This document shows, one piece after another, positions 1 through 64,000 of a stretch of 64,000 nucleotides of DNA (position 1 is its first letter; each line of letters opens with the position of its first letter). Both the position numbers and the translations under genes were made by a program. The stretch lies in assembly GCA_003142185.1 (NCBI GenBank), contig PLOR01000022.1:2336-66335 (forward strand), read 5' to 3'. The notes under the pieces are model-generated. The model had not been told where the DNA came from, ran no database searches, and saw only the letters and a list, made by a program, of their open reading frames with translations. Source of the DNA: Bryobacterales bacterium. Its GTDB lineage: Bacteria; Acidobacteriota; Terriglobia; Bryobacterales; Bryobacteraceae.

Positions 1-612
1 GCGGCGGAAGATGCGATCTTCACCTGCGACGTCGGTACGCCAACCATCTGGGCCGCGCGCTATCTCCATATGAATGGCAAGCGCAGATTGCTCGGCTCTT
101 TCACGCACGGCTCCATGGCCAACGCGCTCCCGCAAGCGGTTGGAGCGCAGGTCAGTCATCCCGGCCGTCAAGTGATCTCAATGTCCGGAGACGGTGGGTT
201 CGCCATGCTCATGGGCGATCTGCTCTCGCTTCGCCAGTTGCAGTTGCCGGTCAAGATGATCGTCTTCAACAACAGTTCCCTGGCCTTTGTCGAATTGGAA
301 ATGAAGGCCGCCGGCATCCTCGATTTTGGAACCGACTTGCATAACCCGAATTTCGCGAAGATGGCCGAGGCCGCAGGCATCCTGGGGCTCCGGGCCGAAA
401 CGGCGGATCAGGTTGAACCGATGATCCGGCAGGCGCTCAGCCATGACGGGCCGGCTCTGATTGAAGCTATGGTGAGCCGGCAGGAACTCTCTATGCCGCC
501 TACCATTAGCGTCGATCAGATCAAGGGCTTCAGCCTGTTCATGATCAAGGCTGTTCTCGATGGCCGCGGCAGCGAGATCATTGATCTCGCCAAAACCAAC
601 CTTTTGCGCTGA
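1..612 (+). CDS. Thiamine-diphosphate-dependent enzyme, C-terminal part (pyruvate oxidase / PoxB-like); 5' end lies outside the window
   Basis: Frame of the 70..612 ORF is open from base 1. Canonical ThDP motif GDG...NN is present ([16 protein letters not shown]...[13 protein letters not shown]), followed by a PoxB-like C-terminal tail. Confidence 0.8.
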
Positions 613-792
613 GGTAACCAAGCCTGGCCGACGGTCAGAGGCGTGGGTCCTGAAGGTGCGTCCGCTCAATCATGACGACGTTGCGATAAGCCTGCGCGTT
701 TGCATCGAGCGCGTCGCCGCAGTTCGCCCATAGCAAGCTTCCAGTTAGTGGACGCCCCAGATACGGCGATGTGGGATATCACTCCCTTGTCA

Positions 793-1248
793 TCACTGGA
801 GTTTTCCTTCTACGCGATCCCCGGTTCCGCGGCGTTGAAATTCGTCCCAGCGCAGGGCCGCCTCGTCGTCTTGGCCTCGGATCGCATGCGCGTAGACCTC
901 CGCCGTCGTCCGCACCGAGGAGTGCCCGAGGCGCTCCGACACCACCGGCAGTGGCACACCATCGGCCAGCAGGTGCGACCCGTGACTGTGGCGTAGGGAG
1001 TGCAGACTCGCGCCCTTCGGGAGATTCAGCCTGCGGAACAGAAGCGAAACCACCGACGAGACTGAATTCGGCCGCAGCGCCGTTCCGTCCGGGTTGGCGA
1101 AGATCAGGTCCAGGTCCGCCCGGTAAGCAGGCCCGAACTTTTTGCGGAATTCATCCTGGCGCTTCCGATGCGCGCGGAGAGCGGCGAGTGCCGACGCCGG
1201 CACTTTCACGTCCCGTGGCCTCTCCGTTTTCGTAGGCGAGCACAGCAT
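793..1248 (-). pseudogene. Tyrosine recombinase (phage-type integrase), C-terminal catalytic half only
   Basis: The 151-aa ORF contains box II HSLRHSHGSHLL and LGHSSVRTTAEVYAH (nucleophile Tyr). No N-terminal core-binding domain is present, so it is a 5'-truncated remnant. Confidence 0.75.
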
Positions 1249-1266
1249 TGCGATCCCGGCGGCGGA

Positions 1267-1290
1267 GCGTTAAGTGGTGTTATCGCTAGC
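1267..1290 (+). repeat. Copy 1 of co-oriented bipartite motif RCGWTA-N8-TATCGG
   Basis: GCGTTA AGTGGTGT TATCGC TAGC. Lies 19 bp from the integrase-fragment start and 233 bp upstream of the 1523 ORF. Confidence 0.7.
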
Positions 1291-1522
1291 CGTTCTGCCG
1301 GACAAATCGCACCAACCCGTTGCGACGGCAACATCCAGGAAGCGGGGAATCCTGGGCCTTGCGGAATTTCGCTGGTCCGCAGCCTGAACAGGGTGTGGAG
1401 CCCGACTCCGAGTACGCCGTGATCCGGCCAGAATCGGAGAACACCCGGCGCTGAATTGCACGACTTGGCATCTCGGCTCAAACGAGTGCCGACTGGGATA
1501 TACTCGGGCAGAAAGGAGATTC

Positions 1523-2548
1523 ATGCGCAACATCGCGCTCGTCGTCGCACTGGCTAGTGTGACGGCGCTCTTTGCACAGTCACCATCGTCTTACCGCATC
1601 ACCCACACCTACACACTGGGCGGGGATGGCCGCTGGGACTACGTTGTGCCCGACCCACCCAATCACCGTCTGTTTATCGCCAGGCAGAATCGCCTGATGG
1701 TCGTCGACGAAGACAGCGGGTCGCTGCTTGGCGAAGTCAACGGCATCGATGGCGCGCACGGGACTGCGCTGGCGCCTGCCACGGGTCATGGATTCGCCAC
1801 CTCAGGTAACGACCAGTCCGTGGTGATGTTCGATTTGAAAACGTTCAAGGTGCTCGGCCGGATTCCGGCCGCCGAAGACGCCGATGCGATCGTCTACGAC
1901 AGCGTATCGAACCGCGTCTTCACAATGAATGGGGATGCGCACTCCTCGACGGTGATCGACCCGCGGGCGGGGACGAGGATGACGAACATTCCGCTCGGCG
2001 GCAAGCCCGAATACGGCGCGTCAGCCGGAGGCGGCAAGGTGTACGCAAACCTCACGGACAGGAGCGAAGTGGTTGAGATCGACGCGAACGCGGCGACCGT
2101 GTTGCGGCGCTGGTCCACGGCCCCGTGCAAGCAACCGGTCTCCATGGCCATCGACACCGCCCACCATCGGCTGTTCAGCGGATGCCGCAGCGGCCTCATG
2201 GCGGTCTCCGACTATCAGGCCGGCAAGGTGGTGGCGACGGTCGCGATCGGCACCGGCGTCGACGGCGCCGGGTACGATGCGGCCTCAGGCAACGCGTTTG
2301 CCTCGAATGCGAATGGCACGCTCACCGTGATTCATCAAGACACTCCGGACCAATATCGCGTTGTCGAAAACGTGCAGACGCCGCAGGGGGCGCGCAACAT
2401 GGGGCTCGACCCAACGAATCACCGCGTGTTCATCGTCTCCGCAAAGTTTGGACCAGTGCCGGCGGATGCGGCTGGCAGAGGCAGGCCACCGGTGCTGCCC
2501 GGATCGTTTACATTGATGGTCATCGAGCGCGATTCGTCAGCACCCTGA
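1523..2548 (+). CDS. Secreted YncE/YVTN-like beta-propeller repeat protein
   Basis: 341-aa ORF with signal peptide MRNIALVVALASVTALFAQ. Blade-like segments recur (PNHRLFIARQN, SNRVFTMNG, AHHRLFSGC, TNHRVFIVS). Confidence 0.65.
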   Translation: MRNIALVVALASVTALFAQSPSSYRITHTYTLGGDGRWDYVVPDPPNHRLFIARQNRLMVVDEDSGSLLGEVNGIDGAHGTALAPATGHGFATSGNDQSVVMFDLKTFKVLGRIPAAEDADAIVYDSVSNRVFTMNGDAHSSTVIDPRAGTRMTNIPLGGKPEYGASAGGGKVYANLTDRSEVVEIDANAATVLRRWSTAPCKQPVSMAIDTAHHRLFSGCRSGLMAVSDYQAGKVVATVAIGTGVDGAGYDAASGNAFASNANGTLTVIHQDTPDQYRVVENVQTPQGARNMGLDPTNHRVFIVSAKFGPVPADAAGRGRPPVLPGSFTLMVIERDSSAP

Positions 2549-2595
2549 CCGAGTGGAGGTCCTGGTCGACCGAATTGCGAATCGACCTGGCGACG

Positions 2596-2619
2596 GCGTT
2601 ATTTCGGGTTATCGGTGGC
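2596..2619 (+). repeat. Copy 2 of bipartite motif
   Basis: GCGTTA TTTCGGGT TATCGG TGGC, in the convergent gap between the 2548 and 2645 stop codons. Confidence 0.7.
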
Positions 2620-2644
2620 TACATCGCCGATCACGCCTGGCGCG

Positions 2645-4822
2645 CTACGGCAGCACGGTGAAATCGGTCCACTGGCCGGCGGCGGCTTTGCCGCCGTTTG
2701 TCTCCGCCGCGAGCACTTGCAGATCGTAGTCGCCGGGAGTAAGTCTGTCCGTCAGTTTCAGCGCGCCGAACACGACCTTCCCGCTGCCTTGCACGTCGAT
2801 CACCTGCGCCGGCGCCGAGAACACTTCCTTGCCATCGCGCAGAAGGCGCACCCGCGTGGTCAGATCTACATCCGGCTTCTTCTTGCGGCCGTTCTCAACC
2901 ATGCAAAGAAACTCGAGCGAGCCGCCGCGCTTGAACTGCCGCAGCGCCGGCATGATGTCCGGCAGGTCGTGCACGTCGTGCGACCGTTCGCCATCCAGCA
3001 GGATCACGCTGGCCAGCGCGAAACCCGTCTTTTTCAAATCCGGAATTTGGATGAACTGGGTGGCCGAGCCGATCCTGCCCGTCGCCTCGTCCCGTGCCGC
3101 CACGCGAATCTGGAACGCCCCGCGTTTTGGAACCGGCACGTCCAGCTGGTAGAGTGCACCATTCCGCTGCGCCTCAGCCATCCTGCCCGGGGCTACCCGT
3201 ATATTGAAAGTGCGGCCCACCGCGGCCAACGGTTGGTCGCCGGTGCCGGTGGCGACCGCCAATACCATAACCCGCGCCCCATCGCTGCCGTCGACGTTAT
3301 GCTCCCAAGTCAGGTCGGCCACATTGATTCTCATAAGGTTGCGGACCACCGGACCACGTGGTTTGGGCACCTCCGTATATAGCGCCGTCAGCCGCATTCC
3401 CACGCCGGAGGACCGGAAAGGCGATAGCATGGCGGCACGCAATTGTTCGACAGGTGTGTTGAACTTCGGAAGCGGCTGATCGTCCGTCTCGCCGAGGAAC
3501 CCGGATCGCGAGCGCACGTGCAGCCCGGCGCGCGTCACTTTCACCTGGATGCGGTGGAAGTCGCTCCTCTTGTTCTTGCCCAGCAACGTACTTTCGGGTG
3601 GGTGATACCCCAGCAGGTAGTAACCCGCCTGGTCCTCCAGCACCCGATCAAGCCCCCTGTTCAGGTCGTTGCCGTTATCGTAGGCCAGCCCGCCCGTCTG
3701 GTCCGCGAGGTAACCGAGATTCTCCTGCAGGATATTGTTTCTGATGCCCTTTCCGCTGCGATCGACGACTCGGGTCAGGTTGTTTGCGGGGGCGCCCACT
3801 GGAGTTACCGGCGTCTCATCCGGTGGCGGATTGTCCTGTGCGTCGAACTGCAAACTCTGCAATCCGGTCGCGCACATGGTGTAGATCACGGTGCCCGACT
3901 GGTTGGCCCGATCGGTCAGGATCCGAAGGGCCCGCTGAACGTCGGCGTTAGTATCCAGGGCATCGTCCGCCGCCTGCGTATTTAGTCTGTGGGCGTGCGA
4001 ACCGACGCCGGCTTCAGACACTTGCAGCCCATCGGAGAACAGCACGATTGATTTGCGCCCAGGCATCTCGCTGAGCGCGCCGACGATATAGTTGATTGCC
4101 CCGAGCGTGCCGACGGTTGAGATGGCGCTGTTTTCGCTGTCATATCGCGCATCGAGCGACTGGGAATCGTCGCTGAGGGCGGAGCCGATCAGGTCCCCCC
4201 ACGACGAGGATTTGGCGTATGGATCGAAGTACGTTATGCCAAAGCGTCCATTGGGGTTCCAACGCAAGCCGTCGATGACCGACAGCAGCACCCGTTTATC
4301 TGCGCTGAATTGCTGCAAGGCGCCCGATCCGGCGCCCGTCCGGCAGACCGCGACCAGGTCGCCCGGCTGCATCTGTTCGCTGACAAACTTGCCCAGCGAA
4401 TTGCGCACCAGTGCCATGCTTTTGAAGGAAAGGCCGAGATCATCCACCATCAGCACGATGGTCCGCCGCACGTCTTCCGGACGAAGCTGCGCCAGCGGTG
4501 GAGGCGGCAAGGTCGCAACGGAGCTGGGCGAAGGTTTTTCACGCGCCGCCTTGAGTTCCGCCGCCTTGGATACCGGGGTTATCTGGACGTACGAAAAATG
4601 CGTCAGCTTTTGCAGCTTGCCGTCCTCGAAGACCTGGAAATCCGCCGGGATGAGATTGGTGACCTGGTGCCCTTTGGAATCGGTCACTATAGCGTCCAAC
4701 TGCACCAGCGTCGAGGTGACGGCAAAAACCGCCTCGGGCCGCGGGGAGTCCGGCGCCGGCACGGCAGGCTGCTGCCCCGAAGCGAACCACACGCCAATCA
4801 AGACGCTGGCGGCTGCCTTCAT
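2645..4822 (-). CDS. VWA-domain protein of the VWFA-related acidobacterial-domain family
   Basis: 725-aa ORF with a signal peptide. The N-terminal block FAVTSTLVQLDAIVTDSKGHQVTNLIPADFQVFEDGKLQKLTHFSY is typical of that family. It is followed by a VWA-like core (IVLMVDDLGLS...). Confidence 0.75.
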   Translation of the reverse strand: MKAAASVLIGVWFASGQQPAVPAPDSPRPEAVFAVTSTLVQLDAIVTDSKGHQVTNLIPADFQVFEDGKLQKLTHFSYVQITPVSKAAELKAAREKPSPSSVATLPPPPLAQLRPEDVRRTIVLMVDDLGLSFKSMALVRNSLGKFVSEQMQPGDLVAVCRTGAGSGALQQFSADKRVLLSVIDGLRWNPNGRFGITYFDPYAKSSSWGDLIGSALSDDSQSLDARYDSENSAISTVGTLGAINYIVGALSEMPGRKSIVLFSDGLQVSEAGVGSHAHRLNTQAADDALDTNADVQRALRILTDRANQSGTVIYTMCATGLQSLQFDAQDNPPPDETPVTPVGAPANNLTRVVDRSGKGIRNNILQENLGYLADQTGGLAYDNGNDLNRGLDRVLEDQAGYYLLGYHPPESTLLGKNKRSDFHRIQVKVTRAGLHVRSRSGFLGETDDQPLPKFNTPVEQLRAAMLSPFRSSGVGMRLTALYTEVPKPRGPVVRNLMRINVADLTWEHNVDGSDGARVMVLAVATGTGDQPLAAVGRTFNIRVAPGRMAEAQRNGALYQLDVPVPKRGAFQIRVAARDEATGRIGSATQFIQIPDLKKTGFALASVILLDGERSHDVHDLPDIMPALRQFKRGGSLEFLCMVENGRKKKPDVDLTTRVRLLRDGKEVFSAPAQVIDVQGSGKVVFGALKLTDRLTPGDYDLQVLAAETNGGKAAAGQWTDFTVLP

Positions 4823-5051
4823 AATTTAAGTCTGACAGGTAGGTACCCTCCGCGCCAGCCTCTTTCGAGCCATGCCCATCGCCCGGCTCAGCGTGCTTGC
4901 GCAGGCAGTCGCTGTCTGCTTGGCCTTTTCTCTTATGCCGCATCGTGGACAGGCCGGTGCCGACCGCGCATCGCTCAGATAGCCGCCAAGCCGACTCTCT
5001 ATACTTGCATCGCGAAACTGCTGTTTTCTTCAAACGGCTTGGTAGTGGAGG

Positions 5052-5075
5052 ACGTTATCGCGCCTTATCGGTAGA
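5052..5075 (+). repeat. Copy 3 of bipartite motif
   Basis: ACGTTA TCGCGCCT TATCGG TAGA, in the divergent region between the 4822 start (-) and the 5213 start (+). Confidence 0.75.
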
Positions 5076-5339
5076 AGCAGCTTTCAGACTGTTGGTTTCG
5101 GCCGCTGCGGGCACTTCCCACAACCGGCCCGTGGTTTCCTGATCTTTGATACGCTTTACAAATGATCCGCCTTTTCCTGCTGCCTTTTCGCCGGTGCTCG
5201 ATTGAATCTGCCATGGCTCTTCGGCCGACGAATGTAAGCCGAGCCACGGCGGGACTGCTGCTGGCGCTGGCGTGGCTGGCAGGTGCGCCGCTTGCGGCAT
5301 TAGCGCAAAAAGCGGCCGATTACCCATCAGGACGTCTGG

Positions 5340-7292
5340 ATGATGAAGCGCATGGGCGAACCCGTGGTGAGCCCAGACGGCCGTTGGATTGTTTTCTCCC
5401 TGACGGAGCCCGATTACGATCCTGCAAAACAAACTTCGGATCTCTGGGTTCTCCGGTCCGATGGCACCGAGCCGCCTCGGCGGTTGACATATACGAAGGA
5501 ACCTGAGAACGGAGTGGCTTGGTCTCCCGACGGAACACGAATGGCTTTCTCCACCAAGCGGGAAGGCGATCAAACGCCGCAAATCTACATCTTGCCGATG
5601 TCGGGCGGCGAAGCGCGACGCGTCACAAACGTCCCTGGTGGCGCTACCGGGCCGCAATGGCGTCCGGACGGAAAGGCGATCCTCTTTCAAAGCCAAGTGG
5701 ACCCCATTGCCGAGCAGCGAAAGGACCGAAAATGGAACGCTCGCATTTACGATGCCATGCCGATCCGCTTTTGGAATGCCTGGCTCGATGAGCGGCGACC
5801 TCATGTCTTTGTCCAGGAGCTGAGTGATTCCGCCCAGCCGCTCGACCTAGTAAAGGGATCTAGGCTCGCGGAAAGCGCGGGCTTCAATGGTGTTTTCAAC
5901 GAAACGGGCGGGCAGGACCTGCAGGCGGTGTGGGCGCCTGACGGCAAGTCCATCGTGTTTGTCGCATATGCCAATCGAGACCGGATGATGGGCGAAGAAG
6001 TCGAGTCGAAGCTCTTTTTCGTCGCGGCGGCCGGTGGTGAACCGGCCGCGATTACGGAAAGAGGCGCTAGCTATGAGCATCCGCACTTTTCGCCGACGGG
6101 CAATTATTTATATGCGCAGACCGAGCGCAGCCCGGACCCGGCCGGACGACTCTATTCGCTGACCCGCTTGGCGCAGTTCGGCTGGCCCGATACAGGGAAA
6201 GTAAAGATCCTGACTAAGGGTTGGGACCGGTCGATCGGGTCGTTCTCGATTTCGCATGACGGGCGTAACGTCTACCTTGCGGCGGAGGATGACGGATTCG
6301 ACCAACTCTTCGAACTCACGGTATCAAGTGAGAAGCTGGAACGGATCATGCAAGTGACGGAGGGCGGCTATACAAGCGTTCAGCCGGTTGAAGGTGGTAT
6401 GGTTGCTGAGTTTCAGACGTCCTTGCGGCCGCCAGAGATTGTGCGCCTCGATCCCGCCAAGGGCTCGCACACCATGCTGACGAACTTCAACGCGGCGGCG
6501 GTGGCCGATATTGACGCACCCGCTTCCATTCATTTCTGGTTTGTGGCCAAGAATGGCAAACGCATCCACAGCATTATGACCCTGCCGCCGAGGTTCGATC
6601 CAGCCAAGAAATATCCCCTGGTGGTGTCTCCGCATGGCCGGCCGAACTCGATGTCGAAGGATAACTTCACGACACGCTGGAACAGTTACCTGCTTACGTC
6701 GCCCGGCTACGTACTACTCAGAACCGACTACACCGGTTCGACGGGTTTTGGCGAAAAATTCGCCGATGATATCGAGCACGATGTGCTGCGTGGCCCGGCC
6801 CAGGAGATCTTGGAGGCGATTGACGAGGCGGCTAAGCGGTATCCCTACATCGACACCAGCCGGCAGGCGGCGATAGGCGCGAGCTACGGGGGTTACTTGA
6901 TGAATTGGTTCAACGGGCACACGAAGCAGTTCAAGTGCCTGGTAATTCACGCCGGCGCGATAAACAACGAATCGCAGTACGGCTCAAACGATGGTGGCAT
7001 CGACCGTGAACTGCGCATGGGCGGTCCTATCTGGGAGAAGGGCGGCCAGTGGAACGATGAGAGTCCGTTGCGCTATGCGAATGAATTTTCAACCCCCGCG
7101 CTCATCACGGATGGCGAGCAAGACTTCCGCGTGCCGTTGACAGAGAGCATTACGACTTTCAAGATCCTGCAGCGGAGAGGCATCCCTGCGCGGTTAATTG
7201 TTTTCCCAGACGAAGGTCACTGGATTCTAAAAGGCGAAAACAACAGATTGCACATGGAAGAAGTGCTGGCGTGGCTGAAGCGTTATTTATAG
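5340..7292 (+). CDS. S9-family serine peptidase (prolyl oligopeptidase / acylaminoacyl-peptidase type); the signal peptide is displaced into another frame
   Basis: 650-aa ORF with N-terminal propeller repeats (SPDGRWIVFS, SPDGTRMAFS, RPDGKAILFQ, APDGKSIVFV). Catalytic elements are GASYGGY (Ser), DGEQDFRVP (Asp) and PDEGHW (His). The matching signal peptide starts at 5213 in the -1 frame (see finding). Confidence 0.85.
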   Translation: MMKRMGEPVVSPDGRWIVFSLTEPDYDPAKQTSDLWVLRSDGTEPPRRLTYTKEPENGVAWSPDGTRMAFSTKREGDQTPQIYILPMSGGEARRVTNVPGGATGPQWRPDGKAILFQSQVDPIAEQRKDRKWNARIYDAMPIRFWNAWLDERRPHVFVQELSDSAQPLDLVKGSRLAESAGFNGVFNETGGQDLQAVWAPDGKSIVFVAYANRDRMMGEEVESKLFFVAAAGGEPAAITERGASYEHPHFSPTGNYLYAQTERSPDPAGRLYSLTRLAQFGWPDTGKVKILTKGWDRSIGSFSISHDGRNVYLAAEDDGFDQLFELTVSSEKLERIMQVTEGGYTSVQPVEGGMVAEFQTSLRPPEIVRLDPAKGSHTMLTNFNAAAVADIDAPASIHFWFVAKNGKRIHSIMTLPPRFDPAKKYPLVVSPHGRPNSMSKDNFTTRWNSYLLTSPGYVLLRTDYTGSTGFGEKFADDIEHDVLRGPAQEILEAIDEAAKRYPYIDTSRQAAIGASYGGYLMNWFNGHTKQFKCLVIHAGAINNESQYGSNDGGIDRELRMGGPIWEKGGQWNDESPLRYANEFSTPALITDGEQDFRVPLTESITTFKILQRRGIPARLIVFPDEGHWILKGENNRLHMEEVLAWLKRYL

Positions 7293-7347
7293 TGGCGGTT
7301 CGATAACTCGCCAAGCGGCGTTCCGGGAAGTGGGCACAACCGAACGG

Positions 7348-7380
7348 GCGTTAAGACCTGATATCGGCAGCCCTGCGCTG
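7348..7380 (+). repeat. Copy 4 of bipartite motif (long form with CAGCCCTGCGCTG tail)
   Basis: GCGTTA AGACCTGA TATCGG CAGCCCTGCGCTG, in the convergent gap 7293-7493. The tail CCTGAT..CCCTGCGCTGC recurs at 7411-7430. Confidence 0.75.
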
Positions 7381-7493
7381 CCCTACAGCTCAGGCACATC
7401 GGTGGTTCGCGCCTGATGCCCTGCGCTGCTGCTGCTTTGCTCTTCTTCCGCGCACTGAACAGCCGAGTCCAGAATGATCACACTGTTAACGGC

Positions 7494-8579
7494 TCACTTT
7501 CTTAATTGCTGGACGAAGAAATCCGCCATCATGTGGTTAGCCTCGATGGCCTCGGGAAGCGCAGAGTCGTACCAGAAGGCGTGGGGCAGAGCGTCGAAGA
7601 CAACCAACCGCGCATCGACGCCGGCGTTCAGGTAGGCGCGGTGCAGGTTGACGGTGCCTGAGAGCAGCAAATCGCGGCCGCTGGTGATGAATAGGGTGGG
7701 CGGCAGCCCATGCAGGTCGGAGAAGATCGGCGAGAGCAAGGGATCCCGTCGGTCAGTGGCGGCTGCGTACTCCGAGTCATGAGGTTCTGGCTCAGGCGAA
7801 TCCAGATGCCCCGAGAAGCCCCGCAAGCCGTAAACCGCCTCCGAGTCGCCGTAGCGTGCGAAGTCGCCCATCCCGCTGAAGATGCCGAGTGCAGCCGGCA
7901 GCGGCAGGCCCAGTTGCTTCAGGCGAGCGGCCACCTCTGCGGTCAGAATGGCCCCGGCCGAGGTGCCATAGATCACTATCTGGCTGGGCTTGTAGGTTTT
8001 CAGCAACTCCTTGTAGACGGCGACCGAATCATCGACGGCCGCGGGAAACGGATGCTCCGGCGCCAGCCGGTATAGCACGGCTACCACCTTGATCCTGCTG
8101 TAGCCTGCGATGGGAATTGACTCCGTATAGGAGCCGGAATCTGAGTTGAAGCCGCCACCGTGCAGGTTGAGGAGGACCTTGTCACGGTTGGCCTCGGGCA
8201 GCCCTTCCGGGGTGACAACGCGAACCGGAACTGCGGCGATCTTGTCCTCAACGAGCTGATTGGGGCAGAGCCGGCTCCATTCCACACGCGCACGGGCCGT
8301 GTAGCCATCGGTGCCCCGGCGGCGCTCGGCTAGAGATTGCGGGGGGCCCTGGTCGGGCATTTGTCGACTCAACGAGCGCTGAGCCTCGGCGCTGATGGTC
8401 TTCGGAACCGGAACAATCCGGGTGACGTGCGCCGTGCCCTGGGTGTCGATGTAGCTGGTGTCACGTGTGGGAGACTGAGTTGCCGTCGTGGGCTGGGGGG
8501 CGGCGGTGGGCTCCTGCGCTTGGACGATTGCGGAAGTCAGCAAGAGCAGCAGTGAGGCGGAACGGGCGAAGAGATTCAT
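7494..8579 (-). CDS. Secreted alpha/beta hydrolase, hormone-sensitive-lipase-type esterase
   Basis: 361-aa ORF with a signal peptide. It has the HGGGF oxyanion-hole motif and the GTSAG nucleophile elbow. Confidence 0.8.
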   Translation of the reverse strand: MNLFARSASLLLLLTSAIVQAQEPTAAPQPTTATQSPTRDTSYIDTQGTAHVTRIVPVPKTISAEAQRSLSRQMPDQGPPQSLAERRRGTDGYTARARVEWSRLCPNQLVEDKIAAVPVRVVTPEGLPEANRDKVLLNLHGGGFNSDSGSYTESIPIAGYSRIKVVAVLYRLAPEHPFPAAVDDSVAVYKELLKTYKPSQIVIYGTSAGAILTAEVAARLKQLGLPLPAALGIFSGMGDFARYGDSEAVYGLRGFSGHLDSPEPEPHDSEYAAATDRRDPLLSPIFSDLHGLPPTLFITSGRDLLLSGTVNLHRAYLNAGVDARLVVFDALPHAFWYDSALPEAIEANHMMADFFVQQLRK

Positions 8580-8707
8580 GGAATTGAGCTCCTCTTATGA
8601 AAGATTAATTCTGGCGCGCTCACACGCGGTCAGAATTGGAACTCCTTCACGATACCAAAGAGGGATGCGTGTGTTCCCCTGCCATGAGCGACGCCCGTTC
8701 CGCGCGA

Positions 8708-8731
8708 GCGATATGGTTCGATATCGGTAGC
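8708..8731 (+). repeat. Copy 5 of bipartite motif
   Basis: GCGATA TGGTTCGA TATCGG TAGC, 100 bp upstream of the 8831 ORF. Confidence 0.7.
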
Positions 8732-8830
8732 CAACTCCACAAGCAAGCCGACCGCTGCGCTGTTTCCGAGTAGCGCGTAACACGTTCCCCATCCGTTTTC
8801 TGATCGGCTAAACTTAGCTGAACCCCTTCT

Positions 8831-9172
8831 ATGCCGCTGTCACCGGGCGACAAACTTGGTCCATACGAAATCCTCGCGCCGCTAGGTGCGGGCGGCATGG
8901 GAGAAGTGTATCGCGCACGCGATCCGCGCCTCAATCGCCACGTCGCCATCAAAGTTTCTCAGGAACGATTCTCCGACTGCTTCGAGCGCGAGGCCCGCGC
9001 AGTGGCCGCGCTGAACCATCCGAACATCTGCCAGTTGTACGATGTCGGGCCGAACTACCTGGTGATGGAATTAGTGGAAGGCGAGGCGCTGGCGGCGCGA
9101 TTGCGGCGTGGAGCGTTGAAGCTGGAGGAAGCTGTTGCGGTGGCGAAGATCGCACGCTGTGCGGGCCGTTAA
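8831..9172 (+). pseudogene. Ser/Thr protein kinase, N-lobe fragment only
   Basis: 113-aa ORF with Gly-rich loop LGAGGMGEVYRA, VAIK lysine and NHPNICQLYD. It stops before the HRD catalytic loop and abuts the stop codon of the convergent OMP gene. Confidence 0.7.
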
Positions 9173-9965
9173 TTAGCGCGAGAACCGGATTGCAACTCCG
9201 CCGGTAAACTCGTCCATCATCCAATTGCCGCCGTAGTGTTTATCGAACCAGGGCTCGTATCGCAGCTCGGGAGCGACCGTCACGTTTCCAAAGCGGAACG
9301 GGAATTCCAGCGCGGCGGCTGCTCCCGCGATCGCTTGGCGGGAGACGGGAAAGGAGTAGTTGTCCACGGAGGTAGAAGTTCCGGAGAACGGATCTACAAG
9401 CTTGGCCATGCCTTCCGTGCCCGTGAGGAACCGCGGGTCCCATGCAGAACCGGAAATGCCGAAGCGGTTCTGCCTCAACCAGGGCGGGGAATTGCCACCG
9501 GTTTGCGGTGCTCGACGTTTTGCCCACTGCCTCGCCAAGCGGGCTGTTCACCCCGTACTGATATACGTCAATGTAGCTCGTAGCGCTGATCCCGACACGT
9601 TGATAGACCGGGTCGAAGCGAATTCGCAGCCGCGGCGCAATCGGAATTGAAGCTGAAAGCCCAATGGCTGGGTGGAGAGGCGCGCTCTGGTAATACCCGC
9701 ATTGCGCACCGGTCGCACAAAGCTCGGGGTAGGAGTAAGTAGTTAACGGCCCTACGAGCGGTGCATCGATTCGCACTCCCATTTCAAGTCGGGGTTGGGA
9801 AAAAACGATTGGAGTAAAGAGAAAAAGGACCAGTAGCGTACGATTCACATATCTAAGACCGCCGAGCGGCTTCAATTCAACTACAGCACCGGTACCTTTT
9901 TTGCAGAACTTTCCGATACAGTTGCCAGCTTGGGTCGCTAACAGGCGAAAAAACTCACGGCGCAT
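9173..9965 (-). pseudogene. Outer-membrane beta-barrel (porin/OmpW-like) protein with one frame break near 9470-9480
   Basis: The N-terminal part is in ORF 9240..9965 (signal-like LLVLFLFTPIVFSQ, alternating beta-strand pattern up to ...RWQFPALVEA). It continues in ORF 9173..9538 (NRFGISGSAWDPRF...ELRYEPWF...GVAIRFSR). Confidence 0.45.
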
Positions 9966-10164
9966 CGGATGTCCAACTTCCCCTCAGCCCGCAATCCTCC
10001 CGAAGGTTCTGGGTGTCGTCGGTCTGCAGACGCGGGTTTGCGCTACCATCAGGAATTGACAAGCCTGGACGAGCAGGCGCTGCACCGGATCGGCCGAGCA
10101 CCAGGACGTTGACTTTAGTGCCCGGCAGCGCAATGCAGGGCCGGCGCAAGCAAATCGACGAGAA

Positions 10165-10383
10165 TTGCAGCCAGCCGGAGGATTCATGAGCGACCGCGTG
10201 GAGTTTGATATTGTCTGTCCCAACAATCACAACCAGACAGTTAGATTTAGCCCGGAAGAATTCGACGCGGCGTTGAAATCCGACACGTTGGTGTTCCACT
10301 GTAATACATGCGACACGGACTGGACTCCATCCAGTGAAGAAATCGCCGAACTTCGAAAGCAATTCTCGAAGAATTCAAGCTAG
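10165..10383 (+). CDS. Small hypothetical protein with possible zinc-ribbon (CPNNH...CNTC)
   Basis: 72-aa ORF in a locally lower-GC patch. It has paired Cys/His motifs, and no family was recognised. Confidence 0.4.
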   Translation: MQPAGGFMSDRVEFDIVCPNNHNQTVRFSPEEFDAALKSDTLVFHCNTCDTDWTPSSEEIAELRKQFSKNSS

Positions 10384-10531
10384 CTCCGGCAGAAAGGTTT
10401 TGTTGTGGACGTCGCCGATCCACTTTCCAGAAACCCCGTTTAGCATCTGGAATCCTAATGCACTGGGCCAGGGATCGGTACGATGACATGAATCTGCGAG
10501 GGCTTTCGCGGGGCGTCGCATCGTCGTACAA

Positions 10532-10765
10532 TCATTGTCGGGCGGCATAGTACAGGCAGGAGCATTGCGTGATGCTTGACAGGCGGCCCATCGAGCCGTA
10601 CTGGCAACTCAAGGGTGTCGGCCGGTAAACCGTTGCGCCGGATAGGACTTGCGAGGTCGTCCCGCCTTGATTATCCCACGTGTAGGTGGCCTTGAAAGTC
10701 CATCGCACGGATGGGATGTGGAATTGCAGTGCGGTGCCGCGGCCCGCCTGATCGTAACGGTACAA
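10532..10765 (-). pseudogene. Possible YD/RHS-repeat fragment
   Basis: YRYDQAGR and YTWDNQGG match the YD-repeat pattern. The ORF is only 77 aa with no surrounding RHS core. Confidence 0.25.
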
Positions 10766-10838
10766 GGTAGAAAGAGGGGTCGGACCCGTTCAGGTTTATC
10801 TCAGCCAGGAGACCGGCAGCTAATGAATAATTGCTGCG

Positions 10839-11771
10839 GTGGCTTCGGACTCTCTCAGGGGCTCCCTGACGGCCTTCTGGAGCGAGGCGCTGGGAATGGC
10901 CAGGCACATGCTTCTTATTCAATCGATGTTACGAATTTTATTGATCTCCGGCCTGCTTGGTTCCGTTGCGGGCGGCGCGCTGCACGCCGACGCCATCAGC
11001 GAGGCGCGGCCCGCAACCCTCGAAGCGGGTTACCGCCAGATGTACAATCTGCAATTCGCGCAGGCACATGAGACGTTTCGGGACTGGGAAGGGATCCATC
11101 CGGACGATCCGCTGGCGGCGGCTTCGGACGCCGCGCAGTACCTGTTCGCGGAATTCGACCGGATGCACATTCTGCAGTCGGAATTCTTCACTCACGACCA
11201 ACACTTCATCACCGACCACAAGCTGACGCCCGATCCGGCGAGGAAGCAGCGCTTCCGGGAAGCGCTGGCCGTCAGCCGCGGGCTGGCCAATCGCAACCCC
11301 AGGGAATCCACGGCCGAGTTCGCCGCGGTGCTGTGCGATGGGCTGGAATCCGACTATATGGCGCTGATCGAAAAGCGCTATGCGGCCTCCTTTGCGCGAA
11401 TGAAGGCTTCGCGCACGCGCGCCGAGAAACTGCTGGCGGCCAATCCCACATACTATGATGCCTGGGTGGCGGTGGGGCTGGAGAACTATATGCTGAGCGT
11501 GAGACCGGCGCCGGTGCGCTTTCTCTTGCGGGTGGGGGGTGGCCAGACCGACAAGGCGCTGGGCCTAGAAAAGCTGCGGCTGGCGGCAGAGAAGGGCCAC
11601 TACCTGGCGCCCTTTGCGCGGCTGCTGCTGGCGGTGGCGGCGCTGCGCGACCACCACCAGGACCAGGTCCGAAGCCTGCTGGACGGCCTATGCCACGATT
11701 TTCCCGAGAATCCGCTGTATGCATTGGAACTTGGCCGGCTGGGACCGATTGCGGCGGGATCCACACCCTAA
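10839..11771 (+). CDS. Hypothetical secreted/helical protein
   Basis: 310-aa ORF. An internal Met precedes a signal-like LLISGLLGSVAGGALHA segment. The rest is a helical, TPR-like composition, and no family was recognised. Confidence 0.5.
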   Translation: MASDSLRGSLTAFWSEALGMARHMLLIQSMLRILLISGLLGSVAGGALHADAISEARPATLEAGYRQMYNLQFAQAHETFRDWEGIHPDDPLAAASDAAQYLFAEFDRMHILQSEFFTHDQHFITDHKLTPDPARKQRFREALAVSRGLANRNPRESTAEFAAVLCDGLESDYMALIEKRYAASFARMKASRTRAEKLLAANPTYYDAWVAVGLENYMLSVRPAPVRFLLRVGGGQTDKALGLEKLRLAAEKGHYLAPFARLLLAVAALRDHHQDQVRSLLDGLCHDFPENPLYALELGRLGPIAAGSTP

Positions 11772-12021
11772 TGGAATTGCGTATTCTACCGATAAAAAGG
11801 CGTAGTGTCCGGAAACTGGATCTGCATGAAACCGCGATAGTTCCGCCATTGCCCCGTACTCGCGATAATGGGCCTTGAAGACCCAGCGAGTTCTCGGCCC
11901 ATTCCGGTTTCTGCTGATCGCCGTTTCCGGAATTTCCTCTCCACGCACTTTGTTGCGCACTTGGCAAAAGTGGAAGACCAGGCCGCCTCCCGCGGGATTC
12001 AGGTGCGCATCGAACGTCATC

Positions 12022-12806
12022 GCTGCCGATCCCAAGCACATCGGTGCCGAGATCGGCTTCCTGAGTGTTCTGCATACCTGGGGCCAGACCTTACAGCCGC
12101 ATCCCCACGTTCACTGTGTGGTGCCCGGCGGCGGGTTGTCGCCGGATCATCAACAGTGGATCCGTGCGCCCAATCACTTCTTCCTGCCGGTAGGGTGCTG
12201 AGCCGGGTCTTTCGCGGCAAGTTTGTAGCGGGGCTACGACGAGCCTTTCGCCAGGAGAAGCTCGTCTTCTTCGGAACCTGCGGATCACTGGCTCAGCCGA
12301 AGGCGTTCTATGATTTCCTGCGAACACTATTCCGCGACGACTGGGTCGTGTACGCTAAGAAGCCTTTCGGCGGGCCGGAACACGTGCTCCACTACCTTGC
12401 CCGCTACACGCATCGCGTCGCCATCTCGAATCATCGCCTGGTCGAGATCGCCGATACTCAGGTGAGCATCCGCTGGAAAGATTATGCGCACTACAGCAAG
12501 CGCCGCGTAATGACGCTGACACACGAGGAGTTCTTGCGGCGTTTCCTCCAGCACGTCTTGCCTCGCGGGTTTCCCCGCATCCGCTACTTCGGGTGGTTTG
12601 CCAACCGCCGGCGTGGAGCGCTCCTGCCGCTTTGCCGTACGCTGCTGGCCCTCCAACCAACACCGGTTCCGATAAAGCCGGCCGTGGCGCCGATGCTCTG
12701 GCTGTGCCCTTGCTGTCAGGGAACCATGCGGGTCGTCGAACGGCTGACGGCCAGCCAACTACGCCGAGAGGAAAGTCGCCCGGTCAAACGCCTTGACAGC
12801 TCTTAA
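12022..12806 (+). mobile_element. IS91-family (HUH, Y2) transposase remnant: 5'-truncated with one frameshift near 12190
   Basis: The HUH motif HTWGQTLQPHPHVHCVVPGGG is in the frame of ORF 11875..12201. The sequence continues in ORF 11868..12806 with RVLSRVFRGKF..., the two-Tyr motif YLARYTHRVAISNHRL and a C-terminal CPCCQG. The N-terminal 150-200 aa are missing. Confidence 0.8.
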
Positions 12807-13358
12807 CACCGCACCACTTTCGTTCACTGGGCGTGGCTTCGGCGACACCTTACTTCACGTGTGTCTGCTCCGTCCACACGACTGCTTTTCGTCCCCCGCA
12901 TTGCCTGACAACGGTATTGCCGCAGCCCTTTCCAGCCGGGATCTCGCCCCGCCCCAGTCCTGCAACCTCCGTCAGCCGTACTCTATCCCGGACTCCACTG
13001 GAGACATCAGCATTCAAAACCCATATTTCGCGGCACCCCAGGCGCCGCGCCAGTCGCTTCCTTCTTACGACTCTATCCGAAACGGCCCGGCCTCTGCCTC
13101 ACGCCCGTTTCACCCAAGCATCGTCGGCCGGGCCGCTTCCGATAGAGATCTAGCGTGACTCGCCCGGAACCATCAATCGCGGGCGGAAAACGTTCCTAAA
13201 CGCTGCGCGGCTACTCATGAGGAATCCTCAGCAGGGAATCATGAGGCGGCCGGAGTCGAAGTTCCTTCGGCCGTTGTCCGGCTGGTCATGAGAGCACTTC
13301 GCGGGCTCGCTCGATCCAGATTAAGCGGCGCGTGCGATGAACGATCACCACTGCGAAG

Positions 13359-13550
13359 CTAGGTGGCGAAGTGCTGCTTCAGCCAGATGATCTGGGAGCG
13401 GATTTGGAACCCGCAGGACTGCAGGCCCAACTCCACCTCGGCGGCGTGAATGCCCGCATGCCAGACGTAGGCGACATCGCCGGGAAACAACTCCCAAGCG
13501 GCGGACCAGTCGACCCGATCGTCGTTGCGATCTTGCCACCTTGGCGGGTC
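13359..13550 (-). pseudogene. DNA (N4/N6) methyltransferase fragment of phage/plasmid ParB-methylase type
   Basis: My minus-strand translation reads DPPRWQDRNDDRVDWSAAWELFPGDVAYVWHAGIHAAEVELGLQSCGFQIRSQIIWLKQHFAT*. It shows a DPPY-like motif plus the NDD..DW...YVWH...IRSQIIW.K pattern. A stop lies 3 codons upstream and a premature stop follows. Confidence 0.55.
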
Positions 13551-13879
13551 CGCGGGTTACCTCGGGGCGGTTGAGGACATCAAGCAAATACTGGGACCGG
13601 GAGAGTCAGCCCCCGGATTCGGTATCCTCCACGCTGCCGGTCTGGGCTCTAAACGCAGCGCAATAAGGCGGGGTTGATTCTGTAGTCGGCGTGTCACAGG
13701 AGCAACGCCGTTCGAAAGTTGATGCAAGATTTGCACTTTGCGTACGGAAGGTGCAGGCGCGTTATCCCGGCAAGTGAGTGAAAGGTCTCACTCCGTGCGC
13801 GGCATGCAACTTGCTCAGAGAAGATAGTTGGAGGTCCATATCGGAAATTCCGGCTAGAAGCCCAAAGCAGAAATGCCGG

Positions 13880-14080
13880 TGGAAATCTCCGCCAAAATGC
13901 AACACTCCAACAAGGAGAAGCGTCACATCTCCAAACAGGCGGCAGAGTGAGCCGTTCTTGCTCGAGGTGCGGGGTGTCATCAACCTCAAGGGCAAGGGCC
14001 AGGTGAAGACTTGGTTCCTGGGCTGCCGGAGCGCCGATAACACCGCTATGACCGCGGCGAGAAGGCGGAGCGCCAAGTGA
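13880..14080 (+). pseudogene. Class III nucleotidyl-cyclase C-terminal remnant
   Basis: The ORF ends ...EPFLLEVRGVINLKGKGQVKTWFLG, matching the F.FE.RG...KGKG...TYFL end of cyclase domains. Upstream residues (VEISAKMQHSNKEKRHISKQAAE) appear only in a shifted frame. Confidence 0.4.
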
Positions 14081-14550
14081 TCGTCCACGCCTGGGAAAGA
14101 AGCCCGGTGCTGATCGTCATGGCCGGCGCACGTGCCTGTGCCATCCCGCTGCACCACGTGGCGGAGACCATGCGCCCTCTCCCGATTGAGCCCGTTGCCG
14201 GGACGCCAGGTTTCGTGCGGGGCGTGTCCGTAATCCGTGGTGCGCCGACTCCCGTCGTCGACCTCAAGGCGCTCTTGGAGAACGGCGAAAACAGCGCAAC
14301 CTATGGTCGCTTTGTGACCATAAAGCTAGGAGAGCGGCGGGTGGCCATCGGCGTGGATGGCGTTGTCGGCTTGACGAACCTCGATTCGGCCCAGCTTGGA
14401 GACTTGCCGCCGATTCTGCGAGATGTCGCCGCCGACCTCATCGAGGCGATCGGCACCCGCGACGCGCAGCTCCTCGTTGTGCTTCGTGCTGCGCGCATCG
14501 TTCCCGATGAAGTCTGGACAACCCTCGCGGCGGCGGAGGCGACGCGATGA
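14077..14550 (+). CDS. cheW: CheW-like coupling protein (WspB-like position)
   Basis: 157 aa with a GTG start. The CheW pattern is present: AIPLHHVAETMRPLPIEPVAGTPGFVRGVSVIRGAPTPVVDL...VAIGVDGVVGL. The stop overlaps the cheR start. Confidence 0.85.
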   Translation: MIVHAWERSPVLIVMAGARACAIPLHHVAETMRPLPIEPVAGTPGFVRGVSVIRGAPTPVVDLKALLENGENSATYGRFVTIKLGERRVAIGVDGVVGLTNLDSAQLGDLPPILRDVAADLIEAIGTRDAQLLVVLRAARIVPDEVWTTLAAAEATR

Positions 14551-16109
14551 CGCCGGTCCTCGACCGAACCGGCCTCGATCAGTTTCGGACCATCATCGCA
14601 CGCCGTCTCGGGCTGCAGTACGAGGACGGAAAGCTCGACTACCTCGCCGAGGTCGCGCGTCGACGTATGGAGTTGGTGGGCAGCACCCGCTTCGAGTCCT
14701 ACCTCGATCATCTGATTTCTTCGCCCAAGGGCTCCGATGAGTTTCGGGCGCTCGCCGAGGAGCTCACCGTCAACGAGACGTTCTTTTTCCGCAACGCCGA
14801 CAACTTCCGGGCGTTTGCCGAGACTGTTCTTCCCGAGCGGATTCGCGCGAAGACCCGGGAGAAGCGACTTCGCATCCTCTCGGCCGGATGTGCCTCGGGT
14901 GAGGAGCCGTATTCGTTGGCGGTCCTGGTGCGCGAAGCGTTGTCCGACCTCGGAAACTGGGACGTGAAGATCATCGGCCTTGACGTCAACCCGGCGGTCC
15001 TCGCGAAGGCGGCCCAAGCCCGCTACTCCGCCTGGTCGCTTCGGGCAACCTCGGAGGACGCCAAGCGCCGCTACTTTCGGGCAGACGGTCCGGACTTCGT
15101 GCTCGCTCCCGCAATTCAGAAGATGGTGACTTTCGAGGAGCGTAACCTCGTCGATGAAGACCCTCTCTTCTGGCAGTCGCTCGCCTGCGACGTCGTCTTC
15201 TGTCGAAACGTTCTCATGTACTTCACGCCCGACAAAGCGCGTGACGTTGTGCGCCGCATCGGCGGGGCGCTGCTTCCGGGCGGATTTTTCTTCCTGGGCC
15301 ACGCGGAAACACTTCGGGGGCTCACGCAGGAGTTCCATCTTTGCCATACCCACGACACGTTCTACTACCGGCGGCGCGATGCCTCCGAGGCTGTGGTGGC
15401 AACGGCGACATGGGTAGGACTATCCAGGGAGCAAGCGGAGGATTCGCTCCCCGCAGTCGTCGAATCGACGGCATCCTGGGTCGACGTCATTCAACGAGCC
15501 TCAGAGCGAATCGCCACTCTGGCCGATGGCCGTTCTGGTTCGCCGAGCCAAGACGCGCCGCTCACCACCCCGGCCGGTCAGGCCGCTGCGACGGCTGCCC
15601 CGCGCGCGTGGGACCTGGGGCTCGTGCTCGAGGCGCTGAGGCAGGAACGCTTTTCGGACGCGCTGGAACTCATCCGCTCGTTACCCCCGGACTCCCACGA
15701 GGACCCCGACGCATTGCTCCTGCGAGCCGTCCTCCTCACGAACAATGGCAGGCTCGATGAATCCGAGGAAGTCTGCAGCCGTCTCCTCGCTGTCGATGAG
15801 CTCAACGCAGGCGCTCATTACCTCATGGCCCTCTGCCGCGAACATGCCGGCGATTCGACCGGCGCCATCGAGCACGGCCAGACCGCCATCTATCTCGACG
15901 CCGGTTTTGCAATGCCCCACCTTCACCTGGGAATCATGGCCAAACGCTCGGGCGACGCCGCGACCGCGCAGCGTGAACTTGGGCAGGCGTTGATCCTCCT
16001 CGGCCGTGAGGATGCCTCCCGACTTCTTCTGTTCGGGGGCGGGTTCTCTCGGGACACCCTCCTGCAGCTCTGTCGTACGGAGCTGCGCGCCGCTGGGGGT
16101 GAAGGATGA
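14547..16109 (+). CDS. cheR: CheR-type protein-glutamate methyltransferase with C-terminal TPR domain (WspC-like)
   Basis: 520 aa. The sequence TFFFRN...LRILSAGCASGEEPYSLAV...FCRNVLMYF is a CheR SAM-methyltransferase signature. The C-terminal 150 aa are TPR-like. Confidence 0.9.
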   Translation: MTPVLDRTGLDQFRTIIARRLGLQYEDGKLDYLAEVARRRMELVGSTRFESYLDHLISSPKGSDEFRALAEELTVNETFFFRNADNFRAFAETVLPERIRAKTREKRLRILSAGCASGEEPYSLAVLVREALSDLGNWDVKIIGLDVNPAVLAKAAQARYSAWSLRATSEDAKRRYFRADGPDFVLAPAIQKMVTFEERNLVDEDPLFWQSLACDVVFCRNVLMYFTPDKARDVVRRIGGALLPGGFFFLGHAETLRGLTQEFHLCHTHDTFYYRRRDASEAVVATATWVGLSREQAEDSLPAVVESTASWVDVIQRASERIATLADGRSGSPSQDAPLTTPAGQAAATAAPRAWDLGLVLEALRQERFSDALELIRSLPPDSHEDPDALLLRAVLLTNNGRLDESEEVCSRLLAVDELNAGAHYLMALCREHAGDSTGAIEHGQTAIYLDAGFAMPHLHLGIMAKRSGDAATAQRELGQALILLGREDASRLLLFGGGFSRDTLLQLCRTELRAAGGEG

Positions 16110-16648
16110 ACGAGCCCCAACTCGTCGAAAGCAAGGCCGCCGCGCTTCGTCAAGCGTTCGACCAGTCATTCGCCTTGCCACCGCCACCGGCGTCGCAGGA
16201 GGTCGAAGACCTCCTCGCGATTCGCGTGGCGGGCAATCCTTACGCAATTCGTCTTCGCGATATCGCCGGGATAGTAGCGGGACGCAAGGTGGCCCCCGTC
16301 CCCGCTGTCACGCTCGACCTGCTCGGTCTGGCGGGCATCCGCGGTGGTGTCGTCCCGGTGTTCGGACTGGCGTCGATCCTCGGCTACGGACAAGTCCCCG
16401 GTTCGCTCCGGTGGATGATCCTTTGCGGAGCGGAGGAACCCATCGCCCTGGCCTTCTCCGACTTCGAGGGTTACTTGCGACTTCCGAAGTCCTCTCTCCA
16501 TGCGGATGAGAACCTTCGCGCCACACGCCAATACGTGAACCAAGTCGCGAGCACGGAGGCTGAAGCTCGCGCTGTTATCGGCATTCCACTTATTGTGGCA
16601 ACAATCCGGAATCGCATCGGCCATCACCGGTTGGCAAAGGAGCAGTGA
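16106..16648 (+). CDS. cheW: Second CheW-like protein (WspD-like)
   Basis: 180 aa: YAIRLRDIAGIVAGRKVAPVPAVTLDLLGLAGIRGGVVPVF. The start overlaps the cheR stop. Confidence 0.8.
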   Translation: MNEPQLVESKAAALRQAFDQSFALPPPPASQEVEDLLAIRVAGNPYAIRLRDIAGIVAGRKVAPVPAVTLDLLGLAGIRGGVVPVFGLASILGYGQVPGSLRWMILCGAEEPIALAFSDFEGYLRLPKSSLHADENLRATRQYVNQVASTEAEARAVIGIPLIVATIRNRIGHHRLAKEQ

Positions 16649-16651
16649 CCA

Positions 16652-18124
16652 ATGGCTCGTTCGTGGACATTTGGAAAGAAGATCGCGGCTGGCTTCGCGC
16701 TGTCGTTTGTACTCCTGGCGGCGATCGGAGCGATAGCGTATCGGAGCATCAACGCACTTTCGCAAACCAGCGACTCGGTGGCGCACACGCACGTTGTCCT
16801 GGAGCGCATCGCCAGCGTGCTCAGCCTGCTGAAGGATGCAGAGACCGGACAGCGAGGCTACATCATCACCGGCGATGAGAGCTTTCTCGGGCCTTATCAG
16901 GCAGCGGTCCCCGAGATCGCGACAACCGTCAACGACCTCCGGGAGCTGACCTCCGACAATCCCGCTCAGCAGAAGCGGATCGGCCAAGCGGAACCCCTCA
17001 TCGCGGCGAAGCTATTCGAGCTGAAGCGAGTCATCGAGATGCGCAGAAACCGGGATGTCGACCAGGCGATGAAAGCCATACAGGCCGGAGAGGGGAAAAG
17101 GCTCATGGATGAGCTTCGCGGCATACTTGCGGAGATGGAGCGGGAAGAACGAAATCTACTCGAACAACGCGCCGGGGAAGTGCGAGCCGCGGCAACCGGT
17201 GCGACCATTGCCATTACGATTGGGACCCTGTTGTGCCTGCTGGTCGTAACCGCCGCTGGCTTTACAATCACGCGGTCGTTGACGAGTCAAATCGGAGCGG
17301 CGGTTCAGCACATGCAGAGCTCATCCGGCGAGCTGCAGGCCGCAGCCAATCAGCAGGCGACAGGCGCCAAGGAGCAGTCCACCGCGATGAATGAGATCAC
17401 GACGACGATGAGCGAGCTGCGGGCGACGTCGAAGCAGATCGCCGAGAGCGCCCAGCGCGTGGCCCAGATCGCCGAGGAAACGGCCAAAGGCGCGCGCTCC
17501 GGAGAACAGACGGTTTCGAAGGCCAACGACGCGATCGGAAGCATCAAACGAAACGTCGACCTCATCGTGACCCACATGCTCGACCTCGGGAAGAAGTCCC
17601 AGCAGATCGGCGGCATTCTCGAAATCACCAACGAGCTCGCCGAACAGACGAACATCCTCGCGATCAACGCTACCATCGAAGCGGCCGGTGCCGGCGAGAG
17701 CGGCAAGCGTTTCGCCGTGGTCGCCGACGAAATCCGTAAGCTCGCCGACCGCGTCGGGGGTTCCACCAAGGAGATCCGTGGGCTCATCGATGAGATCCGC
17801 GCCGCCGTAAATACGACCGTGATGACCACCGAGGGCGGTACCAAGGCGGTCGACGCGGGCGCCCGTCAGTTCTCGGACGTGGCAACAGCCTTCAGGCAGA
17901 TCGTAAGCCTCGTGAGCACGACCACCGAGGCGGCTCGAGAGATCGAGCTCAGCACGAAGCAGCAGTCGACGGCGGTCGAGCAGGTCCACATCGCCGTCTC
18001 CAACGTCGCGCAGGCGACCAGGGAGACAGAGGCCAGCTCGAGCCAGACGCTCCAGACGGCGTCCCAGCTCGCCAACCTTTCACGGGACCTAATGCGGCTG
18101 GTTCAGCCCCAGGCGAACGGGTAG
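16652..18124 (+). CDS. Methyl-accepting chemotaxis protein with periplasmic CHASE3 domain
   Basis: 490 aa with two TM segments. CHASE3 signature: [40 protein letters not shown]. The conserved MCP hairpin tip is [35 protein letters not shown]. Confidence 0.9.
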
Positions 18125-18128
18125 CCGA

Positions 18129-20186
18129 ATGGCGAAGGACCCGTACAAGTATTTCCGTGTCGAGGCGCGGGAGCTCCTCGATGGGCTGTCGCAGGGCATC
18201 CTGCAGCTCGAGAAGGATACCCCCGCGCCCGAGGTCATGGCTCGCCTGCTGCGCCTGGCGCACACGCTCAAAGGCGCCGCCCGTGTGGTCAAGCAGCCTG
18301 GGATCGCCGAGCTGGCGCACACCGTCGAAGGCATTCTGACGACCCATCGTGAGGCCGGACAGCCCCTATCTAAGGAGCAAGGGAGCGAGCTACTGGGCCT
18401 CTTGGACGAGATCGCCTCGCGTCTTTCGGCCCTCGAGCCCGCGAGCGACGTCGTGGTCGCCGGCCCCGCTCGCCCGCCAGCCGAGGAGCCACTGGAAACC
18501 TTGCGGGTCGAGATCCAGGAGATGGACTCGCTGCTTCGCACGGTCACCGAGGCCGGCGTGCAGCTCGGCGCTGTACGCAAGGGACTCGGTGCCGCCGACC
18601 GCCTTCGTGATTTGACGAGCCTACTAGTGGATCTGCTCGTCGCGCGTCCCGGTGAGAACGGGGCCGGAGCCTCTGCGGGCATGGTCCGCGCGCACTCCCT
18701 CGCGGAGGAACTGCGGTCAAGCCTCGATCGCTTTCAGCGCAGCCTTGCTGTCGACCTTGATCGCGTCGATGGGGAGCTTGTCGAGATTCGCGACGTCGCG
18801 CATCGATTTCGGCTGATCCCGGCTCAGACCGTGTTTCCGTCGCTCGAGCGCTCCGTGCGTGACGCAGCCCAGACGCTCGGCAAGCGCGTCGTTTTCGAGG
18901 CTTCGGGCGGCGAGGTGCGCCTCGACGCGAACGTGCTGGCATCGCTGCGGGATGCGCTCATGCACGTGGTGCGCAACGCCGTCGCGCACGGAGTGGAAAC
19001 CGAGGCCGAGCGTGTCGCGCTTGGGAAGTCCCCGGCTGGGCAGGTGCGGCTGGAGGTCTTGCGGCGCGGCGGTCGGGTGGCTTTCGTATGCAGCGACGAC
19101 GGACGGGGCATCGACGTCGAGGCGGTCAGAAGGGCCGCGGTGGATCGAGGGCTCGTGCCCGCATCCGAGGCGAAGTCCCTGCCGGCAGACAAGATCATCG
19201 CGTTGCTTGGCGCCGGCGGACTCACGACGTCAAACGACGTCACCGAATTGTCGGGAAGGGGAATAGGCCTGGATGTCGTGCGGGCGACCATGTGCCGGCT
19301 GAAAGGAGAAATGAGCATTCGTAGCGAGCCGGGGTGCGGTGCGACCGTTGAGGTCCGGGTTCCGATTTCCATCGCATCGCTGCAGGGGATCGTCGTCGAG
19401 GCGGCAGGCGAGTTGGCTGCGATCCCGCTCGACGCCGTGCAGCAGACGCTTCGAGTTCGCGATTCAGAGGTCGTTCGCTCGGCGGAGAGCGACTCGATTC
19501 TCCACAACGGCAACGTCATCCCCTTCTTGCCGCTCGACCGTATGCTACGGCGCTCGGGCTCGGCCGGCCGGAACCGTGGCGTCTGGTCGGCCGTGGTCGT
19601 CGCAGCCGGGGACCGGAGCGTCGCGGTTGGAGTTGACAGGCTGCTTGGCACCTCCAACATCGTGATGAGGGCGCTTCCCGGCGTGGTCGAGGCCGATCCA
19701 GTGGTTTTGGGCGCATCTCTGGATGCCGAGGGCAACCCTCAGCTCGTGCTGGACCCAGGAGGTCTCGTGGCGGCCGCCGAGCGCGGTCGCGGCGCAACTT
19801 CCGAGGAAGCCCGCCCGCGGCGGGCGCCGGTCCTCGTCATCGACGACTCGCTGACGACCCGAGTGCTGGAGCAGAGCATCTTGGAATCGGCGGGCTACGA
19901 GGTCGAGCTCGCCGTCTCGGCCGGGGATGCACTCACGAAGGCTCACGATCGTCGCTACAGCCTCTTCATCGTCGATGTCGAGATGCCCGGCATGGACGGC
20001 TTCGAGTTTGTGGCTCAGACCCGGTCCGACGCGGCTTTGCGCGATATCCCCGCCATCCTGGTCACCTCCAGGAATGGCGTGGAGGACCGGCGGCTAGGAG
20101 AGCAGGTCGGCGCTCGGGCCTACTTCGTCAAGGGCGAATTCGACCAGGGACAGCTCCTGCAAACCATTCGAACGCTGATCGGGTAG
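18129..20186 (+). CDS. cheA: CheA-type histidine kinase fused to a C-terminal receiver (WspE-like)
   Basis: 685 aa. It has an HPt domain (LAHTLKGAARVV), an HATPase domain (HVVRNAVAHGVE, GRGIGLDVV), a CheW-like P5 domain and a REC domain (VLVIDDSLTTR...FIVDVEMPGMDG). Confidence 0.9.
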   Translation: MAKDPYKYFRVEARELLDGLSQGILQLEKDTPAPEVMARLLRLAHTLKGAARVVKQPGIAELAHTVEGILTTHREAGQPLSKEQGSELLGLLDEIASRLSALEPASDVVVAGPARPPAEEPLETLRVEIQEMDSLLRTVTEAGVQLGAVRKGLGAADRLRDLTSLLVDLLVARPGENGAGASAGMVRAHSLAEELRSSLDRFQRSLAVDLDRVDGELVEIRDVAHRFRLIPAQTVFPSLERSVRDAAQTLGKRVVFEASGGEVRLDANVLASLRDALMHVVRNAVAHGVETEAERVALGKSPAGQVRLEVLRRGGRVAFVCSDDGRGIDVEAVRRAAVDRGLVPASEAKSLPADKIIALLGAGGLTTSNDVTELSGRGIGLDVVRATMCRLKGEMSIRSEPGCGATVEVRVPISIASLQGIVVEAAGELAAIPLDAVQQTLRVRDSEVVRSAESDSILHNGNVIPFLPLDRMLRRSGSAGRNRGVWSAVVVAAGDRSVAVGVDRLLGTSNIVMRALPGVVEADPVVLGASLDAEGNPQLVLDPGGLVAAAERGRGATSEEARPRRAPVLVIDDSLTTRVLEQSILESAGYEVELAVSAGDALTKAHDRRYSLFIVDVEMPGMDGFEFVAQTRSDAALRDIPAILVTSRNGVEDRRLGEQVGARAYFVKGEFDQGQLLQTIRTLIG

Positions 20187-20188
20187 CC

Positions 20189-21313
20189 ATGGCGAAGACA
20201 CGTGTTCTGGTGATCGAGGATTCCCTGACGGTTCGAAAGCGCATGTTGGAGGTGCTGGCCGCCGATCCCGACATCGAAATCGTTGGCCAAGCCGGCGACG
20301 GCAAGCGCGGAATCGAGTTGTGCCAGCACCTGCGGCCGGACGTCGTCACCCTGGACATGATGCTGCCCGTGATGAGTGGCCTGGCGGTCACGGAATTCAT
20401 CATGGCCTACTGCCCGACGCCGATTCTCATCGTGTCCGCCTCGACGAACCGGGGAGAGCTCTTCAAGACGTACGAAGCCCTGGCGGCCGGCGCCCTGGAC
20501 GTGCTCGACAAGCCTCTGGGAAACGAGTCCGACGATACCTGGGAACAGAAGCTCGTCTCCACCGTCAAGCTCATCTCGCGCATCAAGGTCATCATGCATC
20601 CAAGGGCCCGGCTTGGCCCGATGGGACGGCCGCCGGGTGGCCCTGCTTCGATTGAGTCCGCTGCCCGCGGCACGGCGCTCGCTGCGCCCGTCGCGGAACG
20701 CCAGGCGCTGCAGCGAGAGGGCTGTCTGCGCGCCGTCGCGATTGGGGTCTCCACGGGCGGGCCAGCGGCGCTCATCGAGATCCTGCGCGGGTTGCCCCAC
20801 GGCTTCCCGCTTCCCATTCTCCTGGTCATCCATATCGGGAAGCTCTTCGCCCCCGCTTTCGCCGAATGGCTGGATGGGCAGAGCCCCCTCCGCGTTGCCT
20901 ACGTGGCCGATGGCGATCCTCTCCCTCCATTCGGAGAGGGGAAAGTGCTGGTGGCATGTCCCGACAGCCACCTCGTGCTCCGCCAGGGCAAGCTCCGGCT
21001 CACTCAGGATCCGGAACGACACTCCTGCCGGCCGTCGGTCGATGTTCTCTTCGCTTCCCTGGCGCAGGAGCTCGGTGCCGACTGTGCGGCCTGCCTCCTC
21101 ACGGGGATGGGCAGGGATGGAGCCGAGGGACTCTTGGCCATACGACGTGCTGGCGGAAGGACGATTGCCCAGGACGAATCGACGTCGGTGGTGTTCGGCA
21201 TGCCGAAGGAAGCGATCCTTCTCGGAGCGGCCGAGCAGGTCCTTCCTCTGGAGAAAATTGCGTCGGTGCTTGGCGCGCTGGCGCGCGGCGCGGATACAGG
21301 GAGGCGGATATGA
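20189..21313 (+). CDS. cheB: CheB-type receiver-methylesterase (WspF-like)
   Basis: 374 aa with REC (VLVIEDSLTVR...VTLDMMLPVMSG) followed by the methylesterase core (AIGVSTGGPAAL...LTGMGRDGA). Confidence 0.9.
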   Translation: MAKTRVLVIEDSLTVRKRMLEVLAADPDIEIVGQAGDGKRGIELCQHLRPDVVTLDMMLPVMSGLAVTEFIMAYCPTPILIVSASTNRGELFKTYEALAAGALDVLDKPLGNESDDTWEQKLVSTVKLISRIKVIMHPRARLGPMGRPPGGPASIESAARGTALAAPVAERQALQREGCLRAVAIGVSTGGPAALIEILRGLPHGFPLPILLVIHIGKLFAPAFAEWLDGQSPLRVAYVADGDPLPPFGEGKVLVACPDSHLVLRQGKLRLTQDPERHSCRPSVDVLFASLAQELGADCAACLLTGMGRDGAEGLLAIRRAGGRTIAQDESTSVVFGMPKEAILLGAAEQVLPLEKIASVLGALARGADTGRRI

Positions 21314-24156
21314 AGCCACGGGTCCTCATCGTGGACGACAGCCTGACGGTGCGAATGGACATCGGCGAAGCCCTCCAGTCGGCCGGCTTCGACACGGTTC
21401 TGTGCGCCGACCTTCGAAGCGCGAGAGAGGCGCTCGCCCGTGAAGGCTCTGTCCTGATCGTCCTCGATATCCTGCTGCCAGACGGGGATGGGCTCGATTT
21501 TCTCAAAGAGCTGAGGAGTTCGCCGACGACAGCCCAAATGCCGGTGCTGCTGCTTTCCACCGAGGCCGACGCCAAGAACCGCGTCCGGGGGATGGGCGCG
21601 GGCGCCGACGAGTACATCGGTAAACCCTATGACCTCGGACTGCTCGTCGCGAGGGCACGGGCGCTCACGCAAGCGGATGCGAGTGGTGGGGTTGGATTGG
21701 GCCGCCGCGTGCTGGTGATCGACGACAGCGTCACCTTCCGCGACGAGCTCAGACAATCGCTCGAAGGCGCCGGGTACCACGTTCGGGAAGCCGCCACCGG
21801 GGAAGAGGGCCTGGCGCTGGCTGCCGCCGACCGGCCTGACGCGGTCGTCGTGGACGGCATACTCCCGGGCATCGATGGAGCCACCGTGGTACGCCGTCTC
21901 AAGTCGGACACGGCGTTGCGAAGCACACCGTGTCTGCTCTTGACAGGCGCCGAGGGTACCAACGACGGACTGCGGGCGCTCGAGGCGGGTGCGGATGCTT
22001 ATGTGCGCAAGAGCGAGGACCTCGGCGTCATCCTGGTTCGCCTCGCGGCGCTCCTGCGCGGCGCGATTGCTACCGGTGGCGAGACGAGCCCGAGCCTCCT
22101 CGGCCCCAAGCGCCTGCTCGCCGTCGACGACAGCATCACCTACCTTCAGGAGCTCGGTAGCCAGCTTCGCCGGGAAGGTTACCATGTGGTCATGGCAAGC
22201 TCCGGCGAGGAGGCGCTGGAACTCCTCGCGGCTCGGCCGGTGGACGGCATTCTGCTCGATCTCGTCATGCCTGGATTGTCCGGCCAGGACACGTGCAAGC
22301 GCATCAAACAGCGAGCCGAATGGCGCGACATCCCCCTCATCATGCTCACGGCGCGCGACGATCGGGATGCGATGATCGAAGGCATCAACGCCGGCGCCGA
22401 CGACTACATTGCCAAGTCCGCCGACTTCGACGTTCTCAAGGCCCGCTTGCGCGCTCAGCTTCGCCGCAAATACTTCGAGGATGAGAACCGCCGTATCCGC
22501 GAGAAGCTAGTTCGGAGGGAGACCGAAGCCACCGCGCGCGAGCAGGGGGAAGCGGAACAGAAAAAGCTCGATCAGCGCCTGCGCGACCAGCAGTTCTACA
22601 CGCGCTCTCTCATCGAATCCAACATCGACGCGCTGATGACCACCGATCCGCTCGGCATTATTACCGACGTCAACAAGCAGATGGAGGCGCTCACCGGCTG
22701 CACGCGCGATGAGTTGATCGGCGCGCCGTCCAAGAACTACTTTACCGATCCGGAGCGGGCCGAAGCGGCCATCAAGCTGGTGCTGCGCGAAAAAAAAGTC
22801 ACCGACTACGAACTCACCGCGCGCGCCCGGGATGGCAAGAAAACGGAGGTATCCTACAACGCCACTACCTTCTACGACCGGGATAGGACGCTGCAGGGCG
22901 TATTGGCCATCGCGCGGGACGTCACGGAGCGCAAACGCAACGAGCAGGCGCTCCAGGAAACGAACACCGAGCTGGCGAGCGCCAAGTCCGCCGCGGAGGA
23001 AGCCAACCTCGCGAAATCGGATTTCCTCTCCAGCATGAGCCATGAGCTTCGTAGCCCGCTCAATGCGATCCTCGGTTTCGCCCAACTGATGGAGTTGGCC
23101 TCCCCGTTGCCGACGGACTCTCAGAAGGAAAGCATTGCCCAGATTCTCCAGGCGGGATGGCATCTGCTAAAGTTGATCAACGAAATTCTGGATCTCTCGG
23201 TGATCGAGTCCGGAAAGGTGTCGCTATCGACGGAATCCGTGTCGTTGGCCGAGGTCATGTCCGAATGCCAGGCCATGATGGAGCCGCAGGCGCAACAGCT
23301 TGGCATCGGCATGACCTTTCCTCGGTTCGACAACCCGTTCTTTGTCAGCGCCGACCGGACCCGGTTGAAGCAGATTGTCATCAACCTGCTTTCCAACGCG
23401 ATCAAATACAACAAGGAGCAGGGAACGGTCGTCGTGGATTGCACCACGAGCACCCCGGGCTTCACTCGCATCAGCGTCAAGGACACCGGTGCGGGATTGT
23501 CCCCGGAAAAGCTGGCGCAACTGTTCCAGCCCTTCAATCGGCTCGGACAAGAGGCGGGCGGTGTGGCAGGCACGGGCATCGGCCTGGTGGTGACCAAGCG
23601 GCTGGCGGAACTGATGGGGGGCGTGCTCGGCGTTGAAAGCACTGCCGGCGAGGGAAGCGTGTTCTGGTGCGAGTTGATCTCGTGCGCTGCACCAGAACTT
23701 GTAGTCGAAAGCGGCGAAGCCGCAACAGTTGACAGACCGCCAGTGCCGGCCGGTGCGCGGCCGCGCACCCTGCTCTATGTCGAGGACAACCCGGCGAACA
23801 TGAAACTGGTCGAGCAACTCATCGCGCGGCGCCCTGACATGCGACTGTTGACTGCGGTGAACGGTACTCTCGGCATTGAGGTAGCGCGCACCACTCGGCC
23901 GACGGTGATCCTGATGGACATCAATCTGCCCGGCATCAGCGGTGTGGAAGCATTGAAAGTCTTGCGCATAGACCCGGCCACGGCGCACATCCCCGTCGTT
24001 GCCCTCAGCGCCAATGCCATGCCCCGCGACATCGAGATGGGCCTGGACGCGGGGTTCTTCCGCTATCTCACCAAACCCATCAAGATCAAAGAATTCATGG
24101 ATACGCTGAACACGGCATTGGAATTTGCAGAAGAGGAACTTTGCCGGCGCAAATGA
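21310..24156 (+). CDS. Hybrid sensor histidine kinase: REC-REC-REC-coiled coil-PAS-HisKA-HATPase-REC
   Basis: ATG at 21310 overlaps the cheB stop (ATGA). There are three N-terminal receivers (VLIVDDSLTV.., VLVIDDSVTF.., LLAVDDSITY..), each with an acceptor Asp context. These are followed by PAS, H-box SHELRSPLN, a G-box and a fourth REC (LLYVEDNPANM...ILMDINLPGISG). The in-frame upstream part of ORF 20866.. overlaps cheB and is not used. Confidence 0.85.
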   Translation: MKPRVLIVDDSLTVRMDIGEALQSAGFDTVLCADLRSAREALAREGSVLIVLDILLPDGDGLDFLKELRSSPTTAQMPVLLLSTEADAKNRVRGMGAGADEYIGKPYDLGLLVARARALTQADASGGVGLGRRVLVIDDSVTFRDELRQSLEGAGYHVREAATGEEGLALAAADRPDAVVVDGILPGIDGATVVRRLKSDTALRSTPCLLLTGAEGTNDGLRALEAGADAYVRKSEDLGVILVRLAALLRGAIATGGETSPSLLGPKRLLAVDDSITYLQELGSQLRREGYHVVMASSGEEALELLAARPVDGILLDLVMPGLSGQDTCKRIKQRAEWRDIPLIMLTARDDRDAMIEGINAGADDYIAKSADFDVLKARLRAQLRRKYFEDENRRIREKLVRRETEATAREQGEAEQKKLDQRLRDQQFYTRSLIESNIDALMTTDPLGIITDVNKQMEALTGCTRDELIGAPSKNYFTDPERAEAAIKLVLREKKVTDYELTARARDGKKTEVSYNATTFYDRDRTLQGVLAIARDVTERKRNEQALQETNTELASAKSAAEEANLAKSDFLSSMSHELRSPLNAILGFAQLMELASPLPTDSQKESIAQILQAGWHLLKLINEILDLSVIESGKVSLSTESVSLAEVMSECQAMMEPQAQQLGIGMTFPRFDNPFFVSADRTRLKQIVINLLSNAIKYNKEQGTVVVDCTTSTPGFTRISVKDTGAGLSPEKLAQLFQPFNRLGQEAGGVAGTGIGLVVTKRLAELMGGVLGVESTAGEGSVFWCELISCAAPELVVESGEAATVDRPPVPAGARPRTLLYVEDNPANMKLVEQLIARRPDMRLLTAVNGTLGIEVARTTRPTVILMDINLPGISGVEALKVLRIDPATAHIPVVALSANAMPRDIEMGLDAGFFRYLTKPIKIKEFMDTLNTALEFAEEELCRRK

Positions 24157-24180
24157 AGCGGGAGGAATGTTAAGGTCAGT

Positions 24181-25035
24181 TCATCCGATATTCTTAACGC
24201 AAAGTCCTGATCGTAGACGATCAGGAAGCCAGTGTCCTTCTGCTCGAGCGGATGCTGCGCGGCGCGCCGGCAACGCGGGATTCAGTTGGGTTGGCAGCAG
24301 CGGGGCTTGGTGCAAGATCGCGTCGAACGTTGCCGCCGATGTGGTGCCCTGGAACGGCAACGCACCGGTAGCCATCTGATAAAGAACCACGCCAAAGGAA
24401 AACAGGTCGGTACGCGCGTCCAGATCATGGCCGAGAGCCTGCTCGGGCGACATATAAGCGATGGTGCCTACGGCCGTCCCGGGACTGGTGATCGGTTCTT
24501 CGGTCATGGCTTGCGTGGGCGCCAAGGAGTTGGCCGCCAACTCTGGCGGCCCGGTGATCTTGGCGAGCCCGAAATCCAGGACTTTGACGTGCCCGGCGTG
24601 TCCTGCCCGCGCGGGCCCGATAAAGATGTTGCCAGGCTTGATGTCGCGATGCACGATGCCTTTGGCGTGAGCCGCTGCCAGCGCGTCGGCGATCTGCATT
24701 GCCACCTGCAGTAACTCTTCCGAGGCGACAGGTCTGCCGGCGAGACGTTGTTGGAGTGGCTGGCCTTCCAGCAGTTCCATCACCAGGAAGGGCCGGCCCT
24801 CAGATTCGCCGATGTCGTAAATTGCGCAGATATGAGGATGATTGAGCGCCGAGGCAGCACGGGCCTCGCGTTGAAACCGCTCCAGCGCGACAGGGTCCGT
24901 GGCGAATTGCTCGGGGAGGATTTTCAGCGCCACATGACGCCCCAGCCGGATGTCTTCGGCGCGGTACACCACACCCATGCCGCCACCGCCCACCTTCTCG
25001 ACGATGCGGTAATGAATGAAGGTTTTGCCGAGCAT
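24181..25035 (-). pseudogene. Ser/Thr protein kinase catalytic domain, C-terminally truncated
   Basis: Natural-looking start [28 protein letters not shown], then [17 protein letters not shown] and SPEQ. Homology is lost after ...LNPALPA, and no C-terminal sensor domain is present. Confidence 0.7.
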
Positions 25036-25224
25036 CAACAAGTGCGCTTGGTACTGGCGCAGATGTTCGGGCCCGAGCTTGTCGGGCGGTTGGTGGAAGT
25101 GTTGGGCGAAGTCCTGCACGATTCGCAGGTAGCCTTTTACGGTACTCTGGGCATAATTACGACGCTGGAGTTCCTCCAGCATCATGGTTCGAAGTTGGGT
25201 CACAGGGACCCCCTTGTGACCCAT
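25036..25224 (-). pseudogene. Tyrosine-recombinase N-terminal SAM-like domain fragment, fused in frame to the kinase ORF
   Basis: The first 63 codons of ORF 24181..25224 read [53 protein letters not shown]. This is the XerD/IntI-like core-binding helix pattern, and no catalytic domain follows. Confidence 0.6.
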
Positions 25225-25385
25225 AAAATACCGCCGCGATCAGTCGCTTGCCGCCGGCCTGAACCACGCGCAGCGTCCGCCGCGCCAGCGGCTTCGTTCA
25301 AACGCGCCAGGGTTCGGTGATCGACATTGCCAATTCCCATTGAGCACGGCTTCGTTCCGCCAAGAGCGGCGCCCCGTTGACGCGG

Positions 25386-25409
25386 ACGTTATCACCTCAT
25401 ATCGGTAGC
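25386..25409 (+). repeat. Copy 6 of bipartite motif
   Basis: ACGTTA TCACCTCA TATCGG TAGC. Lies 160 bp from the integrase-fragment start and 221 bp upstream of the 25630 ORF. Confidence 0.75.
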
Positions 25410-25629
25410 TGCCGCTGGGCGACGGTCGGGACCAGTTGCGCACAAATGAGCGCGGATTCGATCACGGTGTGCACCGCGCACCCGCTAGATCATTTCTACC
25501 GGAATGCTCTGGACGAACTTCTCCAACTCCGCATCGGTCAGACCACCGCGGGATGCCGCCACCTGCGTAGCGGGTGCTCCCCGAAGCGCACCCCGTGTGG
25601 CGCCCGCGCTTGTGCGATGATCGAAAAGT

Positions 25630-25926
25630 ATGGCTGCACTGCTCACGGTGGTCGCCGAGATGAAAGCCAAGCCCGGCAAGGAAGAGGATCTGCGCCGCGC
25701 GGTGCTCGCGTTGATCGAGCCCACCCGGCGGGAGGATGGCTGCGCGCAGTACGATCTGCATGTCCACACCGAAGACCCGGGCCGCTTTCTTTTCTACGAG
25801 AACTGGGCTTCGCCGGAGCACCTCGAGCGGCACGCCGCGTCCGCCCATTTCCGCGCTTTCGAGAAGATGGTCGGTGACCTTCTGGCCGAGCCGATGTGCG
25901 TTGAAACCTATCGGCGCATCGCTTAG
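25630..25926 (+). CDS. ABM-domain (antibiotic-biosynthesis/quinol monooxygenase-like) protein
   Basis: 98 aa: LLTVVAEMKAKPGKEEDLRRAVLALIEPTRREDGCAQYDLH...FLFYENWASPEHLERHAASAHF is the typical ABM dimeric alpha+beta-barrel pattern. Confidence 0.8.
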   Translation: MAALLTVVAEMKAKPGKEEDLRRAVLALIEPTRREDGCAQYDLHVHTEDPGRFLFYENWASPEHLERHAASAHFRAFEKMVGDLLAEPMCVETYRRIA

Positions 25927-25964
25927 TCGGCCCGCTCGTCTGTGCTTCTGCGCCCAGGGTCGGT

Positions 25965-26708
25965 TTATTCCGCTTGCGGCGGCGCCATGCGCGTTCCGGG
26001 CGTGATGATGACTTCTCCTGTTGACCTCAGGCAGATTTCGTACACCCGGTCGGGCTCCAGACGCATGTAGGGCGCGTCGCCGTGGATAGCCCGCACGCCG
26101 CGCTCCTTCGCCAGTTTCTCGTCGTTGGCAAGATCCCAGAAGCGTTTCCAGAGATCCTTCTCGAATTCGCTGGTCGCCTGCCGCTCCGCGTAGACCTCGG
26201 GCACCTGGCCATCCTTGTCGATGACGAACCCATCTCCGGGCCGCATGGTGCTGGAGAAGATCCGACGAAACACCATAAGCGCCCCGCCCTTGACAGGGTC
26301 GCCCTGCTCGATGAAGTGGTCGTCGAACTTGATCACTAGGGTGTCAAAATAGACTTCTTGCCCCGGCAGAGTCATCTCTCGAGAGACATTGATCGGCTTG
26401 CCGGCGTCGTCAACCTCGGTGAACCTAATCGTGGTCTGTAGGCTCCCCTGCTGGTCGTTCGCCTGTCGAAGAACCTCAACCCGCGCCCGGCGGTCGATGC
26501 GCTTCAGAATCTTCAGGTAGGCTTCGAGGCGCTGCTTCTCTTGTTCGAGCTTGAGAATGGTCTCTTTCTGCCCGCGGATCTGGTCCTGCAGTGCCTGCCG
26601 CGGCTTGACGACCAGTTCATACGACAGATAGACGCTGGCGGCGGCGATCGCGACCAGCACCACGGACCCGACAAAGGACCGAATGGGAAAATGACGGCCG
26701 CTGCTCAT
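25965..26708 (-). CDS. Hypothetical membrane-anchored coiled-coil protein
   Basis: The start was chosen at MSSGRHF (ATG 26708), just before a TM helix (FVGSVVLVAIAAASVYLSY) and a coiled coil. The upstream in-frame part of ORF 25965..26954 has no coding character. Confidence 0.55.
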   Translation of the reverse strand: MSSGRHFPIRSFVGSVVLVAIAAASVYLSYELVVKPRQALQDQIRGQKETILKLEQEKQRLEAYLKILKRIDRRARVEVLRQANDQQGSLQTTIRFTEVDDAGKPINVSREMTLPGQEVYFDTLVIKFDDHFIEQGDPVKGGALMVFRRIFSSTMRPGDGFVIDKDGQVPEVYAERQATSEFEKDLWKRFWDLANDEKLAKERGVRAIHGDAPYMRLEPDRVYEICLRSTGEVIITPGTRMAPPQAE

Positions 26709-26715
26709 AGGATCC

Positions 26716-27519
26716 TCAACATCTACCAGACTTTCCGCTGGTCTCGTCTCTGCGATTGAGTATATACCCGCCAGCCTCCGAACCGCACCGAGAGACCAGG
26801 TGCCGCATCGCCGTTCTTGCCCGTATCGCAGTGATGCTGGGCGAACGCCGCAGCCATCCGTTTCGCAGTCCTCCCTGCTGACGCGCGCCACTGTGACCAG
26901 AAACTTCGCAACAAGGGCCGAGGTCTTTCCCCAGCGCACTTGCTGCTGGAGCAATCTTGGCGAGACCCGACCGCATCCACGTGCGGCGATATCGCGCCTT
27001 ATCGGAAGCTAACCTGTCAGGCTGCCGGACCGGCGCCGCTCGCTGCAGAGTGATCTCCCAGATCCTCGCCAGTTCCTTTAACTCAACGGTCTCGTTCAAG
27101 CGCGCGGTATGGACGCCCAGCCGATGCTTGTGGCCGTCAGAGTAGCGCAAAGGATTGCTCTCCGGAGGGATTGTGTAGACAGTGGTAGTGAGCTCGTCCT
27201 GCTCAATCGCGAAATCCAGTTTAAGGTCGTTCGCTGGGCTGGCGTCCGCGGCTCCGCCAGGGAGCGGACGAAGAGAACGAAGAGACATTTCCGTGGAGGT
27301 CAGGCCGCGTTCGCGTACGATGACGTAGCGGTCTGAGAGAATCCCGGCAGGTCCATCTGGTTGCGGGAGTTCCACTGCTAACTTCGCACCTTGCCACCAA
27401 GACACCGGCCTGTGCCGAATACGCCTTTGCTGTTGGATTACGATACCGCACACGACGACGATCAGCGCGCTTAAGACCGCTGCACCCGCGATCCTGCGTC
27501 CCGTGACAAGGCGCCGCAT
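26716..27519 (-). CDS. Hypothetical membrane protein (3' third doubtful)
   Basis: N-terminal TM helix (IAGAAVLSALIVVVCGIVI). The last 90 codons or so are Arg/Gly-rich and contain motif copy 7, so the true end is uncertain. Confidence 0.35.
   Translation of the reverse strand: MRRLVTGRRIAGAAVLSALIVVVCGIVIQQQRRIRHRPVSWWQGAKLAVELPQPDGPAGILSDRYVIVRERGLTSTEMSLRSLRPLPGGAADASPANDLKLDFAIEQDELTTTVYTIPPESNPLRYSDGHKHRLGVHTARLNETVELKELARIWEITLQRAAPVRQPDRLASDKARYRRTWMRSGLAKIAPAASALGKDLGPCCEVSGHSGARQQGGLRNGWLRRSPSITAIRARTAMRHLVSRCGSEAGGYILNRRDETSGKSGRC
26986..27009 (+). repeat. Copy 7 of bipartite motif
   Basis: GCGATA TCGCGCCT TATCGG AAGC. The spacer is identical to that of copy 3. Confidence 0.75.
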
Positions 27520-27643
27520 AAATTCTGTCCCGTATTCTACAGCGGGATCGCCAGGGTGAGAATCCCCTTGGCAGCGATCACTGATTTCCTTAGTGACACG
27601 AGTTCGCTGACGGCCGCGGTCCCGGCAGGGCTACTCCAGGCGA

Positions 27644-27667
27644 ACGATAAGGTTTATTATCGGCAGG
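27644..27667 (+). repeat. Copy 8 of bipartite motif
   Basis: ACGATA AGGTTTAT TATCGG CAGG, 140 bp upstream of the 27807 ORF. Confidence 0.65.
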
Positions 27668-27806
27668 CGCCGGGCCTGCGCCGGGGCGCCGTCTGTCACA
27701 CGCCAGTCTGCCACCTTTCGGCCCCGTTGCACATCGGTGGTTTGGGCGTTATACGTCAAATCGAGCACGAGTCCACCCGTCTGAAGAACGGCAGATCTTA
27801 ACTGAC

Positions 27807-28170
27807 ATGGAAAGCGACAAGCCCAGAATTCTCGTGATCGGCGCGGGCGTTAACGGCTCGGTCTGCGCCGCCCGCCTGCACGCCGGCGGCGTCGATGTCA
27901 CCGTCCTCGCCCGCCCCCAGCGCCTCGCCGTCCTGGAGCGCGATGGCATCGTCATCGAGAACCCCTTCAACCAGCGGCGCACCGTCGCCAAGGTCCCCCC
28001 TCATCAGCGAGCTCGCGCCCGCGGATCGCTACGACTACATCCTCGTGGTGGTCCGCCGCAACCAGGTCTCGGCCCTGCTGCCCACGCTCGCGGCGAACTG
28101 TTCGCCCAACGTCGTCTTCATGTACAACAACCTCCTCGGTCCCGCGGGGGGGCGCTGTGTCATCGTGACA
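27807..28170 (+). pseudogene. Ketopantoate-reductase (ApbA/PanE)-like NAD(P)-binding protein, frameshifted and 3'-truncated
   Basis: Rossmann start RILVIGAGVNGSVCAARL. The frame breaks in the C6 run at 27995-28000 and continues as LISELAPADRYDYILVVVRRNQVSALLPTLA...VVFMYNN in ORF 27895..28248. Homology ends near 28170 (G7 run at 28146-28152). Confidence 0.6.
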
Positions 28171-28229
28171 CACTCGCTTGAAAAAGCCGTTGATTCTAAA
28201 GCCGGTCTTCCGGCAGCCGAAGTGCTCCT

Positions 28230-30134
28230 GTGCATGTTATGCCTCTGAGAGTATTCGTATGTCTGGCATTATTTACCACGACCGGTGCGATGGCGCAGTC
28301 CTCCGGCTTCCTGCTGGGGATGGATTACAGCGAAACGGCGCCGGTTCCTCTTTCCCTAATCGTCTGGGCGCCGATTGCGGCGGACGCCGCCGGAGAACTC
28401 TACATTCAGTCGATTTGTACTATGTCTGGCGTCGTTTCTGCTTGCATCACCAAGTTGTCTGCCGACGGACAGACCATCTTGTGGCAGCAGACCGGCGCGG
28501 GCTTCTCTTCCACCATGGCCGTCGACCCGAGCGGCGCCGTCTACCTCGCATGGGGGAATCAATCGGCATCGGCATTCGTGGTCGAGAAGCTGAGCCCCGA
28601 TGGCGCCACGGTCGTGTGGAAGACGCCGATCCCCGGCTCCGCGCTGGTGGATGGCAGTGCCCGCGGCGATCCAAGCCTCGCAGTCGATTCCTCGGGCCGC
28701 GCGTTCGTGGTCTGCGACGCGGCCACCGGAGGCGTAGTGGCTCGCTTGAATGCGGCCGGCGCGGTCGACTTCACGCTGCATGTGCCGGTCAAACCGCTCG
28801 CGATCGCGGTCGATCCCACCGGCTCGGACATTGTGGTCGCGGTGGGCGGCGGTATCGCGCGGCTGGCATCGGACGGCATCACCTGGATCGATATCGACCT
28901 GCCGCACCCGATCATAACGCCACCGCTCACCCTGCTTCCCAACCCGGTGCTGGCTGTCGCAGCCAATGGCGATGCGGTCATCTATGGCAGCGTGCCGAAC
29001 GGCGGCTGGGTGCTGCAGCGAATCGACCCGGCGGGCGCGGTGGTGTTCTCGAAGGCATTTCCCGCCGGCTCGGCAGGTGGCCTGGCGTTGGACGCAGCCG
29101 GCAACGCCTACATCACCGGCTACACCGGAAGCGCGCTGTACGCGGTTCGGAACAGTCTCGCGCCGTGCGGAGCCACGTGGCTGAGCGTGTATGCTCTGGA
29201 TGGCTCCGTTCTGCAGACGACGTACCTGCCCGGCGCCGCAGTGACGGGTTCCACGACCTACATTGCCGTCGACGCGGACTCCGCGGTCCACGTGCTGTCC
29301 GCAGTCCCTTCAGCCGCCGCGCCTGCGCGAACCGGCCCATTCGGCGCCGCGGCTGCGGGCACTTTGTACCGCTTCTCTCCCAACGCGAACGCGCAGACGC
29401 TATCGCTCGCCTGCATCGGCAACGGAGCGAGTTTCCTCACCGGGCCGGTCGCGCCGGGAGAGATTGTGAGCCTGTTCGGCAACGGGCTCGGGCCACAACA
29501 AGGCGTGCAGCCCGCCACGACGCAGAACCCGTACCCGACGCAGGCAGCCGGGGTGGAGGTGACGTTCGGCGGCACGCCTGCACCGTTGCTGTGGGTGCAG
29601 GATGCTCAGATCAACGCCGCCGTGCCATGGTCTCTCACCGGGGCGACAACCGAGGTCTGTGTGATGTATAGCAACGCGCAGTCGAACTGCCTCGCGTTGC
29701 CCGTGGCGCAGGTGTCACCCGGCGTTTTCACCGTGGATGGCATCCACGCCGCGGCCGTCAATCAGGATGGAACTCCCAACTCAGCCGCGAACCCAGCGCC
29801 GCTCAGCTCAGCCGTGTCGGTCTTTGGCACCGGCCTCGGCCCGTTCAGCGCCGCGCCTCTGGAGAGTTCGCTCGAAGGACTGCCGATCCCTGTCAACGCC
29901 CCGGTCGGTCTCGAAACCGGTTGCCCAAGCGCATACGATTGCCCGACTCCCATCTCATACAACACCATCTACGCGGGGCCCGCGCCATCGCAGGCCGCGG
30001 GGCTGAGCCGAATCGACTTCAAAGCCAGCGACGCGGTCTTGAACGACGGCCTGGTTCCCCTTTACCTGACACTTCAGACGCAATCCGGCCTGGCGCTCAG
30101 CAACCCGTTTCAGATTTACGTGACCGGCCAATGA
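28230..30134 (+). CDS. Secreted beta-propeller-repeat protein with Solibacter-type C-terminal Ig-like domain
   Basis: 634 aa with a signal peptide. It has repeated AVD..G..YV blades and a C-terminal block NGASFLTGPVAPGEIVSLFGNGLGP...VTFGGTPAPLLWVQDAQINAAVPW...PGVF...VNQDGTPNSAANPA...VSVFGTGLGP. Confidence 0.75.
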   Translation: MHVMPLRVFVCLALFTTTGAMAQSSGFLLGMDYSETAPVPLSLIVWAPIAADAAGELYIQSICTMSGVVSACITKLSADGQTILWQQTGAGFSSTMAVDPSGAVYLAWGNQSASAFVVEKLSPDGATVVWKTPIPGSALVDGSARGDPSLAVDSSGRAFVVCDAATGGVVARLNAAGAVDFTLHVPVKPLAIAVDPTGSDIVVAVGGGIARLASDGITWIDIDLPHPIITPPLTLLPNPVLAVAANGDAVIYGSVPNGGWVLQRIDPAGAVVFSKAFPAGSAGGLALDAAGNAYITGYTGSALYAVRNSLAPCGATWLSVYALDGSVLQTTYLPGAAVTGSTTYIAVDADSAVHVLSAVPSAAAPARTGPFGAAAAGTLYRFSPNANAQTLSLACIGNGASFLTGPVAPGEIVSLFGNGLGPQQGVQPATTQNPYPTQAAGVEVTFGGTPAPLLWVQDAQINAAVPWSLTGATTEVCVMYSNAQSNCLALPVAQVSPGVFTVDGIHAAAVNQDGTPNSAANPAPLSSAVSVFGTGLGPFSAAPLESSLEGLPIPVNAPVGLETGCPSAYDCPTPISYNTIYAGPAPSQAAGLSRIDFKASDAVLNDGLVPLYLTLQTQSGLALSNPFQIYVTGQ

Positions 30135-30144
30135 GGAGCTTCGC

Positions 30145-32001
30145 ATGATGCTTTGGAGATCGTCTTTTTGGCTGGCGGCGCTGGCCGTGACGGGCGCGGC
30201 GGCAGCCCCGAGCTTCCGTCTGGGAATCGACTATATCGAGTGGGGGCCGTTCACCCTCGAAACCACAACGCAGATTGCCGCCGACAACGCCGGAGAGCTT
30301 TACATCTTCACCATCTGCTCACCCGTTGTGGACGGCCCGCCGTGTGGGACGAACATCACCAAACTGTCCGCCGACGGCAGGACCATACTCTGGCAAACCG
30401 ATCTCGGATTCACGTCGCAGCTTGCCGTCGGCGGCGACGGCAGTGTTTACGTCGTCGAAGCCGCGGAGTTCAACCTGGTCGCAACGAAGCTGAGCGCGGA
30501 CGGAGCCGGCGAGACGTGGCGCGCGGTGCTCGGCCCGAATCTGGGTTCCGCATCGAAATGCAGCGGCCTTGCGGTCGATTCGAACGGCCGCGCTTTCGTG
30601 GCCGTGGATTCTCTCAATGCGAACGGCCAGCAGACCGGGTGCGCGGCGGTTCGCCTGAGCGCCGCAGGCCCAATCGACGCCACATTTCCCGGTGCGCCGC
30701 AGCAAACGTATCGCGTCGCGGTGGATCCGTCCGGCGCGGACGTCGTCGTGGCGGGAGCGGGCTTTGCCCGCCTCTCGCAAAGCGGCACTTGGACGGCCTT
30801 CACGCCGCAGAACCTTGTGTATGCAGTGGGGCTCGCGGTCGATGCGAACGGGGACGCCGTCCTGTCCGGCCAAAATGGCACCAGCCTGGACTCGTTCCTC
30901 GAGCGCGTCAATCCCGCCGGCGCGACCGTCTTCTCGATTACCACCGCGGGCTACGGACTTGCACTCGACGCGGCGGGGAACGCATACGTCACGGGCAACA
31001 GCGGAGGATTCCTCCATCCGGTCTTGAACACCGTTGCGCCGTGCGGATCGACGTGGCTGAGTGCATACGGCAAGGATGGGTCGCTGCTGCAGACGACCTA
31101 CGTCGCCGGTGCCAGCCTCGTCGCGGTCACTCCGGATTCCACCGTGTTCGTCTGGAACTCGGAAACTTCGGCCACACCCACGCAGATCGGCCCGTTTCCG
31201 CAGCTTCCGAATGACCCGCGCTACGGATCGGCTGTTCTGTCCCGCCTCACGCCGCACGCCGACGCACAGGTCCTCCCGCTGGCGTGCGTTGCCAATGCGG
31301 CCAGTTACGGCACCGGGCCGGTTTCGGCAGGCGAGCTGGTTTCGCTCGGCGGGAACGGGCTCGGGCCGCCGCAGGGCATCCAGCTCACAGCCACGCCGCA
31401 GACACCGTACCCGACGCAGGCGGGCAACGTCTCGGTCACCTTTGACGGCATACCAGCGCCTCTACTCTGGGTGCAGGACGCACAGATCAACGCGGCCGTT
31501 CCCTGGGAAGTCGCCGGGCCCACCACACAGGTCTGCGTCACATACAACAACGTGAAGACCAATTGCCTGACTTGGCCCGTGGCGCAGGTAACTCCGGCCG
31601 TATTCATGCAAGACTCCTCTTACGCGGCGGCCCTCAATCAGGACGGCACGCCGAACTCAGCCGCCAACCCGGCGCAGCCCAATTCCATCGTGTCCGTCTT
31701 CGCTACCGGCCTCGGGCCCATCAGCCCCGCGCAGCCCGATGGCTCGCTGATTGGCCTGCCTCTGCCCGTGGACGTGCTGCCAATCACGCTGGAGTCCTGC
31801 ACTCCGCAGCCGATGACGGGAATGTGCTTCCCGCCGTTACCCAGCCCCAGCACCACCTATGCCGGGCCCGCGCAATCCCAGATCGCCGGAGTAAGTCAAA
31901 TCAGTTTTCACGCCAGCAACCTGGGTAGCTACCTGTATGTGACGGTCGGGTCGGCCGCAGCTACAAGCAACTACTTCCATATCCATGTGGCCGGCCAATA
32001 G
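30145..32001 (+). CDS. Tandem paralogue of the preceding beta-propeller / Solibacter C-terminal-domain protein
   Basis: 618 aa with the same architecture. Long identical strings are shared with the neighbour (PAPLLWVQDAQINAAVPW, NQDGTPNSAANPA, CGATW/CGSTWLS). Confidence 0.75.
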   Translation: MMLWRSSFWLAALAVTGAAAAPSFRLGIDYIEWGPFTLETTTQIAADNAGELYIFTICSPVVDGPPCGTNITKLSADGRTILWQTDLGFTSQLAVGGDGSVYVVEAAEFNLVATKLSADGAGETWRAVLGPNLGSASKCSGLAVDSNGRAFVAVDSLNANGQQTGCAAVRLSAAGPIDATFPGAPQQTYRVAVDPSGADVVVAGAGFARLSQSGTWTAFTPQNLVYAVGLAVDANGDAVLSGQNGTSLDSFLERVNPAGATVFSITTAGYGLALDAAGNAYVTGNSGGFLHPVLNTVAPCGSTWLSAYGKDGSLLQTTYVAGASLVAVTPDSTVFVWNSETSATPTQIGPFPQLPNDPRYGSAVLSRLTPHADAQVLPLACVANAASYGTGPVSAGELVSLGGNGLGPPQGIQLTATPQTPYPTQAGNVSVTFDGIPAPLLWVQDAQINAAVPWEVAGPTTQVCVTYNNVKTNCLTWPVAQVTPAVFMQDSSYAAALNQDGTPNSAANPAQPNSIVSVFATGLGPISPAQPDGSLIGLPLPVDVLPITLESCTPQPMTGMCFPPLPSPSTTYAGPAQSQIAGVSQISFHASNLGSYLYVTVGSAAATSNYFHIHVAGQ

Positions 32002-32098
32002 CGGGCGTCAGAGCTATCGAATCAATCGATGCACTCAGTAGAACACGCGTTGGAATGGGCCTCGTTCAGGCATGAACGGCGCTCGTCTCGCGCGAGCG

Positions 32099-32446
32099 TT
32101 ATTCGCTATTCTCGGACACTGTTTTTCTTACGGTGTACTCGCGGGCTGTAATCATTCGTGCATTGGTCTCACGCGGCATGATCTTGACAGTGGCGGAGCG
32201 AGCGCGTGCGCCGATCATCGGGCTTAGTTGTGCCGGCGCCTTCGCTTCAGGCCAGTAGCGGAAGTTGCGGAGGCCGGCGCTGCCGGAGCCGGCGGCGAAA
32301 ACGGCGGGGCGGAGGTCGAGGAATCCGCCGAGGACGTTGTGGTGCATGCCGCTGACTTCAGCCGATTCGCGGGTCTTTTGCCAGCTTTGGCCGGGGAGGC
32401 GGAAGTAGAAATCGATTTCCTGATTGTCGTTGCTCGCGGATCGCAT
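32099..32446 (-). pseudogene. Possible C-terminal beta-sandwich fragment of a glycoside hydrolase (GH43-C-like)
   Basis: 115-aa ORF (IDFYFRLPGQSWQKT...HHNVLGGFLDLRPAVFAAGSG...FRY) with no catalytic domain upstream. The assignment is tentative. Confidence 0.25.
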
Positions 32447-32596
32447 GCGAGCGCTAGGTTATGAGTTACAACCGGGGTCGGCGGCACCGGTGTGGTCGCC
32501 ATTCTGCGCAACGGCGAAGGTCCATCGGTACTTTTGCGCACCGATATGGACGCTTTACCTGTTGAAGTACGGGTACGTTCATTTGCGCGGGAATAG
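32442..32596 (+). pseudogene. M20-family amidohydrolase (hippurate-hydrolase-like) N-terminal fragment with a frame break
   Basis: My translation gives RMRALGYE, then after a shift [34 protein letters not shown]..., followed by a stop at 32594. Confidence 0.5.
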
Positions 32597-32755
32597 ACTT
32601 CACAAGCAGGTAAGTCGTGGTATCGTTGGCTCGGCCCGGGAGGCAAAGGGGAATCCCGGTTCAATTGACCCATCCATTGGCCGTTTCGGTTACCTCGTCA
32701 AACGACTTGACAGGGGACCTGACGAGCCCGTTACAAAGAGAGGACAAGAAAAACA

Positions 32756-33424
32756 ATGCGCATGCTACTTACCGTCGTGGCCCTGTCTGCTGCCGCGGGT
32801 TTCGCCCAGGATGTCGTCCAGTTGGCGCCTGAGCGCGTGAAAGTACTCATTGAAAATGACCAAGTTCGTGTGCTCCGTTTCAGCGAGCCTGGGCACAGCA
32901 AGCTGCCGATGCATTCGCACCCGCCCTACGTGTCGGTGGCGTTCACGGCTGACTATTCCAAGTACATGTTTCCCGATGGGAAAACCAGTGAGGAACACAC
33001 CAAAGCGGGCGCCGTTGACTTTTTCAAAGCCGTCACGCACGCGTTCGAGAATCTTTCCGACAACACGGCTGAGTCCATCATGGTGGAGTTGAAGGACCGG
33101 CCGCCCGCAGCCGCGGCGGTGACGACGGAGATGGACCCCGTCAAAGTCGATCCCAAACATTACAAGGTGTTGATCGACAATGACCGGGTTCGCGTACTGC
33201 GAGCCAGGTACGGGCCACACGAGAAATCGGTGATGCACGAACATCCGGCCTCGGTCGCCGTGTTCATGACGGACAGCCACGCCAAATTCAGACTACGGGA
33301 CGGCACGTCCCAGGACATCAATACCAAAGCCCGCGATGTGACTTGGGCGCCCGCGGGAAAGCACCTGCCGGAAAACCTCGGCGACAAGCCGATGGAAGTG
33401 ATCGTGATCGAACTAAAGAGATAG
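32756..33424 (+). CDS. Secreted bicupin-like protein (two tandem cupin-like repeats)
   Basis: 222 aa with a signal peptide. There is an internal duplication: VKVLIENDQVRVLRFSEPGHSKLPMHSHPPYVSVAF versus YKVLIDNDRVRVLRARYGPHEKSVMHEHPASVAVFM. Confidence 0.6.
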   Translation: MRMLLTVVALSAAAGFAQDVVQLAPERVKVLIENDQVRVLRFSEPGHSKLPMHSHPPYVSVAFTADYSKYMFPDGKTSEEHTKAGAVDFFKAVTHAFENLSDNTAESIMVELKDRPPAAAAVTTEMDPVKVDPKHYKVLIDNDRVRVLRARYGPHEKSVMHEHPASVAVFMTDSHAKFRLRDGTSQDINTKARDVTWAPAGKHLPENLGDKPMEVIVIELKR

Positions 33425-33526
33425 CCGAAGCCACCTGAATGGGCTCCTGCCCCAAAAGGTAAAAGGGTGTTCAGGAGCCCCGAATCCACGGAGGTGCAGG
33501 CTTGGCGGTTCTCTGCGGAATAGGCG

Positions 33527-33550
33527 GCGTTAACGCGCCTTATCGGCCGA
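33527..33550 (+). repeat. Copy 9 of bipartite motif
   Basis: GCGTTA ACGCGCCT TATCGG CCGA, 100 bp downstream of the 33424 stop. Confidence 0.75.
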
Positions 33551-33764
33551 AGCGACACTAGCCTCCTGATCTTGGCCTCCCCGCCGCTCAGGCGAGCATC
33601 GAGGTCGGTTGGGAGATACTATTAGTCTGACCGAGACGCCGAACGTTGCCCTTTCTCAAGAGTTAGACTGCTATGCCGACCGACCCCAGGGAATACATCT
33701 GGCGTGGGCTCGAACATTCCCAGAGTGCTCCCCGTTCCGGACAAGTGAAGGCTTTTGCCTCACG

Positions 33765-33797
33765 GCGTTATGACCTGATCTCGCCAGCCCTGCGCTG
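33765..33797 (+). repeat. Copy 10 of bipartite motif (long form, second half degenerate)
   Basis: GCGTTA TGACCTGA TCTCGC CAGCCCTGCGCTG. It matches copy 4 at 29 of 33 positions. Confidence 0.65.
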
Positions 33798-33945
33798 TCA
33801 GCCCGTGCGTAGTGGCCGGTTGGCTGCTTTGCGATTCTTCGGCGCCAGCACAACGAAGGCTTCCGCCGCCGAAGCGCCGCCCGAGCCAGAAACCGAAGGG
33901 GGCCGTCGTGTATGGATGCGCTGTGCGACGGCAGAATTCTGGCGG

Positions 33946-34188
33946 TTAGGTCTCAGATCTTTCCGGCGGGCGCTTGGCACCCCGGCCCAGGAGCTGATGC
34001 AGGGCAAAGGGAACTTCGTCGGGGTGCGTTGCGCACCAGGCCACGATGCGCTCGAACTTGACGGTATCCTCAGCGATAGCGCTGATTTCCATCAGCTCGG
34101 TTTCGATGATCTCCGGGTCTCGCATAGAACATCCAGCATGGCACACGGCGGCCACCATTGGCACATTGGTTGGCTCGTTATCTACCAT
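33946..34188 (-). CDS. Small hypothetical protein
   Basis: 80-aa ORF, acidic and helical (DPEIIETELMEISAIAEDTVKFERIVAWCATHPDEV), divergent from the carbamoyltransferase. No family was recognised. Confidence 0.3.
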   Translation of the reverse strand: MVDNEPTNVPMVAAVCHAGCSMRDPEIIETELMEISAIAEDTVKFERIVAWCATHPDEVPFALHQLLGRGAKRPPERSET

Positions 34189-34338
34189 ACATAACTGCGC
34201 CTGCGGTCGTGCGGGCGCGATCCGGGCCGATCTCTGTGCGGCTCCCTTCCCAACGGTGGTCTACTCCGGCCGGCTATTCGCGCTCACCCGCTCATCATGC
34301 GGGGCAAAGGCGGTAGAATCGAAGGCTAGGAGAGGCCG

Positions 34339-36207
34339 ATGGATCGAAACACTGCGCGGCAAGACGCCTGGATACTTGGCATCAACTCCGCTTACCACGA
34401 ACCGTCGGCGTGTTTGGTCCACAACGGCAAGCTTGTGGCGGCTGCCGAGGAAGAGCGGTTTAGCCGGGTGCGGCATGGAAAGCCGGCGGATTTGAAGAAC
34501 CCGCATTGGCTGCCGGAGCAATCCATCCGGTATTGCCTCGCGGAAGCGGGTATTGAATCAGGAGCTATCACCGAGGTCGGCTACTCTTTTGCGCCCGAGT
34601 TGCGACTTGCCGGAAACGTAGCTGTCGACACCGAAGCCACTCCCGAAGGTGCGGGGACCATAGAAGGTGAGGAGCGATTCTATCGGCTTCTCCGCCAAGT
34701 GCCGCAACGGCTGAGCCTGCTGTTGGGGCAGGATGTGCGAGATCGGTTCCGCTGGATCGAGCACCACCTCTGTCACGCTGCCAGCGCGTTCTTTGTGTCT
34801 CCTTTTGAGGATGCGGCTGTTCTCTCCGTGGATGGGATCGGCGAGGCGGCCACCACTTGGCTGGGCCGGGGGCAAGGCAATCGCCTCCACTTACTCGCTG
34901 AGTTCGGGTATCCGAATTCGCTGGGTCTTCTTTGGACAAAGCTCTCCCGGTTCCTCGGCTTTGGGAACTACGGCCAATGGAAGGTCATGGCCTTGGCCGC
35001 TTACGGCGACCCGGATCGTTTCTATCCCGCCTTCCGGACTTTTGTGGAGTGCGACGACTCCGGCAATTTCGAGGTCGATGGCCGCACACTGCAGTTTCGC
35101 GTCGAGAGTTGCGCGTCGCTGGAACGGCTCTTCGGCCCTCGCTGCGGCAGGGAGGAAGAACTGGATGACCGCTTCCGCGACATCGCTGCCGCTCTCCAAC
35201 GAGTGACCAATGAGGCCCTTCTCGCTGTCGTGCGCCGGCTGAAGGCAGAGACAGACAGTAAGAATCTGTGCCTCGCGGGCGGTGTGGCGCTGAACTGCGT
35301 TGCCAACCGGTTGCTGCTGGAGGAAGGCGGCTTCGAAGACCTGTTCGTCCAGCCTGCCGCGAACGACGCAGGCACCGCGCTGGGTGCGTGCTATTACTTG
35401 TGGAACCAGGTGCTCGGCGGCGAACGCGTCGAGACAATGGTGCACTCCTACCTGGGACCGTCCTTCGCCCGGGACGCAGTGTGCTTGCTTTCGCAAGTTA
35501 ACCCGGAGGCGGTGGCCAAAGCGAGCAACCTGCCGGCACAAGTCGCCCGTCTCATCGCGCAAGGCAGCACGGTGGCGCTATTCCAGGGCCGCATGGAGTT
35601 TGGCCCGCGCGCGCTTGGCAACCGCAGTATCCTCGCCGATCCAAGGCGAGCCGATATGGTGCGGTTGCTGAATGACAAAGTGAAGCAGCGCGAGTGGTTC
35701 CGTCCATTCGCCGCCAGCGTGCTGGCGGAGCGTGCCTGCGAATGGTTTGCCATGGAACGGCGGACCATCGCCGATCGCTTCATGGTCCTCGCCTATCCTG
35801 TACGCCCGGAGAAGCTGGGCTTGATTCCCGCGGTCACTCACGTGGATGGCACCACGCGCCTCCAGACTGTGGATCGTGAGAACAACCTGGTGTTCCATCA
35901 AGTGATCGAAGAGTTCGCGCGCATCACCGGCGTGCCGCTGGTGCTGAACACATCTTTGAACGAGAGTGAACCTATCGTCTGTTCGCCGGCGGACGCGCTG
36001 CGTACTTGTCTGAAGTCGGGTGTTGACTACCTCGTGATCGAAGGTCACATCGTCGATATCGCCAGATGCCACGCGAGCGTGGCAGCCCTGCTCGACGTAA
36101 CTCCGCCGGTGCGCGATTCCATGCCGCAGCAGCAATCGTCGCCGGATTCGGCAGATGCGGAACCGGCGTTGGACGAGGATGTGGCGGCGGTCTTCATGAG
36201 CCGGTAG
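34339..36207 (+). CDS. NodU/CmcH/TobZ-family carbamoyltransferase
   Basis: 622 aa. The N-terminal ASKHA-like signature is ILGINSAYHEPSACLVHNGKLVAAAEEERFSRVRHGK, with HHLCHAASAFF further in. The C-terminal YrdC/carbamoyl-AMP domain includes FQGRMEFGPRALGNRSILADPR. Confidence 0.9.
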   Translation: MDRNTARQDAWILGINSAYHEPSACLVHNGKLVAAAEEERFSRVRHGKPADLKNPHWLPEQSIRYCLAEAGIESGAITEVGYSFAPELRLAGNVAVDTEATPEGAGTIEGEERFYRLLRQVPQRLSLLLGQDVRDRFRWIEHHLCHAASAFFVSPFEDAAVLSVDGIGEAATTWLGRGQGNRLHLLAEFGYPNSLGLLWTKLSRFLGFGNYGQWKVMALAAYGDPDRFYPAFRTFVECDDSGNFEVDGRTLQFRVESCASLERLFGPRCGREEELDDRFRDIAAALQRVTNEALLAVVRRLKAETDSKNLCLAGGVALNCVANRLLLEEGGFEDLFVQPAANDAGTALGACYYLWNQVLGGERVETMVHSYLGPSFARDAVCLLSQVNPEAVAKASNLPAQVARLIAQGSTVALFQGRMEFGPRALGNRSILADPRRADMVRLLNDKVKQREWFRPFAASVLAERACEWFAMERRTIADRFMVLAYPVRPEKLGLIPAVTHVDGTTRLQTVDRENNLVFHQVIEEFARITGVPLVLNTSLNESEPIVCSPADALRTCLKSGVDYLVIEGHIVDIARCHASVAALLDVTPPVRDSMPQQQSSPDSADAEPALDEDVAAVFMSR

Positions 36208-36213
36208 GCTCCT

Positions 36214-37389
36214 GTGCCGGAAGACACAGAAATGATCGATCTGGTTCCGGCGGACGGATACGTTGTTTCTCCCCTCGACTTCGCCGCACGCTTTTCGACG
36301 AACCTGTCCGGCGTGGAACGAATCTTCCTGGAGCAAAACGCGAGTCTCTTTGGCACCGAGGCGGAGATTCCTCCCACGCTGCGCACACCTTGGATTGCCG
36401 CCAGCGGCTCTGCCGGCGAAAACGCAGATCGGATCGTAGCTCGTCCCTCGGGCGTACGGTCCGCCGTATGGGATGCCGAACAAATCCAGTTCAAGGGATG
36501 CCGCCCGGCGCCTGAGGCCGCAGACTTCCCTTTCGAGCACGTGGAGTTCGGAGGCGACAGGATTATCTCGACGCGCGTCCCGTTCGGAGTCATGACGGCA
36601 GAGGCTGTCAGTCGCGAGTTGCTGGGTCACTGCTTCTGCAAGACTTATGGCATTCCGTGCGCCACCACTCCGATGTGTGTATTCGGTTATTCCAGCGGAC
36701 CCGCCGCAAACCGTTTCTGTTTGGTGTTGAAACTGGCAGGTGGAACGCGGGCGGAGAAGTTTCTCGGCACCAAACCGTTGCCCGTGTCGGAGCTTGTGTC
36801 GCCGTCGGCGGACAGCGCAGTCTTCACTGGTTCGGAGGTCGTAATGGAGGGCCTGAACACGGTGTGGCACGCGGACCAGAAGGGACGGTGGCTTGCCGAG
36901 TTGCATTTTCGCGGCGCATTTCGCGGCCTTCTAAACAACAACGTCGGCAACGATGTCGTCCAGTTCCTACCCAGCGGGAAGCATCGTTTCCTTCTACGCG
37001 ACTTCGATTCGTTCCAACTCATTTCGCTTCCATTGGCAGCATCGCGCGAGTTCCTGAGCGCGTTCGCCGTGCAGTGCGTGGTGGAAGTTGTCAAGGGAAG
37101 CTTGCCGATTCTGGATTATGTCTCCACGCAGACAGGTGAGGACGCGCAGCAGGTTTTGCCGCGGATCGGCGCCGTCTACCGGCGGAAAAGCTCACTCTGG
37201 AATTCCTACTTCCGCTATGCCCGGCTCAAGGCGCGGGCACTCGCATGGAGCGAGGCGGAATTCGTATCCGCTACCGAACGTGCGTTCGAATCCATGGCGT
37301 TTCTGGAGGCCTCTTGTTCGGTGATTCTGAGTGACTACGCCCTGGAGCGCCTTCGGCGGCGCCGGCCTCAACCGTACGTGTTTCACTGA
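36214..37389 (+). CDS. Hypothetical protein, possibly kinase-fold
   Basis: 391-aa ORF, 7 bp after the carbamoyltransferase stop. The segment NNNVGNDVVQFLPSGKHRFLLRDFDSF resembles a catalytic-loop plus DFD metal-binding motif of Kdo/aminoglycoside-kinase folds. This reading is tentative. Confidence 0.5.
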   Translation: MPEDTEMIDLVPADGYVVSPLDFAARFSTNLSGVERIFLEQNASLFGTEAEIPPTLRTPWIAASGSAGENADRIVARPSGVRSAVWDAEQIQFKGCRPAPEAADFPFEHVEFGGDRIISTRVPFGVMTAEAVSRELLGHCFCKTYGIPCATTPMCVFGYSSGPAANRFCLVLKLAGGTRAEKFLGTKPLPVSELVSPSADSAVFTGSEVVMEGLNTVWHADQKGRWLAELHFRGAFRGLLNNNVGNDVVQFLPSGKHRFLLRDFDSFQLISLPLAASREFLSAFAVQCVVEVVKGSLPILDYVSTQTGEDAQQVLPRIGAVYRRKSSLWNSYFRYARLKARALAWSEAEFVSATERAFESMAFLEASCSVILSDYALERLRRRRPQPYVFH

Positions 37390-37405
37390 GCCAGGTTTGA
37401 CTGAG

Positions 37406-38608
37406 ATGCCGCACGACCACGCTGACCACTCACCCGCTGATCGTATTCTGCGTGGCGGAAGGATCTACACGCAGGATCCGTCTCGTCCATGGGCCGAAGC
37501 TTTGGCTGTCTCCGGCAATCGCATATCAGTCATCGGTTCCAATGCCGATGTCGACAGTCTCGCCGGGCCCCATACCCAGATGATCGAACTGAACGGCCGG
37601 TTCGTCATGCCGGGCTTCAATGACGCCCACATCCATTTCACTCCCTCCATGCTTCCCCTTCTGCGCCAGTGCGGGATCACAACCGCACAGACCATTACCG
37701 AGGTGGCTGACTTGCCGGAGTACGTCCGGCTGGCCGGCGAAGGGGCCTTGACCGTGCGGCTGGAAGTCCGTTTGCCGTTGCAAACATGGAGCGAGTTTCC
37801 ACGCTACCGCGCACTGGCCGCGCAGACTGGCGGAATGGTCGAGGTCATCGGGCTGAAGGCCTATGCCGATGGGATGCTGCGGAAACGTACTGCGTTCTTG
37901 CTGGAGCCTTACAGCGGCTCTGCCTCTGGCCGCGGTTCGCTAACCAAAGCGGCGGCGGACACCGCGGTCTTCGACAGAATGCTGGACGGTGCTGTCTCGG
38001 TCGGTGCCGACGTGAGCACTCATGCCATCGGAGACGCCGCGACTCGGTTCGTGTTGGGGCACTACGAGAACCTGATCGCCCGGCACAAACTGGCAGGCCA
38101 TAGGCTTCGAGTCATCCACGCGTCTCTCGTTTCACCAGTCGATTTCTCGAGGTTTGGCGCGTCGAACATCATTGCGGAAGTCAATCCCTATCACGCCATG
38201 GCCATCCCGTGGCTGAAGAACATAGTGGGTGAGGAGCGGACGCGTTGGGCCTTCGCTTTTCGGACACTCAAGGCCAACGGCGCTCGTCTGTGCTTCGGTT
38301 CCGACTATCCCGGACCCGATGGCCGGCCGGAGTTCCCACTCAATCCTCTATCCGGAATTCAGGCCACCGTTCTCCACGAGAATCCGCAGGAGCGATTGAG
38401 TGTCCAAGAAGGCTTGGCGGCTTACACGATCGGTTCCGCCTACGCCAGCCGGCACGAAGATCTCAAAGGCGCGTTGCAAGCCGCAATGGTGGCGGATCTG
38501 ATCGTACTTTCGGAGAATCCGCTCGAAGTCGCCGCCGACCGGATCGATTCCATCCGTGTCATCCAGACGTGGATGAACGGGAACATCGTGTTTCAGGGGC
38601 CTGCCTAG
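37406..38608 (+). CDS. Metal-dependent amidohydrolase (amidohydrolase_3 / YtcJ-like)
   Basis: Start at MPHDHADH. The sequence ILRGGRIYTQD...AVSGNRISVIGSN...IELNGRFVMPGFNDAHIHF contains the HxH metal motif, and the C-terminal end DLIVLSENPL is typical of the family. Confidence 0.8.
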   Translation: MPHDHADHSPADRILRGGRIYTQDPSRPWAEALAVSGNRISVIGSNADVDSLAGPHTQMIELNGRFVMPGFNDAHIHFTPSMLPLLRQCGITTAQTITEVADLPEYVRLAGEGALTVRLEVRLPLQTWSEFPRYRALAAQTGGMVEVIGLKAYADGMLRKRTAFLLEPYSGSASGRGSLTKAAADTAVFDRMLDGAVSVGADVSTHAIGDAATRFVLGHYENLIARHKLAGHRLRVIHASLVSPVDFSRFGASNIIAEVNPYHAMAIPWLKNIVGEERTRWAFAFRTLKANGARLCFGSDYPGPDGRPEFPLNPLSGIQATVLHENPQERLSVQEGLAAYTIGSAYASRHEDLKGALQAAMVADLIVLSENPLEVAADRIDSIRVIQTWMNGNIVFQGPA

Positions 38609-38612
38609 CTTC

Positions 38613-39995
38613 TCACAGCTTGGCTTCGCCCAACTCGACCGCCCTCTGCTTCAGATAACCGATGATTTCGACCAGTTGAGGAACTTGTGTGCCGCTCCCC
38701 TCGCGCGCCTGTTGCAGCATCTCGAGGTTGGCGATCGTCGTTTGCACGTGCCACGCAAACTTTGCCGCGGCCAGCGTCCTGGGCAACACGGCGTTCGCGC
38801 TCTTCCAATCGCTCCCGATTGCGGCGAGCTCCAGCACGGTTGCGAGATCCCAGTAGTCGCTGGATGCGGCGCCGCCGCGGCGTGCGACGGCAAAGTTGAC
38901 CAGGGGTAACATCTGCTCGGCCTGCTTCAGATCCCCCTTTTCGATCATCAGGCTGATCGCGTTCACCCCGGGATAGTAGTCTCTGGGGTCCGATTCGAAA
39001 CCCTTTTTGTAAGCGCCGATGGCATCGTCCAGCGCGGCAGTTGCCATCAGGTTCTTGGCCGCTTTCAGCTCCTTGTATCGGTCCTTGTGAACCCTCCCCA
39101 GAATTCCCAACGTCTCCGGGTCCGGGCCGCGTTCCTTCAGCAGTTTGTCCAGGATCGAGATAGCTCTGTCGCGGTCGCCCGGCAGCTTCCGGCGATTGAG
39201 CGCCAGCGCCCACTGCTGTCTGACGACCACGTAGTCCTTGAGGTAGTCGGGGAAAGCGTCGCAGAGTCGGACCATGAGATCCCAAGCGCTCACATCGCGA
39301 TAGGAAAGCATGAGGTCGACGAGCACGCCCGGTTGGGCCGCCTTCAGGTTGCCCAGGCTCTCCTGCACCTGAAGCAGCGCGGCCGCCCGTTGCGCGTCCG
39401 TGGGTCCGCCGCGCGCTTCCGCCAGCTTCAGGCGGAACTCGTCTTCGTGCTTCACGCGGTCCTGAAACGCTTCCGTGACCTCGTGGGGCAGATCGATGCC
39501 GGGGAAATCGGGGATCAATTGAAACAGCGGACTGTCCTTGACCGCTGGTCCCTCCATGACCGCCAGCAGGCGGGCGGTAATGGCCGCCTTGAGCGCGGAG
39601 GCCGCTTCCGCGGTTAGCTTTCCGTTTTCGAGCGTGTAGCCGATGGCGCGCACCATGGCCACGTCGAACGGAAGCGGGTGAATATTGGCGAAGATGGGAA
39701 CCGTCGTGAACGGCCTTGCCGCGTGGCGGATGCCAAGCTCGTAAAACACGTTCGGGTTGGCCAGTGTGAGGTCGGCGACTACGTACTCGGAAAGCAGCAA
39801 CCGGGCGAACATCGGAGCATGAATGATTCCGCCCGTCCGCTCCTCATCGCCCCGTATTGCATCGAGTCCCGCCGCTAGGATCGCCGGTTTGATGGCGTCG
39901 TTGTAAACCTGGTCAAAATCGATCTCGACGCCGGTGGAAGGGTCTTGCTTCTTCTCAAACGGCATGTCCACGAAACAGAGTGCTTGTAGGCTCAT
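38613..39995 (-). CDS. NDT/SLOG/TIR-like Rossmannoid N-domain fused to a helical-repeat (TPR-like; possibly MAP3K-TRAF-binding/DUF4071-like) body
   Basis: 460 aa. The N-terminal pattern is beta1 CFVDMPF, then LDAIRGDE, then SEYVVADLTLANPNVFYELGIRHAARPFTTVPI. This resembles the aD..A.l....D.GT.fElGyA pattern of nucleoside 2-deoxyribosyltransferase / SLOG-type nucleotide-binding folds. Residues from about 200 to 460 are helical repeats. Confidence 0.55.
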   Translation of the reverse strand: MSLQALCFVDMPFEKKQDPSTGVEIDFDQVYNDAIKPAILAAGLDAIRGDEERTGGIIHAPMFARLLLSEYVVADLTLANPNVFYELGIRHAARPFTTVPIFANIHPLPFDVAMVRAIGYTLENGKLTAEAASALKAAITARLLAVMEGPAVKDSPLFQLIPDFPGIDLPHEVTEAFQDRVKHEDEFRLKLAEARGGPTDAQRAAALLQVQESLGNLKAAQPGVLVDLMLSYRDVSAWDLMVRLCDAFPDYLKDYVVVRQQWALALNRRKLPGDRDRAISILDKLLKERGPDPETLGILGRVHKDRYKELKAAKNLMATAALDDAIGAYKKGFESDPRDYYPGVNAISLMIEKGDLKQAEQMLPLVNFAVARRGGAASSDYWDLATVLELAAIGSDWKSANAVLPRTLAAAKFAWHVQTTIANLEMLQQAREGSGTQVPQLVEIIGYLKQRAVELGEAKL

Positions 39996-40124
39996 TGTGC
40001 CAGTGCTCCAGGGCTTTGCGGATCGATTGGATCCGGGTGCCCTCGTTGGCCGGGTAGGTTCCCGGCTCGTTAGTGATTCCGTAAATCAAGACGGTGGGGG
40101 CCATGTCGTTGAACTTACCCTATC

Positions 40125-41255
40125 CTAGTTCTTATCCGTACCCCTCTTACGAAAACTCTTCACAAATCCGTCGATTTTCGTGGGATCAGAGAGCATTTCC
40201 ATGGCGTTTAATACTCTGCGGACAAGATCTTTCCGATACGTCTTGACCACCTTCTCTTTACTAGCGTACAGCTGCCGTATGTATTCGTCGGGAGGGAACC
40301 ACTGCGTCATCGCGATCTCAATCTTCTCTTCAGAATCGCACTTTTCCAGCCTGATGGGCAGCAGACACTGGCCGTCCCGCGTTCTTCTGCGCAGGATGGT
40401 GAACAGCTCCTTCTTTTGTATGAAATCCGACGCATGGAAGCGCGGGCTCATCAGCGCCAGCGCCAGGTCACAGTGCCGAAGCGCAAACTTGATCTCTTCT
40501 TCCCAACGGAGGCCCGTCTGGATGCCCTGTTCCCAGAAATCGTCCTGTCCCGGCACATCATCGGCCCTCTTCGGCGGCGGCTTCCGATCCCACCAAAGGA
40601 AAACGTGCTCTTTACCGAGAGCCGCTTCTGTCGCAGCGCGAAGATCCTCAAAATATGTGTCGTCAACCCTAGCCCCCTTCGGGACTATGTCTTTATGTGC
40701 GTAACAGACAAACACGGTTGTGAGCCATCTCAGGTTCGTCAGCGTTTTCCCAAGACCCTCGACGAACTCCCCGAGCAGCGCCCGCGCTGCCGGAACCCGG
40801 TTCTCTTTCAGCCGGTCCAGGACGCGCCAGTGATGGCGGACCAACCGTCGGATATAAGCCTTGTGCTGAGGAGGCGACCATCCTGGAAAAGTCAGATAAT
40901 CCAACAATCCCAGCTTTGCGTCCTTCGCCTCGGCGTCAATGCCCGCTACGATACTGTTGTAAGCCTCAAGGGTCGAGCGGGCGGTCGTGCCGGATAGTGT
41001 TGCGGCGGAGGAAGCGAGCAGATTCACCATCGTTCGCTCCAGATGGTAAAGGTCCATCAGACTCTTGCGGAGTTGGAGCTTTTCGTCCAGCCAGAGATTC
41101 AGTTTTTGCTCGGTGTAGGGGTCGGGTTTCGAAAAGTCGGTAAGTGCCTTAGTGCATTCGACTAGCTGCTCGCCTAGCAATTTAACGCACGTGTTGCAAA
41201 CCCCAACAAAACGCTTGCGGTCCTGAATGAATGCTTGGCTAGCCCGCGAAGTCAC
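40125..41255 (-). CDS. TIR-domain protein with unassigned helical N-terminal domain
   Basis: 376 aa with a GTG start (uncertain). The C-terminal half reads VFVCYAHKD...HVFLWWDRK...RWEEEIKFALRHCDLALALMSPRFHASDFIQKKELFTIL...LLPIRLEKCD. This gives the TIR betaA, the D/W box and the S-x-F-x3-E glutamate. Local GC is about 50%. Confidence 0.75.
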   Translation of the reverse strand: MTSRASQAFIQDRKRFVGVCNTCVKLLGEQLVECTKALTDFSKPDPYTEQKLNLWLDEKLQLRKSLMDLYHLERTMVNLLASSAATLSGTTARSTLEAYNSIVAGIDAEAKDAKLGLLDYLTFPGWSPPQHKAYIRRLVRHHWRVLDRLKENRVPAARALLGEFVEGLGKTLTNLRWLTTVFVCYAHKDIVPKGARVDDTYFEDLRAATEAALGKEHVFLWWDRKPPPKRADDVPGQDDFWEQGIQTGLRWEEEIKFALRHCDLALALMSPRFHASDFIQKKELFTILRRRTRDGQCLLPIRLEKCDSEEKIEIAMTQWFPPDEYIRQLYASKEKVVKTYRKDLVRRVLNAMEMLSDPTKIDGFVKSFRKRGTDKN

Positions 41256-41333
41256 AGTGATACAGCGCCTTTCTCCCTGCTTCCGCGCGCGCCTCTATGC
41301 GAGCCGAGCCCGCTATGGCGCGTGCCGTTTCGC

Positions 41334-42563
41334 TTATTCCTCGGGTTCTTGACCGCTCAGCCAGCTTAGTTGAAGCGCGTCGCGATAAACACGATCCATC
41401 AGGTCCATCTTCTCAATCAATGTACTCTTCAGTTCGTCCAGGCGAAATATCTCCCGGAGTTTCAGATAGAGTTTCGAAAGGGCGTCACCCGCGATGATGT
41501 ATACAGTCGGGTCTTCCAAGCCGGTGGCAAGCATCTGACGCAGCGACAGCACCTTGCTTTGCTTGAAGAGTTTTTTCTTCTTCGGATCGACCATCTGTCG
41601 TATGGTAAGGTCGATCAGCTTGTTTAGTGTCACCAGCGAGTGCCAGCGAGCTCTCACCATTTCACAAACGTCAAGCAACCCAGGCACGAAATACGACGCC
41701 GGATCGACATCGGAGTTTTCACATACGCACAGAATCGAACGGCGAGACATGCAAACGAAGAGTCGCGCGTCCAGATTCACGCTGAAAAGTCCCGGGATGC
41801 CAACCGGAGTGGGTGGCTCAACGTACGCAGGTTCCAGGAAGAGTTGGTCAGCGACCGAACGGAACAGGATTGGAGCTATCGATGGTTCGTACCTCCGAAT
41901 CTTAATCATCTTGGTGCGAGCCGGGTCGTCGGCGGCATCGCCGTGACCGCAGAATGCCTCTGCGATTTCACCATCGACTGCAGCCACCGTAACTAGCCAA
42001 GGGCTTTGGCCTTCTCTGCCGGGCTCGATCAAGTCGTACTTCACGTCCAAACGGTCGAGGGAGTGTTCTGTGCAGAGATTAGTGACCAGTTCCTCAAAGC
42101 GGTCGTAAAGGCTCTTACGGCCAGAACCTTCACCTTCTAAGTACATTGGCTCCGGGGCCACTGTCGATGCCCCCGGCCTCTGCGAAGTCAGGTTCAGAAG
42201 CTTCAGGATGTCAACGGTGGAGAGTTTCTGCGTGGGCTTGCCGGTTACGTCGAGAGTCAGGCAACAGGTTGCACCACTCGGAAAGATCCGAATCAGCGAA
42301 CCGAAGGAAAACTCCCGTCCGGCAACGGTCCCGCTGCGCTTGGAGGATTCAAACCAGGCGGAATCTGCCCTTAGCGACAAGTGTGGGACGATGCTCTCGC
42401 GACTGCTGGGAGTGCCCATGTGCTCTGTCCCTCTTGCTTTGGGCAAGTCGGGCGGGTAGACGGCTTTGCCGTTCTTAAAGGCGGGCACAAACGAGTAGAT
42501 GAAGTAAACCGTGACTCTATGACAGGAAAATGGGACGGTCAGTGTCGCTTTGTCTTCAGTCAT
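41334..42563 (-). CDS. Hypothetical 409-aa protein, no recognisable domain
   Basis: Long ORF at about 50% GC with a GAGG 9 nt upstream of the ATG. It starts 15 bp after the ABC ATPase stop. No TM segment and no catalytic motif was recognised by eye. Confidence 0.6.
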   Translation of the reverse strand: MTEDKATLTVPFSCHRVTVYFIYSFVPAFKNGKAVYPPDLPKARGTEHMGTPSSRESIVPHLSLRADSAWFESSKRSGTVAGREFSFGSLIRIFPSGATCCLTLDVTGKPTQKLSTVDILKLLNLTSQRPGASTVAPEPMYLEGEGSGRKSLYDRFEELVTNLCTEHSLDRLDVKYDLIEPGREGQSPWLVTVAAVDGEIAEAFCGHGDAADDPARTKMIKIRRYEPSIAPILFRSVADQLFLEPAYVEPPTPVGIPGLFSVNLDARLFVCMSRRSILCVCENSDVDPASYFVPGLLDVCEMVRARWHSLVTLNKLIDLTIRQMVDPKKKKLFKQSKVLSLRQMLATGLEDPTVYIIAGDALSKLYLKLREIFRLDELKSTLIEKMDLMDRVYRDALQLSWLSGQEPEE

Positions 42564-42578
42564 GGGTCGGTGCCTCGC

Positions 42579-43361
42579 TCATGCGGATTTCTCCAGCGCC
42601 TCGCGGCGGAAGATTTCCAACGCTTGTTTCTTCATCGAGGCGAATGCCTCGCTGCCCATTTGAGTCAGTTCCTTCTGGGCCGGCAGTTTGCTCTCCAGCA
42701 CCGCGGCGACGCTGGCCGGGCGCTTGGTCAGGAATACCGTCCGCTCGCCCAGGTAGATCGCTTCGTCGATATCGTGCGAGACCAGCAAAATGGTAACCCC
42801 GGTCGCTTCCCAGATCTGCAGCACCTTCTCATACAGGCTAAGGTTGGTCTGATAGTCGAGGGCGGAGAACGGCTCGTCCATGATAAGAATGTCGGGGTCG
42901 AGGATCAACGCGCGCAGAATGGACGTCAGTTGCGCCTGCCCGCCCGACAGCGCATAGGTGTAAGCGCCCAGATCAATCCGGAACTGGAAACGGGCCACCA
43001 CCGCTTCCACCTTGCTCATCCGCTCGGGCTTCGAAACGCCGCGGATCCGCAGCGGGAAGGCGATGTTCTCGGCGACCGTAAGCCACGGCATCAGGTATCC
43101 GCGGTAGTCCTGAAACACGTAGCCGACGCGCGGGCGGGATGTGCCGCCATTCATCTTGACGCTCCCCTCGTCCAGGCTTTCCACGCCGACGATGACGTTC
43201 AGCAGAGTGGTCTTGCCGCAGCCGTTCGGCCCGAAGAACGTCAAAAACTCGCCTTTGCGGACGTCCAGCGAGAAGTCGCGCAGGACCACGTTGCGCTTCT
43301 GACCCTCGCCAAACGCCTTCGAGGCGTGCTCGATCTCGATGTATAGGGGACGATCGCTCAC
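42579..43361 (-). CDS. ABC transporter ATP-binding protein (NitT/TauT family)
   Basis: GTG start at 43361 overlaps the permease stop (GTGA). Motifs: Walker A GPNGCGKTT, signature LSGGQAQ, Walker B ILIMDEPFSALD. The longer ORF 42579..44093 overlaps the permease out of frame and is rejected. Confidence 0.9.
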   Translation of the reverse strand: MSDRPLYIEIEHASKAFGEGQKRNVVLRDFSLDVRKGEFLTFFGPNGCGKTTLLNVIVGVESLDEGSVKMNGGTSRPRVGYVFQDYRGYLMPWLTVAENIAFPLRIRGVSKPERMSKVEAVVARFQFRIDLGAYTYALSGGQAQLTSILRALILDPDILIMDEPFSALDYQTNLSLYEKVLQIWEATGVTILLVSHDIDEAIYLGERTVFLTKRPASVAAVLESKLPAQKELTQMGSEAFASMKKQALEIFRREALEKSA

Positions 43362-44170
43362 TTTCCCGTCCAGAACACGATTCGCGTCTCTGCCCACACG
43401 AAGCCGCGGTTGATTAAGTAGCCCAGCAACCCAATTAATACGAGAACGGCATACAACTTCTCCGTGTCGTTCACGGTATAGGCATCGAATACCCGCTGGC
43501 CGAGCCCCAATTGCGTGCCGATAAACATCTCGCTGACGATGACCACCACCAGGCAGAGCGACAGCGAGGTCCGCATGCCTGACAGCGTCTGGGGCAAAGC
43601 TTCGAAAAAGACCACCCAACGGAAGACTTGCCATTCGGACGCCCCGAACACCCGCGCTGCCCGCAGCCGCGTCTCTTTGGCCTGCAGCGCGCCGTAGGCG
43701 CAGTTCAGAATGACGACAAAGAGCGCGGCCGAAAACGCCATCGCGATCTTGGCGCTGTCTCCGATGCCGAAGAGCAGCAGGAAAAGCGGAAAGAGCGCCG
43801 TCACCGGAAGCGAGCGGAAGAAGTCGAGCGTAGGGTAGCTGGCCGCATAGACCTTGCGGGAATTCCCGATAAACAGCCCAAACGGAACGCCGATCAGGCA
43901 TCCCAGAATGTAGCCGCAGCCCCATCGCCAGGCGGTGGCGCCGATGTCGGAAGTCAAGTGCTCGTGGAGAAACAGCCCCACCAATCGCCTGAACGTAGCG
44001 GTCGGGGATGGAACCAATAGAGGGGGAACCAACTTCAAGCCTGTGACCAGATACCACAACGCCAGACACAGCAGGGGGAGAGCGAAGCCCCACACCCCGA
44101 TCCGCACACCGGCGCTACGTCCCGCGGGCGGAGCATCCTTTGTCCTGATCTCTGGAGTTGGCATTGGCAC
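43358..44170 (-). CDS. ABC transporter permease (NitT/TauT family)
   Basis: 270 aa with six hydrophobic segments and the EAA-like loop ...AARVFGASEWQVFRWVVFFEALP. Confidence 0.85.
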   Translation of the reverse strand: MPMPTPEIRTKDAPPAGRSAGVRIGVWGFALPLLCLALWYLVTGLKLVPPLLVPSPTATFRRLVGLFLHEHLTSDIGATAWRWGCGYILGCLIGVPFGLFIGNSRKVYAASYPTLDFFRSLPVTALFPLFLLLFGIGDSAKIAMAFSAALFVVILNCAYGALQAKETRLRAARVFGASEWQVFRWVVFFEALPQTLSGMRTSLSLCLVVVIVSEMFIGTQLGLGQRVFDAYTVNDTEKLYAVLVLIGLLGYLINRGFVWAETRIVFWTGK

Positions 44171-44176
44171 GGAAGA

Positions 44177-45187
44177 TCACTTTGCCGTGGGAGTGGTTCT
44201 GGCGGCATCCGCCTGTCGCAGAAAGCTGAGATCCAAAACGTCGGTATAAGCAGGCACCGGCTTGTTGTCGAGGCCTTTCTGTGTCGCCTTCGCCCACTGG
44301 CCGGTGCTGGCGAAAACGTTCAACAGCCCCTCGTCCGCCTGCACGTTCAGCTCATATTCGCCCCAGATGGCGGTGAGAACCGACGGATCCATTTGCATCT
44401 CCTTGGCCAGAATCGCAATGGCCTCCTCACGGTGGTCCTTGACGAACGCCTCAGCGCGGATCAGGGCCTTCAGAAACGACCGGATTCGAGCCGGCTCGGC
44501 CTTGGCAAAATCGCCCCGCACCGCCAGCAATCCATACGCGGTGTAAATCCGCGGATCGTTGAACTGCACCAGCTTGCCGTCGAGCGCCTGCTCGACGTTG
44601 TAGCGGTATGGCTGCCAGACCGATCCCGCGGGGATGCTCCCATTCAGCACCGAGGCCTGAATGCTGGGTGCCGTCAGGCTGAGAAACTGGATCTTCTTTC
44701 GGTCCAGCTTGTAGAAATCGACGAAAAGGTCCGCGAACCGGTGAGAAGTCGTGCCGGGAACCAGAGCCAGGGTCTTGCCCTCCAGATCCTTTGGCGTTCG
44801 GATGCCCTTGTCCCGCCGCGCCATGATCGCGTCATCGTGCTTCCGCATGACGCTGGCGATCACCTTGACGTCGGCCCCCTCCTGGAACTTCACAAAGGCG
44901 ACGTTGGTCTCCACGATGACGCCGAAATTCAGGTCGCCACTAACCACCGCATCCATCGCCACTTTGCCCGTTTGCAGATAATTGGGCCGGACGTCCAGAC
45001 CTTCCGCCTGGAAGAAGCCTTTCTGCTGCGCGATGATCGGCAGCATCGAGATATTCGTGGGGCCACCCCACACGAGTGGCTTCAAAGCAGATCCCTTGGA
45101 GGCGTAGCGATAGATCGCGATGCCGACAGCCAGAACGACCACCGCAGTGGCAACCACCCACGTCAGAGTACGGCGTTTCGCCATCAT
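44177..45187 (-). CDS. ABC transporter substrate-binding protein (NMT1/ThiY/SsuA-like)
   Basis: Start at MMAKRR (ATG 45187), preceded by GGAGGAG. It has an N-terminal anchor helix and then a periplasmic-binding fold (PIIAQQKGFFQAEGLDVRPNYLQTGKVAMDAVVSGDLNFG). Confidence 0.8.
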   Translation of the reverse strand: MMAKRRTLTWVVATAVVVLAVGIAIYRYASKGSALKPLVWGGPTNISMLPIIAQQKGFFQAEGLDVRPNYLQTGKVAMDAVVSGDLNFGVIVETNVAFVKFQEGADVKVIASVMRKHDDAIMARRDKGIRTPKDLEGKTLALVPGTTSHRFADLFVDFYKLDRKKIQFLSLTAPSIQASVLNGSIPAGSVWQPYRYNVEQALDGKLVQFNDPRIYTAYGLLAVRGDFAKAEPARIRSFLKALIRAEAFVKDHREEAIAILAKEMQMDPSVLTAIWGEYELNVQADEGLLNVFASTGQWAKATQKGLDNKPVPAYTDVLDLSFLRQADAARTTPTAK

Positions 45188-45568
45188 CCCAGACTCTCCT
45201 CCGAAAGGTTCAAGGACTTCCAGAATACCGCAAAAGCGATTTCCCAAGAGGGACTTGAGAATGCCCTGAAGTTCTGTCGGCCCAGATGGTCAAACGCTCC
45301 TCCCGGGCAGAGGATCAATCCGGACATCGCCTTCGCGCAAAGCTCGCGCCTTCAATCACCACTCCGGCAAATTTCCCAATCCGCTGTCCCCATAGGCCTT
45401 ACACCATCTTCTGCGTACTCCGGATGCCGCGCCGCCCGCCTTCCTGTGCCACAGTGAGATTGGGAAGCAAAGCGGGACTGGCACGAATCTCGCTGCTCTT
45501 GCGAAACTTCGTGCCAGTACCCGGTTTGCTTGGGTGCCCCGCTTCGTTTTTCGCCCGGTTCACTGGCT

Positions 45569-45656
45569 CCGTGGGAACGATCGTGCCCACGGATGGCCGC
45601 CGGTTCTTATTGCTTTCAGTAACTTAACACCTGCCCGTGGGCACGATCGTTCCCAC
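45569..45656. repeat. Pair of near-palindromic 20-mers in perfect inverted orientation
   Basis: CCGTGGGAACGATCGTGCCCACGG (45569-45592) and CCGTGGGCACGATCGTTCCCAC (45635-45656). The 20-nt cores are exact reverse complements. Each core is itself an imperfect palindrome around CGATCG. Confidence 0.8.
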
Positions 45657-45677
45657 CGGGCTGTACCGATCCGGCGC

Positions 45678-47306
45678 TCACCCCATGCGCAGCAAATCGG
45701 GGCTCGTATGGGGAAGAAATGAGGCGCCCACAAACTCGTCCATGTAGCCGGCGAGATCGGCGAGGTCCACGTAGGTCACGCGCGTAAGATAGGTGGCGAT
45801 TTCATCGCGGAACTCGCGCGAGAGCAGGCTCAGCGCGGCGCCTTCGAGCGATCCGTTATCGATGTAACCGTAGCGTCCGAGCGGGATGTCCGGCAGCAGC
45901 CCGATTCCCACCGCGGCCGGCAGGTTGAGATAGCGGCCGAAGTTGCCCGAGACATACGCTCTCTCTATGGAGGGGCCGCCCGGGCCGAGCGAATCGACCA
46001 GCGAGCGTATGCCCGCGAAGATTGCCGCTTTGGCGCGAATGAGACTCGCCAGGTCCCGCTCCCAGAGCGCCACGCGCTGGTCGGCGGAGAGTGCAATCGC
46101 ACCGCCCCACTTGCCTTCCATGCGGCGTTCCCCGGGCACGCGCGCGGTTAGCCTGCCGCCGCGGTCAATCCAGCCGGCGCGGAACAGGGCGTCGGCCAGC
46201 GCGATCAACCCCGACCCGCACAGGCCGCGGACGCGTCCACCGCCAATCACGGAAAGCTCCATCGCGCCACTTTCCCCATCGATGGCGGCGCCGTCCACCG
46301 CGCCACGGTCCGCGCGCATGCCGCAGCGTATCCCGCCGCCTTCAAACGCCGGGCCCGCACTGCACGCGCACGCCAGCGCGAAATCGGCATTGCCGAAGAC
46401 GATCTCGCCGTTCGTCCCCAGGTCCACGTAGAGGGCCGTCTCAGTCGCGCGTGAGAAGCCGGCGCGCACCGCCCCGGCCAGTATGTCGCCGCCGACCCAT
46501 CCGCCCGCGCCTGGAACGCTGTCGACCGGCGCACCGCGGCCGGGCCATCCCAGGTTCGCCGCGTCCACCGGGCGAAAGGCCAAGGCGCGCGGCTGCGATG
46601 GTACGCGGCGAATCCCCGAGGGATCCTCGCCCAACAGCAGGTGGATCATGGTGACGTTGCCCGCCACCACGTAGCCGCGGATGCGCCCTGGATCAAGGCC
46701 TCCAGCCGCCGCTTCGCCGATCATCGAAACCACAGCCAGGCGAATCGAGGATGCCAGTTCGCCCAGCCCGCCCTTCTCCGCCGCGACGATGCGGGAGATC
46801 ACGTCGGCGCCTTTCGAGATCTGCGGATTGTAAGCCCCGGCCTCGCCCACGATCACGCCATCGGACAGACGGATCAGCAGCAGCCGCAATGTGGTGGTGC
46901 CGATATCGAGAGCCACGCCCAGATCCTCCGGCTCGCGGCATTCCACCAGCGGCGCCAGCTCGAGCGGCCAGGGAGCCCACGCCGAAAGAGCATCCGTACC
47001 GATGTACCGGTCGCTCGAGACCAGCTTGGGTAGTTGCGCTTCCACCAGCGGCTCGACGGTCAGCGGTCCATGCACGGGCGTGAGGCACGCCAGCACTTGC
47101 GGGAAGCCGGATTCGCGCCGCAGAACGCGGTACTCGGGGACCTGCCCTTCGAGAATGCGTACCAGGCAGCGCCCGCACGCGCCTCGTCCTCCGCATTCCG
47201 CGCGCACCGGTTCGCCGGCCAACTCGGCGGCGCGCAGGATGCTCGATCCCTCCGCGACGCTGGTGGAGCGGCCGGAGGGTGAGAACCGGACTGGGTGCGA
47301 AGGCAT
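45678..47306 (-). CDS. Reductive activator of the corrinoid Fe-S protein (RACo; 2Fe-2S ferredoxin + ASKHA/DUF4445 ATPase)
   Basis: 542 aa. The N-terminal plant-type ferredoxin motif is CGGRGACGRCLV, followed by the ASKHA fold (LDIGTTTL...VDLGTNGEIV). Confidence 0.85.
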   Translation of the reverse strand: MPSHPVRFSPSGRSTSVAEGSSILRAAELAGEPVRAECGGRGACGRCLVRILEGQVPEYRVLRRESGFPQVLACLTPVHGPLTVEPLVEAQLPKLVSSDRYIGTDALSAWAPWPLELAPLVECREPEDLGVALDIGTTTLRLLLIRLSDGVIVGEAGAYNPQISKGADVISRIVAAEKGGLGELASSIRLAVVSMIGEAAAGGLDPGRIRGYVVAGNVTMIHLLLGEDPSGIRRVPSQPRALAFRPVDAANLGWPGRGAPVDSVPGAGGWVGGDILAGAVRAGFSRATETALYVDLGTNGEIVFGNADFALACACSAGPAFEGGGIRCGMRADRGAVDGAAIDGESGAMELSVIGGGRVRGLCGSGLIALADALFRAGWIDRGGRLTARVPGERRMEGKWGGAIALSADQRVALWERDLASLIRAKAAIFAGIRSLVDSLGPGGPSIERAYVSGNFGRYLNLPAAVGIGLLPDIPLGRYGYIDNGSLEGAALSLLSREFRDEIATYLTRVTYVDLADLAGYMDEFVGASFLPHTSPDLLRMG

Positions 47307-47322
47307 CGGCGATCAACCGGTG

Positions 47323-48672
47323 TTACGGATGCGTTCCCAAGTCGCGGGCCAGCGGTCCCCAGACATCGCGGAAGAAGGGCGCGATGTCGGACGCCTCTTG
47401 CGGGCCCACCAGCACATGCCAGCCGTCACCCAGGGCATCCTCCAGTTCGCCGGAAATTACCGGGACATATCCGGGAATGATCACGGTGTGGTGGCTCACG
47501 CGTTCGGCTGCTTTCATCTCGCGGAGGGCTTTGGCCACGCGGTCGCCCGAAAATTTGCCGGCGGACCAGGCGGTCAGCACGCTCAGTCCTTCGGCATCCA
47601 CCACGGCCAGATGACACGCCACGCCGGAAGCTTCCGCTTCCGTCGAGACAATGAAATAGGTCAGCGAAAAATTGGAGGTGACCAGCAGCGGCGACCGGTC
47701 GTTCGGCTCGCCGATGGCATACAGGCCGGGGTCCATTTGCAGCGGCTTTTGCGGGTCGGTGTAAATGTTCTGCCGCAGGGTCCAGAGGGGCAGCCAGGTC
47801 TCCCCGCCGCAATCGGCCAGAGCCACGAGCGACGCGAACTTGGTGATGCCCAGCACGGCTTTTTCGATCTCACCGGCGCCCACGCACAGGAAGACCGGGT
47901 GGCCCAGGCCTGGATGGATGCGGTCGAGCGCGCCACGGCGGATGGCGCTGAGGCTGTGATGCAGCAAGCGCGGATCGGCGCCGGGTGGTTCGAGCAGAAT
48001 ATCGGTGACGCCAGCGCGCGCGGCGTCGCGGGCCGCGTCGGCCAGCGAGGCCAGGTCCGGCGCTCCCACCACCAGCGGTATGCCGAGACGCGCAGCCAAA
48101 GCGGCGTATCCCTCCAGGTTCGCGCCAGCGGGTGGAACCAGCAGGGGGCGGTGCTCTTTGATTCTCTCCGCGATGGCGGTCGCGCCGGGCAGCGTCGCCG
48201 CGAGAATGGCAACCGGAAACCCGCGGTCAGAGGCAGCGACGGCGGCGGCTACGCTCTCCGCGGTTTCCACAACGGCGATGCCATCCACCTGAAACGTCTC
48301 TCCGGCGCGTTCGATGCGGATCGCGCGCCAGTGGTCCAGCTTGGCGTCGCGTTCGGCCGCCGTGAGTCCGGCGGGATCGAAAATCTGGAACAGTCCGGGA
48401 TGCCGCACGAAGGTCTTTTCGTGGCGGAAGAAAACCGTCTCTTCCCCGACTGTGATGGCTCGATCGCCGCGGCCGACGGTGACGCCACGAATGGGCGGCG
48501 CCGAGGCAGCACCTAGCGCCGCTTTGGCCTCCGGCGAGGCATCCGGGCACTTCTCCAGCGCTTCCTTTCCCGCGGCCAGCTTCATGGCGAAGGTCAGGCA
48601 GGTAGGATACCCGCACTTTTTGCAGTTGGTATTGGGAAGGAGTTTGAAAATCTGCAAACCGGTCAACGGCAT
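47323..48672 (-). CDS. acsC: Corrinoid iron-sulfur protein large subunit (AcsC / CdhE)
   Basis: 449 aa. The N-terminal 4Fe-4S motif is LPNTNCKKCGYPTCLTFAMKLAAG, followed by TIM-barrel and B12-binding parts. Confidence 0.9.
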   Translation of the reverse strand: MPLTGLQIFKLLPNTNCKKCGYPTCLTFAMKLAAGKEALEKCPDASPEAKAALGAASAPPIRGVTVGRGDRAITVGEETVFFRHEKTFVRHPGLFQIFDPAGLTAAERDAKLDHWRAIRIERAGETFQVDGIAVVETAESVAAAVAASDRGFPVAILAATLPGATAIAERIKEHRPLLVPPAGANLEGYAALAARLGIPLVVGAPDLASLADAARDAARAGVTDILLEPPGADPRLLHHSLSAIRRGALDRIHPGLGHPVFLCVGAGEIEKAVLGITKFASLVALADCGGETWLPLWTLRQNIYTDPQKPLQMDPGLYAIGEPNDRSPLLVTSNFSLTYFIVSTEAEASGVACHLAVVDAEGLSVLTAWSAGKFSGDRVAKALREMKAAERVSHHTVIIPGYVPVISGELEDALGDGWHVLVGPQEASDIAPFFRDVWGPLARDLGTHP

Positions 48673-48751
48673 GGTGCGCCTCCGCTGGTTTCGCGATGCT
48701 GCGATGTTGTACCTTCCTGGTGAACCACTCCCTCAGACGCCGTGAAACCAT

Positions 48752-48827
48752 AGCCACAGATAAACACTGATGAACACGGATCTAAAACCAAGGTCTTATC
48801 TGTGTTCATCGGTGTTCATCCGTGGCT
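48752..48827. repeat. REP-like imperfect palindrome built from GAT(G/A)AACAC units
   Basis: Left arm AGCCACAGATAAACACTGATGAACACGGATC, right arm TTATCTGTGTTCATCGGTGTTCATCCGTGGCT. The reverse complement of the right arm (AGCCACGGATGAACACCGATGAACACAGATAA) is close to the left arm. The right arm overlaps the last codons of acsD. Confidence 0.8.
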
Positions 48828-49816
48828 CGAAATGAATTCTGCACCACTCCCTCACGGTCGTGGCTCGGTTCGGAGCCGAACCACGAATCCAGTTGCTTGC
48901 GGATTCTGTCGAGCGTCTCGGGATGGCGCAGCACCACCACCTCGGCGCCGGCCTCGATCAGAGTCATGGCGGTAGCCACCTCCCAGTGGATGCCGCGCTC
49001 CCGCTGGCTTCCCCAAAGCGGCTCTTTATCGGCAGGAACCTTGGCTTCCTTGGCCTTCCACGCCTCTTCTCCCACCAGGCAGACGATGGGGCAATTCAGC
49101 ATCGCATCGCCACCCAAAGCCGCCAGCCGGATTCTCTCCATCACGGAGTAGCTGTACTCCAATCCATAGCCCAGGCCGCCGGTGAGCGGATCGATCAGCA
49201 CGCGATTCAGATCCACATTGCTATCCGCCAGCAGAATATTAAGCTGCTTGGCCATGTTCACGTCAATCGGGCTCTCCCCCACCAGCGCGTGGCCGTAAGC
49301 CACCGCGACCGCGGCCAGCGTTTTGTAATCTTCGTTGGTTGCCGAATGCAGCGCGAGCCCTTCTCCCCGGCAGTCTTCTGCCACGCGTGCCAGCACCGTG
49401 TTCTGCTTCTGGCCGGCGCCCGGCCCCTTCACGATCAGGGGCACGTTCACCGCTTCCAGCACCGCGCCGACATCGGCGGCGGCCTGCTCCGGGGAGCGGT
49501 TGCCGCGGTCCGTGTGAGTGCCCATCAGGTGGACCAGCAGAAGATCGGCGCCGAAATCCGCGACAGCCCGCCGGGCAGCCTCCGCGGGCCGGCCCAGGAC
49601 GCCTTCCCACGGCTGGCGGACGCTTTCCACCCAACGCACCGGGTCCACGTCGGTGATCTCCAACGCCAGCGCGGGCCGATGCGGAAACGCGGCTTCGAAG
49701 GTATGGAGCGGCAGACCGTTGCCGCCGCCCACGGCGACCGGCCGGCGGCTGCCCGCTCCCAACGTCACCTCGCGGAGCGCGCCCGCCCATTTCTTCGGTT
49801 TCAGGTCCAGACTCAT
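48806..49816 (-). CDS. acsD: Corrinoid iron-sulfur protein small subunit (AcsD / CdhD)
   Basis: 336 aa: KKWAGALREVTLGA...GGGNGLPLHTFE...LALEITD is the typical AcsD/CdhD TIM-barrel start. Confidence 0.85.
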   Translation of the reverse strand: MSLDLKPKKWAGALREVTLGAGSRRPVAVGGGNGLPLHTFEAAFPHRPALALEITDVDPVRWVESVRQPWEGVLGRPAEAARRAVADFGADLLLVHLMGTHTDRGNRSPEQAAADVGAVLEAVNVPLIVKGPGAGQKQNTVLARVAEDCRGEGLALHSATNEDYKTLAAVAVAYGHALVGESPIDVNMAKQLNILLADSNVDLNRVLIDPLTGGLGYGLEYSYSVMERIRLAALGGDAMLNCPIVCLVGEEAWKAKEAKVPADKEPLWGSQRERGIHWEVATAMTLIEAGAEVVVLRHPETLDRIRKQLDSWFGSEPSHDREGVVQNSFRATDEHR

Positions 49817-49880
49817 GCTTGGGGTTCCTCAAGGCTCATCGCCGAAAGACGTGGTGCGCGCTCCAATTTATCTGTCGGCA

Positions 49881-52070
49881 TCAGACCATCTCGCCCATCT
49901 CCAGCGCGGGGTGCTCCACCGTCGCCAGGTATTCGATCAGCGGCTCCAGCTCCGTGCAGACGGTTTCGTCGGCGATCTTCTCATAGAAGCCGGGCTTGCC
50001 CAGTTCCTCGCAGCGCTGCCGCAGCCTGTCTCCCAGTTTTTGCTTGATGCGCGTCGTGGTCCACACCAGGCGCGCCAAGCCGCCATCGGCGCTGATGAAT
50101 TTGCGCGAGAGTGCGTAGATGGTGCCGATGCCGATGAATCCCGGCGTTTGCTGCCCGCCTCCGGTCATCTCCGCCAGCGAGGAAAACGTCATGCCGACGG
50201 GCGTCTCGCCCGCGTATTCGCGATCCACGATCATGATGCCGCCGGTACCCGGCAGAATGCACGCGATGCACTCGAAGCAGCCGCACGAGGTCATCGGGTC
50301 GGTGATCATCGAATAGGCCGAGAACCGCTCGAAGGCGCCGTTGGAGGCGTTGCGAATGAAGTCGTTGATGCCCTTCCACTGGCCGAGCACGGGGTCCACC
50401 GAATCGCCCTTGCGCACCGGCAGATTGCCGCCGTGCGGGTTGATTTCGTAAGCGGCCTTGCCATCCAGCCAGTTGTACGCGCCGCACAGGCCCAACCGCT
50501 CGGGAGTGATGATGCAGACGTGGTTGGGGGCATAGCTCTGGCACAGTGCGCAGGAATAGAAGATCTCCACGCGCTCATCCGTCAGCGCGCCCATGCGTTC
50601 GTCTCGCGACTGGTAAGCGGCAGCGGCGGTGGGATAAAGTTCCTCCACGCCGGCTGATTCGGTGAACAGGGTGACTTGCACTTTGTCCACGATGGCCGGG
50701 AAATCGTTCCTCAGCTTGTGCAGCAACACCGTCCCCAGGTGCTCGATGCGGAACCCGGCGTCGCGCGCCTTTTTGGAAATGCGCAGCCAGACCGTGTCGC
50801 GCTGACCCAGGTGCATCACGCCCATCGGTTCAGATAGGAAGGAATGGATGTGCCGCTCGAGAATGGATTCGAACTCGGGCTGCATCTTGCGGCCGGCCAC
50901 TTCCACGAAGATCGCCAGCGGCAGGCGCGCGCCCTCCGGCACGTCGCCGATCTCCGGCCCAACCACGCGAATCAGCCCGTCCTGCACCTGGTCCATGGGG
51001 CGGCTGGCGAGGTACTCGAAACAGCGCGTATACTTGCCGCCGAACTCGATAGCGACTTCTTCCCTGCGCACGCGCTCGCCTTCGAACGCGGGGCCGTGCC
51101 GCACCGGAATGGGGATCTCCACGGTGTGGATCTTGACGCCGCGCACTTCCACCGCGCGCGCGGGCATGTCGCGGTGAGCCACGTTCGAGACGACGTGTTC
51201 GTAAGTGCAGATGCCGCTGGGCAGAATCTCCGGGATATCGGTATCGGCGATCACCGGGAAGCCGAAATTGATGGCCCCGGCGGCGGTGGCGTATTTCTCA
51301 TCGTCCACTTCACCCAGCGCCAGCACGAAGGCGAACACGCGGCGCTGGTTGTAGAGCAGGATCTCGCGGGTTTCCTCGAGGCCGCCCGGCTTGAGGCCGC
51401 CGAAGGTGAACGCGGCGCGGCAAGCGAAGCCGAGGGCGTGCACGATGGACGACGTATCCGGCCCGTAAGGAACCAGGAACGTCTCCCAGTTCATTTGCAC
51501 GCCGCGCCGGTTGAGCTGCGCGGCCATGGTTTCGCCCGCGCAATTGGCGCCCATGAAGACCAGCAGGTTGCGCTCTTGCAGGTCGCGCGCCAGTTGCTCG
51601 GCAGTCTCGTCATCGGGCAGCGCGCCCACGCAGGCCGCGAATCCGGGCATGCGGCCATCCACCAGCTTGATGCCTTGCTCGCGCAAGATGCCATCGGTGG
51701 TGGGACCCAGCCAGTAATCGAATTCGAGTGGGATGCCGTGCAACGGCTTGAGCGCCTCAATGGCCTCCTGCGCCACCAGCGTGGCCGCGCCCGCATCGAG
51801 AGCGCCGCCCAGATAGGGAAGCCAAAGCTTTTCGGTGGGTTCGGCGGGAAGCCACGAGCGGGCGGCGCCGACGGCTTCTTCCAGGTCGCCGAGTTTCTCC
51901 ACTCGCTTTCCCGTCAGCGCGAGGATGATGGGCAGAGCATAAGCGGTGGATGGAAACCCGATGGCGGTATTGCGGTTGTGGCGGCCGAGGGCTTCGGCCA
52001 GCATCGTCTCCGCCCGCCGCACGCAAGCGTGGCCGCCGCGAATAGCCGCCGATGCAATGATTCTGGACAT
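49881..52070 (-). CDS. acsB: Acetyl-CoA synthase (A-cluster subunit, AcsB / CdhC)
   Basis: Start at MSRIIASAAIRG (ATG 52070), preceded by GAGGGAG. The protein is 729 aa. The A-cluster cysteines are in MTSCGCFECIACILPG. Confidence 0.9.
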   Translation of the reverse strand: MSRIIASAAIRGGHACVRRAETMLAEALGRHNRNTAIGFPSTAYALPIILALTGKRVEKLGDLEEAVGAARSWLPAEPTEKLWLPYLGGALDAGAATLVAQEAIEALKPLHGIPLEFDYWLGPTTDGILREQGIKLVDGRMPGFAACVGALPDDETAEQLARDLQERNLLVFMGANCAGETMAAQLNRRGVQMNWETFLVPYGPDTSSIVHALGFACRAAFTFGGLKPGGLEETREILLYNQRRVFAFVLALGEVDDEKYATAAGAINFGFPVIADTDIPEILPSGICTYEHVVSNVAHRDMPARAVEVRGVKIHTVEIPIPVRHGPAFEGERVRREEVAIEFGGKYTRCFEYLASRPMDQVQDGLIRVVGPEIGDVPEGARLPLAIFVEVAGRKMQPEFESILERHIHSFLSEPMGVMHLGQRDTVWLRISKKARDAGFRIEHLGTVLLHKLRNDFPAIVDKVQVTLFTESAGVEELYPTAAAAYQSRDERMGALTDERVEIFYSCALCQSYAPNHVCIITPERLGLCGAYNWLDGKAAYEINPHGGNLPVRKGDSVDPVLGQWKGINDFIRNASNGAFERFSAYSMITDPMTSCGCFECIACILPGTGGIMIVDREYAGETPVGMTFSSLAEMTGGGQQTPGFIGIGTIYALSRKFISADGGLARLVWTTTRIKQKLGDRLRQRCEELGKPGFYEKIADETVCTELEPLIEYLATVEHPALEMGEMV

Positions 52071-52074
52071 CAGT

Positions 52075-52140
52075 TCACTCCCTCGATGTGGGGCAGGCGA
52101 TTTCGCCTGCCAACTCCCGCGATGCAATAATCCTCGACAT
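52075..52140 (-). other. 21-codon upstream ORF (MSRIIASRELAGEIACPTSRE) duplicating the acsB start
   Basis: ATG at 52140 and TGA at 52075-52077, 4 nt before the acsB ATG. Its first 7 codons and 14 nt of leader repeat the acsB initiation region with 3 synonymous changes. Confidence 0.35.
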
Positions 52141-52148
52141 CAGTTCAC

Positions 52149-53780
52149 TCACTTACGATATTCGCGATAGTAGCTGCCGGCGCCGGTGATGTCGCCGTAA
52201 AGCAGCGCTCCGGCCAGGCGTCCGTTCTGGTACACCAACTTGCGGTACGCGCCGTTGCGGTTGACGGGGATTTCGGTTCGCGCGCCTTGCAGCCGTTCGG
52301 GCCGGACCTCGCCCACCGAGATGATCGATTCGCCGAAGAACCGCGAAGCATTCATGCGCAGCGCGCCGGCCGATGCCCGCTCGATGCCCACCGCGGTACT
52401 TCCGGCCGCGCGGCCCATTTCGTACGCCACCGGCCAGATGCCGCTGAGCGACAGGCGGCCCGTCAGCGGGTCGGGCGCCTCCGCGCAATCTCCGGCGGCG
52501 AAGATTCCCGGCAAGCTGGTGCGCCCGCAGAGATCCACCGAGATCCCGCGGCCGATCCGTATGCCCGTTCCCCGCAGCCATTCCACGTTGGGCACGATGC
52601 CCTTGGCCACCAGCACCAGGTCCGCCGGCAGCAGTTCGCCGTTATCGAGCCGCACGGCTTCCACGCGCGTGCCGCCCACCACTTCGACGGCATCGCGGCC
52701 AGTGCGGACCTCCACGCCGTGCGCGCGGAACAGGTCCGCCAGGCGGCGGCCGGCTTCCGCATCCACCATCTGCGAAAGCAAATGCACAGACGCCACCACC
52801 ACCGTCACGCGCAGTCCGCGCTCGAGGAACGCCTCGCACGCTTGCAGGCCCACGTTGCCGCCGCCCAGCACTACCGCGTGCGGCGTCGGAGACATCTTGC
52901 CGCACCAATCCGAAATCGCTGCCAGGTCTTCGGCATCGCGCAGCGCGAACACGCCCGCGAGATTCGCGCCGGGGATGGAAAGCCCCGCCGCCCGCGCGCC
53001 GGTCGCGAGAATGAGGCGTTCGAATCCGAGTTCGTCGCCGTTATCGAGCATCAGCGCTCCCACGTCGGGTTCGAGCCGCGACGCCTTGCGCCCGCCGAGG
53101 ACATGAACGCCTAGCTCGTGTTCCAGGTAATCTCTGGCGCGCCAATCGGTCTGCTCCGGCTGGAGGCGGCCCGCCAGAGCGTAGGAGAGCAACGGCCGCG
53201 AGTACAGCGACGAGTCGGCGGTGACCATCGTAATGGAGCACGCCGGCGCGCGCTCGCGCGCGGCCTCGCAGGCGGCGGTTCCGGCGGCGGACGATCCCAC
53301 CACTACCACTTGCCCTTCGAAGTCACTGCGCATGCGCTCGTCGGGCGGCGTGTGCGCGCTCAATGCGCCGGTGGGGCAAGCTTCCACGCAAGCCGGTATC
53401 GCGCGGTCCTGGCAAACGTCGCAACGCACCACACGGCGACGCGCCGGATCGGGACGGATGCCAAAGGGACACACCATCAGGCACATGTAGCAGCCGACGC
53501 AGCGGGCGTCGTCCAGCGTCACGCGGCCGGTAGCCGGGTCGCGGCGGAGTGCGCCGCTCTTGCAGGCAAAAGCGCACAGCGGTTCCAGGCACTGTTCGCA
53601 ACGCAGCGCTTCGAGGCCGTCGGCAGCGGCAGCCAGAACCACGCGCCGCGTGGGCGGAAACTCCTCGGCGATGGCGGCTTCTAGCGCATCACTTTCGGAA
53701 TGCGCCACTGAGCAGGCCAGCTCGCAACTGCGGCAGGCCAGGCAATGATCGCGATTGAAAACCAAAACGGGGCGCATCAT
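52149..53780 (-). CDS. Fusion of CooF-like 2x[4Fe-4S] ferredoxin domain with FAD/NAD(P)-dependent pyridine-nucleotide-disulfide-type oxidoreductase
   Basis: 543 aa. The N-terminus has several CxxCxxCxxxC clusters (CLACRSCELAC, CEQCLEPLCAFAC, CVGCYMCLMVC, CDVCQD...CVEAC). Two Rossmann motifs follow (VVVGSSAAGTA, VVLGGGNVGLQ) plus GDCA. Confidence 0.85.
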   Translation of the reverse strand: MMRPVLVFNRDHCLACRSCELACSVAHSESDALEAAIAEEFPPTRRVVLAAAADGLEALRCEQCLEPLCAFACKSGALRRDPATGRVTLDDARCVGCYMCLMVCPFGIRPDPARRRVVRCDVCQDRAIPACVEACPTGALSAHTPPDERMRSDFEGQVVVVGSSAAGTAACEAARERAPACSITMVTADSSLYSRPLLSYALAGRLQPEQTDWRARDYLEHELGVHVLGGRKASRLEPDVGALMLDNGDELGFERLILATGARAAGLSIPGANLAGVFALRDAEDLAAISDWCGKMSPTPHAVVLGGGNVGLQACEAFLERGLRVTVVVASVHLLSQMVDAEAGRRLADLFRAHGVEVRTGRDAVEVVGGTRVEAVRLDNGELLPADLVLVAKGIVPNVEWLRGTGIRIGRGISVDLCGRTSLPGIFAAGDCAEAPDPLTGRLSLSGIWPVAYEMGRAAGSTAVGIERASAGALRMNASRFFGESIISVGEVRPERLQGARTEIPVNRNGAYRKLVYQNGRLAGALLYGDITGAGSYYREYRK

Positions 53781-55822
53781 TCCTCCGGAGGCCGCAACTG
53801 ACTGCGTTCCTGGGCCTTGCCGCAGCCGAGCGAAGCGAGGCCAGCCGGCGGGACGAAAGTGGAGAGAGCGCGGAATGAGCCCGACGCATTCGAGCGCACG
53901 CCGTCCTGGTACATCATGGGCGCCAGGTTCAGCGCCTTGCGCTTGCCATCGAGGTGCGCCAGAATCCCCTGCGCGGCCTCTTCAATATCGTTGGTGAAGA
54001 GGAACCGCCCGCCGGTTTCCCGTTCGACGTCGTGCTCCAGGTATTGGCGCACCACCCGGCTTCCAGCCACGCGCGGGACCGGCGTGAACGCGGTGAAGAC
54101 TCCCGACGCCACCGCATAGAGCCCTATGGTGACGGCCTTTTCGCTCATGGCTTCGGGCGCGGCTGCGGCAATCGGCAACTCCGAAAGATCGGCGCCGATG
54201 CCGCCTTCGGCCACCAGCGCCGAACAGATCAAAAGGATGCGCGAGTTATCCACGCAACTGCCGACGTGCAGAACCGGCGGCACGCCCACCGCCGCGCACA
54301 CTTCCTGCAGCCCCGGGCCGGCGTATTCCATGGCTGCTTCCGGCCGCAGCAAGCCGGCCTTGGCGCTGGCGATGGCGCTGCACCCGGTCTGCACCACCAG
54401 TACGTCTTGCGACAAAAGGCGCCGCACCAGGGCGAGATGCAGGCTGTCCTGGCAGATGCGCGCCGTGTTGCAGCCCACCACGGCCACCACGCCGCGGATG
54501 CGGCCGGCGGCGATGGCGTCGATCAGCGGCCGGTATCCGGCGCGGAACCGCCCGCCGAGGTAGTGCGGCAGATTCTCGTTGGTGAAGCCGGCCACCAGAT
54601 CCATACTGTGGCGAGGGATGTGTACCCGGGCCGGATCGCGGTGTTGGAACGCCTCCACGGCGCGAGCGAGAATTTCCCTGGCGGTCCGTTTGGCGTGGTG
54701 CGAATCGAACTCGATATGCTCCGCGCCCGGTATGTGGGCCTTCGACGAAGTGGTGACCAGCCGGGTGTGATGGCAGGCGGCCACCTGGGGAAGCGAAGGC
54801 ATCACGCACTGCACATCCACCACCATCAGGTCCACGGCGCCTGTGAGCAGCGCCAGTTCCTGGTGGAGATAGTTGCCGGCAACGGGCATGCCCTGCCGCA
54901 TCAGGATTTCGTTGGCCGAGCAGCAAATGCCCGCGATGTTGATGCCTTCGGCGCCGGCCTGGCGCGCCAGCGCGAGCATCTCGCCCTCGCGGCTGGCCGC
55001 CACCAGCATCTCGCTCAGCACCGGCTCATGGCCGTGTACCAGGATGTTGACCTGCTTCTCTTCGAGCACGCCGAGGTTGGCGCGCGAGCGGATAGCCAAC
55101 GGGCCGCCGAAGAGCGTGTCCTGCACATCGGTGGCGATCATGGAGCCGCCCCAGCCATCGGCCAGCGCGGCGCGCATGGCGGCACGCAGCAGCGCTACCG
55201 GGTCCGATTCCACGCCGTGGTGAGTACGATGCAGCAGCTCGACGATTTCGCGATCGATGCCGCGCGGTGCGATCCCCATCTTCTCCCATCGCCGGCGCTG
55301 CTCTTCGGGAGCGCGCGCGAGCGGAATCAGCGGACCATCCTGCAAGCCGAATTGCGAAGCCATGCGAGCGGCCAGGTCGGCCGCCACATGGCGCCCGCTC
55401 CGGTTGGCGGATTCGACGCCCCATTCGGACGCCAGCGCCATCAACTTTTCGGGGTTGGAAATGGCATATCCCGAAGAGGAGCCGGCCTCGGCCGCGCCGC
55501 GAAAGACCTCGACCACTTCGCGCGCATGGTCGCTGTGCGCTGCCGCGCCGCACGCAACCGCGCGCGCCAGGTTGCGGGCCACGATCAGGTGCGCATCGGC
55601 GCCACACGCGCCCACCTGCGCCCGCTCGCCGAACGGATCGATACGGCACGGCCCCATGTAGCAGACGTCGCAACACAGTCCGAGCTCGCCGAACCCGCAG
55701 AGCGGTTTCAGGTCGTCGTGACGGTCCCACACGGTCTTGGCGCCCAGTTCTTCCGCGAGGACCAGCATTTCCCGCGCGGCGGGGTCGGCGGAGCGGTTTT
55801 GAGGATTCGTCATTTTCTTCAC
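53777..55822 (-). CDS. cooS: Anaerobic Ni-Fe carbon-monoxide dehydrogenase catalytic subunit (CooS / AcsA)
   Basis: 681 aa. The N-terminal D- and B-cluster motif is CGFGELGLCCDVCYMGPCRI, with C-cluster regions including HGHEP and GSCVDN. Confidence 0.9.
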   Translation of the reverse strand: MKKMTNPQNRSADPAAREMLVLAEELGAKTVWDRHDDLKPLCGFGELGLCCDVCYMGPCRIDPFGERAQVGACGADAHLIVARNLARAVACGAAAHSDHAREVVEVFRGAAEAGSSSGYAISNPEKLMALASEWGVESANRSGRHVAADLAARMASQFGLQDGPLIPLARAPEEQRRRWEKMGIAPRGIDREIVELLHRTHHGVESDPVALLRAAMRAALADGWGGSMIATDVQDTLFGGPLAIRSRANLGVLEEKQVNILVHGHEPVLSEMLVAASREGEMLALARQAGAEGINIAGICCSANEILMRQGMPVAGNYLHQELALLTGAVDLMVVDVQCVMPSLPQVAACHHTRLVTTSSKAHIPGAEHIEFDSHHAKRTAREILARAVEAFQHRDPARVHIPRHSMDLVAGFTNENLPHYLGGRFRAGYRPLIDAIAAGRIRGVVAVVGCNTARICQDSLHLALVRRLLSQDVLVVQTGCSAIASAKAGLLRPEAAMEYAGPGLQEVCAAVGVPPVLHVGSCVDNSRILLICSALVAEGGIGADLSELPIAAAAPEAMSEKAVTIGLYAVASGVFTAFTPVPRVAGSRVVRQYLEHDVERETGGRFLFTNDIEEAAQGILAHLDGKRKALNLAPMMYQDGVRSNASGSFRALSTFVPPAGLASLGCGKAQERSQLRPPEE

Positions 55823-56568
55823 TCTCCCAGCAGCCCGGCAATGCGCAGCATTTCCCGATGAAACGGCCGGCAGCGGTCGATCTCGCCGGTGCGGGCCTCC
55901 AGTTCCAGATCGCGGTCGGCGGGAAGGACGCCCAGAATTTCAGTCGCACCTAGTTGGGCGCGCACGAAATCCAAATCGGCTGTACACGCAATTTTGTTGG
56001 CGATGGCGCAGGTCCGCCGGATTCCCAGGTCGCGCGCCAGCGCAACCACGCGCGCCGCGGTTTCCAGGCTGGCCCATCCCGGTTCCACCACCACCAGCAT
56101 GGCGTCCACGCCTTCGGCCGTGCCCCGGCCCAGGTGTTCGATGCCGGCTTCCATATCCACCACCACGCGCTCGTGGCCGTTGAGCAGCAGATGGTTCAGC
56201 ACCTCGCGGAGCAGGATGTTCTCGGGACAGGCGCAGCCGCGTTTGCCGCGTTCGATGGTGCCCATCACCAGCACGCGCACGCCGTCCACTGCAATTCCGA
56301 ACTGCTCGGGAATGTCATCCACGCGCGGGTTCATGCGCAGGAAGCCGCCCCATCCCTCGCCGCCGCCGACGCGCTCTTCGATCAACGATTTCAATTCGAC
56401 CAGTGGGGTGATGGCCGGGCCGCGGTAACCGAGCGTCCCCGCCAGGTTGGCGTCGGGATCCGCATCCACTGCAACTACCCGGTAGCCAAGCTCCCGCCAG
56501 CAGCGGGCCAGTGACGCGGCCACGGTCGTTTTCCCAACTCCGCCCTTGCCTGCAACAGCTACTTTCAT
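55819..56568 (-). CDS. cooC: CODH/ACS nickel-insertion ATPase (CooC/AcsF family), copy 1
   Basis: Start at MKVAVAGKGGVGKTT (ATG 56568), which is a deviant Walker A. A CxC motif (GCACPEN) is present. The in-frame upstream extension of ORF 55819..56712 runs through the REP element and is rejected. Confidence 0.85.
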   Translation of the reverse strand: MKVAVAGKGGVGKTTVAASLARCWRELGYRVVAVDADPDANLAGTLGYRGPAITPLVELKSLIEERVGGGEGWGGFLRMNPRVDDIPEQFGIAVDGVRVLVMGTIERGKRGCACPENILLREVLNHLLLNGHERVVVDMEAGIEHLGRGTAEGVDAMLVVVEPGWASLETAARVVALARDLGIRRTCAIANKIACTADLDFVRAQLGATEILGVLPADRDLELEARTGEIDRCRPFHREMLRIAGLLGE

Positions 56569-56599
56569 GGGCGAACCTTCCATGTGTGGACCAGCCAAT

Positions 56600-56712
56600 G
56601 TGGCGCACGCACTCCTGCGTGCAGCGTCGAGACTCTTCTCGACGCTGCTTCGCCCCGAGTCGCCGGGCGTCGGCAGGAGTGCCGACGCGGCACGCAAGAG
56701 TGCGTGCGCCAC
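56600..56712. repeat. REP-like four-hairpin element flanked by a 23-bp inverted repeat
   Basis: The element reads GTGGCGCACGCACTCCTGCGTGC ... GCACGCAAGAGTGCGTGCGCCAC. Internal hairpins are GCACGCA-CTCC-TGCGTGC, AGCGTCGAG-ACTCTT-CTCGACGCT, CGTCGGCA-GGAG-TGCCGACG and GCACGCA-AGAG-TGCGTGC. Confidence 0.8.
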
Positions 56713-56713
56713 G

Positions 56714-57442
56714 TCATCCGCGCACCTCCCAACTCGCCAGCGCCGCCACTGCCGGCGAAGGCGCGTGCAAGCTCAGCAGTGAGGCTCCCGTGGAATCGAA
56801 CTCCGCGATTTGCGGGTCCTGGGGAACTTCGAGGACATGACGAAAAGGCGCGCTCGAAATGCCGGCCTGCCCCGCTTCGCATTGGTTGAGCACCAGGTCG
56901 GCTCTGGGCGGAGGGCCGTCGTGCATGTCGCGATAGAGGTCCAGCGATCGGCGGACGGTCTCCGCCGCCATGCGCGAACGGTTGGCCACGCACACCAGCA
57001 CATCCGCGCGGCCGCTGGTGCGCCGTGAAAGGTGCTCCAGGCCCGCTTCGCAATCCACCAGAACATGGCGGTAGGAACGCGCCAGGCGGTCCAGATGATC
57101 GCGAATCAGATTGTTGACGTAGCAGTAACAGCCTTTGCCCTCGGGACGCCCCATGGTCAGGAGATCGAAGCCGGCATTTTCCACCATGGCCTCTTCGGCT
57201 TGCAGGGCGAACCATTCGGAAGAGGACATCGAGGGCGGCCGGCCCGTGCCGTTGCGCAGTTCCTCGCGCATGTCGGCAAGGGTCGGTCCGGCGGCGATCC
57301 CGAGGGCGTGGCCCAGGCAGTTGGACGGGTCGGCATCGATGGCGAGAACGGGAGTTTCTCCGCACTCGATCAGACGCCGCAGAATCAGCGCAGCGATCGT
57401 GGTCTTCCCCACGCCCCCTTTGCCAACCACGGCGACGATCAT
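56714..57442 (-). CDS. cooC: CooC/AcsF-family nickel-insertion ATPase, copy 2
   Basis: Start at MIVAVVGKGGVGKTT (ATG 57442) overlaps the upstream stop (ATGA). A CYC motif (GKGCYCYVN) is present. Confidence 0.85.
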   Translation of the reverse strand: MIVAVVGKGGVGKTTIAALILRRLIECGETPVLAIDADPSNCLGHALGIAAGPTLADMREELRNGTGRPPSMSSSEWFALQAEEAMVENAGFDLLTMGRPEGKGCYCYVNNLIRDHLDRLARSYRHVLVDCEAGLEHLSRRTSGRADVLVCVANRSRMAAETVRRSLDLYRDMHDGPPPRADLVLNQCEAGQAGISSAPFRHVLEVPQDPQIAEFDSTGASLLSLHAPSPAVAALASWEVRG

Positions 57443-58494
57443 GCGAACCCTTCCCGTTCCCCAACCAGGCACGACAATTCGACCAGCGCATCCATCGTGC
57501 TTTCCGCCCTCTCGACGGTCTCCGTCGCCAGCCCGCAGGAAGGCGTGAGCAGTGCCTGCCGGTAGAGCATTGCGCGGTCGATGCCCTTGGATACCAGTTG
57601 TCCGATGCGATCGTCGAGCGCGGCCAGCAAGACGCGCGCGTCCAGATCGACGCCGGAACGCGAAGGGGGTACGATGCCCCAACTCAGGATGCCGCCCCTC
57701 CGCAGAAACGCATCCAACTCGGCAGGGTAGAGCGAAAGTCCCTGGAAGAATTCGTACGCGTCGAAGTTGATCACATCCAGGGCCACGCTCAGCACCAGGG
57801 ACCAATCCGTGTTCCCGCAACAATGCAGTCCGGCCAGAGCGTTTTCCAGGTGAATGGCTTCCACCGCGCCGGTGAGCGCCGCAATCACATCCTGCCGCGA
57901 CACGTTGACGAACGCGGAACCGAACGAACAGAGATATGGCTCGTCGAGCACCACCAGCGCGCCATCCGACACCCGCCGAAGTTGCCGGGCCATCCAGCGG
58001 GCCTTCATCGCCATGCCCTGCACGGCTACTTCGTGGAGTTCGGGAGTGTAGGCAAGCGCGCGCTTGTTCGCGTCGGTGACGGTCATCGCGAAGCTGAATG
58101 GGCCGGTCACCTGCCCTTTCACCCAGCGCGGGCGGCCTGCGCCCAGGCGAGGGAGGGTCTCGAGGAAGAGGTGCAATCCCAAAGCGTAGTCGCGGCCGAC
58201 CGCGAAGCGTTCGACGTCCTCTTCGACCACCGCCTGATAGAACGCCTCCAACTGGTCTTCAAACCCCTCGCCCGTGCTGAAGTAGATGCGCCCAGCGGCG
58301 CGATCCACCACCGCCCCTGGCAGGCCCTCGGAGTACTGGACGTACATGCTTTCCAGCCAGTCCCGCGCCGGCAACTGCGGCCACGCGGGCAGCGCCGTGA
58401 AACGGCTGAAGATGCGATCGACCAGGGGCTGCGGGTCGTTATGCGGAAAGCTTCCCACCAGCGAGGGCGCGGCAGAAAAGCGTGGACGCTGCAT
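57439..58494 (-). CDS. Single-domain MetE-like (cobalamin-independent methionine synthase catalytic-domain family) methyltransferase
   Basis: 351 aa. Blocks match the Meth_synt_2 order: LVGSFPH, VKGQVTGPFSF, VVLDEPYL, LHCCGN (His/Cys Zn ligands), INFDAYEF, WGIVP and LTPSCGL (Cys ligand). Confidence 0.7.
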   Translation of the reverse strand: MQRPRFSAAPSLVGSFPHNDPQPLVDRIFSRFTALPAWPQLPARDWLESMYVQYSEGLPGAVVDRAAGRIYFSTGEGFEDQLEAFYQAVVEEDVERFAVGRDYALGLHLFLETLPRLGAGRPRWVKGQVTGPFSFAMTVTDANKRALAYTPELHEVAVQGMAMKARWMARQLRRVSDGALVVLDEPYLCSFGSAFVNVSRQDVIAALTGAVEAIHLENALAGLHCCGNTDWSLVLSVALDVINFDAYEFFQGLSLYPAELDAFLRRGGILSWGIVPPSRSGVDLDARVLLAALDDRIGQLVSKGIDRAMLYRQALLTPSCGLATETVERAESTMDALVELSCLVGEREGFA

Positions 58495-58617
58495 GCTCCA
58501 ACTCCTTCAGTCGGGTGCTAACCGCACGGCTACCACGCCCTGCGCGATTTCGGACAATCGAATCTGATTGGTCTGGTCACAGTATATCTCCCAGACGCGC
58601 TCATGCGGGCAGCGCGT

Positions 58618-60855
58618 TTATGGCGCATCCACCACGCAGCGGAACCCCAGTCCGCCTGACCGGTCGTAGCTGGGCGCCATCAGGAGCAGCTTGCCGTGCT
58701 GGTCATTGCGGTATGCCTGGGGGAAATACCAGATCGATCCCTGCGGTTGGTAGTAACTGCCTCCGCGCAGGATGCCGGCACGCGTGTGATCGTCGACGTA
58801 TTCATCGGTCCACTGCCAGACGTTCCCCACCAGATCCATGACACCGAACGGACTCGCTCCGCCCGGGTGGGCATCCACGTTGTCGGCTCCGGCCATGTCT
58901 CGCCCGGTCCACGCGTCAGGGACTGCCGTCGGCCGCCAGTCGTTACCCCAGGGATAGAGACGGCCATCGTTGCCTTGCGCGGCATACTGCCACTCCCACT
59001 CGCGCGGAAGGCGTTTGCCGGCCCAGGCGGCGTAGGTGCGAGCATCCTCCTGCGACACCCACGTCACAGGCTTATTGGCCCAGCCTTGCGGAAACGTGCC
59101 ATCCTTCCAGTCCCGCAAAAAGTCATGATCGTCCCTGGGACGATAGCGCGATGCGTCGAGGAACTTCTTGAACTGTGCGTTGGTCACCGGGTACTTGTCG
59201 ATGTAAAAGGCGCGAATCGTCACCCTATGCTCGTGGAAGCGGCGGGCGTCCGGCTCCCAAGGGTACTGGACGTCCACTCCGACGTCATTGGACCCCTCGA
59301 TTTCGATTCCCTCCACCTTGAATAGGAAGTCATCCTCGGGAATGCGAATCATCCCTTCCGGCGCCGAGGAGGCGGGCGCGGTGGGACGAACCTCGACCAG
59401 CTTTTGCGGCAGCGTTTTCCAAACGTTGGAATAGCTCGACAGCGGCTGCGCCGTCATGGACTGCATCTTTGCCATGAGTTTTCGCTGCGCGTCCGAAGGT
59501 TCGCCATGAGTAGCAAGAACCGCGCCGTAGCCTCGCGCTTCGAGGGGAAAGGAAAGTACGTCGAAGGTGGGCACGTCCAGAAGGTCCTGAAGTGGGCCAA
59601 TAAAGACGATAACCGCCGGCTCGCGTTGAGGGTTCAACTCAGACCCGTGATACAAGTCGAAATAACGGACGCCGTCGCGATGTGGGATGGTCATCTGGGC
59701 GCCGTCGGTCGAGTATTCGTTGCGATTCACGATCGTCCATACGGTTTCCTCGGCCGTAGGCCACCGGCTGGCGAACACGCCGTACCGATGCATCGGATAG
59801 AAAGGCTCCCACTCCGGGCTGATGAGGAACCGGGCGATGCCTCGTTCCAGGGCCGCGACCCGGCGTGTAGCTTCTGCGTCCCGTGGGGTGATGCCGTTCC
59901 AGATACCCCAAATGTTCTCCCACGATTCCCAGCCCTCGCCATTGAAAAACGCATACTGCAGGTCGTCCGTCTTACTCCGGTTCCAACGGTCGGATATGTT
60001 CACCATATGTTTCGGTTCGAGCCAGCGGTACTTATCCACGCCCGGAACGAAATCGTACTGGCCGTTGTACTGTCCCCACGTCATGAGATTCCAGGCGAGC
60101 GCTTCCTCCGATGGACCGCCTTCCGGTTCGAACACCAGAGGGTGCCCGGCGCGGTCGGCCGCCAGCGAGAACTCCAGAGGAACGCCGTCCTGCGTGTCGC
60201 CGTTGATGCCATCGGCGCCGATCTCTTTCATCAATGCGGCGATTGCATCCGGCCATGCGCGACCCGGGTCGCGCGTCCCCTGGTCCCACATCATCATAGG
60301 GAAGAGAACACGCACACCACGCCGATGAAAATCCGCCACCATCTGCTTCAGCCCGTTCACGCCGCCGGGCATACTTCTGACCATGTCCAACTGGTTGCGG
60401 TTGTCTATGCCCATATTTGGGTAAGTCGGCCAGATGAGAACAGAGTCAATGCCGCCGTAGCGTTGTTCGAGATCGTCGAGGTATCGGTTGACCGTGTACT
60501 TACCGGCGGCCGGGTCATAGAAATAGCGATCCTGGACCATCATCTGCGGCTGCATGAAGCTGGACTGCGCCCACTGCACTTCCGGCCGATCATATCTGGA
60601 AGAGCTGTAGCCGATGCGGATTTTCCGCTCCATCCGCCAATGCTGCACATCCTTCAGCCAGAGTTGATGGCTCGCTTCGGTGCAAGTAGCGGAGCCTCCT
60701 TCCCAAGCACCCTTCATAGTCAGGCAGCCAGGCGCCGGAATGAGCTGGTTCTTTGGTCTGTAAGTGGCATCTTGCGATCTGGCCTCGAAAGCATTCGCCA
60801 GCAATAGAGACAACAGGACAACTAATCGAACTAGGTGAGCGTGCGTGTTTCTCAT
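58618..60855 (-). CDS. Secreted protein with unassigned (glycosidase-like?) N-domain and C-terminal FGE/SUMF1-EgtB-PvdO-type domain
   Basis: Start at MRNTHAHL plus a signal peptide. The C-terminus reads FYIDKYPVTNAQFKKFL...PVTWVSQEDARTYAAWAGKRLPREWEWQYAA...PFGVMDLVGNVWQWT...RGGSY...GFRCV. Confidence 0.8.
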   Translation of the reverse strand: MRNTHAHLVRLVVLLSLLLANAFEARSQDATYRPKNQLIPAPGCLTMKGAWEGGSATCTEASHQLWLKDVQHWRMERKIRIGYSSSRYDRPEVQWAQSSFMQPQMMVQDRYFYDPAAGKYTVNRYLDDLEQRYGGIDSVLIWPTYPNMGIDNRNQLDMVRSMPGGVNGLKQMVADFHRRGVRVLFPMMMWDQGTRDPGRAWPDAIAALMKEIGADGINGDTQDGVPLEFSLAADRAGHPLVFEPEGGPSEEALAWNLMTWGQYNGQYDFVPGVDKYRWLEPKHMVNISDRWNRSKTDDLQYAFFNGEGWESWENIWGIWNGITPRDAEATRRVAALERGIARFLISPEWEPFYPMHRYGVFASRWPTAEETVWTIVNRNEYSTDGAQMTIPHRDGVRYFDLYHGSELNPQREPAVIVFIGPLQDLLDVPTFDVLSFPLEARGYGAVLATHGEPSDAQRKLMAKMQSMTAQPLSSYSNVWKTLPQKLVEVRPTAPASSAPEGMIRIPEDDFLFKVEGIEIEGSNDVGVDVQYPWEPDARRFHEHRVTIRAFYIDKYPVTNAQFKKFLDASRYRPRDDHDFLRDWKDGTFPQGWANKPVTWVSQEDARTYAAWAGKRLPREWEWQYAAQGNDGRLYPWGNDWRPTAVPDAWTGRDMAGADNVDAHPGGASPFGVMDLVGNVWQWTDEYVDDHTRAGILRGGSYYQPQGSIWYFPQAYRNDQHGKLLLMAPSYDRSGGLGFRCVVDAP

Positions 60856-60926
60856 CCGACTATTCCTCGCTGTTGTTCGGACATGGAAGTCGTCAATAAC
60901 TCTTGCAGTCCTTGCCGGCGTCACGG

Positions 60927-63653
60927 TCAGACTTCCAGGATAAGATCGGCGCCCGGCGCTAGCGCTACGGTTTCGGCCAAGAGAAAGACCACGCGTTTGT
61001 TTTCGCGCCGCAACTCATGCGCCAGCATATTCTCTCCGGCGCGCGCCACGGATTTGGCTCCAGGCGGGGTAGCGACAACGAGCTCCACCGCGTGACAGGG
61101 GAGTTTCCCCTCGATCACCGAAAGCGCGAAGCGCGTGCGTCCATCGCGCACCGACTGCGAGAACATACCCCATCCGGTGGCCGTCGACCAGAACGACCGG
61201 ATGTCCGGACCGGGAAGACGCGGCGCGACGACAACTCTGTCCTCGTCGCCCCGATAGCGGAATCCGCTGAGCGCCAGGATGCCCGACCACGCCGACATGG
61301 CGCGGGCGTAATGATGGCCGCATTCGAACTCATCCCACGGATTGCGCCGCTCGCCGTCATACCTCCGCCGGACATCCTCATAGCAGCGCACACCTTCGTC
61401 GATCTTGCCGGAAAAGAGCAGTTGGGTGGCAAAGAGGTATTCGATCCCGGTCCAGGATTCAGCGTAATAAGGGAAAGGTATACTCGGCCGCTTCGCAGGG
61501 CCGTAATCGCAGACAAGGACCGCGGCTTCGTCGTTGAGCGCATAGACCCGCTGGACAGAGTCGTGCCGCTCCAGATTGCTTCGATAGTTGTAACGGAGGA
61601 TCGACGCAAGCGTCGTACGGATGTTATCCGGAGCGAGCAAGGGACCAAGGCCGGCGATATCGGCCAGATACTGTCCGATCAATTGGTCGGCAAGGCAGCC
61701 CTCGCCAAGCTGGAAATCGGGATGCTCGGGATCCTCGGCCCCCCCGGTGGAGCGAAGCTGCGGTGCGATCCGATCGCGCGGGATGCCATGAATCTGTTGC
61801 ACGTAGTAATGCCCGTTGAAAAGGTTAGCGTCGATCCACCGGCTCCCGCTATCGAACAGACGGCGGCATTCGGCAGCGAACGATCCATCACCCACGGCTC
61901 GCGCCATTTCCTCACAGGCGCGCAGTGCGCCCAGATAATAGACGCCGCAAAACGGGTTGGGACCATAGAACTCGACGTCGTAAGTGTTGTGCTGCACACC
62001 TTCGAGGACGCCGTCGCGGTTCGCGTCCCAGCCTCCTTCGATCCAGGCGAATTCCAGCGCCTTCCGGACCTTCGGCCAGATCCGCAGCAACCAGTCGCGA
62101 TCGCCGCAAAGTTGCCAGTCGATGAAGGTCTTGATGATCTGCCCCATGGTTCCGTCGGCGGCGGTGGTGCCACGCGTCTGGTTGCCTTCGGGCAGTGCCA
62201 GGCGGATGGGCAACATGCCGTGCAGACGATCCGCCAGGTCGAAGGCGGCTTCGCGCATGGAGCGCGCCAGTGACGGAAACAGAAACGGCGTGGTGGTTTC
62301 GTAATTCCAGACGTGCGTGCAATTGCCGGGGCAGCAGCCGCGATCGTCGGTGATCCCTTCAAACCCGCGAAACTTCCCGTCCGCCGTGCGGAAGCAGGTA
62401 GGCGTTACCAGCGTGGAGAGATTTGCCATGGCCGCTTCCTTCACCGGGGCAGGCAGCGTGGACTCTCGCATGGCCGCGAGAAAACGCTTCATCCGCGGCT
62501 CCAGGGTGGGCAGGTTTTGGCGAGCGTATTCGGCCGCGGCCCAGGCATCGGGGAAGCGCTGGCAGTAGTAGTTGCCGATGATGGCATTCGGGTCCACACC
62601 GGACGTATCTCCGTTCAGTTCCTCCCATCCGAAAGCGGTGGTGCGATTCGGAAAGTGCCAGGCGAGAAGAAACGTGAACTCCGCTTTTGCGCCGGGCGCG
62701 ATGGAGCGCTGGAGGCAGACCGATCCGACATTGTTCCGTTCGGCGGCCTCGGGCCCGAGTTGACCGTCACCGGAGAAATCGTCCCAGAACAACAACGGGC
62801 TTGCCCACCACTTCGCGCGCGGCCAGCCGCGCAGGTGTGTCACCCTGCCGTCTCCGGGACCGGCAACGCACAGCGCGAAGGAACCGGCCAGCGGAGCGTC
62901 GTGGGCGGCGCCGGGATTGGTCATCAGAAGCCCTGCAAGGTTGCCGGACTCCCGATATTCGCTGGTGCGCTTTTGCGCGATGCCGGCCCGCTGCTCTCCG
63001 CGGACCCCCACGCCGACCGGATTGTCGAGCGAGAACGCGATGGAGACCTCTACCGTCTGGCTGGCGGGATTCGTCACCACATAGCGCAGAATGGCCACGG
63101 GCAGACCGGAGGCGTCGGCGTCCAGCGGAATGATGGGCGTGAAGGCTTCGAGCGATACCAGCACCGGCAGGTCCCGATCTTCGAAGGCGATCTTGGCGAG
63201 TGGGTACTCACCGGTGAAGGTCGCGCTCTCGAGGCGCGCCAGCCCGGAGACCCGGTCCGGACTCAGGCCGCCCCAGGCTTCGTATGGTGGAATGAGCCGC
63301 GACTCCAGCACACGCGTGACGGGCTCGGCCGTGCCGATACGGGCGCGGATCGCAGGGAACGCGTACGCCGGGGATCTTCCCTTGTCGGGGTGATTGAAGA
63401 TCTCCCAGTCTCGCAACTGACCGCGCCCGCCAAGGCCGATGCTGCCGGCGCCGATTCCGCCCAAGGGAAACGCGATCATGGCGAGTTGACGACCGGAGAA
63501 TTGTCGAGGGTACGAGAAGCCGGGAATCGACTCAGCCGTGCCGGCGGACTTCAGCGGGGCCCGGCCAGCCTCAGCTTCCATGCCCGAAGCCGGACTCGGA
63601 CTCGTGCCCGCGGCCAGCGCGGCGGTCTTCAGGAAGTCGCGACGCCCTACCAT
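60927..63653 (-). CDS. GH116-family glycoside hydrolase (GBA2-type beta-glucosidase)
   Basis: 908 aa with a Tat-like signal (RRDFLKTAALAAG). The N-terminal block is FPLGGIGAGSIGLGGRGQLRDWEIFN. The (alpha/alpha)6 catalytic region includes DGTMGQIIK and NTYDVEFYGPNPF. Confidence 0.85.
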   Translation of the reverse strand: MVGRRDFLKTAALAAGTSPSPASGMEAEAGRAPLKSAGTAESIPGFSYPRQFSGRQLAMIAFPLGGIGAGSIGLGGRGQLRDWEIFNHPDKGRSPAYAFPAIRARIGTAEPVTRVLESRLIPPYEAWGGLSPDRVSGLARLESATFTGEYPLAKIAFEDRDLPVLVSLEAFTPIIPLDADASGLPVAILRYVVTNPASQTVEVSIAFSLDNPVGVGVRGEQRAGIAQKRTSEYRESGNLAGLLMTNPGAAHDAPLAGSFALCVAGPGDGRVTHLRGWPRAKWWASPLLFWDDFSGDGQLGPEAAERNNVGSVCLQRSIAPGAKAEFTFLLAWHFPNRTTAFGWEELNGDTSGVDPNAIIGNYYCQRFPDAWAAAEYARQNLPTLEPRMKRFLAAMRESTLPAPVKEAAMANLSTLVTPTCFRTADGKFRGFEGITDDRGCCPGNCTHVWNYETTTPFLFPSLARSMREAAFDLADRLHGMLPIRLALPEGNQTRGTTAADGTMGQIIKTFIDWQLCGDRDWLLRIWPKVRKALEFAWIEGGWDANRDGVLEGVQHNTYDVEFYGPNPFCGVYYLGALRACEEMARAVGDGSFAAECRRLFDSGSRWIDANLFNGHYYVQQIHGIPRDRIAPQLRSTGGAEDPEHPDFQLGEGCLADQLIGQYLADIAGLGPLLAPDNIRTTLASILRYNYRSNLERHDSVQRVYALNDEAAVLVCDYGPAKRPSIPFPYYAESWTGIEYLFATQLLFSGKIDEGVRCYEDVRRRYDGERRNPWDEFECGHHYARAMSAWSGILALSGFRYRGDEDRVVVAPRLPGPDIRSFWSTATGWGMFSQSVRDGRTRFALSVIEGKLPCHAVELVVATPPGAKSVARAGENMLAHELRRENKRVVFLLAETVALAPGADLILEV

Positions 63654-63663
63654 AAGATCTACT

Positions 63664-64000
63664 TTATTCTGCTTGGCTGCCTTTGGATGCTGTGAGCAGC
63701 GGCTCCAGCACCTTGGTCAGGGCCTCGTCCGTCAACTCGGGGAGTTGAACGTGGCGGAAGAGCATCCAGTGTTCGGTCTGTTCCACTGTCTGCCCCGGCA
63801 GCACCCGAGTCAAGGGGCCCAGCGTCTCCATCTCCAGAAATTCGTTGTTGGTGAACGTTTCGAACGCGCATCCGAAGTCCGGGTAAGTCTTCGATGGATC
63901 GGCCTGGGCGCGCTTCAGAAAAGCTTCCCCGTTCAGCACGTAGAAGGCCCAGGTGTCGCGATTGAACAAACCGATTTTCTGAGCGTCGCTGTTGTTGGGG
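63664..64000 (-). CDS. Hypothetical protein, 5' end outside the window (possibly DUF4380-like, glycan-locus associated)
   Basis: The frame is open to base 64000 (…PNNSDAQKIGLFNRDTWAFYV…FTNNEFLEMETLGPL…). The family assignment comes from memory of the ElEtlgPl pattern only. Confidence 0.5.
   Translation of the reverse strand, partial: PNNSDAQKIGLFNRDTWAFYVLNGEAFLKRAQADPSKTYPDFGCAFETFTNNEFLEMETLGPLTRVLPGQTVEQTEHWMLFRHVQLPELTDEALTKVLEPLLTASKGSQAE

Follow-up and report, generated by a model that had tools for sequence, protein, structure and literature searches.

A short bipartite sequence recurs at gene junctions, always in the same orientation, along part of a 64,000-nucleotide stretch of a Bryobacterales genome from peat soil (the window, meaning the whole stretch analyzed). 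What is this sequence, and how did so many copies come to lie between genes? The preliminary description of the locus excluded some explanations and proposed no mechanism; it overlooked two inverted arms in a dif-like 11-6-11 arrangement and the remnants of two tyrosine recombinase genes in the array.

A repeated site with dif-like architecture

We identified eight exact matches to RCGWTA-N8-TATCGG in the window, all on the plus strand, where shuffled sequence predicts 0.01. The copies at 1267 (one mismatch) and 33765 (two mismatches) also belong to the motif set. A position weight matrix (PWM) of the arms only, made from 145 acidobacterial sites, was used to scan both strands of the window. 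The ten clear copies listed previously score 17.9-36 and are real. Two degenerate copies reported at 10106 and 10786 score as background (-3.7 and -30.5), and because of this the spacer subfamily described as ‘AGGTTTAT in 2 copies’ is lost, whereas a copy at 32096 (19.6) had been missed. At a threshold of at least 12, the window contains, besides these 11 sites, only palindromic echoes of two of them, and five shuffles of the window gave no hits. All 11 copies are on the plus strand and lie within 33 kb, between 1 and 34 kb; the PWM found none in 34-64 kb, as had been judged by eye, and none falls among the core genes, which take up 30 kb of the window.

Site 1: 1263..1290, plus strand; weak arm CGGAGCGTTAA, centre GTGGTG, strong arm TTATCGCTAGC; PWM 28.4
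Site 2: 2592..2619, plus strand; centre TTCGGG, between convergent genes 1523-2548 (plus) and 2645-4822 (minus); PWM 31.0
Site 3: 5048..5075, plus strand; centre CGCGCC, between divergent genes 2645-4822 (minus) and 5340-7292 (plus); PWM 26.7
Site 4: 7344..7371, plus strand; centre GACCTG, between convergent genes 5340-7292 (plus) and 7494-8579 (minus); PWM 30.2
Site 5: 8704..8731, plus strand; centre GGTTCG, upstream of Ser/Thr kinase fragment 8831-9172; PWM 36.0
Site 6: 25382..25409, plus strand; centre CACCTC; PWM 34.4
Site 7: 26982..27009, plus strand; centre CGCGCC; PWM 31.5
Site 8: 27640..27667, plus strand; centre GGTTTA; PWM 24.1
Site 9: 32092..32119, plus strand; weaker copy, centre TCGCTA; PWM 19.6
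Site 10: 33523..33550, plus strand; centre CGCGCC; PWM 20.0
Site 11: 33761..33788, plus strand; centre GACCTG, degenerate strong arm ATCTCGCCAGC; PWM 17.9

Each site spans 28 bp in an 11-6-11, dif-like layout (7-6-7 without the outer bases). In the logo of the 145 sites, the weak arm reads (RR)CGWTAW and the strong arm WTATCGGYAGC, and the 6 bp of the centre vary. The two inverted arms of about 11 bp around a 6-bp central region that define an Xer/dif-type core are present, as RRCGWTAW-N6-WTATCGGYAGC. Read in reverse complement, the strong arm is GCTRCCGATAW and matches the XerC arm predicted for dif of Acidobacteria (PMC3025954 supplement 2); the Solibacter arm ACTTCCGATAA agrees with site 7 (GCTTCCGATAA) at 10 of 11 positions. 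The inner arms, CGWTAW and WTATCG, are inverted repeats about the centre, and the unit is partly palindromic; the earlier statement that the units are not palindromic holds only in part, and the exclusion of classical REPs stands. Conservation in the alignment of the copies spans only about 28 nt. The spacer groups CGCGCC (5052, 26986 and 33527) and GACCTG (7348 and 33765, with a common tail CAGCCCTGCGCTG) were recovered as described.

Site 1 lies 15-19 nt from the ATG of a truncated integrase ORF on the minus strand, and its centre recurs at 16119 in a related locus (L007). The strong-arm flank of site 5 is homologous to another locus (L071), whose centre and other flank are different. Around site 7, a 203-bp segment (26824-27026) shows 91.6% identity to L090, and the two loci have no other homology. 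Site 8 (GCGAACGATAA-GGTTTA-TTATCGGCAGG) is the most palindromic copy. Site 11 lies 238 bp beyond site 10, leaving an empty module. Short GC-rich hairpins occur 3' of some sites, and the GC skew of the window peaks near 25 kb.

Arrays in related genomes

A scan of a genome collection recovered at least 118 stretches with the motif, of which at least 74 belong to MAGs of Bryobacterales, Solibacter and other Terriglobia. The motif is a lineage-wide feature of Bryobacterales/Terriglobia genomes. A phage origin was rejected: a scan of a viral collection gave 17 single hits, which is chance level. Neighbouring sites in the related genomes form 69 co-oriented and 4 inverted pairs, with a median distance of 1.95 kb, and 146 of 148 sites lie between genes. 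Flanking genes occur in all four orientation combinations at about equal frequency (29/29/26/25 for the 148 sites), and their direction is unrelated to site orientation; convergent, divergent and tandem gene pairs all occur at the junctions. Intervals between adjacent sites hold no gene in 19 cases, one in 32, two in 13 and three in 4, and the gene of single-gene modules has the orientation of the site in 14 and the opposite orientation in 18. Several array loci lie between 2.09 and 3.02 Mb on the complete chromosome OY970385.1.

An Xer-like recombinase gene carries the site

At three related loci (L056, L084 and L129), a conserved recombinase gene is directly preceded by the strong arm. This arm was found 29 to 44 nt before the recombinase ATG in 36 of 41 independent metagenome loci (chance rate 1.5%). 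A promoter-like stretch, TTGATG-N17-TAAGGT, precedes the strong arm, which places the site between this stretch and the ribosome-binding site of the gene. In single-recombinase Xer modules, too, the recombinase gene is linked to its own dif-like site (PMC2731167).

The encoded protein of about 307 amino acids is an Xer-like tyrosine recombinase in which the catalytic R, HxxR, H and Y are present. The best profile match of the L056-type protein is XerC (124 bits); with the IntI profile TIGR02249 it reaches 37 bits where the cutoff is 265, and the match is confined to the C-terminus (profile positions 228-297). Site orientation tracks the recombinase: in each of the six loci with sites on both sides of the gene, it is reversed from one side to the other. 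The gene is multi-copy, with at least three paralogues on OY970385.1, and truncated copies are common. At about half of the recombinase loci there are no further sites within 4-10 kb, and most arrays, including that of the window, have no intact recombinase nearby. The flanks of distant recombinase relatives (53-59% identity) contain neither the motif nor an alternative repeated dif-like motif.

From the architecture of the sites and this linkage, we consider it probable that the units are core sites of an Xer-type tyrosine recombinase in an integron-like array of modules, at which the enzyme would bind, catalyze strand exchange, and excise and integrate modules.

Recombinase and IS91 remnants in the window

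The window retains traces of recombinase and transposase genes, and a long stretch free of sites:

793..1248, minus strand: phage-type tyrosine recombinase ORF, 5'-truncated, 151 aa, adjoining site 1
11868..13556, plus strand: IS91-family (Y2) transposase remnant (ORF 11868-12806) and right element end
13557..13584, minus strand: promoter remnant CTTGATGTCCTCAACCGCCCCGAGGTAA of a lost Xer-like recombinase unit, from comparison with L184
14077..24156, plus strand: chemotaxis operon CheW-CheR-CheW-MCP-CheA-CheB-hybrid kinase, several genes between sites 5 and 6 uninterrupted by any site

A related locus (L184) is 95% identical to positions 13557-23512 of the window and then continues into the promoter, site and recombinase gene, of which the window keeps only the promoter remnant. 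In the window, the IS91-family element has taken the place of the site and of the array's own Xer-like recombinase gene. With that gene destroyed and the array invariant in the species, the window array is probably frozen.

Two other enzymes were rejected as the cognate recombinase. The Xer-like recombinase and the truncated integrase at 793-1248 are members of different families, and homologues of the latter are variably truncated phage-type integrases with at most one site per locus. For an IS91-associated IntI-like integrase, the distance from the conserved element end to the sites is not constant.

Evidence for and against module movement

One duplication was found to end precisely at a site. 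Two loci 96 kb apart on OY970385.1 (L242 and L244) have in common a 2.4-kb duplicate that is 100% identical through GCCTTCCGATAT-CAGGTC-ATAACGC, and divergence starts at the next base. Within the window species we found no site-bounded excision or insertion polymorphism; the array is identical in 72 contigs (three exact-protein look-ups of 24 each, partly overlapping). The breakpoints between the close relatives L151/L156 and L084/L151 are both off sites, an all-against-all comparison of flanks yielded few informative pairs, and no close homologues of the window cargo proteins were detected in 200 related loci. We infer module mobility rather than observe it.

None of 73 pairs of adjacent sites has the same centre, which a simple model needing matching centres for the newest insertion does not predict. 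Some copies lie in segments conserved over 175-203 bp between genomes whose flanks are otherwise unrelated, and this could mean that short site-bearing elements move instead.

In the mechanism we propose, two inverted binding arms would flank the variable 6-bp centre, where strand exchange would take place. The enzyme is likely the dedicated Xer-like recombinase, present in multiple copies in Bryobacterales genomes, whose gene carries its own copy of the site between promoter and ribosome-binding site. Sites in direct repeat split chromosomal islands into modules, mostly of one or two genes in either orientation. Recombination between two direct sites with matching centres would release the module as a circle with one site; in the reverse reaction circles would enter resident sites, and arrays could expand and be reshuffled in the manner of integron cassette arrays. 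Inverted site pairs would give inversion.

Alternative explanations and known systems

The sites could instead be substrates of the host XerC/XerD system of chromosome-dimer resolution, bounding IMEX-like or pdif-like modules, with the linked Xer-like gene incidental. We regard this as unlikely, despite several points in its favor. The strong arm matches the acidobacterial XerC arm, as described above. The 11-6-11 geometry is suitable, and pdif modules and IMEX arrays are precedents (PMC12907356, PMC11705084, PMC9226527). Acinetobacter pdif/xrs modules are small gene modules likewise bounded by 28-bp 11-6-11 Xer-type sites, and their movement is attributed to Xer-type recombination (PMC12907356, PMC11705084). 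When IMEX (CTX/TLC phages, the gonococcal genetic island) integrate in tandem at a dif-like site, hybrid sites in direct repeat come to border the elements, as direct repeats do here. However, the second arm (WTAWCGYC) is unlike the XerD arm TTATGTYAACT, canonical dif (GATAA-N6-TTATG) is absent from the window, and a dedicated recombinase gene carries the site in most of the loci in which it was sought (36/41). Sites of pdif modules alternate in orientation, and the modules use host XerCD and are found mostly on plasmids, whereas the sites studied here are direct repeats (69:4) in chromosomal arrays. IMEX arrays form at a single chromosomal dif, where one genuine dif persists, unlike arrays at several loci of one chromosome. 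Chromosomal dif is itself single-copy per replicon, at the terminus, in contrast to 11 copies in 33 kb. XerS/difSL and XerH/difH also link an Xer-like gene to its own dif-like site; they are single-copy dimer-resolution systems at the chromosome terminus, whereas OY970385.1 has at least three recombinase copies and many sites.

Somewhat less probable is that the motif is an intergenic repeat that does not recombine, either a miniature mobile or REP-like element or the binding site of a DNA-organizing or regulatory protein, such as an autoregulatory operator of the recombinase-like protein, with arrays arising by local spread and not by module exchange. The intergenic placement, the 175-203-bp conserved segments, the position between recombinase promoter and ribosome-binding site and the lack of site-bounded polymorphism in the window-species contigs would all be consistent with this. 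Yet most copies are conserved over the 28-nt dif-like core only, one duplication boundary coincides with a site, and co-orientation independent of gene direction is unexpected for operators or REPs. REP/BIME units are palindromic hairpins scattered genome-wide in both orientations, unlike these strongly co-oriented, clustered sites that are missing from 30 kb of core genes. The motif matches no Rfam family. A structured RNA was rejected on this ground together with the absence of tRNAs and of a common minimum-free-energy fold around the copies (windows of 164 nt, made of the motif and 70 nt on each flank).

A classical integron, with the motif forming part of attC sites, is very improbable, although there are likenesses: a recombination site just upstream of a tyrosine recombinase gene, long series of co-oriented sites, spaced by about one gene, beside that gene and its proximal site, many arrays that lack an integrase and are stable within species, and accessory, highly diverse cargo as in sedentary chromosomal integrons and CALINs. 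The weak-arm GTTA loosely resembles the attC core GTTRRRY. However, attC sites are imperfect inverted repeats of 57-141 nt (R''-L''...L'-R') that fold into hairpins, and the sites here are 28-bp cores of the double-strand type, with no 60-140-nt imperfect palindrome and no common fold. The recombinase is Xer-like and without the signature of IntI, a type of integrase with an additional domain of its own; it falls far below the IntI cutoff and matches that profile at the C-terminus only, is multi-copy per genome, and has sites that flip across its gene. Module genes lie in either orientation at random, whereas integron cassette genes are mostly co-oriented.

A promoter, terminator or other transcription signal is hardly credible: junction placement and the hairpins after some sites would fit, but convergent, divergent and tandem junctions all carry sites in equal gene-orientation combinations, and consensus scans found no promoter or terminator coinciding with a window site, which upholds the preliminary view that these are not simple promoters.

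Significance

To our knowledge, no well-characterized system other than the integron uses site-specific recombination to assemble single-gene cassettes into long arrays. Starting from the reading of the sites as Xer-type recombination cores, we tentatively suggest that Bryobacterales and other Terriglobia may possess a previously undescribed gene-capture platform analogous to the integron, with a multi-copy Xer-like recombinase instead of IntI and 28-bp dif-like double-strand sites instead of folded attC, that would assemble, shuffle and invert single-gene modules in chromosomal islands of tens of kb or more. Should the sites prove to be binding sites only, the finding would reduce to a lineage-specific repeat. 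If the proposal is correct, it would represent a second, independently built platform, implying that the strategy evolved more than once, and would provide a 28-bp marker for spotting such islands in metagenomes as well as a compact recombinase and site pair for the toolbox. The Acidobacteria that carry the Xer-like enzyme and dif-like sites are abundant in peat and soil and have large genomes rich in paralogues, and such a platform would help to account for their gain of accessory genes, including those for Ser/Thr kinases, beta-propeller proteins, hydrolases and MacB-type permeases.

Structure and placement of the repeated sites

We found eight exact matches to RCGWTA-N8-TATCGG in the window, all on the plus strand (0.01 in shuffles), as expected from the preliminary description of a motif recurring on that strand only. 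Its ten clear copies are retained, those at 1267 and 33765 being admitted at 1-2 mismatches, and score 17.9-36 with an arms-only position weight matrix (PWM) trained on 145 sites of related genomes. Two further copies described as degenerate are not real, their scores being -3.7 and -30.5. An additional copy was identified at 32096 (score 19.6); the PWM finds no other match of at least 12 on either strand of the window, and none in five shuffles. The region from 34 to 64 kb is indeed empty of copies.

Bases 7 and 14 of the motif are A or T without exception and the unit is therefore read as 7-6-7, or as 11-6-11 counting the outer conserved bases; in flank alignments, conservation ends beyond ~28 nt. 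A weak arm, (G)R-RCGWTAW, precedes a 6-bp centre and a strong arm, WTATCGGYAGC. Contrary to the initial view, the unit is in part a palindrome, its inner arms repeating each other in inverted orientation. On the minus strand the strong arm reads GCTRCCGATAW, in agreement with the XerC arm of predicted acidobacterial dif sites, among them those of Solibacter (ACTTCCGATAA-CGAATA-TTATGTCAACT) and Koribacter (ATGTCCGATAA-CAGATA-TTATGTTAACT) (PMC3025954 supplement 2). The weak arm is unlike the XerD arm, and no canonical dif was found within the window. The centre is variable, yet drawn from a limited repertoire, the same centre recurring between genomes at ~1% versus 0.02% expected for random hexamers.

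The window sites occupy convergent, divergent and tandem gene junctions. Between 1267 and 8708 there is one site in each intergenic gap and one gene per interval, on alternating strands. A gap of 16.7 kb separates sites 5 and 6; within it lie a chemotaxis operon and the remnant of an IS91-family transposase. The window comes from an acidobacterium, as shown by one protein matching TIGR03436 and by an identical array present in Stordalen MAG GCA_003160185.1 as well as in numerous metagenomes from peat.

Features of the window discussed in the text
793-1248, minus strand: 5'-truncated tyrosine recombinase ORF, starting 19 nt from site 1
1267-8708: interval genes for a beta-propeller-like protein, VWA protein, S9 peptidase, esterase and kinase fragment
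13557-13584, minus strand: promoter remnant CTTGATGTCCTCAACCGCCCCGAGGTAA, left in the window before a break into the end of an IS91-family element
45678-56712, minus strand: CO dehydrogenase/acetyl-CoA synthase cluster (CdhC/ACS beta, two CdhD-like subunits, RACo activator)

Past site 5, the kinase gene at 8831-9172 (plus strand) is cut to 113 aa. The window species has several short-read contigs that begin or end within 7391-9092 (seen in loci L237-L240), so this stretch may be variable among strains or repeated.

Distribution across genomes

A scan with GCGWTAWNNNNNNWTATCGGNAGC of a collection holding one genome per species returned at least 118 stretches. Among the matches listed, 74 were placed in Acidobacteriota by record title (Bryobacterales, Bryobacteraceae, Solibacter and other Terriglobia MAGs from peat and soil) and the other 44 are single matches in unrelated phyla; the viral collection gave 17 matches, all single. 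The PWM locates 149 sites in the 74 acidobacterial 8-kb stretches listed plus the window, where adjacent sites share orientation in 69 cases and oppose in 4, at a median spacing of 1.95 kb. By crude GC3-based gene calls among the matches listed, 146/148 sites are intergenic, the four flanking-gene orientation combinations are equally frequent (29/29/26/25), and adjacent-site intervals hold 0, 1, 2 or 3 called genes in 19, 32, 13 and 4 cases. The cargo is diverse, Ser/Thr kinase-propeller proteins being the commonest family. Co-orientation, intergenic placement and the orientation statistics rule out a promoter or terminator, extending the earlier remark that a simple promoter does not suffice; the pattern is that of recombination-built arrays.

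In a spirochaete genome (Treponema MAG CAUTZW010000048.1, 54% GC; locus L146, 2085-2583), four tandem 160-bp repeats each carry a perfect motif copy, GCGATAA-N6-ATATCGGCAGC; no homologue of the Xer-like recombinase described below was found in its 8 kb.

A linked Xer-like recombinase

Three loci (L056, L084 and L129) encode a conserved 307-aa tyrosine recombinase with a strong arm and centre 20-35 nt 5' of the ATG, and in L084 four co-oriented sites run outward from its 5' end. The protein is Xer-like (XerC profile 124 bits, under the equivalog cutoff), and the catalytic R, HxxR, H and Y residues fall within its alignment to E. coli XerD. Membership of IntI is excluded, as TIGR02249 gives 37 bits where the cutoff is 265. 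At least 7987 proteins make up this very large family, with generic public names only; the best 120 of these each measure 307 aa, at 85-95% identity.

A metagenome scan yielded 80 recombinase loci, 41 of them independent at ≥68% identity. In 36 of the 41, GCTNCCGATAW (≤1 mismatch) is positioned between -29 and -44, for which the chance per 80-nt window is 1.5%. A conserved TTGATG-N17-TAAGGT precedes the strong arm; beyond it lies a centre, either TGCCCA or GGCCCA, and then a weak arm that in most cases overlaps the ribosome-binding site. Homology does not extend outside ~-85 to +925; gene and site thus constitute a compact unit that recurs in differing contexts. The complete chromosome OY970385.1 carries three recombinase paralogues inside 100 kb, in a region rich in sites.

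Sites as possible junctions

Two loci of that chromosome, L242 and L244, lie 96 kb apart and have in common a 2.4-kb duplicate. Its two copies are 100% identical up to and including GCCTTCCGATAT-CAGGTC-ATAACGC and become unrelated with the following base; the other end decays gradually. In both of their recombinase copies the strong arm is gone, cut precisely at the arm/centre border. Wherever a recombinase gene has sites on each side (six loci), site orientation flips across the gene; in one (L241), the two inverted flanking sites have the common centre GCGGCC. Window centre pairs are properly nested, GACCTG at sites 4 (7344) and 11 (33761) enclosing CGCGCC at sites 7 (26982) and 10 (33523), which is a weak indication of successive insertions.

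Other observations call for caution. No site-bounded gain or loss of a module was found, the array being identical in all window-species contigs examined, and two breakpoints between close relatives fall off the sites. Adjacent sites never have a common centre, approximately half of the recombinase units are solitary, and some sites are embedded in conserved segments of 175-203 bp.

One such segment, 26824-27026 (203 bp, with site 7), is 91.6% identical to 558-753 of locus L090 in otherwise unrelated surroundings and terminates in an inverted weak-arm-like heptamer (GCGATAA/GCGATAC); loci L036 and L038 have a similar site-bearing segment of ~175 bp in common. In L242 and L244, a tRNA 3'-half (…GGTTCGATTCCGTCCCTGGCCACCA, reverse strand, ~9720-9800) lies ~200 nt upstream of the duplicated recombinase copies. 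It adjoins a serine-recombinase (resolvase) fragment, a possible trace of an older island that had integrated at a tRNA gene.

A lost recombinase copy and neighbouring genes

Locus L184 is 95% identical to window 13557-23512 and runs straight on into promoter, site and recombinase, where the window retains only the promoter remnant. By this comparison, the window array once had its own recombinase copy, whose site would have had the orientation of the other eleven.

In a fusion ORF at 24181-25224 (minus strand; element end near 25305), the first ~65 aa are a SAM-like N-terminus from an IntI-like integrase, and the reading frame continues into a Ser/Thr kinase domain. This integrase ordinarily precedes IS91-family transposases (loci L041, L092 and L099, with the conserved element end GCGTTAGAACTAAGCCGCTGGCGCGGCGGACGC). 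The matching transposase lies 12 kb off on the opposite strand, suggesting an inversion or other rearrangement.

The phage-type integrase family of 793-1248 (proteins P0001-P0120) consists almost solely of variably 5'-truncated copies of 136-263 aa. One member, P0014, is a chimera in which residues 81-133 of the Xer-like recombinase are joined to this integrase, and in loci L010-L013 both genes lie within 3 kb. Locus L014 (1-3146) has three tandem tyrosine recombinase genes in a recombinase-in-trio (RIT)-like arrangement adjoining an IS21-type element.

Just beyond the array, two neighbouring genes at 38613-41255 (minus strand), with MAP3K_TRAF_bd/TPR-S and TIR_2 domains respectively (L230 gene table), may form a defence or signalling unit. 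Farther on, the CO dehydrogenase/acetyl-CoA synthase cluster of this acidobacterium points to a Wood-Ljungdahl-type module.

Relationship to known systems

The likeness to integrons is functional, whereas that to Xer/dif systems lies in the component parts. On their defining tests, single-copy XerS/difSL modules, pdif modules (in which site orientation alternates), chromosomal dif and the IntI/attC integron were each rejected, and full-text searches on acidobacterial dif, cassette systems of integron-like type, dif-like modules and XerS/difSL turned up no description of the system. We judge it to be an Xer-type, integron-like module array, probably frozen in the window species. It is reasonably probable that the sites are recombination sites of the linked enzyme; more tentatively, and with somewhat greater doubt than belief, we suggest that the modules may be, or may formerly have been, mobile cassettes.

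Follow-up and report, generated by a model that had tools for sequence, protein, structure and literature searches.

A TIR gene pair linked to a NitT/TauT-type ABC importer, with a predicted TPR-S-class add-on, in a Bryobacterales genome

Closest described systems

TPR-S or ASK-signalosome-type systems are computational predictions, of which we know no experimental test. Burroughs and Aravind (J Bacteriol 2020) are said to have predicted proteins that join a TPR-S body to a TIR/NDT-like head, and this body reportedly would sense NAD-derived signals. Gene C, one of three genes (A, B and C) that the original prediction had grouped into a single Thoeris-like system, is of this type. It lies in the window, the stretch of 64,000 nucleotides from a Bryobacterales bacterium that was analysed, and combines a body matching TPR-S (PF20308) and MAP3K_TRAF_bd (PF13281) with a putative TIR/DrHyd-class head; sister loci carry TPR-S-trypsin or TPR-S-patatin genes, which are also found beside TIR genes. 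The pairing of head and body in C is not new. The difference lies in the context: C is a late add-on, next to a large TIR protein of two domains, B, which is itself tied to A and a transporter.

The locus resembles Thoeris in that B is a TIR protein with a conserved catalytic glutamate, beside a partner gene; B weakly matches the PADLOC ThsB1 model (E 2.5e-4, 18 bits), and signal generation is a plausible logic for it. Unlike Thoeris, A and C have no SIR2, SLOG or Macro domain (Pfam, PADLOC and NCBIfam, E <= 1), B has a unique helical N-terminal domain of 178 aa, the partner A has a novel-looking fold, and the link to an ABC importer is obligatory. The original prediction was right that known TIR partners are lacking: Pfam, PADLOC and NCBIfam give no Thoeris, CBASS, STING, pAgo, STAND or retron partner. 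Likewise, no system-level model of PADLOC v2 covers A, B and C, the matches of B and C being generic TIR ones.

The transporter genes next to A resemble those of the SsuABC and TauABC importers: their operon encodes, in order, a substrate-binding protein (SBP) of the NMT1 type, a permease (BPD_transp_1) and an ATPase (ABC_tran). In contrast to these importers, the operon also contains A and B, and all three transport proteins fall below the cutoffs of the substrate-specific NCBIfam equivalogs. We know of no characterised NitT/TauT transporter with A and B as extra genes. The best reading of the locus, judging from its sequence, is that of a new, transporter-coupled TIR module that has received a computationally predicted TPR-S-class add-on.

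The locus and its ABC importer

The minus strand carries genes A (42563..41334, 409 aa), B (41255..40125, 376 aa) and C (39995..38613, 460 aa), which lie 78 and 129 bp apart, exactly as first described. Pfam also confirms the proposed flanks, an ABC importer operon upstream and a convergent Amidohydro_3 gene (37331..38608, plus strand) downstream. The GC3 of A and B is below that of the flanking genes.

The importer is encoded on the minus strand by genes for the SBP (44177..45247; Pfam NMT1, 96.8 bits, and NMT1_2), the permease (43358..44170; BPD_transp_1) and a 260-aa ATPase with a GTG start (42579..43361; ABC_tran), which overlaps the permease stop by 4 bp and ends only 15 bp before the start of A. 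These three proteins, encoded in one operon and above the Pfam cutoffs, place the importer in the NitT/TauT group. The SBP has an NMT1/SsuA-like fold (PDB matches to SsuA and TauA, E ~1e-9) and matches NCBIfam SsuA_fam below the cutoff of that model; the nearest NCBIfam models of the permease, SaoP and TauC, are also below cutoff. The SBP has an N-terminal membrane anchor, a single hydrophobic segment (aa 26-44), and its true start is probably the Met-Met at ~45187. A search for a riboswitch of the importer operon found none.

The strongest signal of the analysis, which the original prediction overlooked, is the invariable tie of A-B to adjacent ABC importer genes. Orthologues of the ATPase adjoin A in every locus examined, and NitT/TauT ABC genes are adjacent to A in all ten independent contexts with flanks available. 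In co-directional loci where the start of A is reliably called, the gap between the ATPase and A ranges from -4 to 52 bp. The link is kept in rearranged loci, where the order is A-B-ABC (L021), convergent (L022) or otherwise changed (L004), and with distant A-like proteins (L029, L032). Moreover, the closer an ATPase is to its counterpart in the window, the closer its A tends to be as well (rho 0.74, p 0.003). Since the link between A and the ABC genes outlasts rearrangement and reaches distant A-like proteins, comparative genomics shows that the conserved unit is SBP-permease-ATPase-A-B, usually a five-gene operon with A-B at its 3' end.

This constancy bears on another idea, in which A-B would be a selfish pair (toxin-antitoxin-like or acting by abortive infection), transferred together with the ABC operon but functionally uncoupled from it, and in which the same integration hotspot would have taken up C and the other TPR-S genes as unrelated cargo. 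The different GC3 of A/B and ABC genes, the toxin-antitoxin and defence genes nearby, and the gains, deletions and relics in the slot behind B speak for it. It is nevertheless most improbable: the adjacency is kept where genes are inverted or reordered and is seen again with very distant A-like proteins, and its occurrence by chance in ~12 contexts is negligible by a rough estimate. The divergent ABC genes of L004 and L022 even hint at replacement by another NitT/TauT paralogue.

Gene B and the A-B pair

The C-terminal TIR domain claimed for B is borne out by Pfam TIR_2 (PF13676), which B matches over aa 242-319 at 35.4 bits, above the gathering score of 28; from the motif alignment, the domain covers aa 180 to ~325 (40281..40718, minus strand). 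The family motifs are vFvsYA..D, lWwD and S..F(I)...E(L). The residue at the glutamate position of NAD-cleaving TIR domains, also pointed out originally, is E283 (codon 40407-40409, in FIQKKEL), which is kept in 16 of 16 TIR-type homologues. B thus looks, on these sequence features, like a genuine and catalytically competent TIR protein. It also has a weak match to FxsC. The N-terminal helical domain (~178 aa) belongs to no known family.

A is followed by a partner gene in every A-family locus with downstream sequence. Among the 17 partner proteins aligned, 16 match TIR_2 and only one matches Pfam ThsB_TIR. Where both starts are reliably called, the spacing goes from a 4-bp overlap to ~100 bp. 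Comparative genomics thereby shows that A and B form an obligate, often translationally coupled pair. The downstream partner varies: it is a TIR protein, a protein with no recognisable domain, or one bearing a transmembrane segment. No homology was detected between the N-domain of B and the non-TIR partners, so "effector swapping" is a notion based on gene position only. An NADase activity of B and an interaction between A and B are predictions, as is any phage phenotype of the locus.

Gene A

A has no match in Pfam, NCBIfam or PADLOC, in keeping with the original remark that it has no domain that can be named. Its predicted model is confident (pLDDT 86, pTM 0.89) and consists of a β-rich α/β domain at the N-terminus, followed by a bundle of long helices; this model has no significant fold match in the PDB or BFVD. 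The role of A is a guess, because it has no recognisable ligand-binding or catalytic fold, and no feature marks it as the effector that it had been proposed to be.

The family is rare and patchily distributed, with 39 matches among 5.8e9 sequences and a single locus in a scan of GTDB species genomes; a profile search gives 337 clusters. Neither A nor distant A-like proteins are found on plasmids, and A is not found on viral contigs. The hosts of A loci span GC contents of 0.33-0.66. Because a single peat-bog lineage supplies many of the loci, the truly independent neighbourhoods of A number ~11 rather than ~25.

The neighbours of A-B loci include bSEFIR, a ThsB-like gene, DUF4231, HicAB and transposases. 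Features of the pair that lean towards immunity are its variable partner, low GC3, rare and patchy distribution and these defence-gene neighbours.

Gene C and the slot behind gene B

The helical-repeat body assigned to C in the original prediction is an ASK1-like TPR-S region (aa ~138-435; MAP3K_TRAF_bd, 149 bits, and TPR-S, 89 bits). It is homologous to the central regulatory region of ASK1 (5ulm/8qgy, E ~1e-25), and Foldseek aligns the model of C with 8qgy over 485 columns (E 7.8e-9). The head (aa 1-150) is predicted to be a β-α-β Rossmannoid domain, with a pLDDT of 43-74 around the motif; it matches the PADLOC "Effector/TIR" model (E 3.5e-7), aligns weakly with the NDT-family protein Rcl/DNPH1 (E 1.6) and, taken alone, has no Pfam match. 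Of the NDT/SLOG-type Rossmannoid head first claimed, the Rossmannoid part agrees with the predicted topology and the TIR/NDT class is tentative, while SLOG is unmatched (Pfam and NCBIfam, E <= 1). The description of C as a putative TIR/NDT-class head fused to a sensor-like helical-repeat body is supported. Residues D75, N80, N82, E86 (codon 39738-39740), R90 and H91 of the head are invariant in the family.

The best match of C over both head and TPR body is the N-terminal region of human ASK1 (MAP3K5), made of the thioredoxin-binding domain and the central regulatory region. Unlike ASK1, C has no kinase, PH or SAM part, and it keeps the glutamate of YELG, where ASK1 has a histidine (YHLG); the bacterial head may therefore be catalytic.

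C is missing from most A-B loci, both syntenic (L001, L006, L013) and distant (L010, L018, L021, L022), and elsewhere its family members with 65-75% identity occur as solo genes. The spacer between B and C contains a relic of 25 codons (40003..40077, minus strand), which tblastn identifies as the C-terminus of the TPR-S-trypsin of L013 (68% identity, E 8e-5) and whose frame translation is ..PGTYPANEGTRIQSIRKALEHWH. The TPR-S-trypsin gene is intact in L013 and L008, and larger remnants of it are present in L001 and L007. The slot behind B formerly held a module of α/β-hydrolase, TPR-S-trypsin and RyR genes; it turns over fast and leaves a decay series. C is a facultative, later insertion into this variable slot.

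These results weigh against a single Thoeris-like trio, in which B would make a signal, C would receive it through its SLOG/NDT-like head or its TPR body, and A would be the effector. In favour of the trio, its genes point the same way and lie close together, B has its catalytic glutamate, a C-like gene again follows A-B in L019/L020, and the C family adjoins TIR genes on plasmids and has a body for which the sensing of NAD signals has reportedly been predicted. Yet the three genes are not conserved together: even syntenic close relatives lack C, and in the window it replaced an earlier, decayed module. The C family, with >1,700 matches, is >40 times larger than that of A, which is coupled to ABC genes and not to C, and no SIR2, SLOG or Macro domain is detected. 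The trio is thus very doubtful. As to the co-occurrence of the three families, A and B are always paired, whereas C is facultative.

The proposed connection between the TIR protein and C does find independent support. TPR-S genes were gained beside A-B at least three times (TPR-S-trypsin in the window clade, C, and the C-like gene with TPR-S-patatin in L019). Besides, a cassette of a C-family gene, one to three small TIR genes and DUF4231 occurs in four of the five plasmids sampled, the cassette plasmids being from Citrobacter (IncHI1B/IncP), Vibrio, Rhizobium and Agrobacterium. The plasmid proteins belong to the same family as C (27-43% identity), share its head motif (VADxxxxNxNxxYELGxRHA) and are adjacent to TIR genes. 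In contrast, a tblastn search of the 64-kb window with the cassette proteins found only C, no DUF4231 and no small ThsB-like TIR, and the TIR neighbour of C is B. Because of these gains and plasmid neighbourhoods, signalling from B to C is plausible, without being required by A-B.

Possible function

The explanation that we favour, tentatively and at slightly less than even confidence, is that the interval joins two units, a transporter-coupled TIR pair A-B and a late-inserted, self-contained C. B would be an NAD+-cleaving TIR enzyme, restrained both by A and by the helical N-domain that B itself carries, and A a sensing or regulatory partner which answers a transporter-related cue (the flux of substrate, a molecule taken up, or a perturbation of the transporter). 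Activation of A-B would lead to NAD+ depletion and/or an NAD-derived signal, the outcome being a stress or anti-invader response. C would be a self-contained member of the ASK1-like family, which is widespread in bacteria, with a TPR-S sensor body and an NDT/TIR-class head that keeps its catalytic glutamate. It can probably read the product of B when both are present, since TPR-S proteins repeatedly settle beside TIR genes, and A-B would not need C.

A stronger form of the transporter link makes the NitT/TauT importer an integral part of the TIR response. In one version, an extracellular cue (such as a metabolite that signals danger or is released by kin lysis, or a molecule derived from NAD) would be imported and sensed by A, which would turn on the TIR domain of B; in the other, A-B would "guard" the transporter against interference by an invader. 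The exchangeable TPR-S effectors (C, TPR-S-trypsin, TPR-S-patatin) would be optional downstream readers. This form is improbable in our estimation. If it is true, immunity or signalling would here be coupled to a transporter, around a protein with a novel fold, in an architecture for which no precedent has been described.

The convergent carbamoyltransferase cluster

The A-B pair fits a metabolic as well as an immune role, because A is absent from plasmids and viral contigs and the pair sits in an operon that looks like one for nutrient uptake, in some loci beside carbamoyltransferase and amidohydrolase genes. On the plus strand, convergent with C, a NodU-like carbamoyltransferase gene (34339-36207; Pfam and NCBIfam) and an orphan, hyp391 (36214-37389), form a cluster with Amidohydro_3. 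The carbamoyltransferase-hyp391 pair recurs with ABC-A-B in three arrangements, those of the window clade, of L018 (co-directional) and of L021 (rearranged), and Amidohydro_3 in the first two only.

These genes, together with the importer, may form an uptake and catabolism pathway of which A and B are accessory or regulatory parts. A would be a transporter-associated regulator, and the TIR domain of B either an N-glycoside hydrolase acting on an imported nucleoside-like compound or an import-responsive tuner of NAD+. The strict, deep and operonic link of the A superfamily to the importer, its chromosomal location and the recurrence of the cluster agree with such a non-immune role, as does the range of nucleotides that the class of TIR, DrHyd and SLOG enzymes processes (PMC9503650). 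However, those bacterial TIR domains that have been characterised are specialised for NAD+ (PMC9503650), and the cluster is absent from L003, L009, L010, L019, L004 and L022. We regard this role as rather unlikely: the rare, patchy distribution and the low GC3 do not favour it either, the variation of the partner (TIR, transmembrane or without domain) is unusual for a dedicated enzyme, and both TPR-S effector genes and known defence genes recur next to the pair.

Gene organization of the locus

The three genes lie on the minus strand: A (42563..41334, 409 aa), B (41255..40125, 376 aa) and C (39995..38613, 460 aa) are separated by 78 bp (A–B) and 129 bp (B–C), and a check of the open reading frames returned these coordinates exactly as in the original prediction, whose description of the flanks also holds. 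Upstream of A, on the same strand, an ABC importer operon encodes an NMT1/SsuA-type substrate-binding protein (SBP, 45247..44177), a permease (44170..43358) and an ATPase (43361..42579). The ATPase gene starts with a GTG that overlaps the stop of the permease gene, and A begins after a gap of just 15 bp. Downstream of C, a convergent plus-strand cluster (34339-38608) encodes a NodU-like carbamoyltransferase, an orphan 391-aa protein (hyp391) that has no Pfam or NCBIfam family, and an Amidohydro_3 amidohydrolase. The GC content of A and B (GC 0.55, GC3 0.64-0.66) is below that of the ABC genes (GC 0.60, GC3 0.75-0.81) and of C (GC 0.62, GC3 0.78). The only match in an Rfam scan for a riboswitch or leader naming the transporter substrate is a tRNA in L010, one of the comparison loci with A homologues, and promoter and terminator counts between 38.3 and 45.7 kb are not above those of shuffled sequence.

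A RACo (corrinoid activase) gene (45678-47306, minus) is found upstream of the transporter operon and is co-directional with it, in a region that extends to about 56000. In the syntenic locus L001 (1-5308), CODH/ACS genes (CdhC, CdhD) precede RACo, which makes a Wood-Ljungdahl cluster probable in the host. Environmental metagenome assemblies are the source of the related contigs, and C homologues bear the name Acidobacteriia.

A TIR protein and a novel partner tied to an ABC importer

TIR enzymes are central to the immunity of bacteria, plants and animals, and the triggers that activate them are often unknown. Judging from its sequence, B is a TIR protein whose catalytic residue is intact: as anticipated for the middle gene, it exceeds the Pfam TIR_2 gathering score, and the glutamate at the NAD-cleavage position (E283, in FIQKKEL) is kept in 16/16 TIR-type homologues. 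The N-terminal ~178 residues of B are helical and without a family match, and a PDB sequence search with B gave no match. A Bestrophin-like match in this N-terminal domain (E 0.008-0.045, far under the cutoff, without a TM segment) was dropped.

A, for which no domain could be named at the outset, has indeed no family in Pfam, NCBIfam or PADLOC, and no match in a PDB sequence search. The model of A is confident (pLDDT 86, pTM 0.89) and predicts a β-rich N-terminal domain and a bundle of long C-terminal helices, for which Foldseek finds no significant structural neighbour in the PDB or BFVD. A likeness to the cytosolic domain of CorA (probability 0.5-0.66, TM 0.2-0.34) is insufficient and was rejected. 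A profile search retrieves 337 clusters among 1.84 billion representatives, and A therefore represents an uncharacterised superfamily; Pfam detects zero domains in ten distant A-like proteins.

A and B form an obligate pair, and this pair is tied to a NitT/TauT-type importer. In about 25 loci with A homologues (31-100% identity, ~11 independent neighbourhoods, host GC from 0.33 to 0.66), a partner gene always follows A; in loci with reliable calls of both starts, the two genes overlap by 4 bp at the closest and lie about 100 bp apart at the widest. The partner is a TIR_2 protein in 16/17. A comparison by hhalign of the N-terminal domain of B with the non-TIR partners of L021, L029 and L030 reveals no homology, so a shared scaffold is not claimed. 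A is always linked to importer genes, most commonly in the order SBP-permease-ATPase-A-B, and the ATPase-to-A gap in co-directional loci is -4 to 52 bp (A start reliably called). The link is kept despite rearrangement: the order is A-partner-SBP-permease-ATPase in L021, the genes are convergent in L022, and L004 has another gene order with a methyltransferase inserted. It even reaches very distant A-like proteins, as in L032, where the A-like gene directly follows the permease gene. ATPase similarity to the window copy rises and falls with that of A (rho 0.74). That A–B is a pure hitch-hiker fits these data less well and appears improbable.

In L029 (7001-13733, on a 3.1-Mb contig), the distant A-like gene is followed by genes for a 244-aa helical protein, a 169-aa membrane protein, then SBP, permease and ATPase; a B12-binding radical-SAM enzyme is encoded after the NitT/TauT genes, and a TIR gene is absent. 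Genes of known or candidate defence type occur a few kb upstream of ABC-A-B: L003 carries a bSEFIR gene (1792-2952, PADLOC E 1.7e-26) that adjoins transposases, and L018 (2189-4793) a ThsB-like TIR gene (PDC-M50B/ThsB1) and a 635-aa DUF4231-containing gene.

A–B is thus a TIR-based module whose partner is new and whose transporter link is unusual. Within the libraries and literature searched, neither the pair nor its link to an ABC importer has been described; a literature search on TIR and ABC transporter systems found nothing relevant.

Possible function of the A–B pair

Very different bacteria share this hard-wiring of a TIR protein and its novel-fold partner to a solute importer. It suggests either an input route for TIR activation that has not been explored so far, or a use of TIR chemistry outside immunity. 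We tentatively favor a mechanism in which a cue linked to the transporter would act on A, and A would gate the NAD+-cleaving activity of B. Activated B would then deplete NAD+ or produce an NAD-derived signal, which TPR-S proteins (see below) could read where they are present. An immune or stress role is favored by the TIR chemistry, the positional exchange of the TIR for TM-bearing or other partners, the low GC3, the rare and patchy distribution, and the bSEFIR, ThsB-like, DUF4231, HicAB and transposase genes found nearby. If the transporter is a working part of the response, the system would be almost categorically new.

A metabolic or regulatory role of A–B is rather doubtful, but it draws on the strictness of the operonic link to the importer, and on searches of PLSDB plasmids (with A and the distant A-like proteins) and of IMG/VR phages (with A), which gave no matches. 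It is also consistent with the recurrence of the carbamoyltransferase cluster: the carbamoyltransferase and hyp391 genes accompany ABC-A-B in three arrangements (the window clade, syntenic with the window; L018, 11890-16268; L021, 7524-10652) and are absent elsewhere, and Amidohydro_3 joins them in the window clade and L018. This recurrence hints at a pathway for the transporter substrate.

C and the history of the slot behind B

C, an ASK1-like TPR-S protein, is facultative, and its head retains a glutamate. Its body consists of MAP3K_TRAF_bd and TPR-S domains and is homologous to the central regulatory region of human ASK1 (E about 1e-18 with a single sequence, 1e-25 with a profile). The best PDB match of its AlphaFold model (pLDDT 83) is ASK1 (8qgy), over 485 columns that span head and TPR; at the sequence level, the head aligns co-linearly but weakly to the ASK1 N-terminal domain. 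The head (aa 1-150) is predicted to be a five-strand β-α-β Rossmannoid, it matches a PADLOC TIR-effector model (E 3.5e-7), and its motif VADLTLANPNVFYELGIRHA contains an invariant glutamate (E86), whereas ASK1 has a histidine there. Fold, match and glutamate probably place the head in the TIR-DrHyd-SLOG class (PMC9503650). C is a member of a computationally described class. The Rossmannoid head and helical-repeat body proposed from the sequence are supported by the model; the likeness to nucleoside deoxyribosyltransferases is weak (Rcl, E 1.6), and SLOG itself was not detected in the head.

The original prediction considered the trio as one Thoeris-like system. The trio matches no named system in Pfam, NCBIfam or PADLOC, as was proposed, but C is not conserved as a partner. 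Only part of the window clade, a sub-lineage made up of window/L005, L007, L011 and L017, has it, and L019/L020 have a 44% identical C-like gene; C is missing from the syntenic L001, L006 and L013 and from L010, L018, L021, L022 and L004. The trio is not a system in its own right, and joint Thoeris-like action of the three genes, which fits the data less well, is quite unlikely. The C family is larger than that of A (>1,700 hits vs 39), and its members at 65-75% identity are solo genes amid unrelated housekeeping or toxin-antitoxin genes.

The slot behind B has housed other genes. In L013 (6223-9159) it encodes an alpha/beta-hydrolase (GxSxG, 311 aa), a TPR-S-trypsin protein (533 aa) and a RyR-domain protein (172 aa); in L008 (3793-5329) the hydrolase and TPR-S-trypsin genes are present and the contig ends inside the latter. 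This module is not among the PADLOC systems, and its protease part weakly matches PADLOC RT-Protease models. L001, L007 and L009 keep deletion remnants of it. The window B–C spacer contains a 25-codon relic of the TPR-S-trypsin C-terminus (40077-40003, minus, ..PGTYPANEGTRIQSIRKALEHWH), shorter than the trypsin remnants of L001 and L007 and the intact genes of L013 and L008. The relic shows that the slot lost an older effector module by the time C arrived, either earlier or at that moment; with the remnants, it shows that C arrived later in a decaying slot, A–B staying intact.

In L019/L020 the C-like gene, whose L019 copy is 57% identical to an Agrobacterium plasmid copy, is directly followed by a gene for an 889-aa TPR-S-patatin protein (L019, 13724-16393). 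This protein has TPR-S at its N-terminus, a patatin phospholipase domain in the centre and a hydrophobic tail at its C-terminus. At least three times, therefore, TPR-S genes were put next to A–B, and their effector heads are of three different kinds; the chance of this is roughly estimated at about 1e-4 to 1e-6. The locus records an ongoing turnover of ASK1-like TPR-S genes beside a TIR gene.

C homologues on plasmids

C-family genes (27-43% identity) occur in 69 plasmid records. In 4/5 sampled plasmids, the gene (an ASK1-like "TRAFs-binding domain" gene) has a DUF4231 gene and between one and three small TIR genes as neighbours: the cassette is found in Citrobacter freundii IncHI1B/IncP NZ_OW969876.1 (L036, 5013-8209), Vibrio harveyi pVH3 (L037), and Agrobacterium and Rhizobium plasmids (L033, L034). 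Clinical conjugative plasmids are among the carriers. The window contains neither a DUF4231 gene nor a small TIR gene. PADLOC lacks a model for the cassette's TPR-S protein, and the literature searched yielded no description of the cassette and nothing relevant on DUF4231, TIR and phage or on bacterial TRAF-binding-domain systems. This cassette is a candidate defence system that is easily testable.

Burroughs and Aravind (J Bacteriol, 2020) reportedly predicted a role in sensing NAD-derived signals for the TPR-S scaffold, which would later have been incorporated into the animal ASK signalosome. The position of C-family genes beside TIRs on plasmids agrees with this prediction. The pairing of TPR-S and TIR genes at the A–B locus offers a concrete, testable case for it, with implications for the bacterial origins of the ASK1 regulatory module of animals.

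In the Agrobacterium and Rhizobium plasmids (L033, 1457-5868; L034, 1459-5821), a conserved operon divergent from the C-family gene encodes a carbohydrate kinase, a 467-aa TIR protein, an HhH-GPD DNA glycosylase/lyase, a QueC-like 7-cyano-7-deazaguanine synthase and a small TIR protein, an unusual mixture of TIR genes with deazaguanine and base-excision genes.

Follow-up and report, generated by a model that had tools for sequence, protein, structure and literature searches.

The gene analysed here encodes a protein in which a helical N-terminal domain (N-domain) precedes a TIR domain, and it forms, together with the orphan gene directly upstream (here called the partner gene), a two-gene cassette that occurs in highly divergent versions between nearly identical flanking sequences. 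The reading that we prefer, at a probability of roughly 55%, is that the partner and the N-domain–TIR protein constitute a modular conflict cassette of the defence type, in which the TIR domain would serve as an NAD+-cleaving output. The evidence comes from a window of 64,000 nucleotides (the whole stretch of DNA that was analysed, from Bryobacterales bacterium, GCA_003142185.1 PLOR01000022.1:2336-66335) and from homologous loci, which are numbered with the prefix L.

Gene Structure and Domain Organization of the TIR Protein

The preliminary description of this DNA had placed an open reading frame with a GTG start at 40125-41255, and the frame is present exactly so, on the minus strand (Table 1), with the motifs VFVCYAHKD, FLWWDRK, ...LALALMSPRFHASDFIQKKEL, and LLPIRL all found in its translation. 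The 5' end had been called uncertain on account of a distant Shine–Dalgarno-like sequence; the core, GGGAG, indeed lies 17 nt 5' of the GTG, but the uncertainty is reduced by comparison with homologues. An in-frame TAG (41297-41295) precedes the GTG at 41255, which is the first start codon thereafter. The homologue at L001, which is 64% identical to the TIR protein of the window, has an ATG at the aligned start position, and the members of the family all align from the GTG-encoded residue onward. Because of these two correspondences, GTG 41255 is a well-supported prediction for the start of the gene.

The protein consists of the N-domain (residues 1-179), the TIR domain (residues 180-330), and a two-helix C-terminus. 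The AF2 model, built on nine family members (pLDDT 82.5, pTM 0.85), contains seven helices in residues 4-179, alternating strands and helices in residues 180-330, and two helices in residues 333-373. The family is visible only by HMMER: a word-based homologue search with the TIR protein returned 2 relatives only and an alignment query returned 3, and the full HMMER scan recovered about 30-40 full-length representative clusters.

Table 1. Features of the window discussed in the text, with positions counted from its first nucleotide.
Feature	Position	Strand	Remarks
Trio: NodU/CmcH-type carbamoyltransferase, 391-aa orphan, Amidohydro_3	34339-38608	+	Pfam
TPR-S/MAP3K_TRAF_bd protein with TIR-like head, 460 aa	38613-39995	-	Cassette neighbour
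Two-gene cassette (partner and TIR gene)	40027-42576		GC trough between conserved flanks
N-domain–TIR protein gene	40125-41255	-	Intact ORF, 376 aa, GTG start
C-terminal two-helix tail, highly variable	40128-40265	-	aa 331-376; AF2 helices 333-355 and 361-373
TIR domain	40266-40718	-	aa 180-330; holds catalytic-position Glu283, codon 40407-40409
Helical N-domain, adaptor-like	40719-41255	-	aa 1-179; seven helices (AF2)
Partner gene, orphan, 409 aa	41334-42563	-	Directly upstream of TIR gene; 39 homologues
NitT/TauT-family ABC importer	42579-45247	-	Pfam and NCBIfam
Importer ATPase	about 42579-43352	-	
Importer permease	43358-44170	-	
Importer SsuA/TauA-like NMT1 binding protein	44177-45247	-	

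The TIR Domain and Its Catalytic-Position Glutamate

The TIR call of the preliminary description agrees with the Pfam profile TIR_2 (PF13676), which matches the protein at 35.4 bits (E=1.7e-8; residues 242-319, profile positions 33-105), above the gathering cut-off of 28 bits, and a six-frame genome search with the same profile recovers the gene at 34.4 bits. All ten relatives compared with TIR_2 match it as well, seven of them from profile position 1. The match is partial in the window protein because of a 9-residue insert after the AHKD of the β-A motif, which is otherwise found only in the closest allele, L001, and because of an extended BB loop, about 12-15 residues longer than that of AbTir. 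In the PDB, the family profile matches bacterial TIR NADases of solved structure, namely 7uxr (1.8e-5), AbTir (7uwg/8g83), PdTIR (3h16), and Cat1 (9mud), and a phmmer search of the PDB with the single TIR-protein sequence gave no match.

In the profile-to-PDB alignments, E283 of ‘QKKEL’ falls on the Glu of AbTir ‘WTNYEL’, the catalytic Glu of that protein, and it is also aligned with the Glu of the NADases BtTir and PdTIR. In the alignment of 45 full-length relatives, E283, Y185, and D263 are invariant (45/45), and S270 (44/45), F182, and W221 (43/45 each) are near-invariant. The Glu that had been proposed as catalytic is thus retained by its alignment with the NADase Glu and by its invariance, but the spacing attributed to it has to be corrected, as the motif reads S-x-F-x4-E, with one residue more than S-x-W-x3-E.

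The TIR region of the AF2 model contains strands at residues 180-184, 219-222, 264-269, and 297-302, with helices between them. A Foldseek comparison of the full-length model with the PDB returned nothing at E<=1e-3 (best TIR at E about 0.1), and the same list consists mostly of TIRs with a probability of 0.9-1.0, including SPARTA TIR-APAZ, RUN1, L6, TLRs, and ThsB; the structural comparison agrees with a TIR fold without being decisive. NCBIfam gave only a sub-threshold FxsC-N TIR-like match, and the PADLOC ThsB1 model gave a weak match across 67 residues only (E=2.5e-4, 18.3 bits). At the level of sequence, the presence of a genuine TIR domain with an invariant glutamate at the catalytic position can be regarded as confirmed, and the domain is predicted to be NADase-competent.

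A Separable N-Domain and Exchangeable Outputs

The N-terminal half, which had been described as helical and without a recognized match, is all-helical in the AF2 model and has no family match in Pfam, NCBIfam, PHROG, or the PDB. Its conserved residues in the 45-member alignment are E73, K114, R136, H142, W143, and W177. At three loci, the gene that follows the partner gene encodes a protein without a TIR domain. In L010, from an NCBI MAG that carries the label Nitrospirae, the genes after the partner encode a 201-aa protein and then a 185-aa protein with two hydrophobic helices; in L032, they encode a 226-aa protein and then a 194-aa protein, the latter with two hydrophobic helices; and in L031, the place of the TIR protein is taken by a 404-aa protein whose long tail resembles a coiled coil. 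An N-domain HMM (residues 1-179, 45 sequences), for which E-values were computed on a six-sequence database, scores 25.7 bits on the 201-aa protein of L010, 15.1 bits on the 226-aa protein of L032, and about 14 bits on the N-terminal part of the L031 protein of 404 aa. The hhalign comparison of the N-domain with a stand-alone protein is colinear yet weak (E=0.046). The likeness to the N-domain in the TIR-less loci is modest, and the conserved gene position adds weight to it.

As stand-alone N-domain homologues and non-TIR neighbours occupy a kept position, the TIR appears to be one of several outputs; the loci compared show a constant core of partner and N-domain, with the TIR as one of at least three outputs (TIR, 2-TM protein, and coiled-coil tail). 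The exchange of outputs is a pattern typical of conflict systems. An earlier suggestion had been that the N-domain is a distinct module for sensing or assembly; that it is a distinct module is supported by its being separable, stand-alone beside a non-TIR output, and fastest-diverging, and it may sense phage, dock to the partner, or oligomerize. The 2-TM protein of L010 was also considered as a split CorA pore, with ‘FYGKNIF’ as a GMN-like motif, and this was ruled out, as the corresponding sequence of its L032 homologue is ‘LCGKDVS’.

The Partner Protein

The homologues of the partner share 31-100% identity, and the partner gene is followed by an N-domain gene in 18 of 18 distinct loci, with gaps of 1-78 nt; the partner is always the companion of the N-domain gene in these 18 loci, and is an obligatory one. 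The AF2 model of the partner (pLDDT 86.3, pTM 0.89) has a β-rich N-terminal half and a C-terminal half of very long helices, without a TM segment, and the protein is taken to be cytosolic. No family was matched at E<=1 in Pfam and PADLOC, NCBIfam was likewise empty, PADLOC v2 contains no model covering the partner, and PHROGs gave one chance-level match only (E=0.019). Searches against the PDB with phmmer gave chance matches only (GST, E about 0.6), and Foldseek comparisons of the model with the PDB and BFVD returned nothing at E<=1e-3.

The sole recurring PDB likeness of the partner is to the cytosolic domain of CorA (5n77, 8zah; E 0.08-1, probability 0.4-0.6), with which it shares the topology of an α/β sandwich followed by very long helices. 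In contrast to CorA, the partner has no Pfam CorA match, no TM helices, and no GMN motif, and the likeness is one of resemblance only. Many Arg and Lys residues of the partner (R92, K218, R275, and K385) are invariant.

Exchange of Divergent Alleles Between Near-Identical Flanks

Compared with L024, the window is 97.7% identical in nucleotide sequence over 39677-40026 and 97.8% identical over 42594-42864, and the identity is lost between these two segments, where the partner is 47% and the TIR protein 33% identical in amino acid sequence. The comparison with L026 gives 98.7% nucleotide identity over 42577-46268 with a break at the ATPase/partner junction, and that with L028 gives 98.8% over 33045-40026, with the identity gone beyond 40026. 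Across roughly 40027-42576, just short stretches of the partner gene align with the metagenome contigs of close relatives, at about 70% nucleotide identity. Within the close clade, the identity of the ABC proteins is 87-100%, that of the partner 43-53%, and that of the TIR protein 29-44%, and at least five allelic lineages can be distinguished. The GC content of the cassette is 53-57% in 600-nt windows, compared with about 60-64% in the flanks.

The synonymous divergence (dS) of the flanks is 0.015-0.4, and that of the ABC genes between the window and L026 is 0.015-0.05, whereas the cassette is saturated (about 2 or more), with a dN/dS of 0.15-0.45. With a saturated dS and a dN/dS below 1, the cassette alleles are old and functional and have been moved by recombination, and in-situ rapid positive selection or recent hypermutation was ruled out on the same two grounds as the source of the divergence. 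The alignments thus show a cassette that is exchanged as old, highly divergent alleles across near-identical backgrounds, under purifying selection. L021 and L022 form the youngest allele pair; their dS is alike in the cassette and the flanks, and the dN of the TIR protein is six-fold higher (0.228 vs 0.034-0.039). Among close alleles, divergence is fastest in the C-terminal tail of the TIR protein (13-24% identity), the N-domain (23-27%), and the N-terminal half of the partner (25-39%); the TIR domain (34-46%) and residues 186-285 of the partner (66-74%) are better kept.

The boundaries of the cassette carry no direct or inverted repeats and no flanking integrase. No homologues were found in the viral contigs searched, and a scan of genome contigs with a single-protein query gave no match. 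The partner was found in 1 of 61 relatives and 1 of 401 genomes of the phylum (1/461 overall); the partner–TIR family is rare and patchy, and it occurs in bacteria of peat and soil that are uncultured.

Linkage to an ABC Importer and Other Neighbours

In every assessable locus, the partner gene lies at most two genes from a NitT/TauT-type importer, in one of four gene orders. The majority of loci have the order importer, partner, TIR; L010 and L032 have the order trio (see below), partner, N-domain, 2-TM protein, importer; L031 has partner, N-domain protein, importer; and in L012 the partner and TIR genes are convergent with the importer. Where the cassette is co-directional with the importer, the genes are separated by 0-52 nt or overlap by 4 nt; the gap between the ATPase and partner genes is about 15-16 nt in the window, and in L007 and L013 the stop of the ATPase gene overlaps the start of the partner gene by 4 nt. 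A scan for promoters and terminators stayed at background level, with no promoter-like site near the partner–TIR pair. No member of the subfamily of the importer binding protein turned up in 40 relatives (E<=1e-60) or in 400 genomes sampled from the phylum (E<=1e-40), and the binding protein was found in 1 of the 441 genomes searched; the partner and the importer binding protein are both rare and were met only together. No description of a linkage between a TIR cassette and an ABC importer was found in the literature searched.

The 460-aa protein on the other side of the cassette is matched by Pfam (MAP3K_TRAF_bd/TPR-S) at 1.9e-43 and 3.1e-25, by the PADLOC TIR effector model at 3.5e-7, and by the central region of ASK1 (5ulm) at 1.6e-18. 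The gene for a TPR-S protein with a TIR-like head is present in the window, L020, L028, and L008 and absent from most loci. Other occupants of the downstream slot include a TPR-S–trypsin fusion (L026), a TPR-S–patatin fusion (L008), and an α/β-hydrolase-like gene (L001, L021, and L026, with fragments in L005 and L020), and the slot 3' of the cassette is a variable one that houses other conflict-type genes. The TPR-S gene was rejected as an obligatory third component because most loci lack it and its position is outside the swapped segment. The idea that positions 40104-39958 of the window are a 5' remnant of the α/β-hydrolase gene of L001, L021, and L026 received no tblastn support. In the window, L003, L005, L010, L011, L026, L028, and L032, the cassette has the trio of a carbamoyltransferase, an orphan, and an amidohydrolase nearby, and L020 has the amidohydrolase only; the trio also occurs without the cassette in a genome of the same genus (G003).

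Proposed Function and Alternative Explanations

As a conflict cassette, the pair might work as follows. The partner would act as a sensor or scaffold, onto which the helical N-domain would dock the output; upon a trigger, such as a phage or another invader, the TIR domains would be assembled and NAD+ would be cleaved, and the depletion of NAD+, or possibly the production of ADPR-type molecules, would lead to the arrest of the cell. A membrane protein would play the same role in the variants that lack a TIR. From the TIR domain with a conserved Glu we infer an NADase, and from the polymorphic, modular nature of the cassette we infer a role in defence.

The TIR identity with its invariant Glu, the pairing in all 18 loci, the exchange of alleles, the swapping of outputs, the TPR-S neighbours, the patchy distribution, and the operon-like spacing support the conflict reading. 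On the other side, the partner has no recognizable sensor, NTPase, or effector domain, its PADLOC and PHROGs searches are empty, the full-length Foldseek comparison gives no statistically significant TIR match, the stand-alone proteins resemble the N-domain weakly, the viral contigs searched contain nothing of the family, and the flanks are devoid of integrase and repeats. The strict linkage to the importer through four gene orders, at times with overlapping stop and start codons, is unexpected for an autonomous defence system and hints at a transporter-tied function; this linkage is the main reason why confidence in a plain defence reading is moderate.

Two alternatives take the importer linkage as their starting point. 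According to one, tentative and on the unlikely side, the cassette would be, instead of an autonomous defence system, a polymorphic surveillance module in physical or functional coupling with the ABC importer, in which the partner monitors the importer or the imported matter and fires the TIR NADase or the membrane output, a form of transporter guarding or allorecognition with balanced alleles. The cues could be, for example, phage DNA, bacteriocins, or contact-dependent toxins that misuse the permease, or else an imported signal specific to a strain. The other, which seems improbable, is that the partner and the TIR protein regulate, guard, or use the product of the importer, often together with the trio, for instance by sensing a ligand or a misuse of the importer and responding with the cleavage of NAD+. 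The importer is linked to the cassette in every assessable locus, whether upstream, downstream, on the opposite strand, or together with the trio, the ATPase and partner genes overlap by 4 nt in L007 and L013, the importer binding-protein subfamily matches the partner in rarity, and the fold of the partner bears a weak likeness to the cytosolic, ligand-sensing domain of CorA. A housekeeping regulator of a conserved importer, however, should not show 45%-identical alleles beside transporter genes that are 97-100% identical, and the replacement of the TIR by a membrane protein speaks against a specific metabolic reaction; moreover, the trio occurs without the cassette in G003, and the CorA resemblance of the partner is non-significant (E about 0.08-0.3).

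Improbable to a similar degree is a Thoeris-like arrangement, in which the TIR protein would sense infection and produce an ADPR-derived signal, the partner would be a new signal-activated effector, and the TPR-S protein with the TIR-like head might be a second receiver. The nearest PDB relatives, AbTir and BtTir, are producers of cADPR isomers, the TIR protein is more variable than the partner, as would be expected of a sensor, the PADLOC ThsB1 model matches weakly (E=2.5e-4), and R92, K218, R275, and K385 of the partner could line a nucleotide pocket. In addition, two genes encoding a TIR and an unknown protein are the layout behind 29 predicted Thoeris types (Yirmiya et al., bioRxiv 10.64898/2025.12.03.692087). 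This arrangement is nevertheless disfavoured because it is the TIR, and not the partner, that is exchanged: a 2-TM protein or a coiled coil can stand where the TIR would be, and the partner and the N-domain are kept, which is the behaviour of an output rather than of a signal generator. Domains of the SLOG, Macro, SIR2, caspase, DUF2270, and DUF6650 kinds are also absent from the partner, as are a TM helix and any toxic domain, and the supposed second receiver, which lies outside the swapped segment, is not found in most loci. It is more doubtful still, and very improbable, that the pair is an addiction module of the toxin–antitoxin kind, in which the TIR would be an NAD+-degrading toxin checked by the partner and the pair would stabilize the accessory importer island instead of acting against phages. 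NAD+-degrading toxins with cognate immunity proteins exist, the two genes are co-oriented with short gaps, their alleles are polymorphic, and the pair is always attached to a rare accessory gene cluster; yet the putative antitoxin, at 409 aa, would be large and is conserved better than the toxin would be, and the pair seems to have no promoter of its own, as it follows the ATPase gene after about 15-16 nt without a promoter-like site. The adaptor domain and the swapping of outputs suit sensor–effector systems better.

Comparison with Known Systems

In bacteria, plants, and animals alike, immunity relies centrally on TIR enzymes, and how they are activated is the main open question. The family described here may represent a compact activation module, in which a new helical adaptor and a new partner of ~410 residues are wired to at least three outputs, and the exchange of alleles in near-identical genomes provides natural specificity variants for comparison. 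The linkage to the importer, if functional, would connect the uptake of nutrients with an enzyme of cell suicide.

The nearest solved sequence relatives of the window TIR are the Tcp-type NADases AbTir, BtTir, and PdTIR (E 1.8e-5 to 1.4e-3), with which it shares the β-A motif ‘F-x-x-Y/H-A’, the β-B motif ‘W-x-D’, the motif ‘S-x-F/W-...-E-L’, and the aligned Glu. It differs from them in the additional residue between the aromatic residue and the Glu, the longer BB loop, and the 9-residue insert after β-A, in its fusion to a 179-residue helical domain instead of a coiled coil, and in the partner gene that is always encoded with it.

Thoeris systems combine a ThsB TIR protein with an effector and comprise types I-XI (Yirmiya et al., 2025 preprint, bioRxiv 10.64898/2025.12.03.692087). 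The cassette is similar to them in pairing a TIR gene with one other gene in an operon, in its patchy distribution, and in its conflict-type neighbours. However, the effector and signal-binding domains that Yirmiya et al. (bioRxiv 10.64898/2025.12.03.692087) list are all absent from the partner, and, judged by an effector with SIR2-SLOG, Macro-TM, caspase-like, DUF2270, DUF6650, or similar domains, it is not a Thoeris effector; furthermore, in the present family the TIR is exchangeable, the partner gene comes first, and the pair is operonic with an ABC importer.

Since the defining partners of these systems are absent, the cassette does not appear to be a member of the Thoeris types named by Yirmiya et al. 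or of CBASS, Pycsar, SPARTA, or Avs: no CD-NTase, cyclase, pAgo/APAZ, STAND NTPase, SAVED, or CARF was detected at the locus, which also sets it apart from type III CRISPR Cat1/TIR-SAVED, and its candidate sensor, the partner, has an uncharacterized fold. SPARTA TIR-APAZ and Cat1 are among the structural and sequence matches of the window TIR, and CBASS, Pycsar, SPARTA TIR-APAZ, Avs, and type III CRISPR Cat1/TIR-SAVED likewise employ the TIR as an NAD+-depleting, swappable output beside membrane effectors.

Genes flanking the cassette and the importer

The RACo and CdhD genes beside the importer are conserved at 92–94% identity in the contigs L003, L005 and L025, and this identity shows that the contigs belong to close relatives of the window's organism. 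The trio on the opposite strand (see table) is itself a rare mobile unit, and its 391-aa orphan has no family match. Elsewhere, the trio was found in a single other same-genus genome (locus L017, contig C23 of G003), with 88% nucleotide identity and in a different context; in the distant lineages represented by loci L010, L011 and L032, it again adjoins the importer and the cassette.

Features around the cassette and in related loci (L-handles)
Feature	Position	Strand	Remark
NodU/CmcH-type carbamoyltransferase, 391-aa orphan, Amidohydro_3 (trio)	window 34339–38608	+	
TIR-like head + MAP3K_TRAF_bd/TPR-S protein, 460 aa	window 38613–39995	-	PADLOC, Pfam, PDB matches
Intergenic piece, 68 nt	window 40004–40071		between TIR stop and TPR-S start
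RACo + CdhD genes (acetyl-CoA synthase corrinoid system)	window 45678–48672	-	adjoin importer
Homologous two-hydrophobic-helix proteins, 185 and 194 aa	L010 5579–6136; L032 6771–7355		
Alpha/beta-hydrolase-like gene, 311 aa	L001 2348–2665; L021 3793–4728; L026 6223–7158		directly 3' of TIR gene

TIR domains and the variable slot

Four more TIR_2 domains are encoded in the genome (G000, contigs C78, C92, C66 and C24), scoring 64–102 bits against Pfam TIR_2, versus 34 bits for the domain studied here. In two loci, the place of the TIR domain is filled by the two-helix proteins, whose hydrophobic helices are adjacent and accompanied by a conserved "KPAE(N/D)LQISRGNL" segment; neither protein has a Pfam match.

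The alpha/beta-hydrolase-like gene ("MAHI(I/V)F(V/I)HGIANKP...") is present in three close-clade alleles, and decayed pieces of it occur in L005 and L020. The 68-nt intergenic piece shares 84–90% identity with the 3' end of L026's TPR-S–trypsin gene (8696–8763) and with a piece in L025, and looks like what is left of a former occupant of the variable slot.

In related loci, trypsin or patatin fused to TPR-S occupies the slot of the 460-aa gene. The N-terminal TIR-like head of the latter's product matches a PADLOC TIR effector model over residues 26–121 (E = 3.5e-7); the remainder matches Pfam MAP3K_TRAF_bd (1.9e-43) and TPR-S (3.1e-25) and is homologous to human ASK1/MAP3K5 in the central regulatory part of that protein (PDB 5ulm, E = 1.6e-18).
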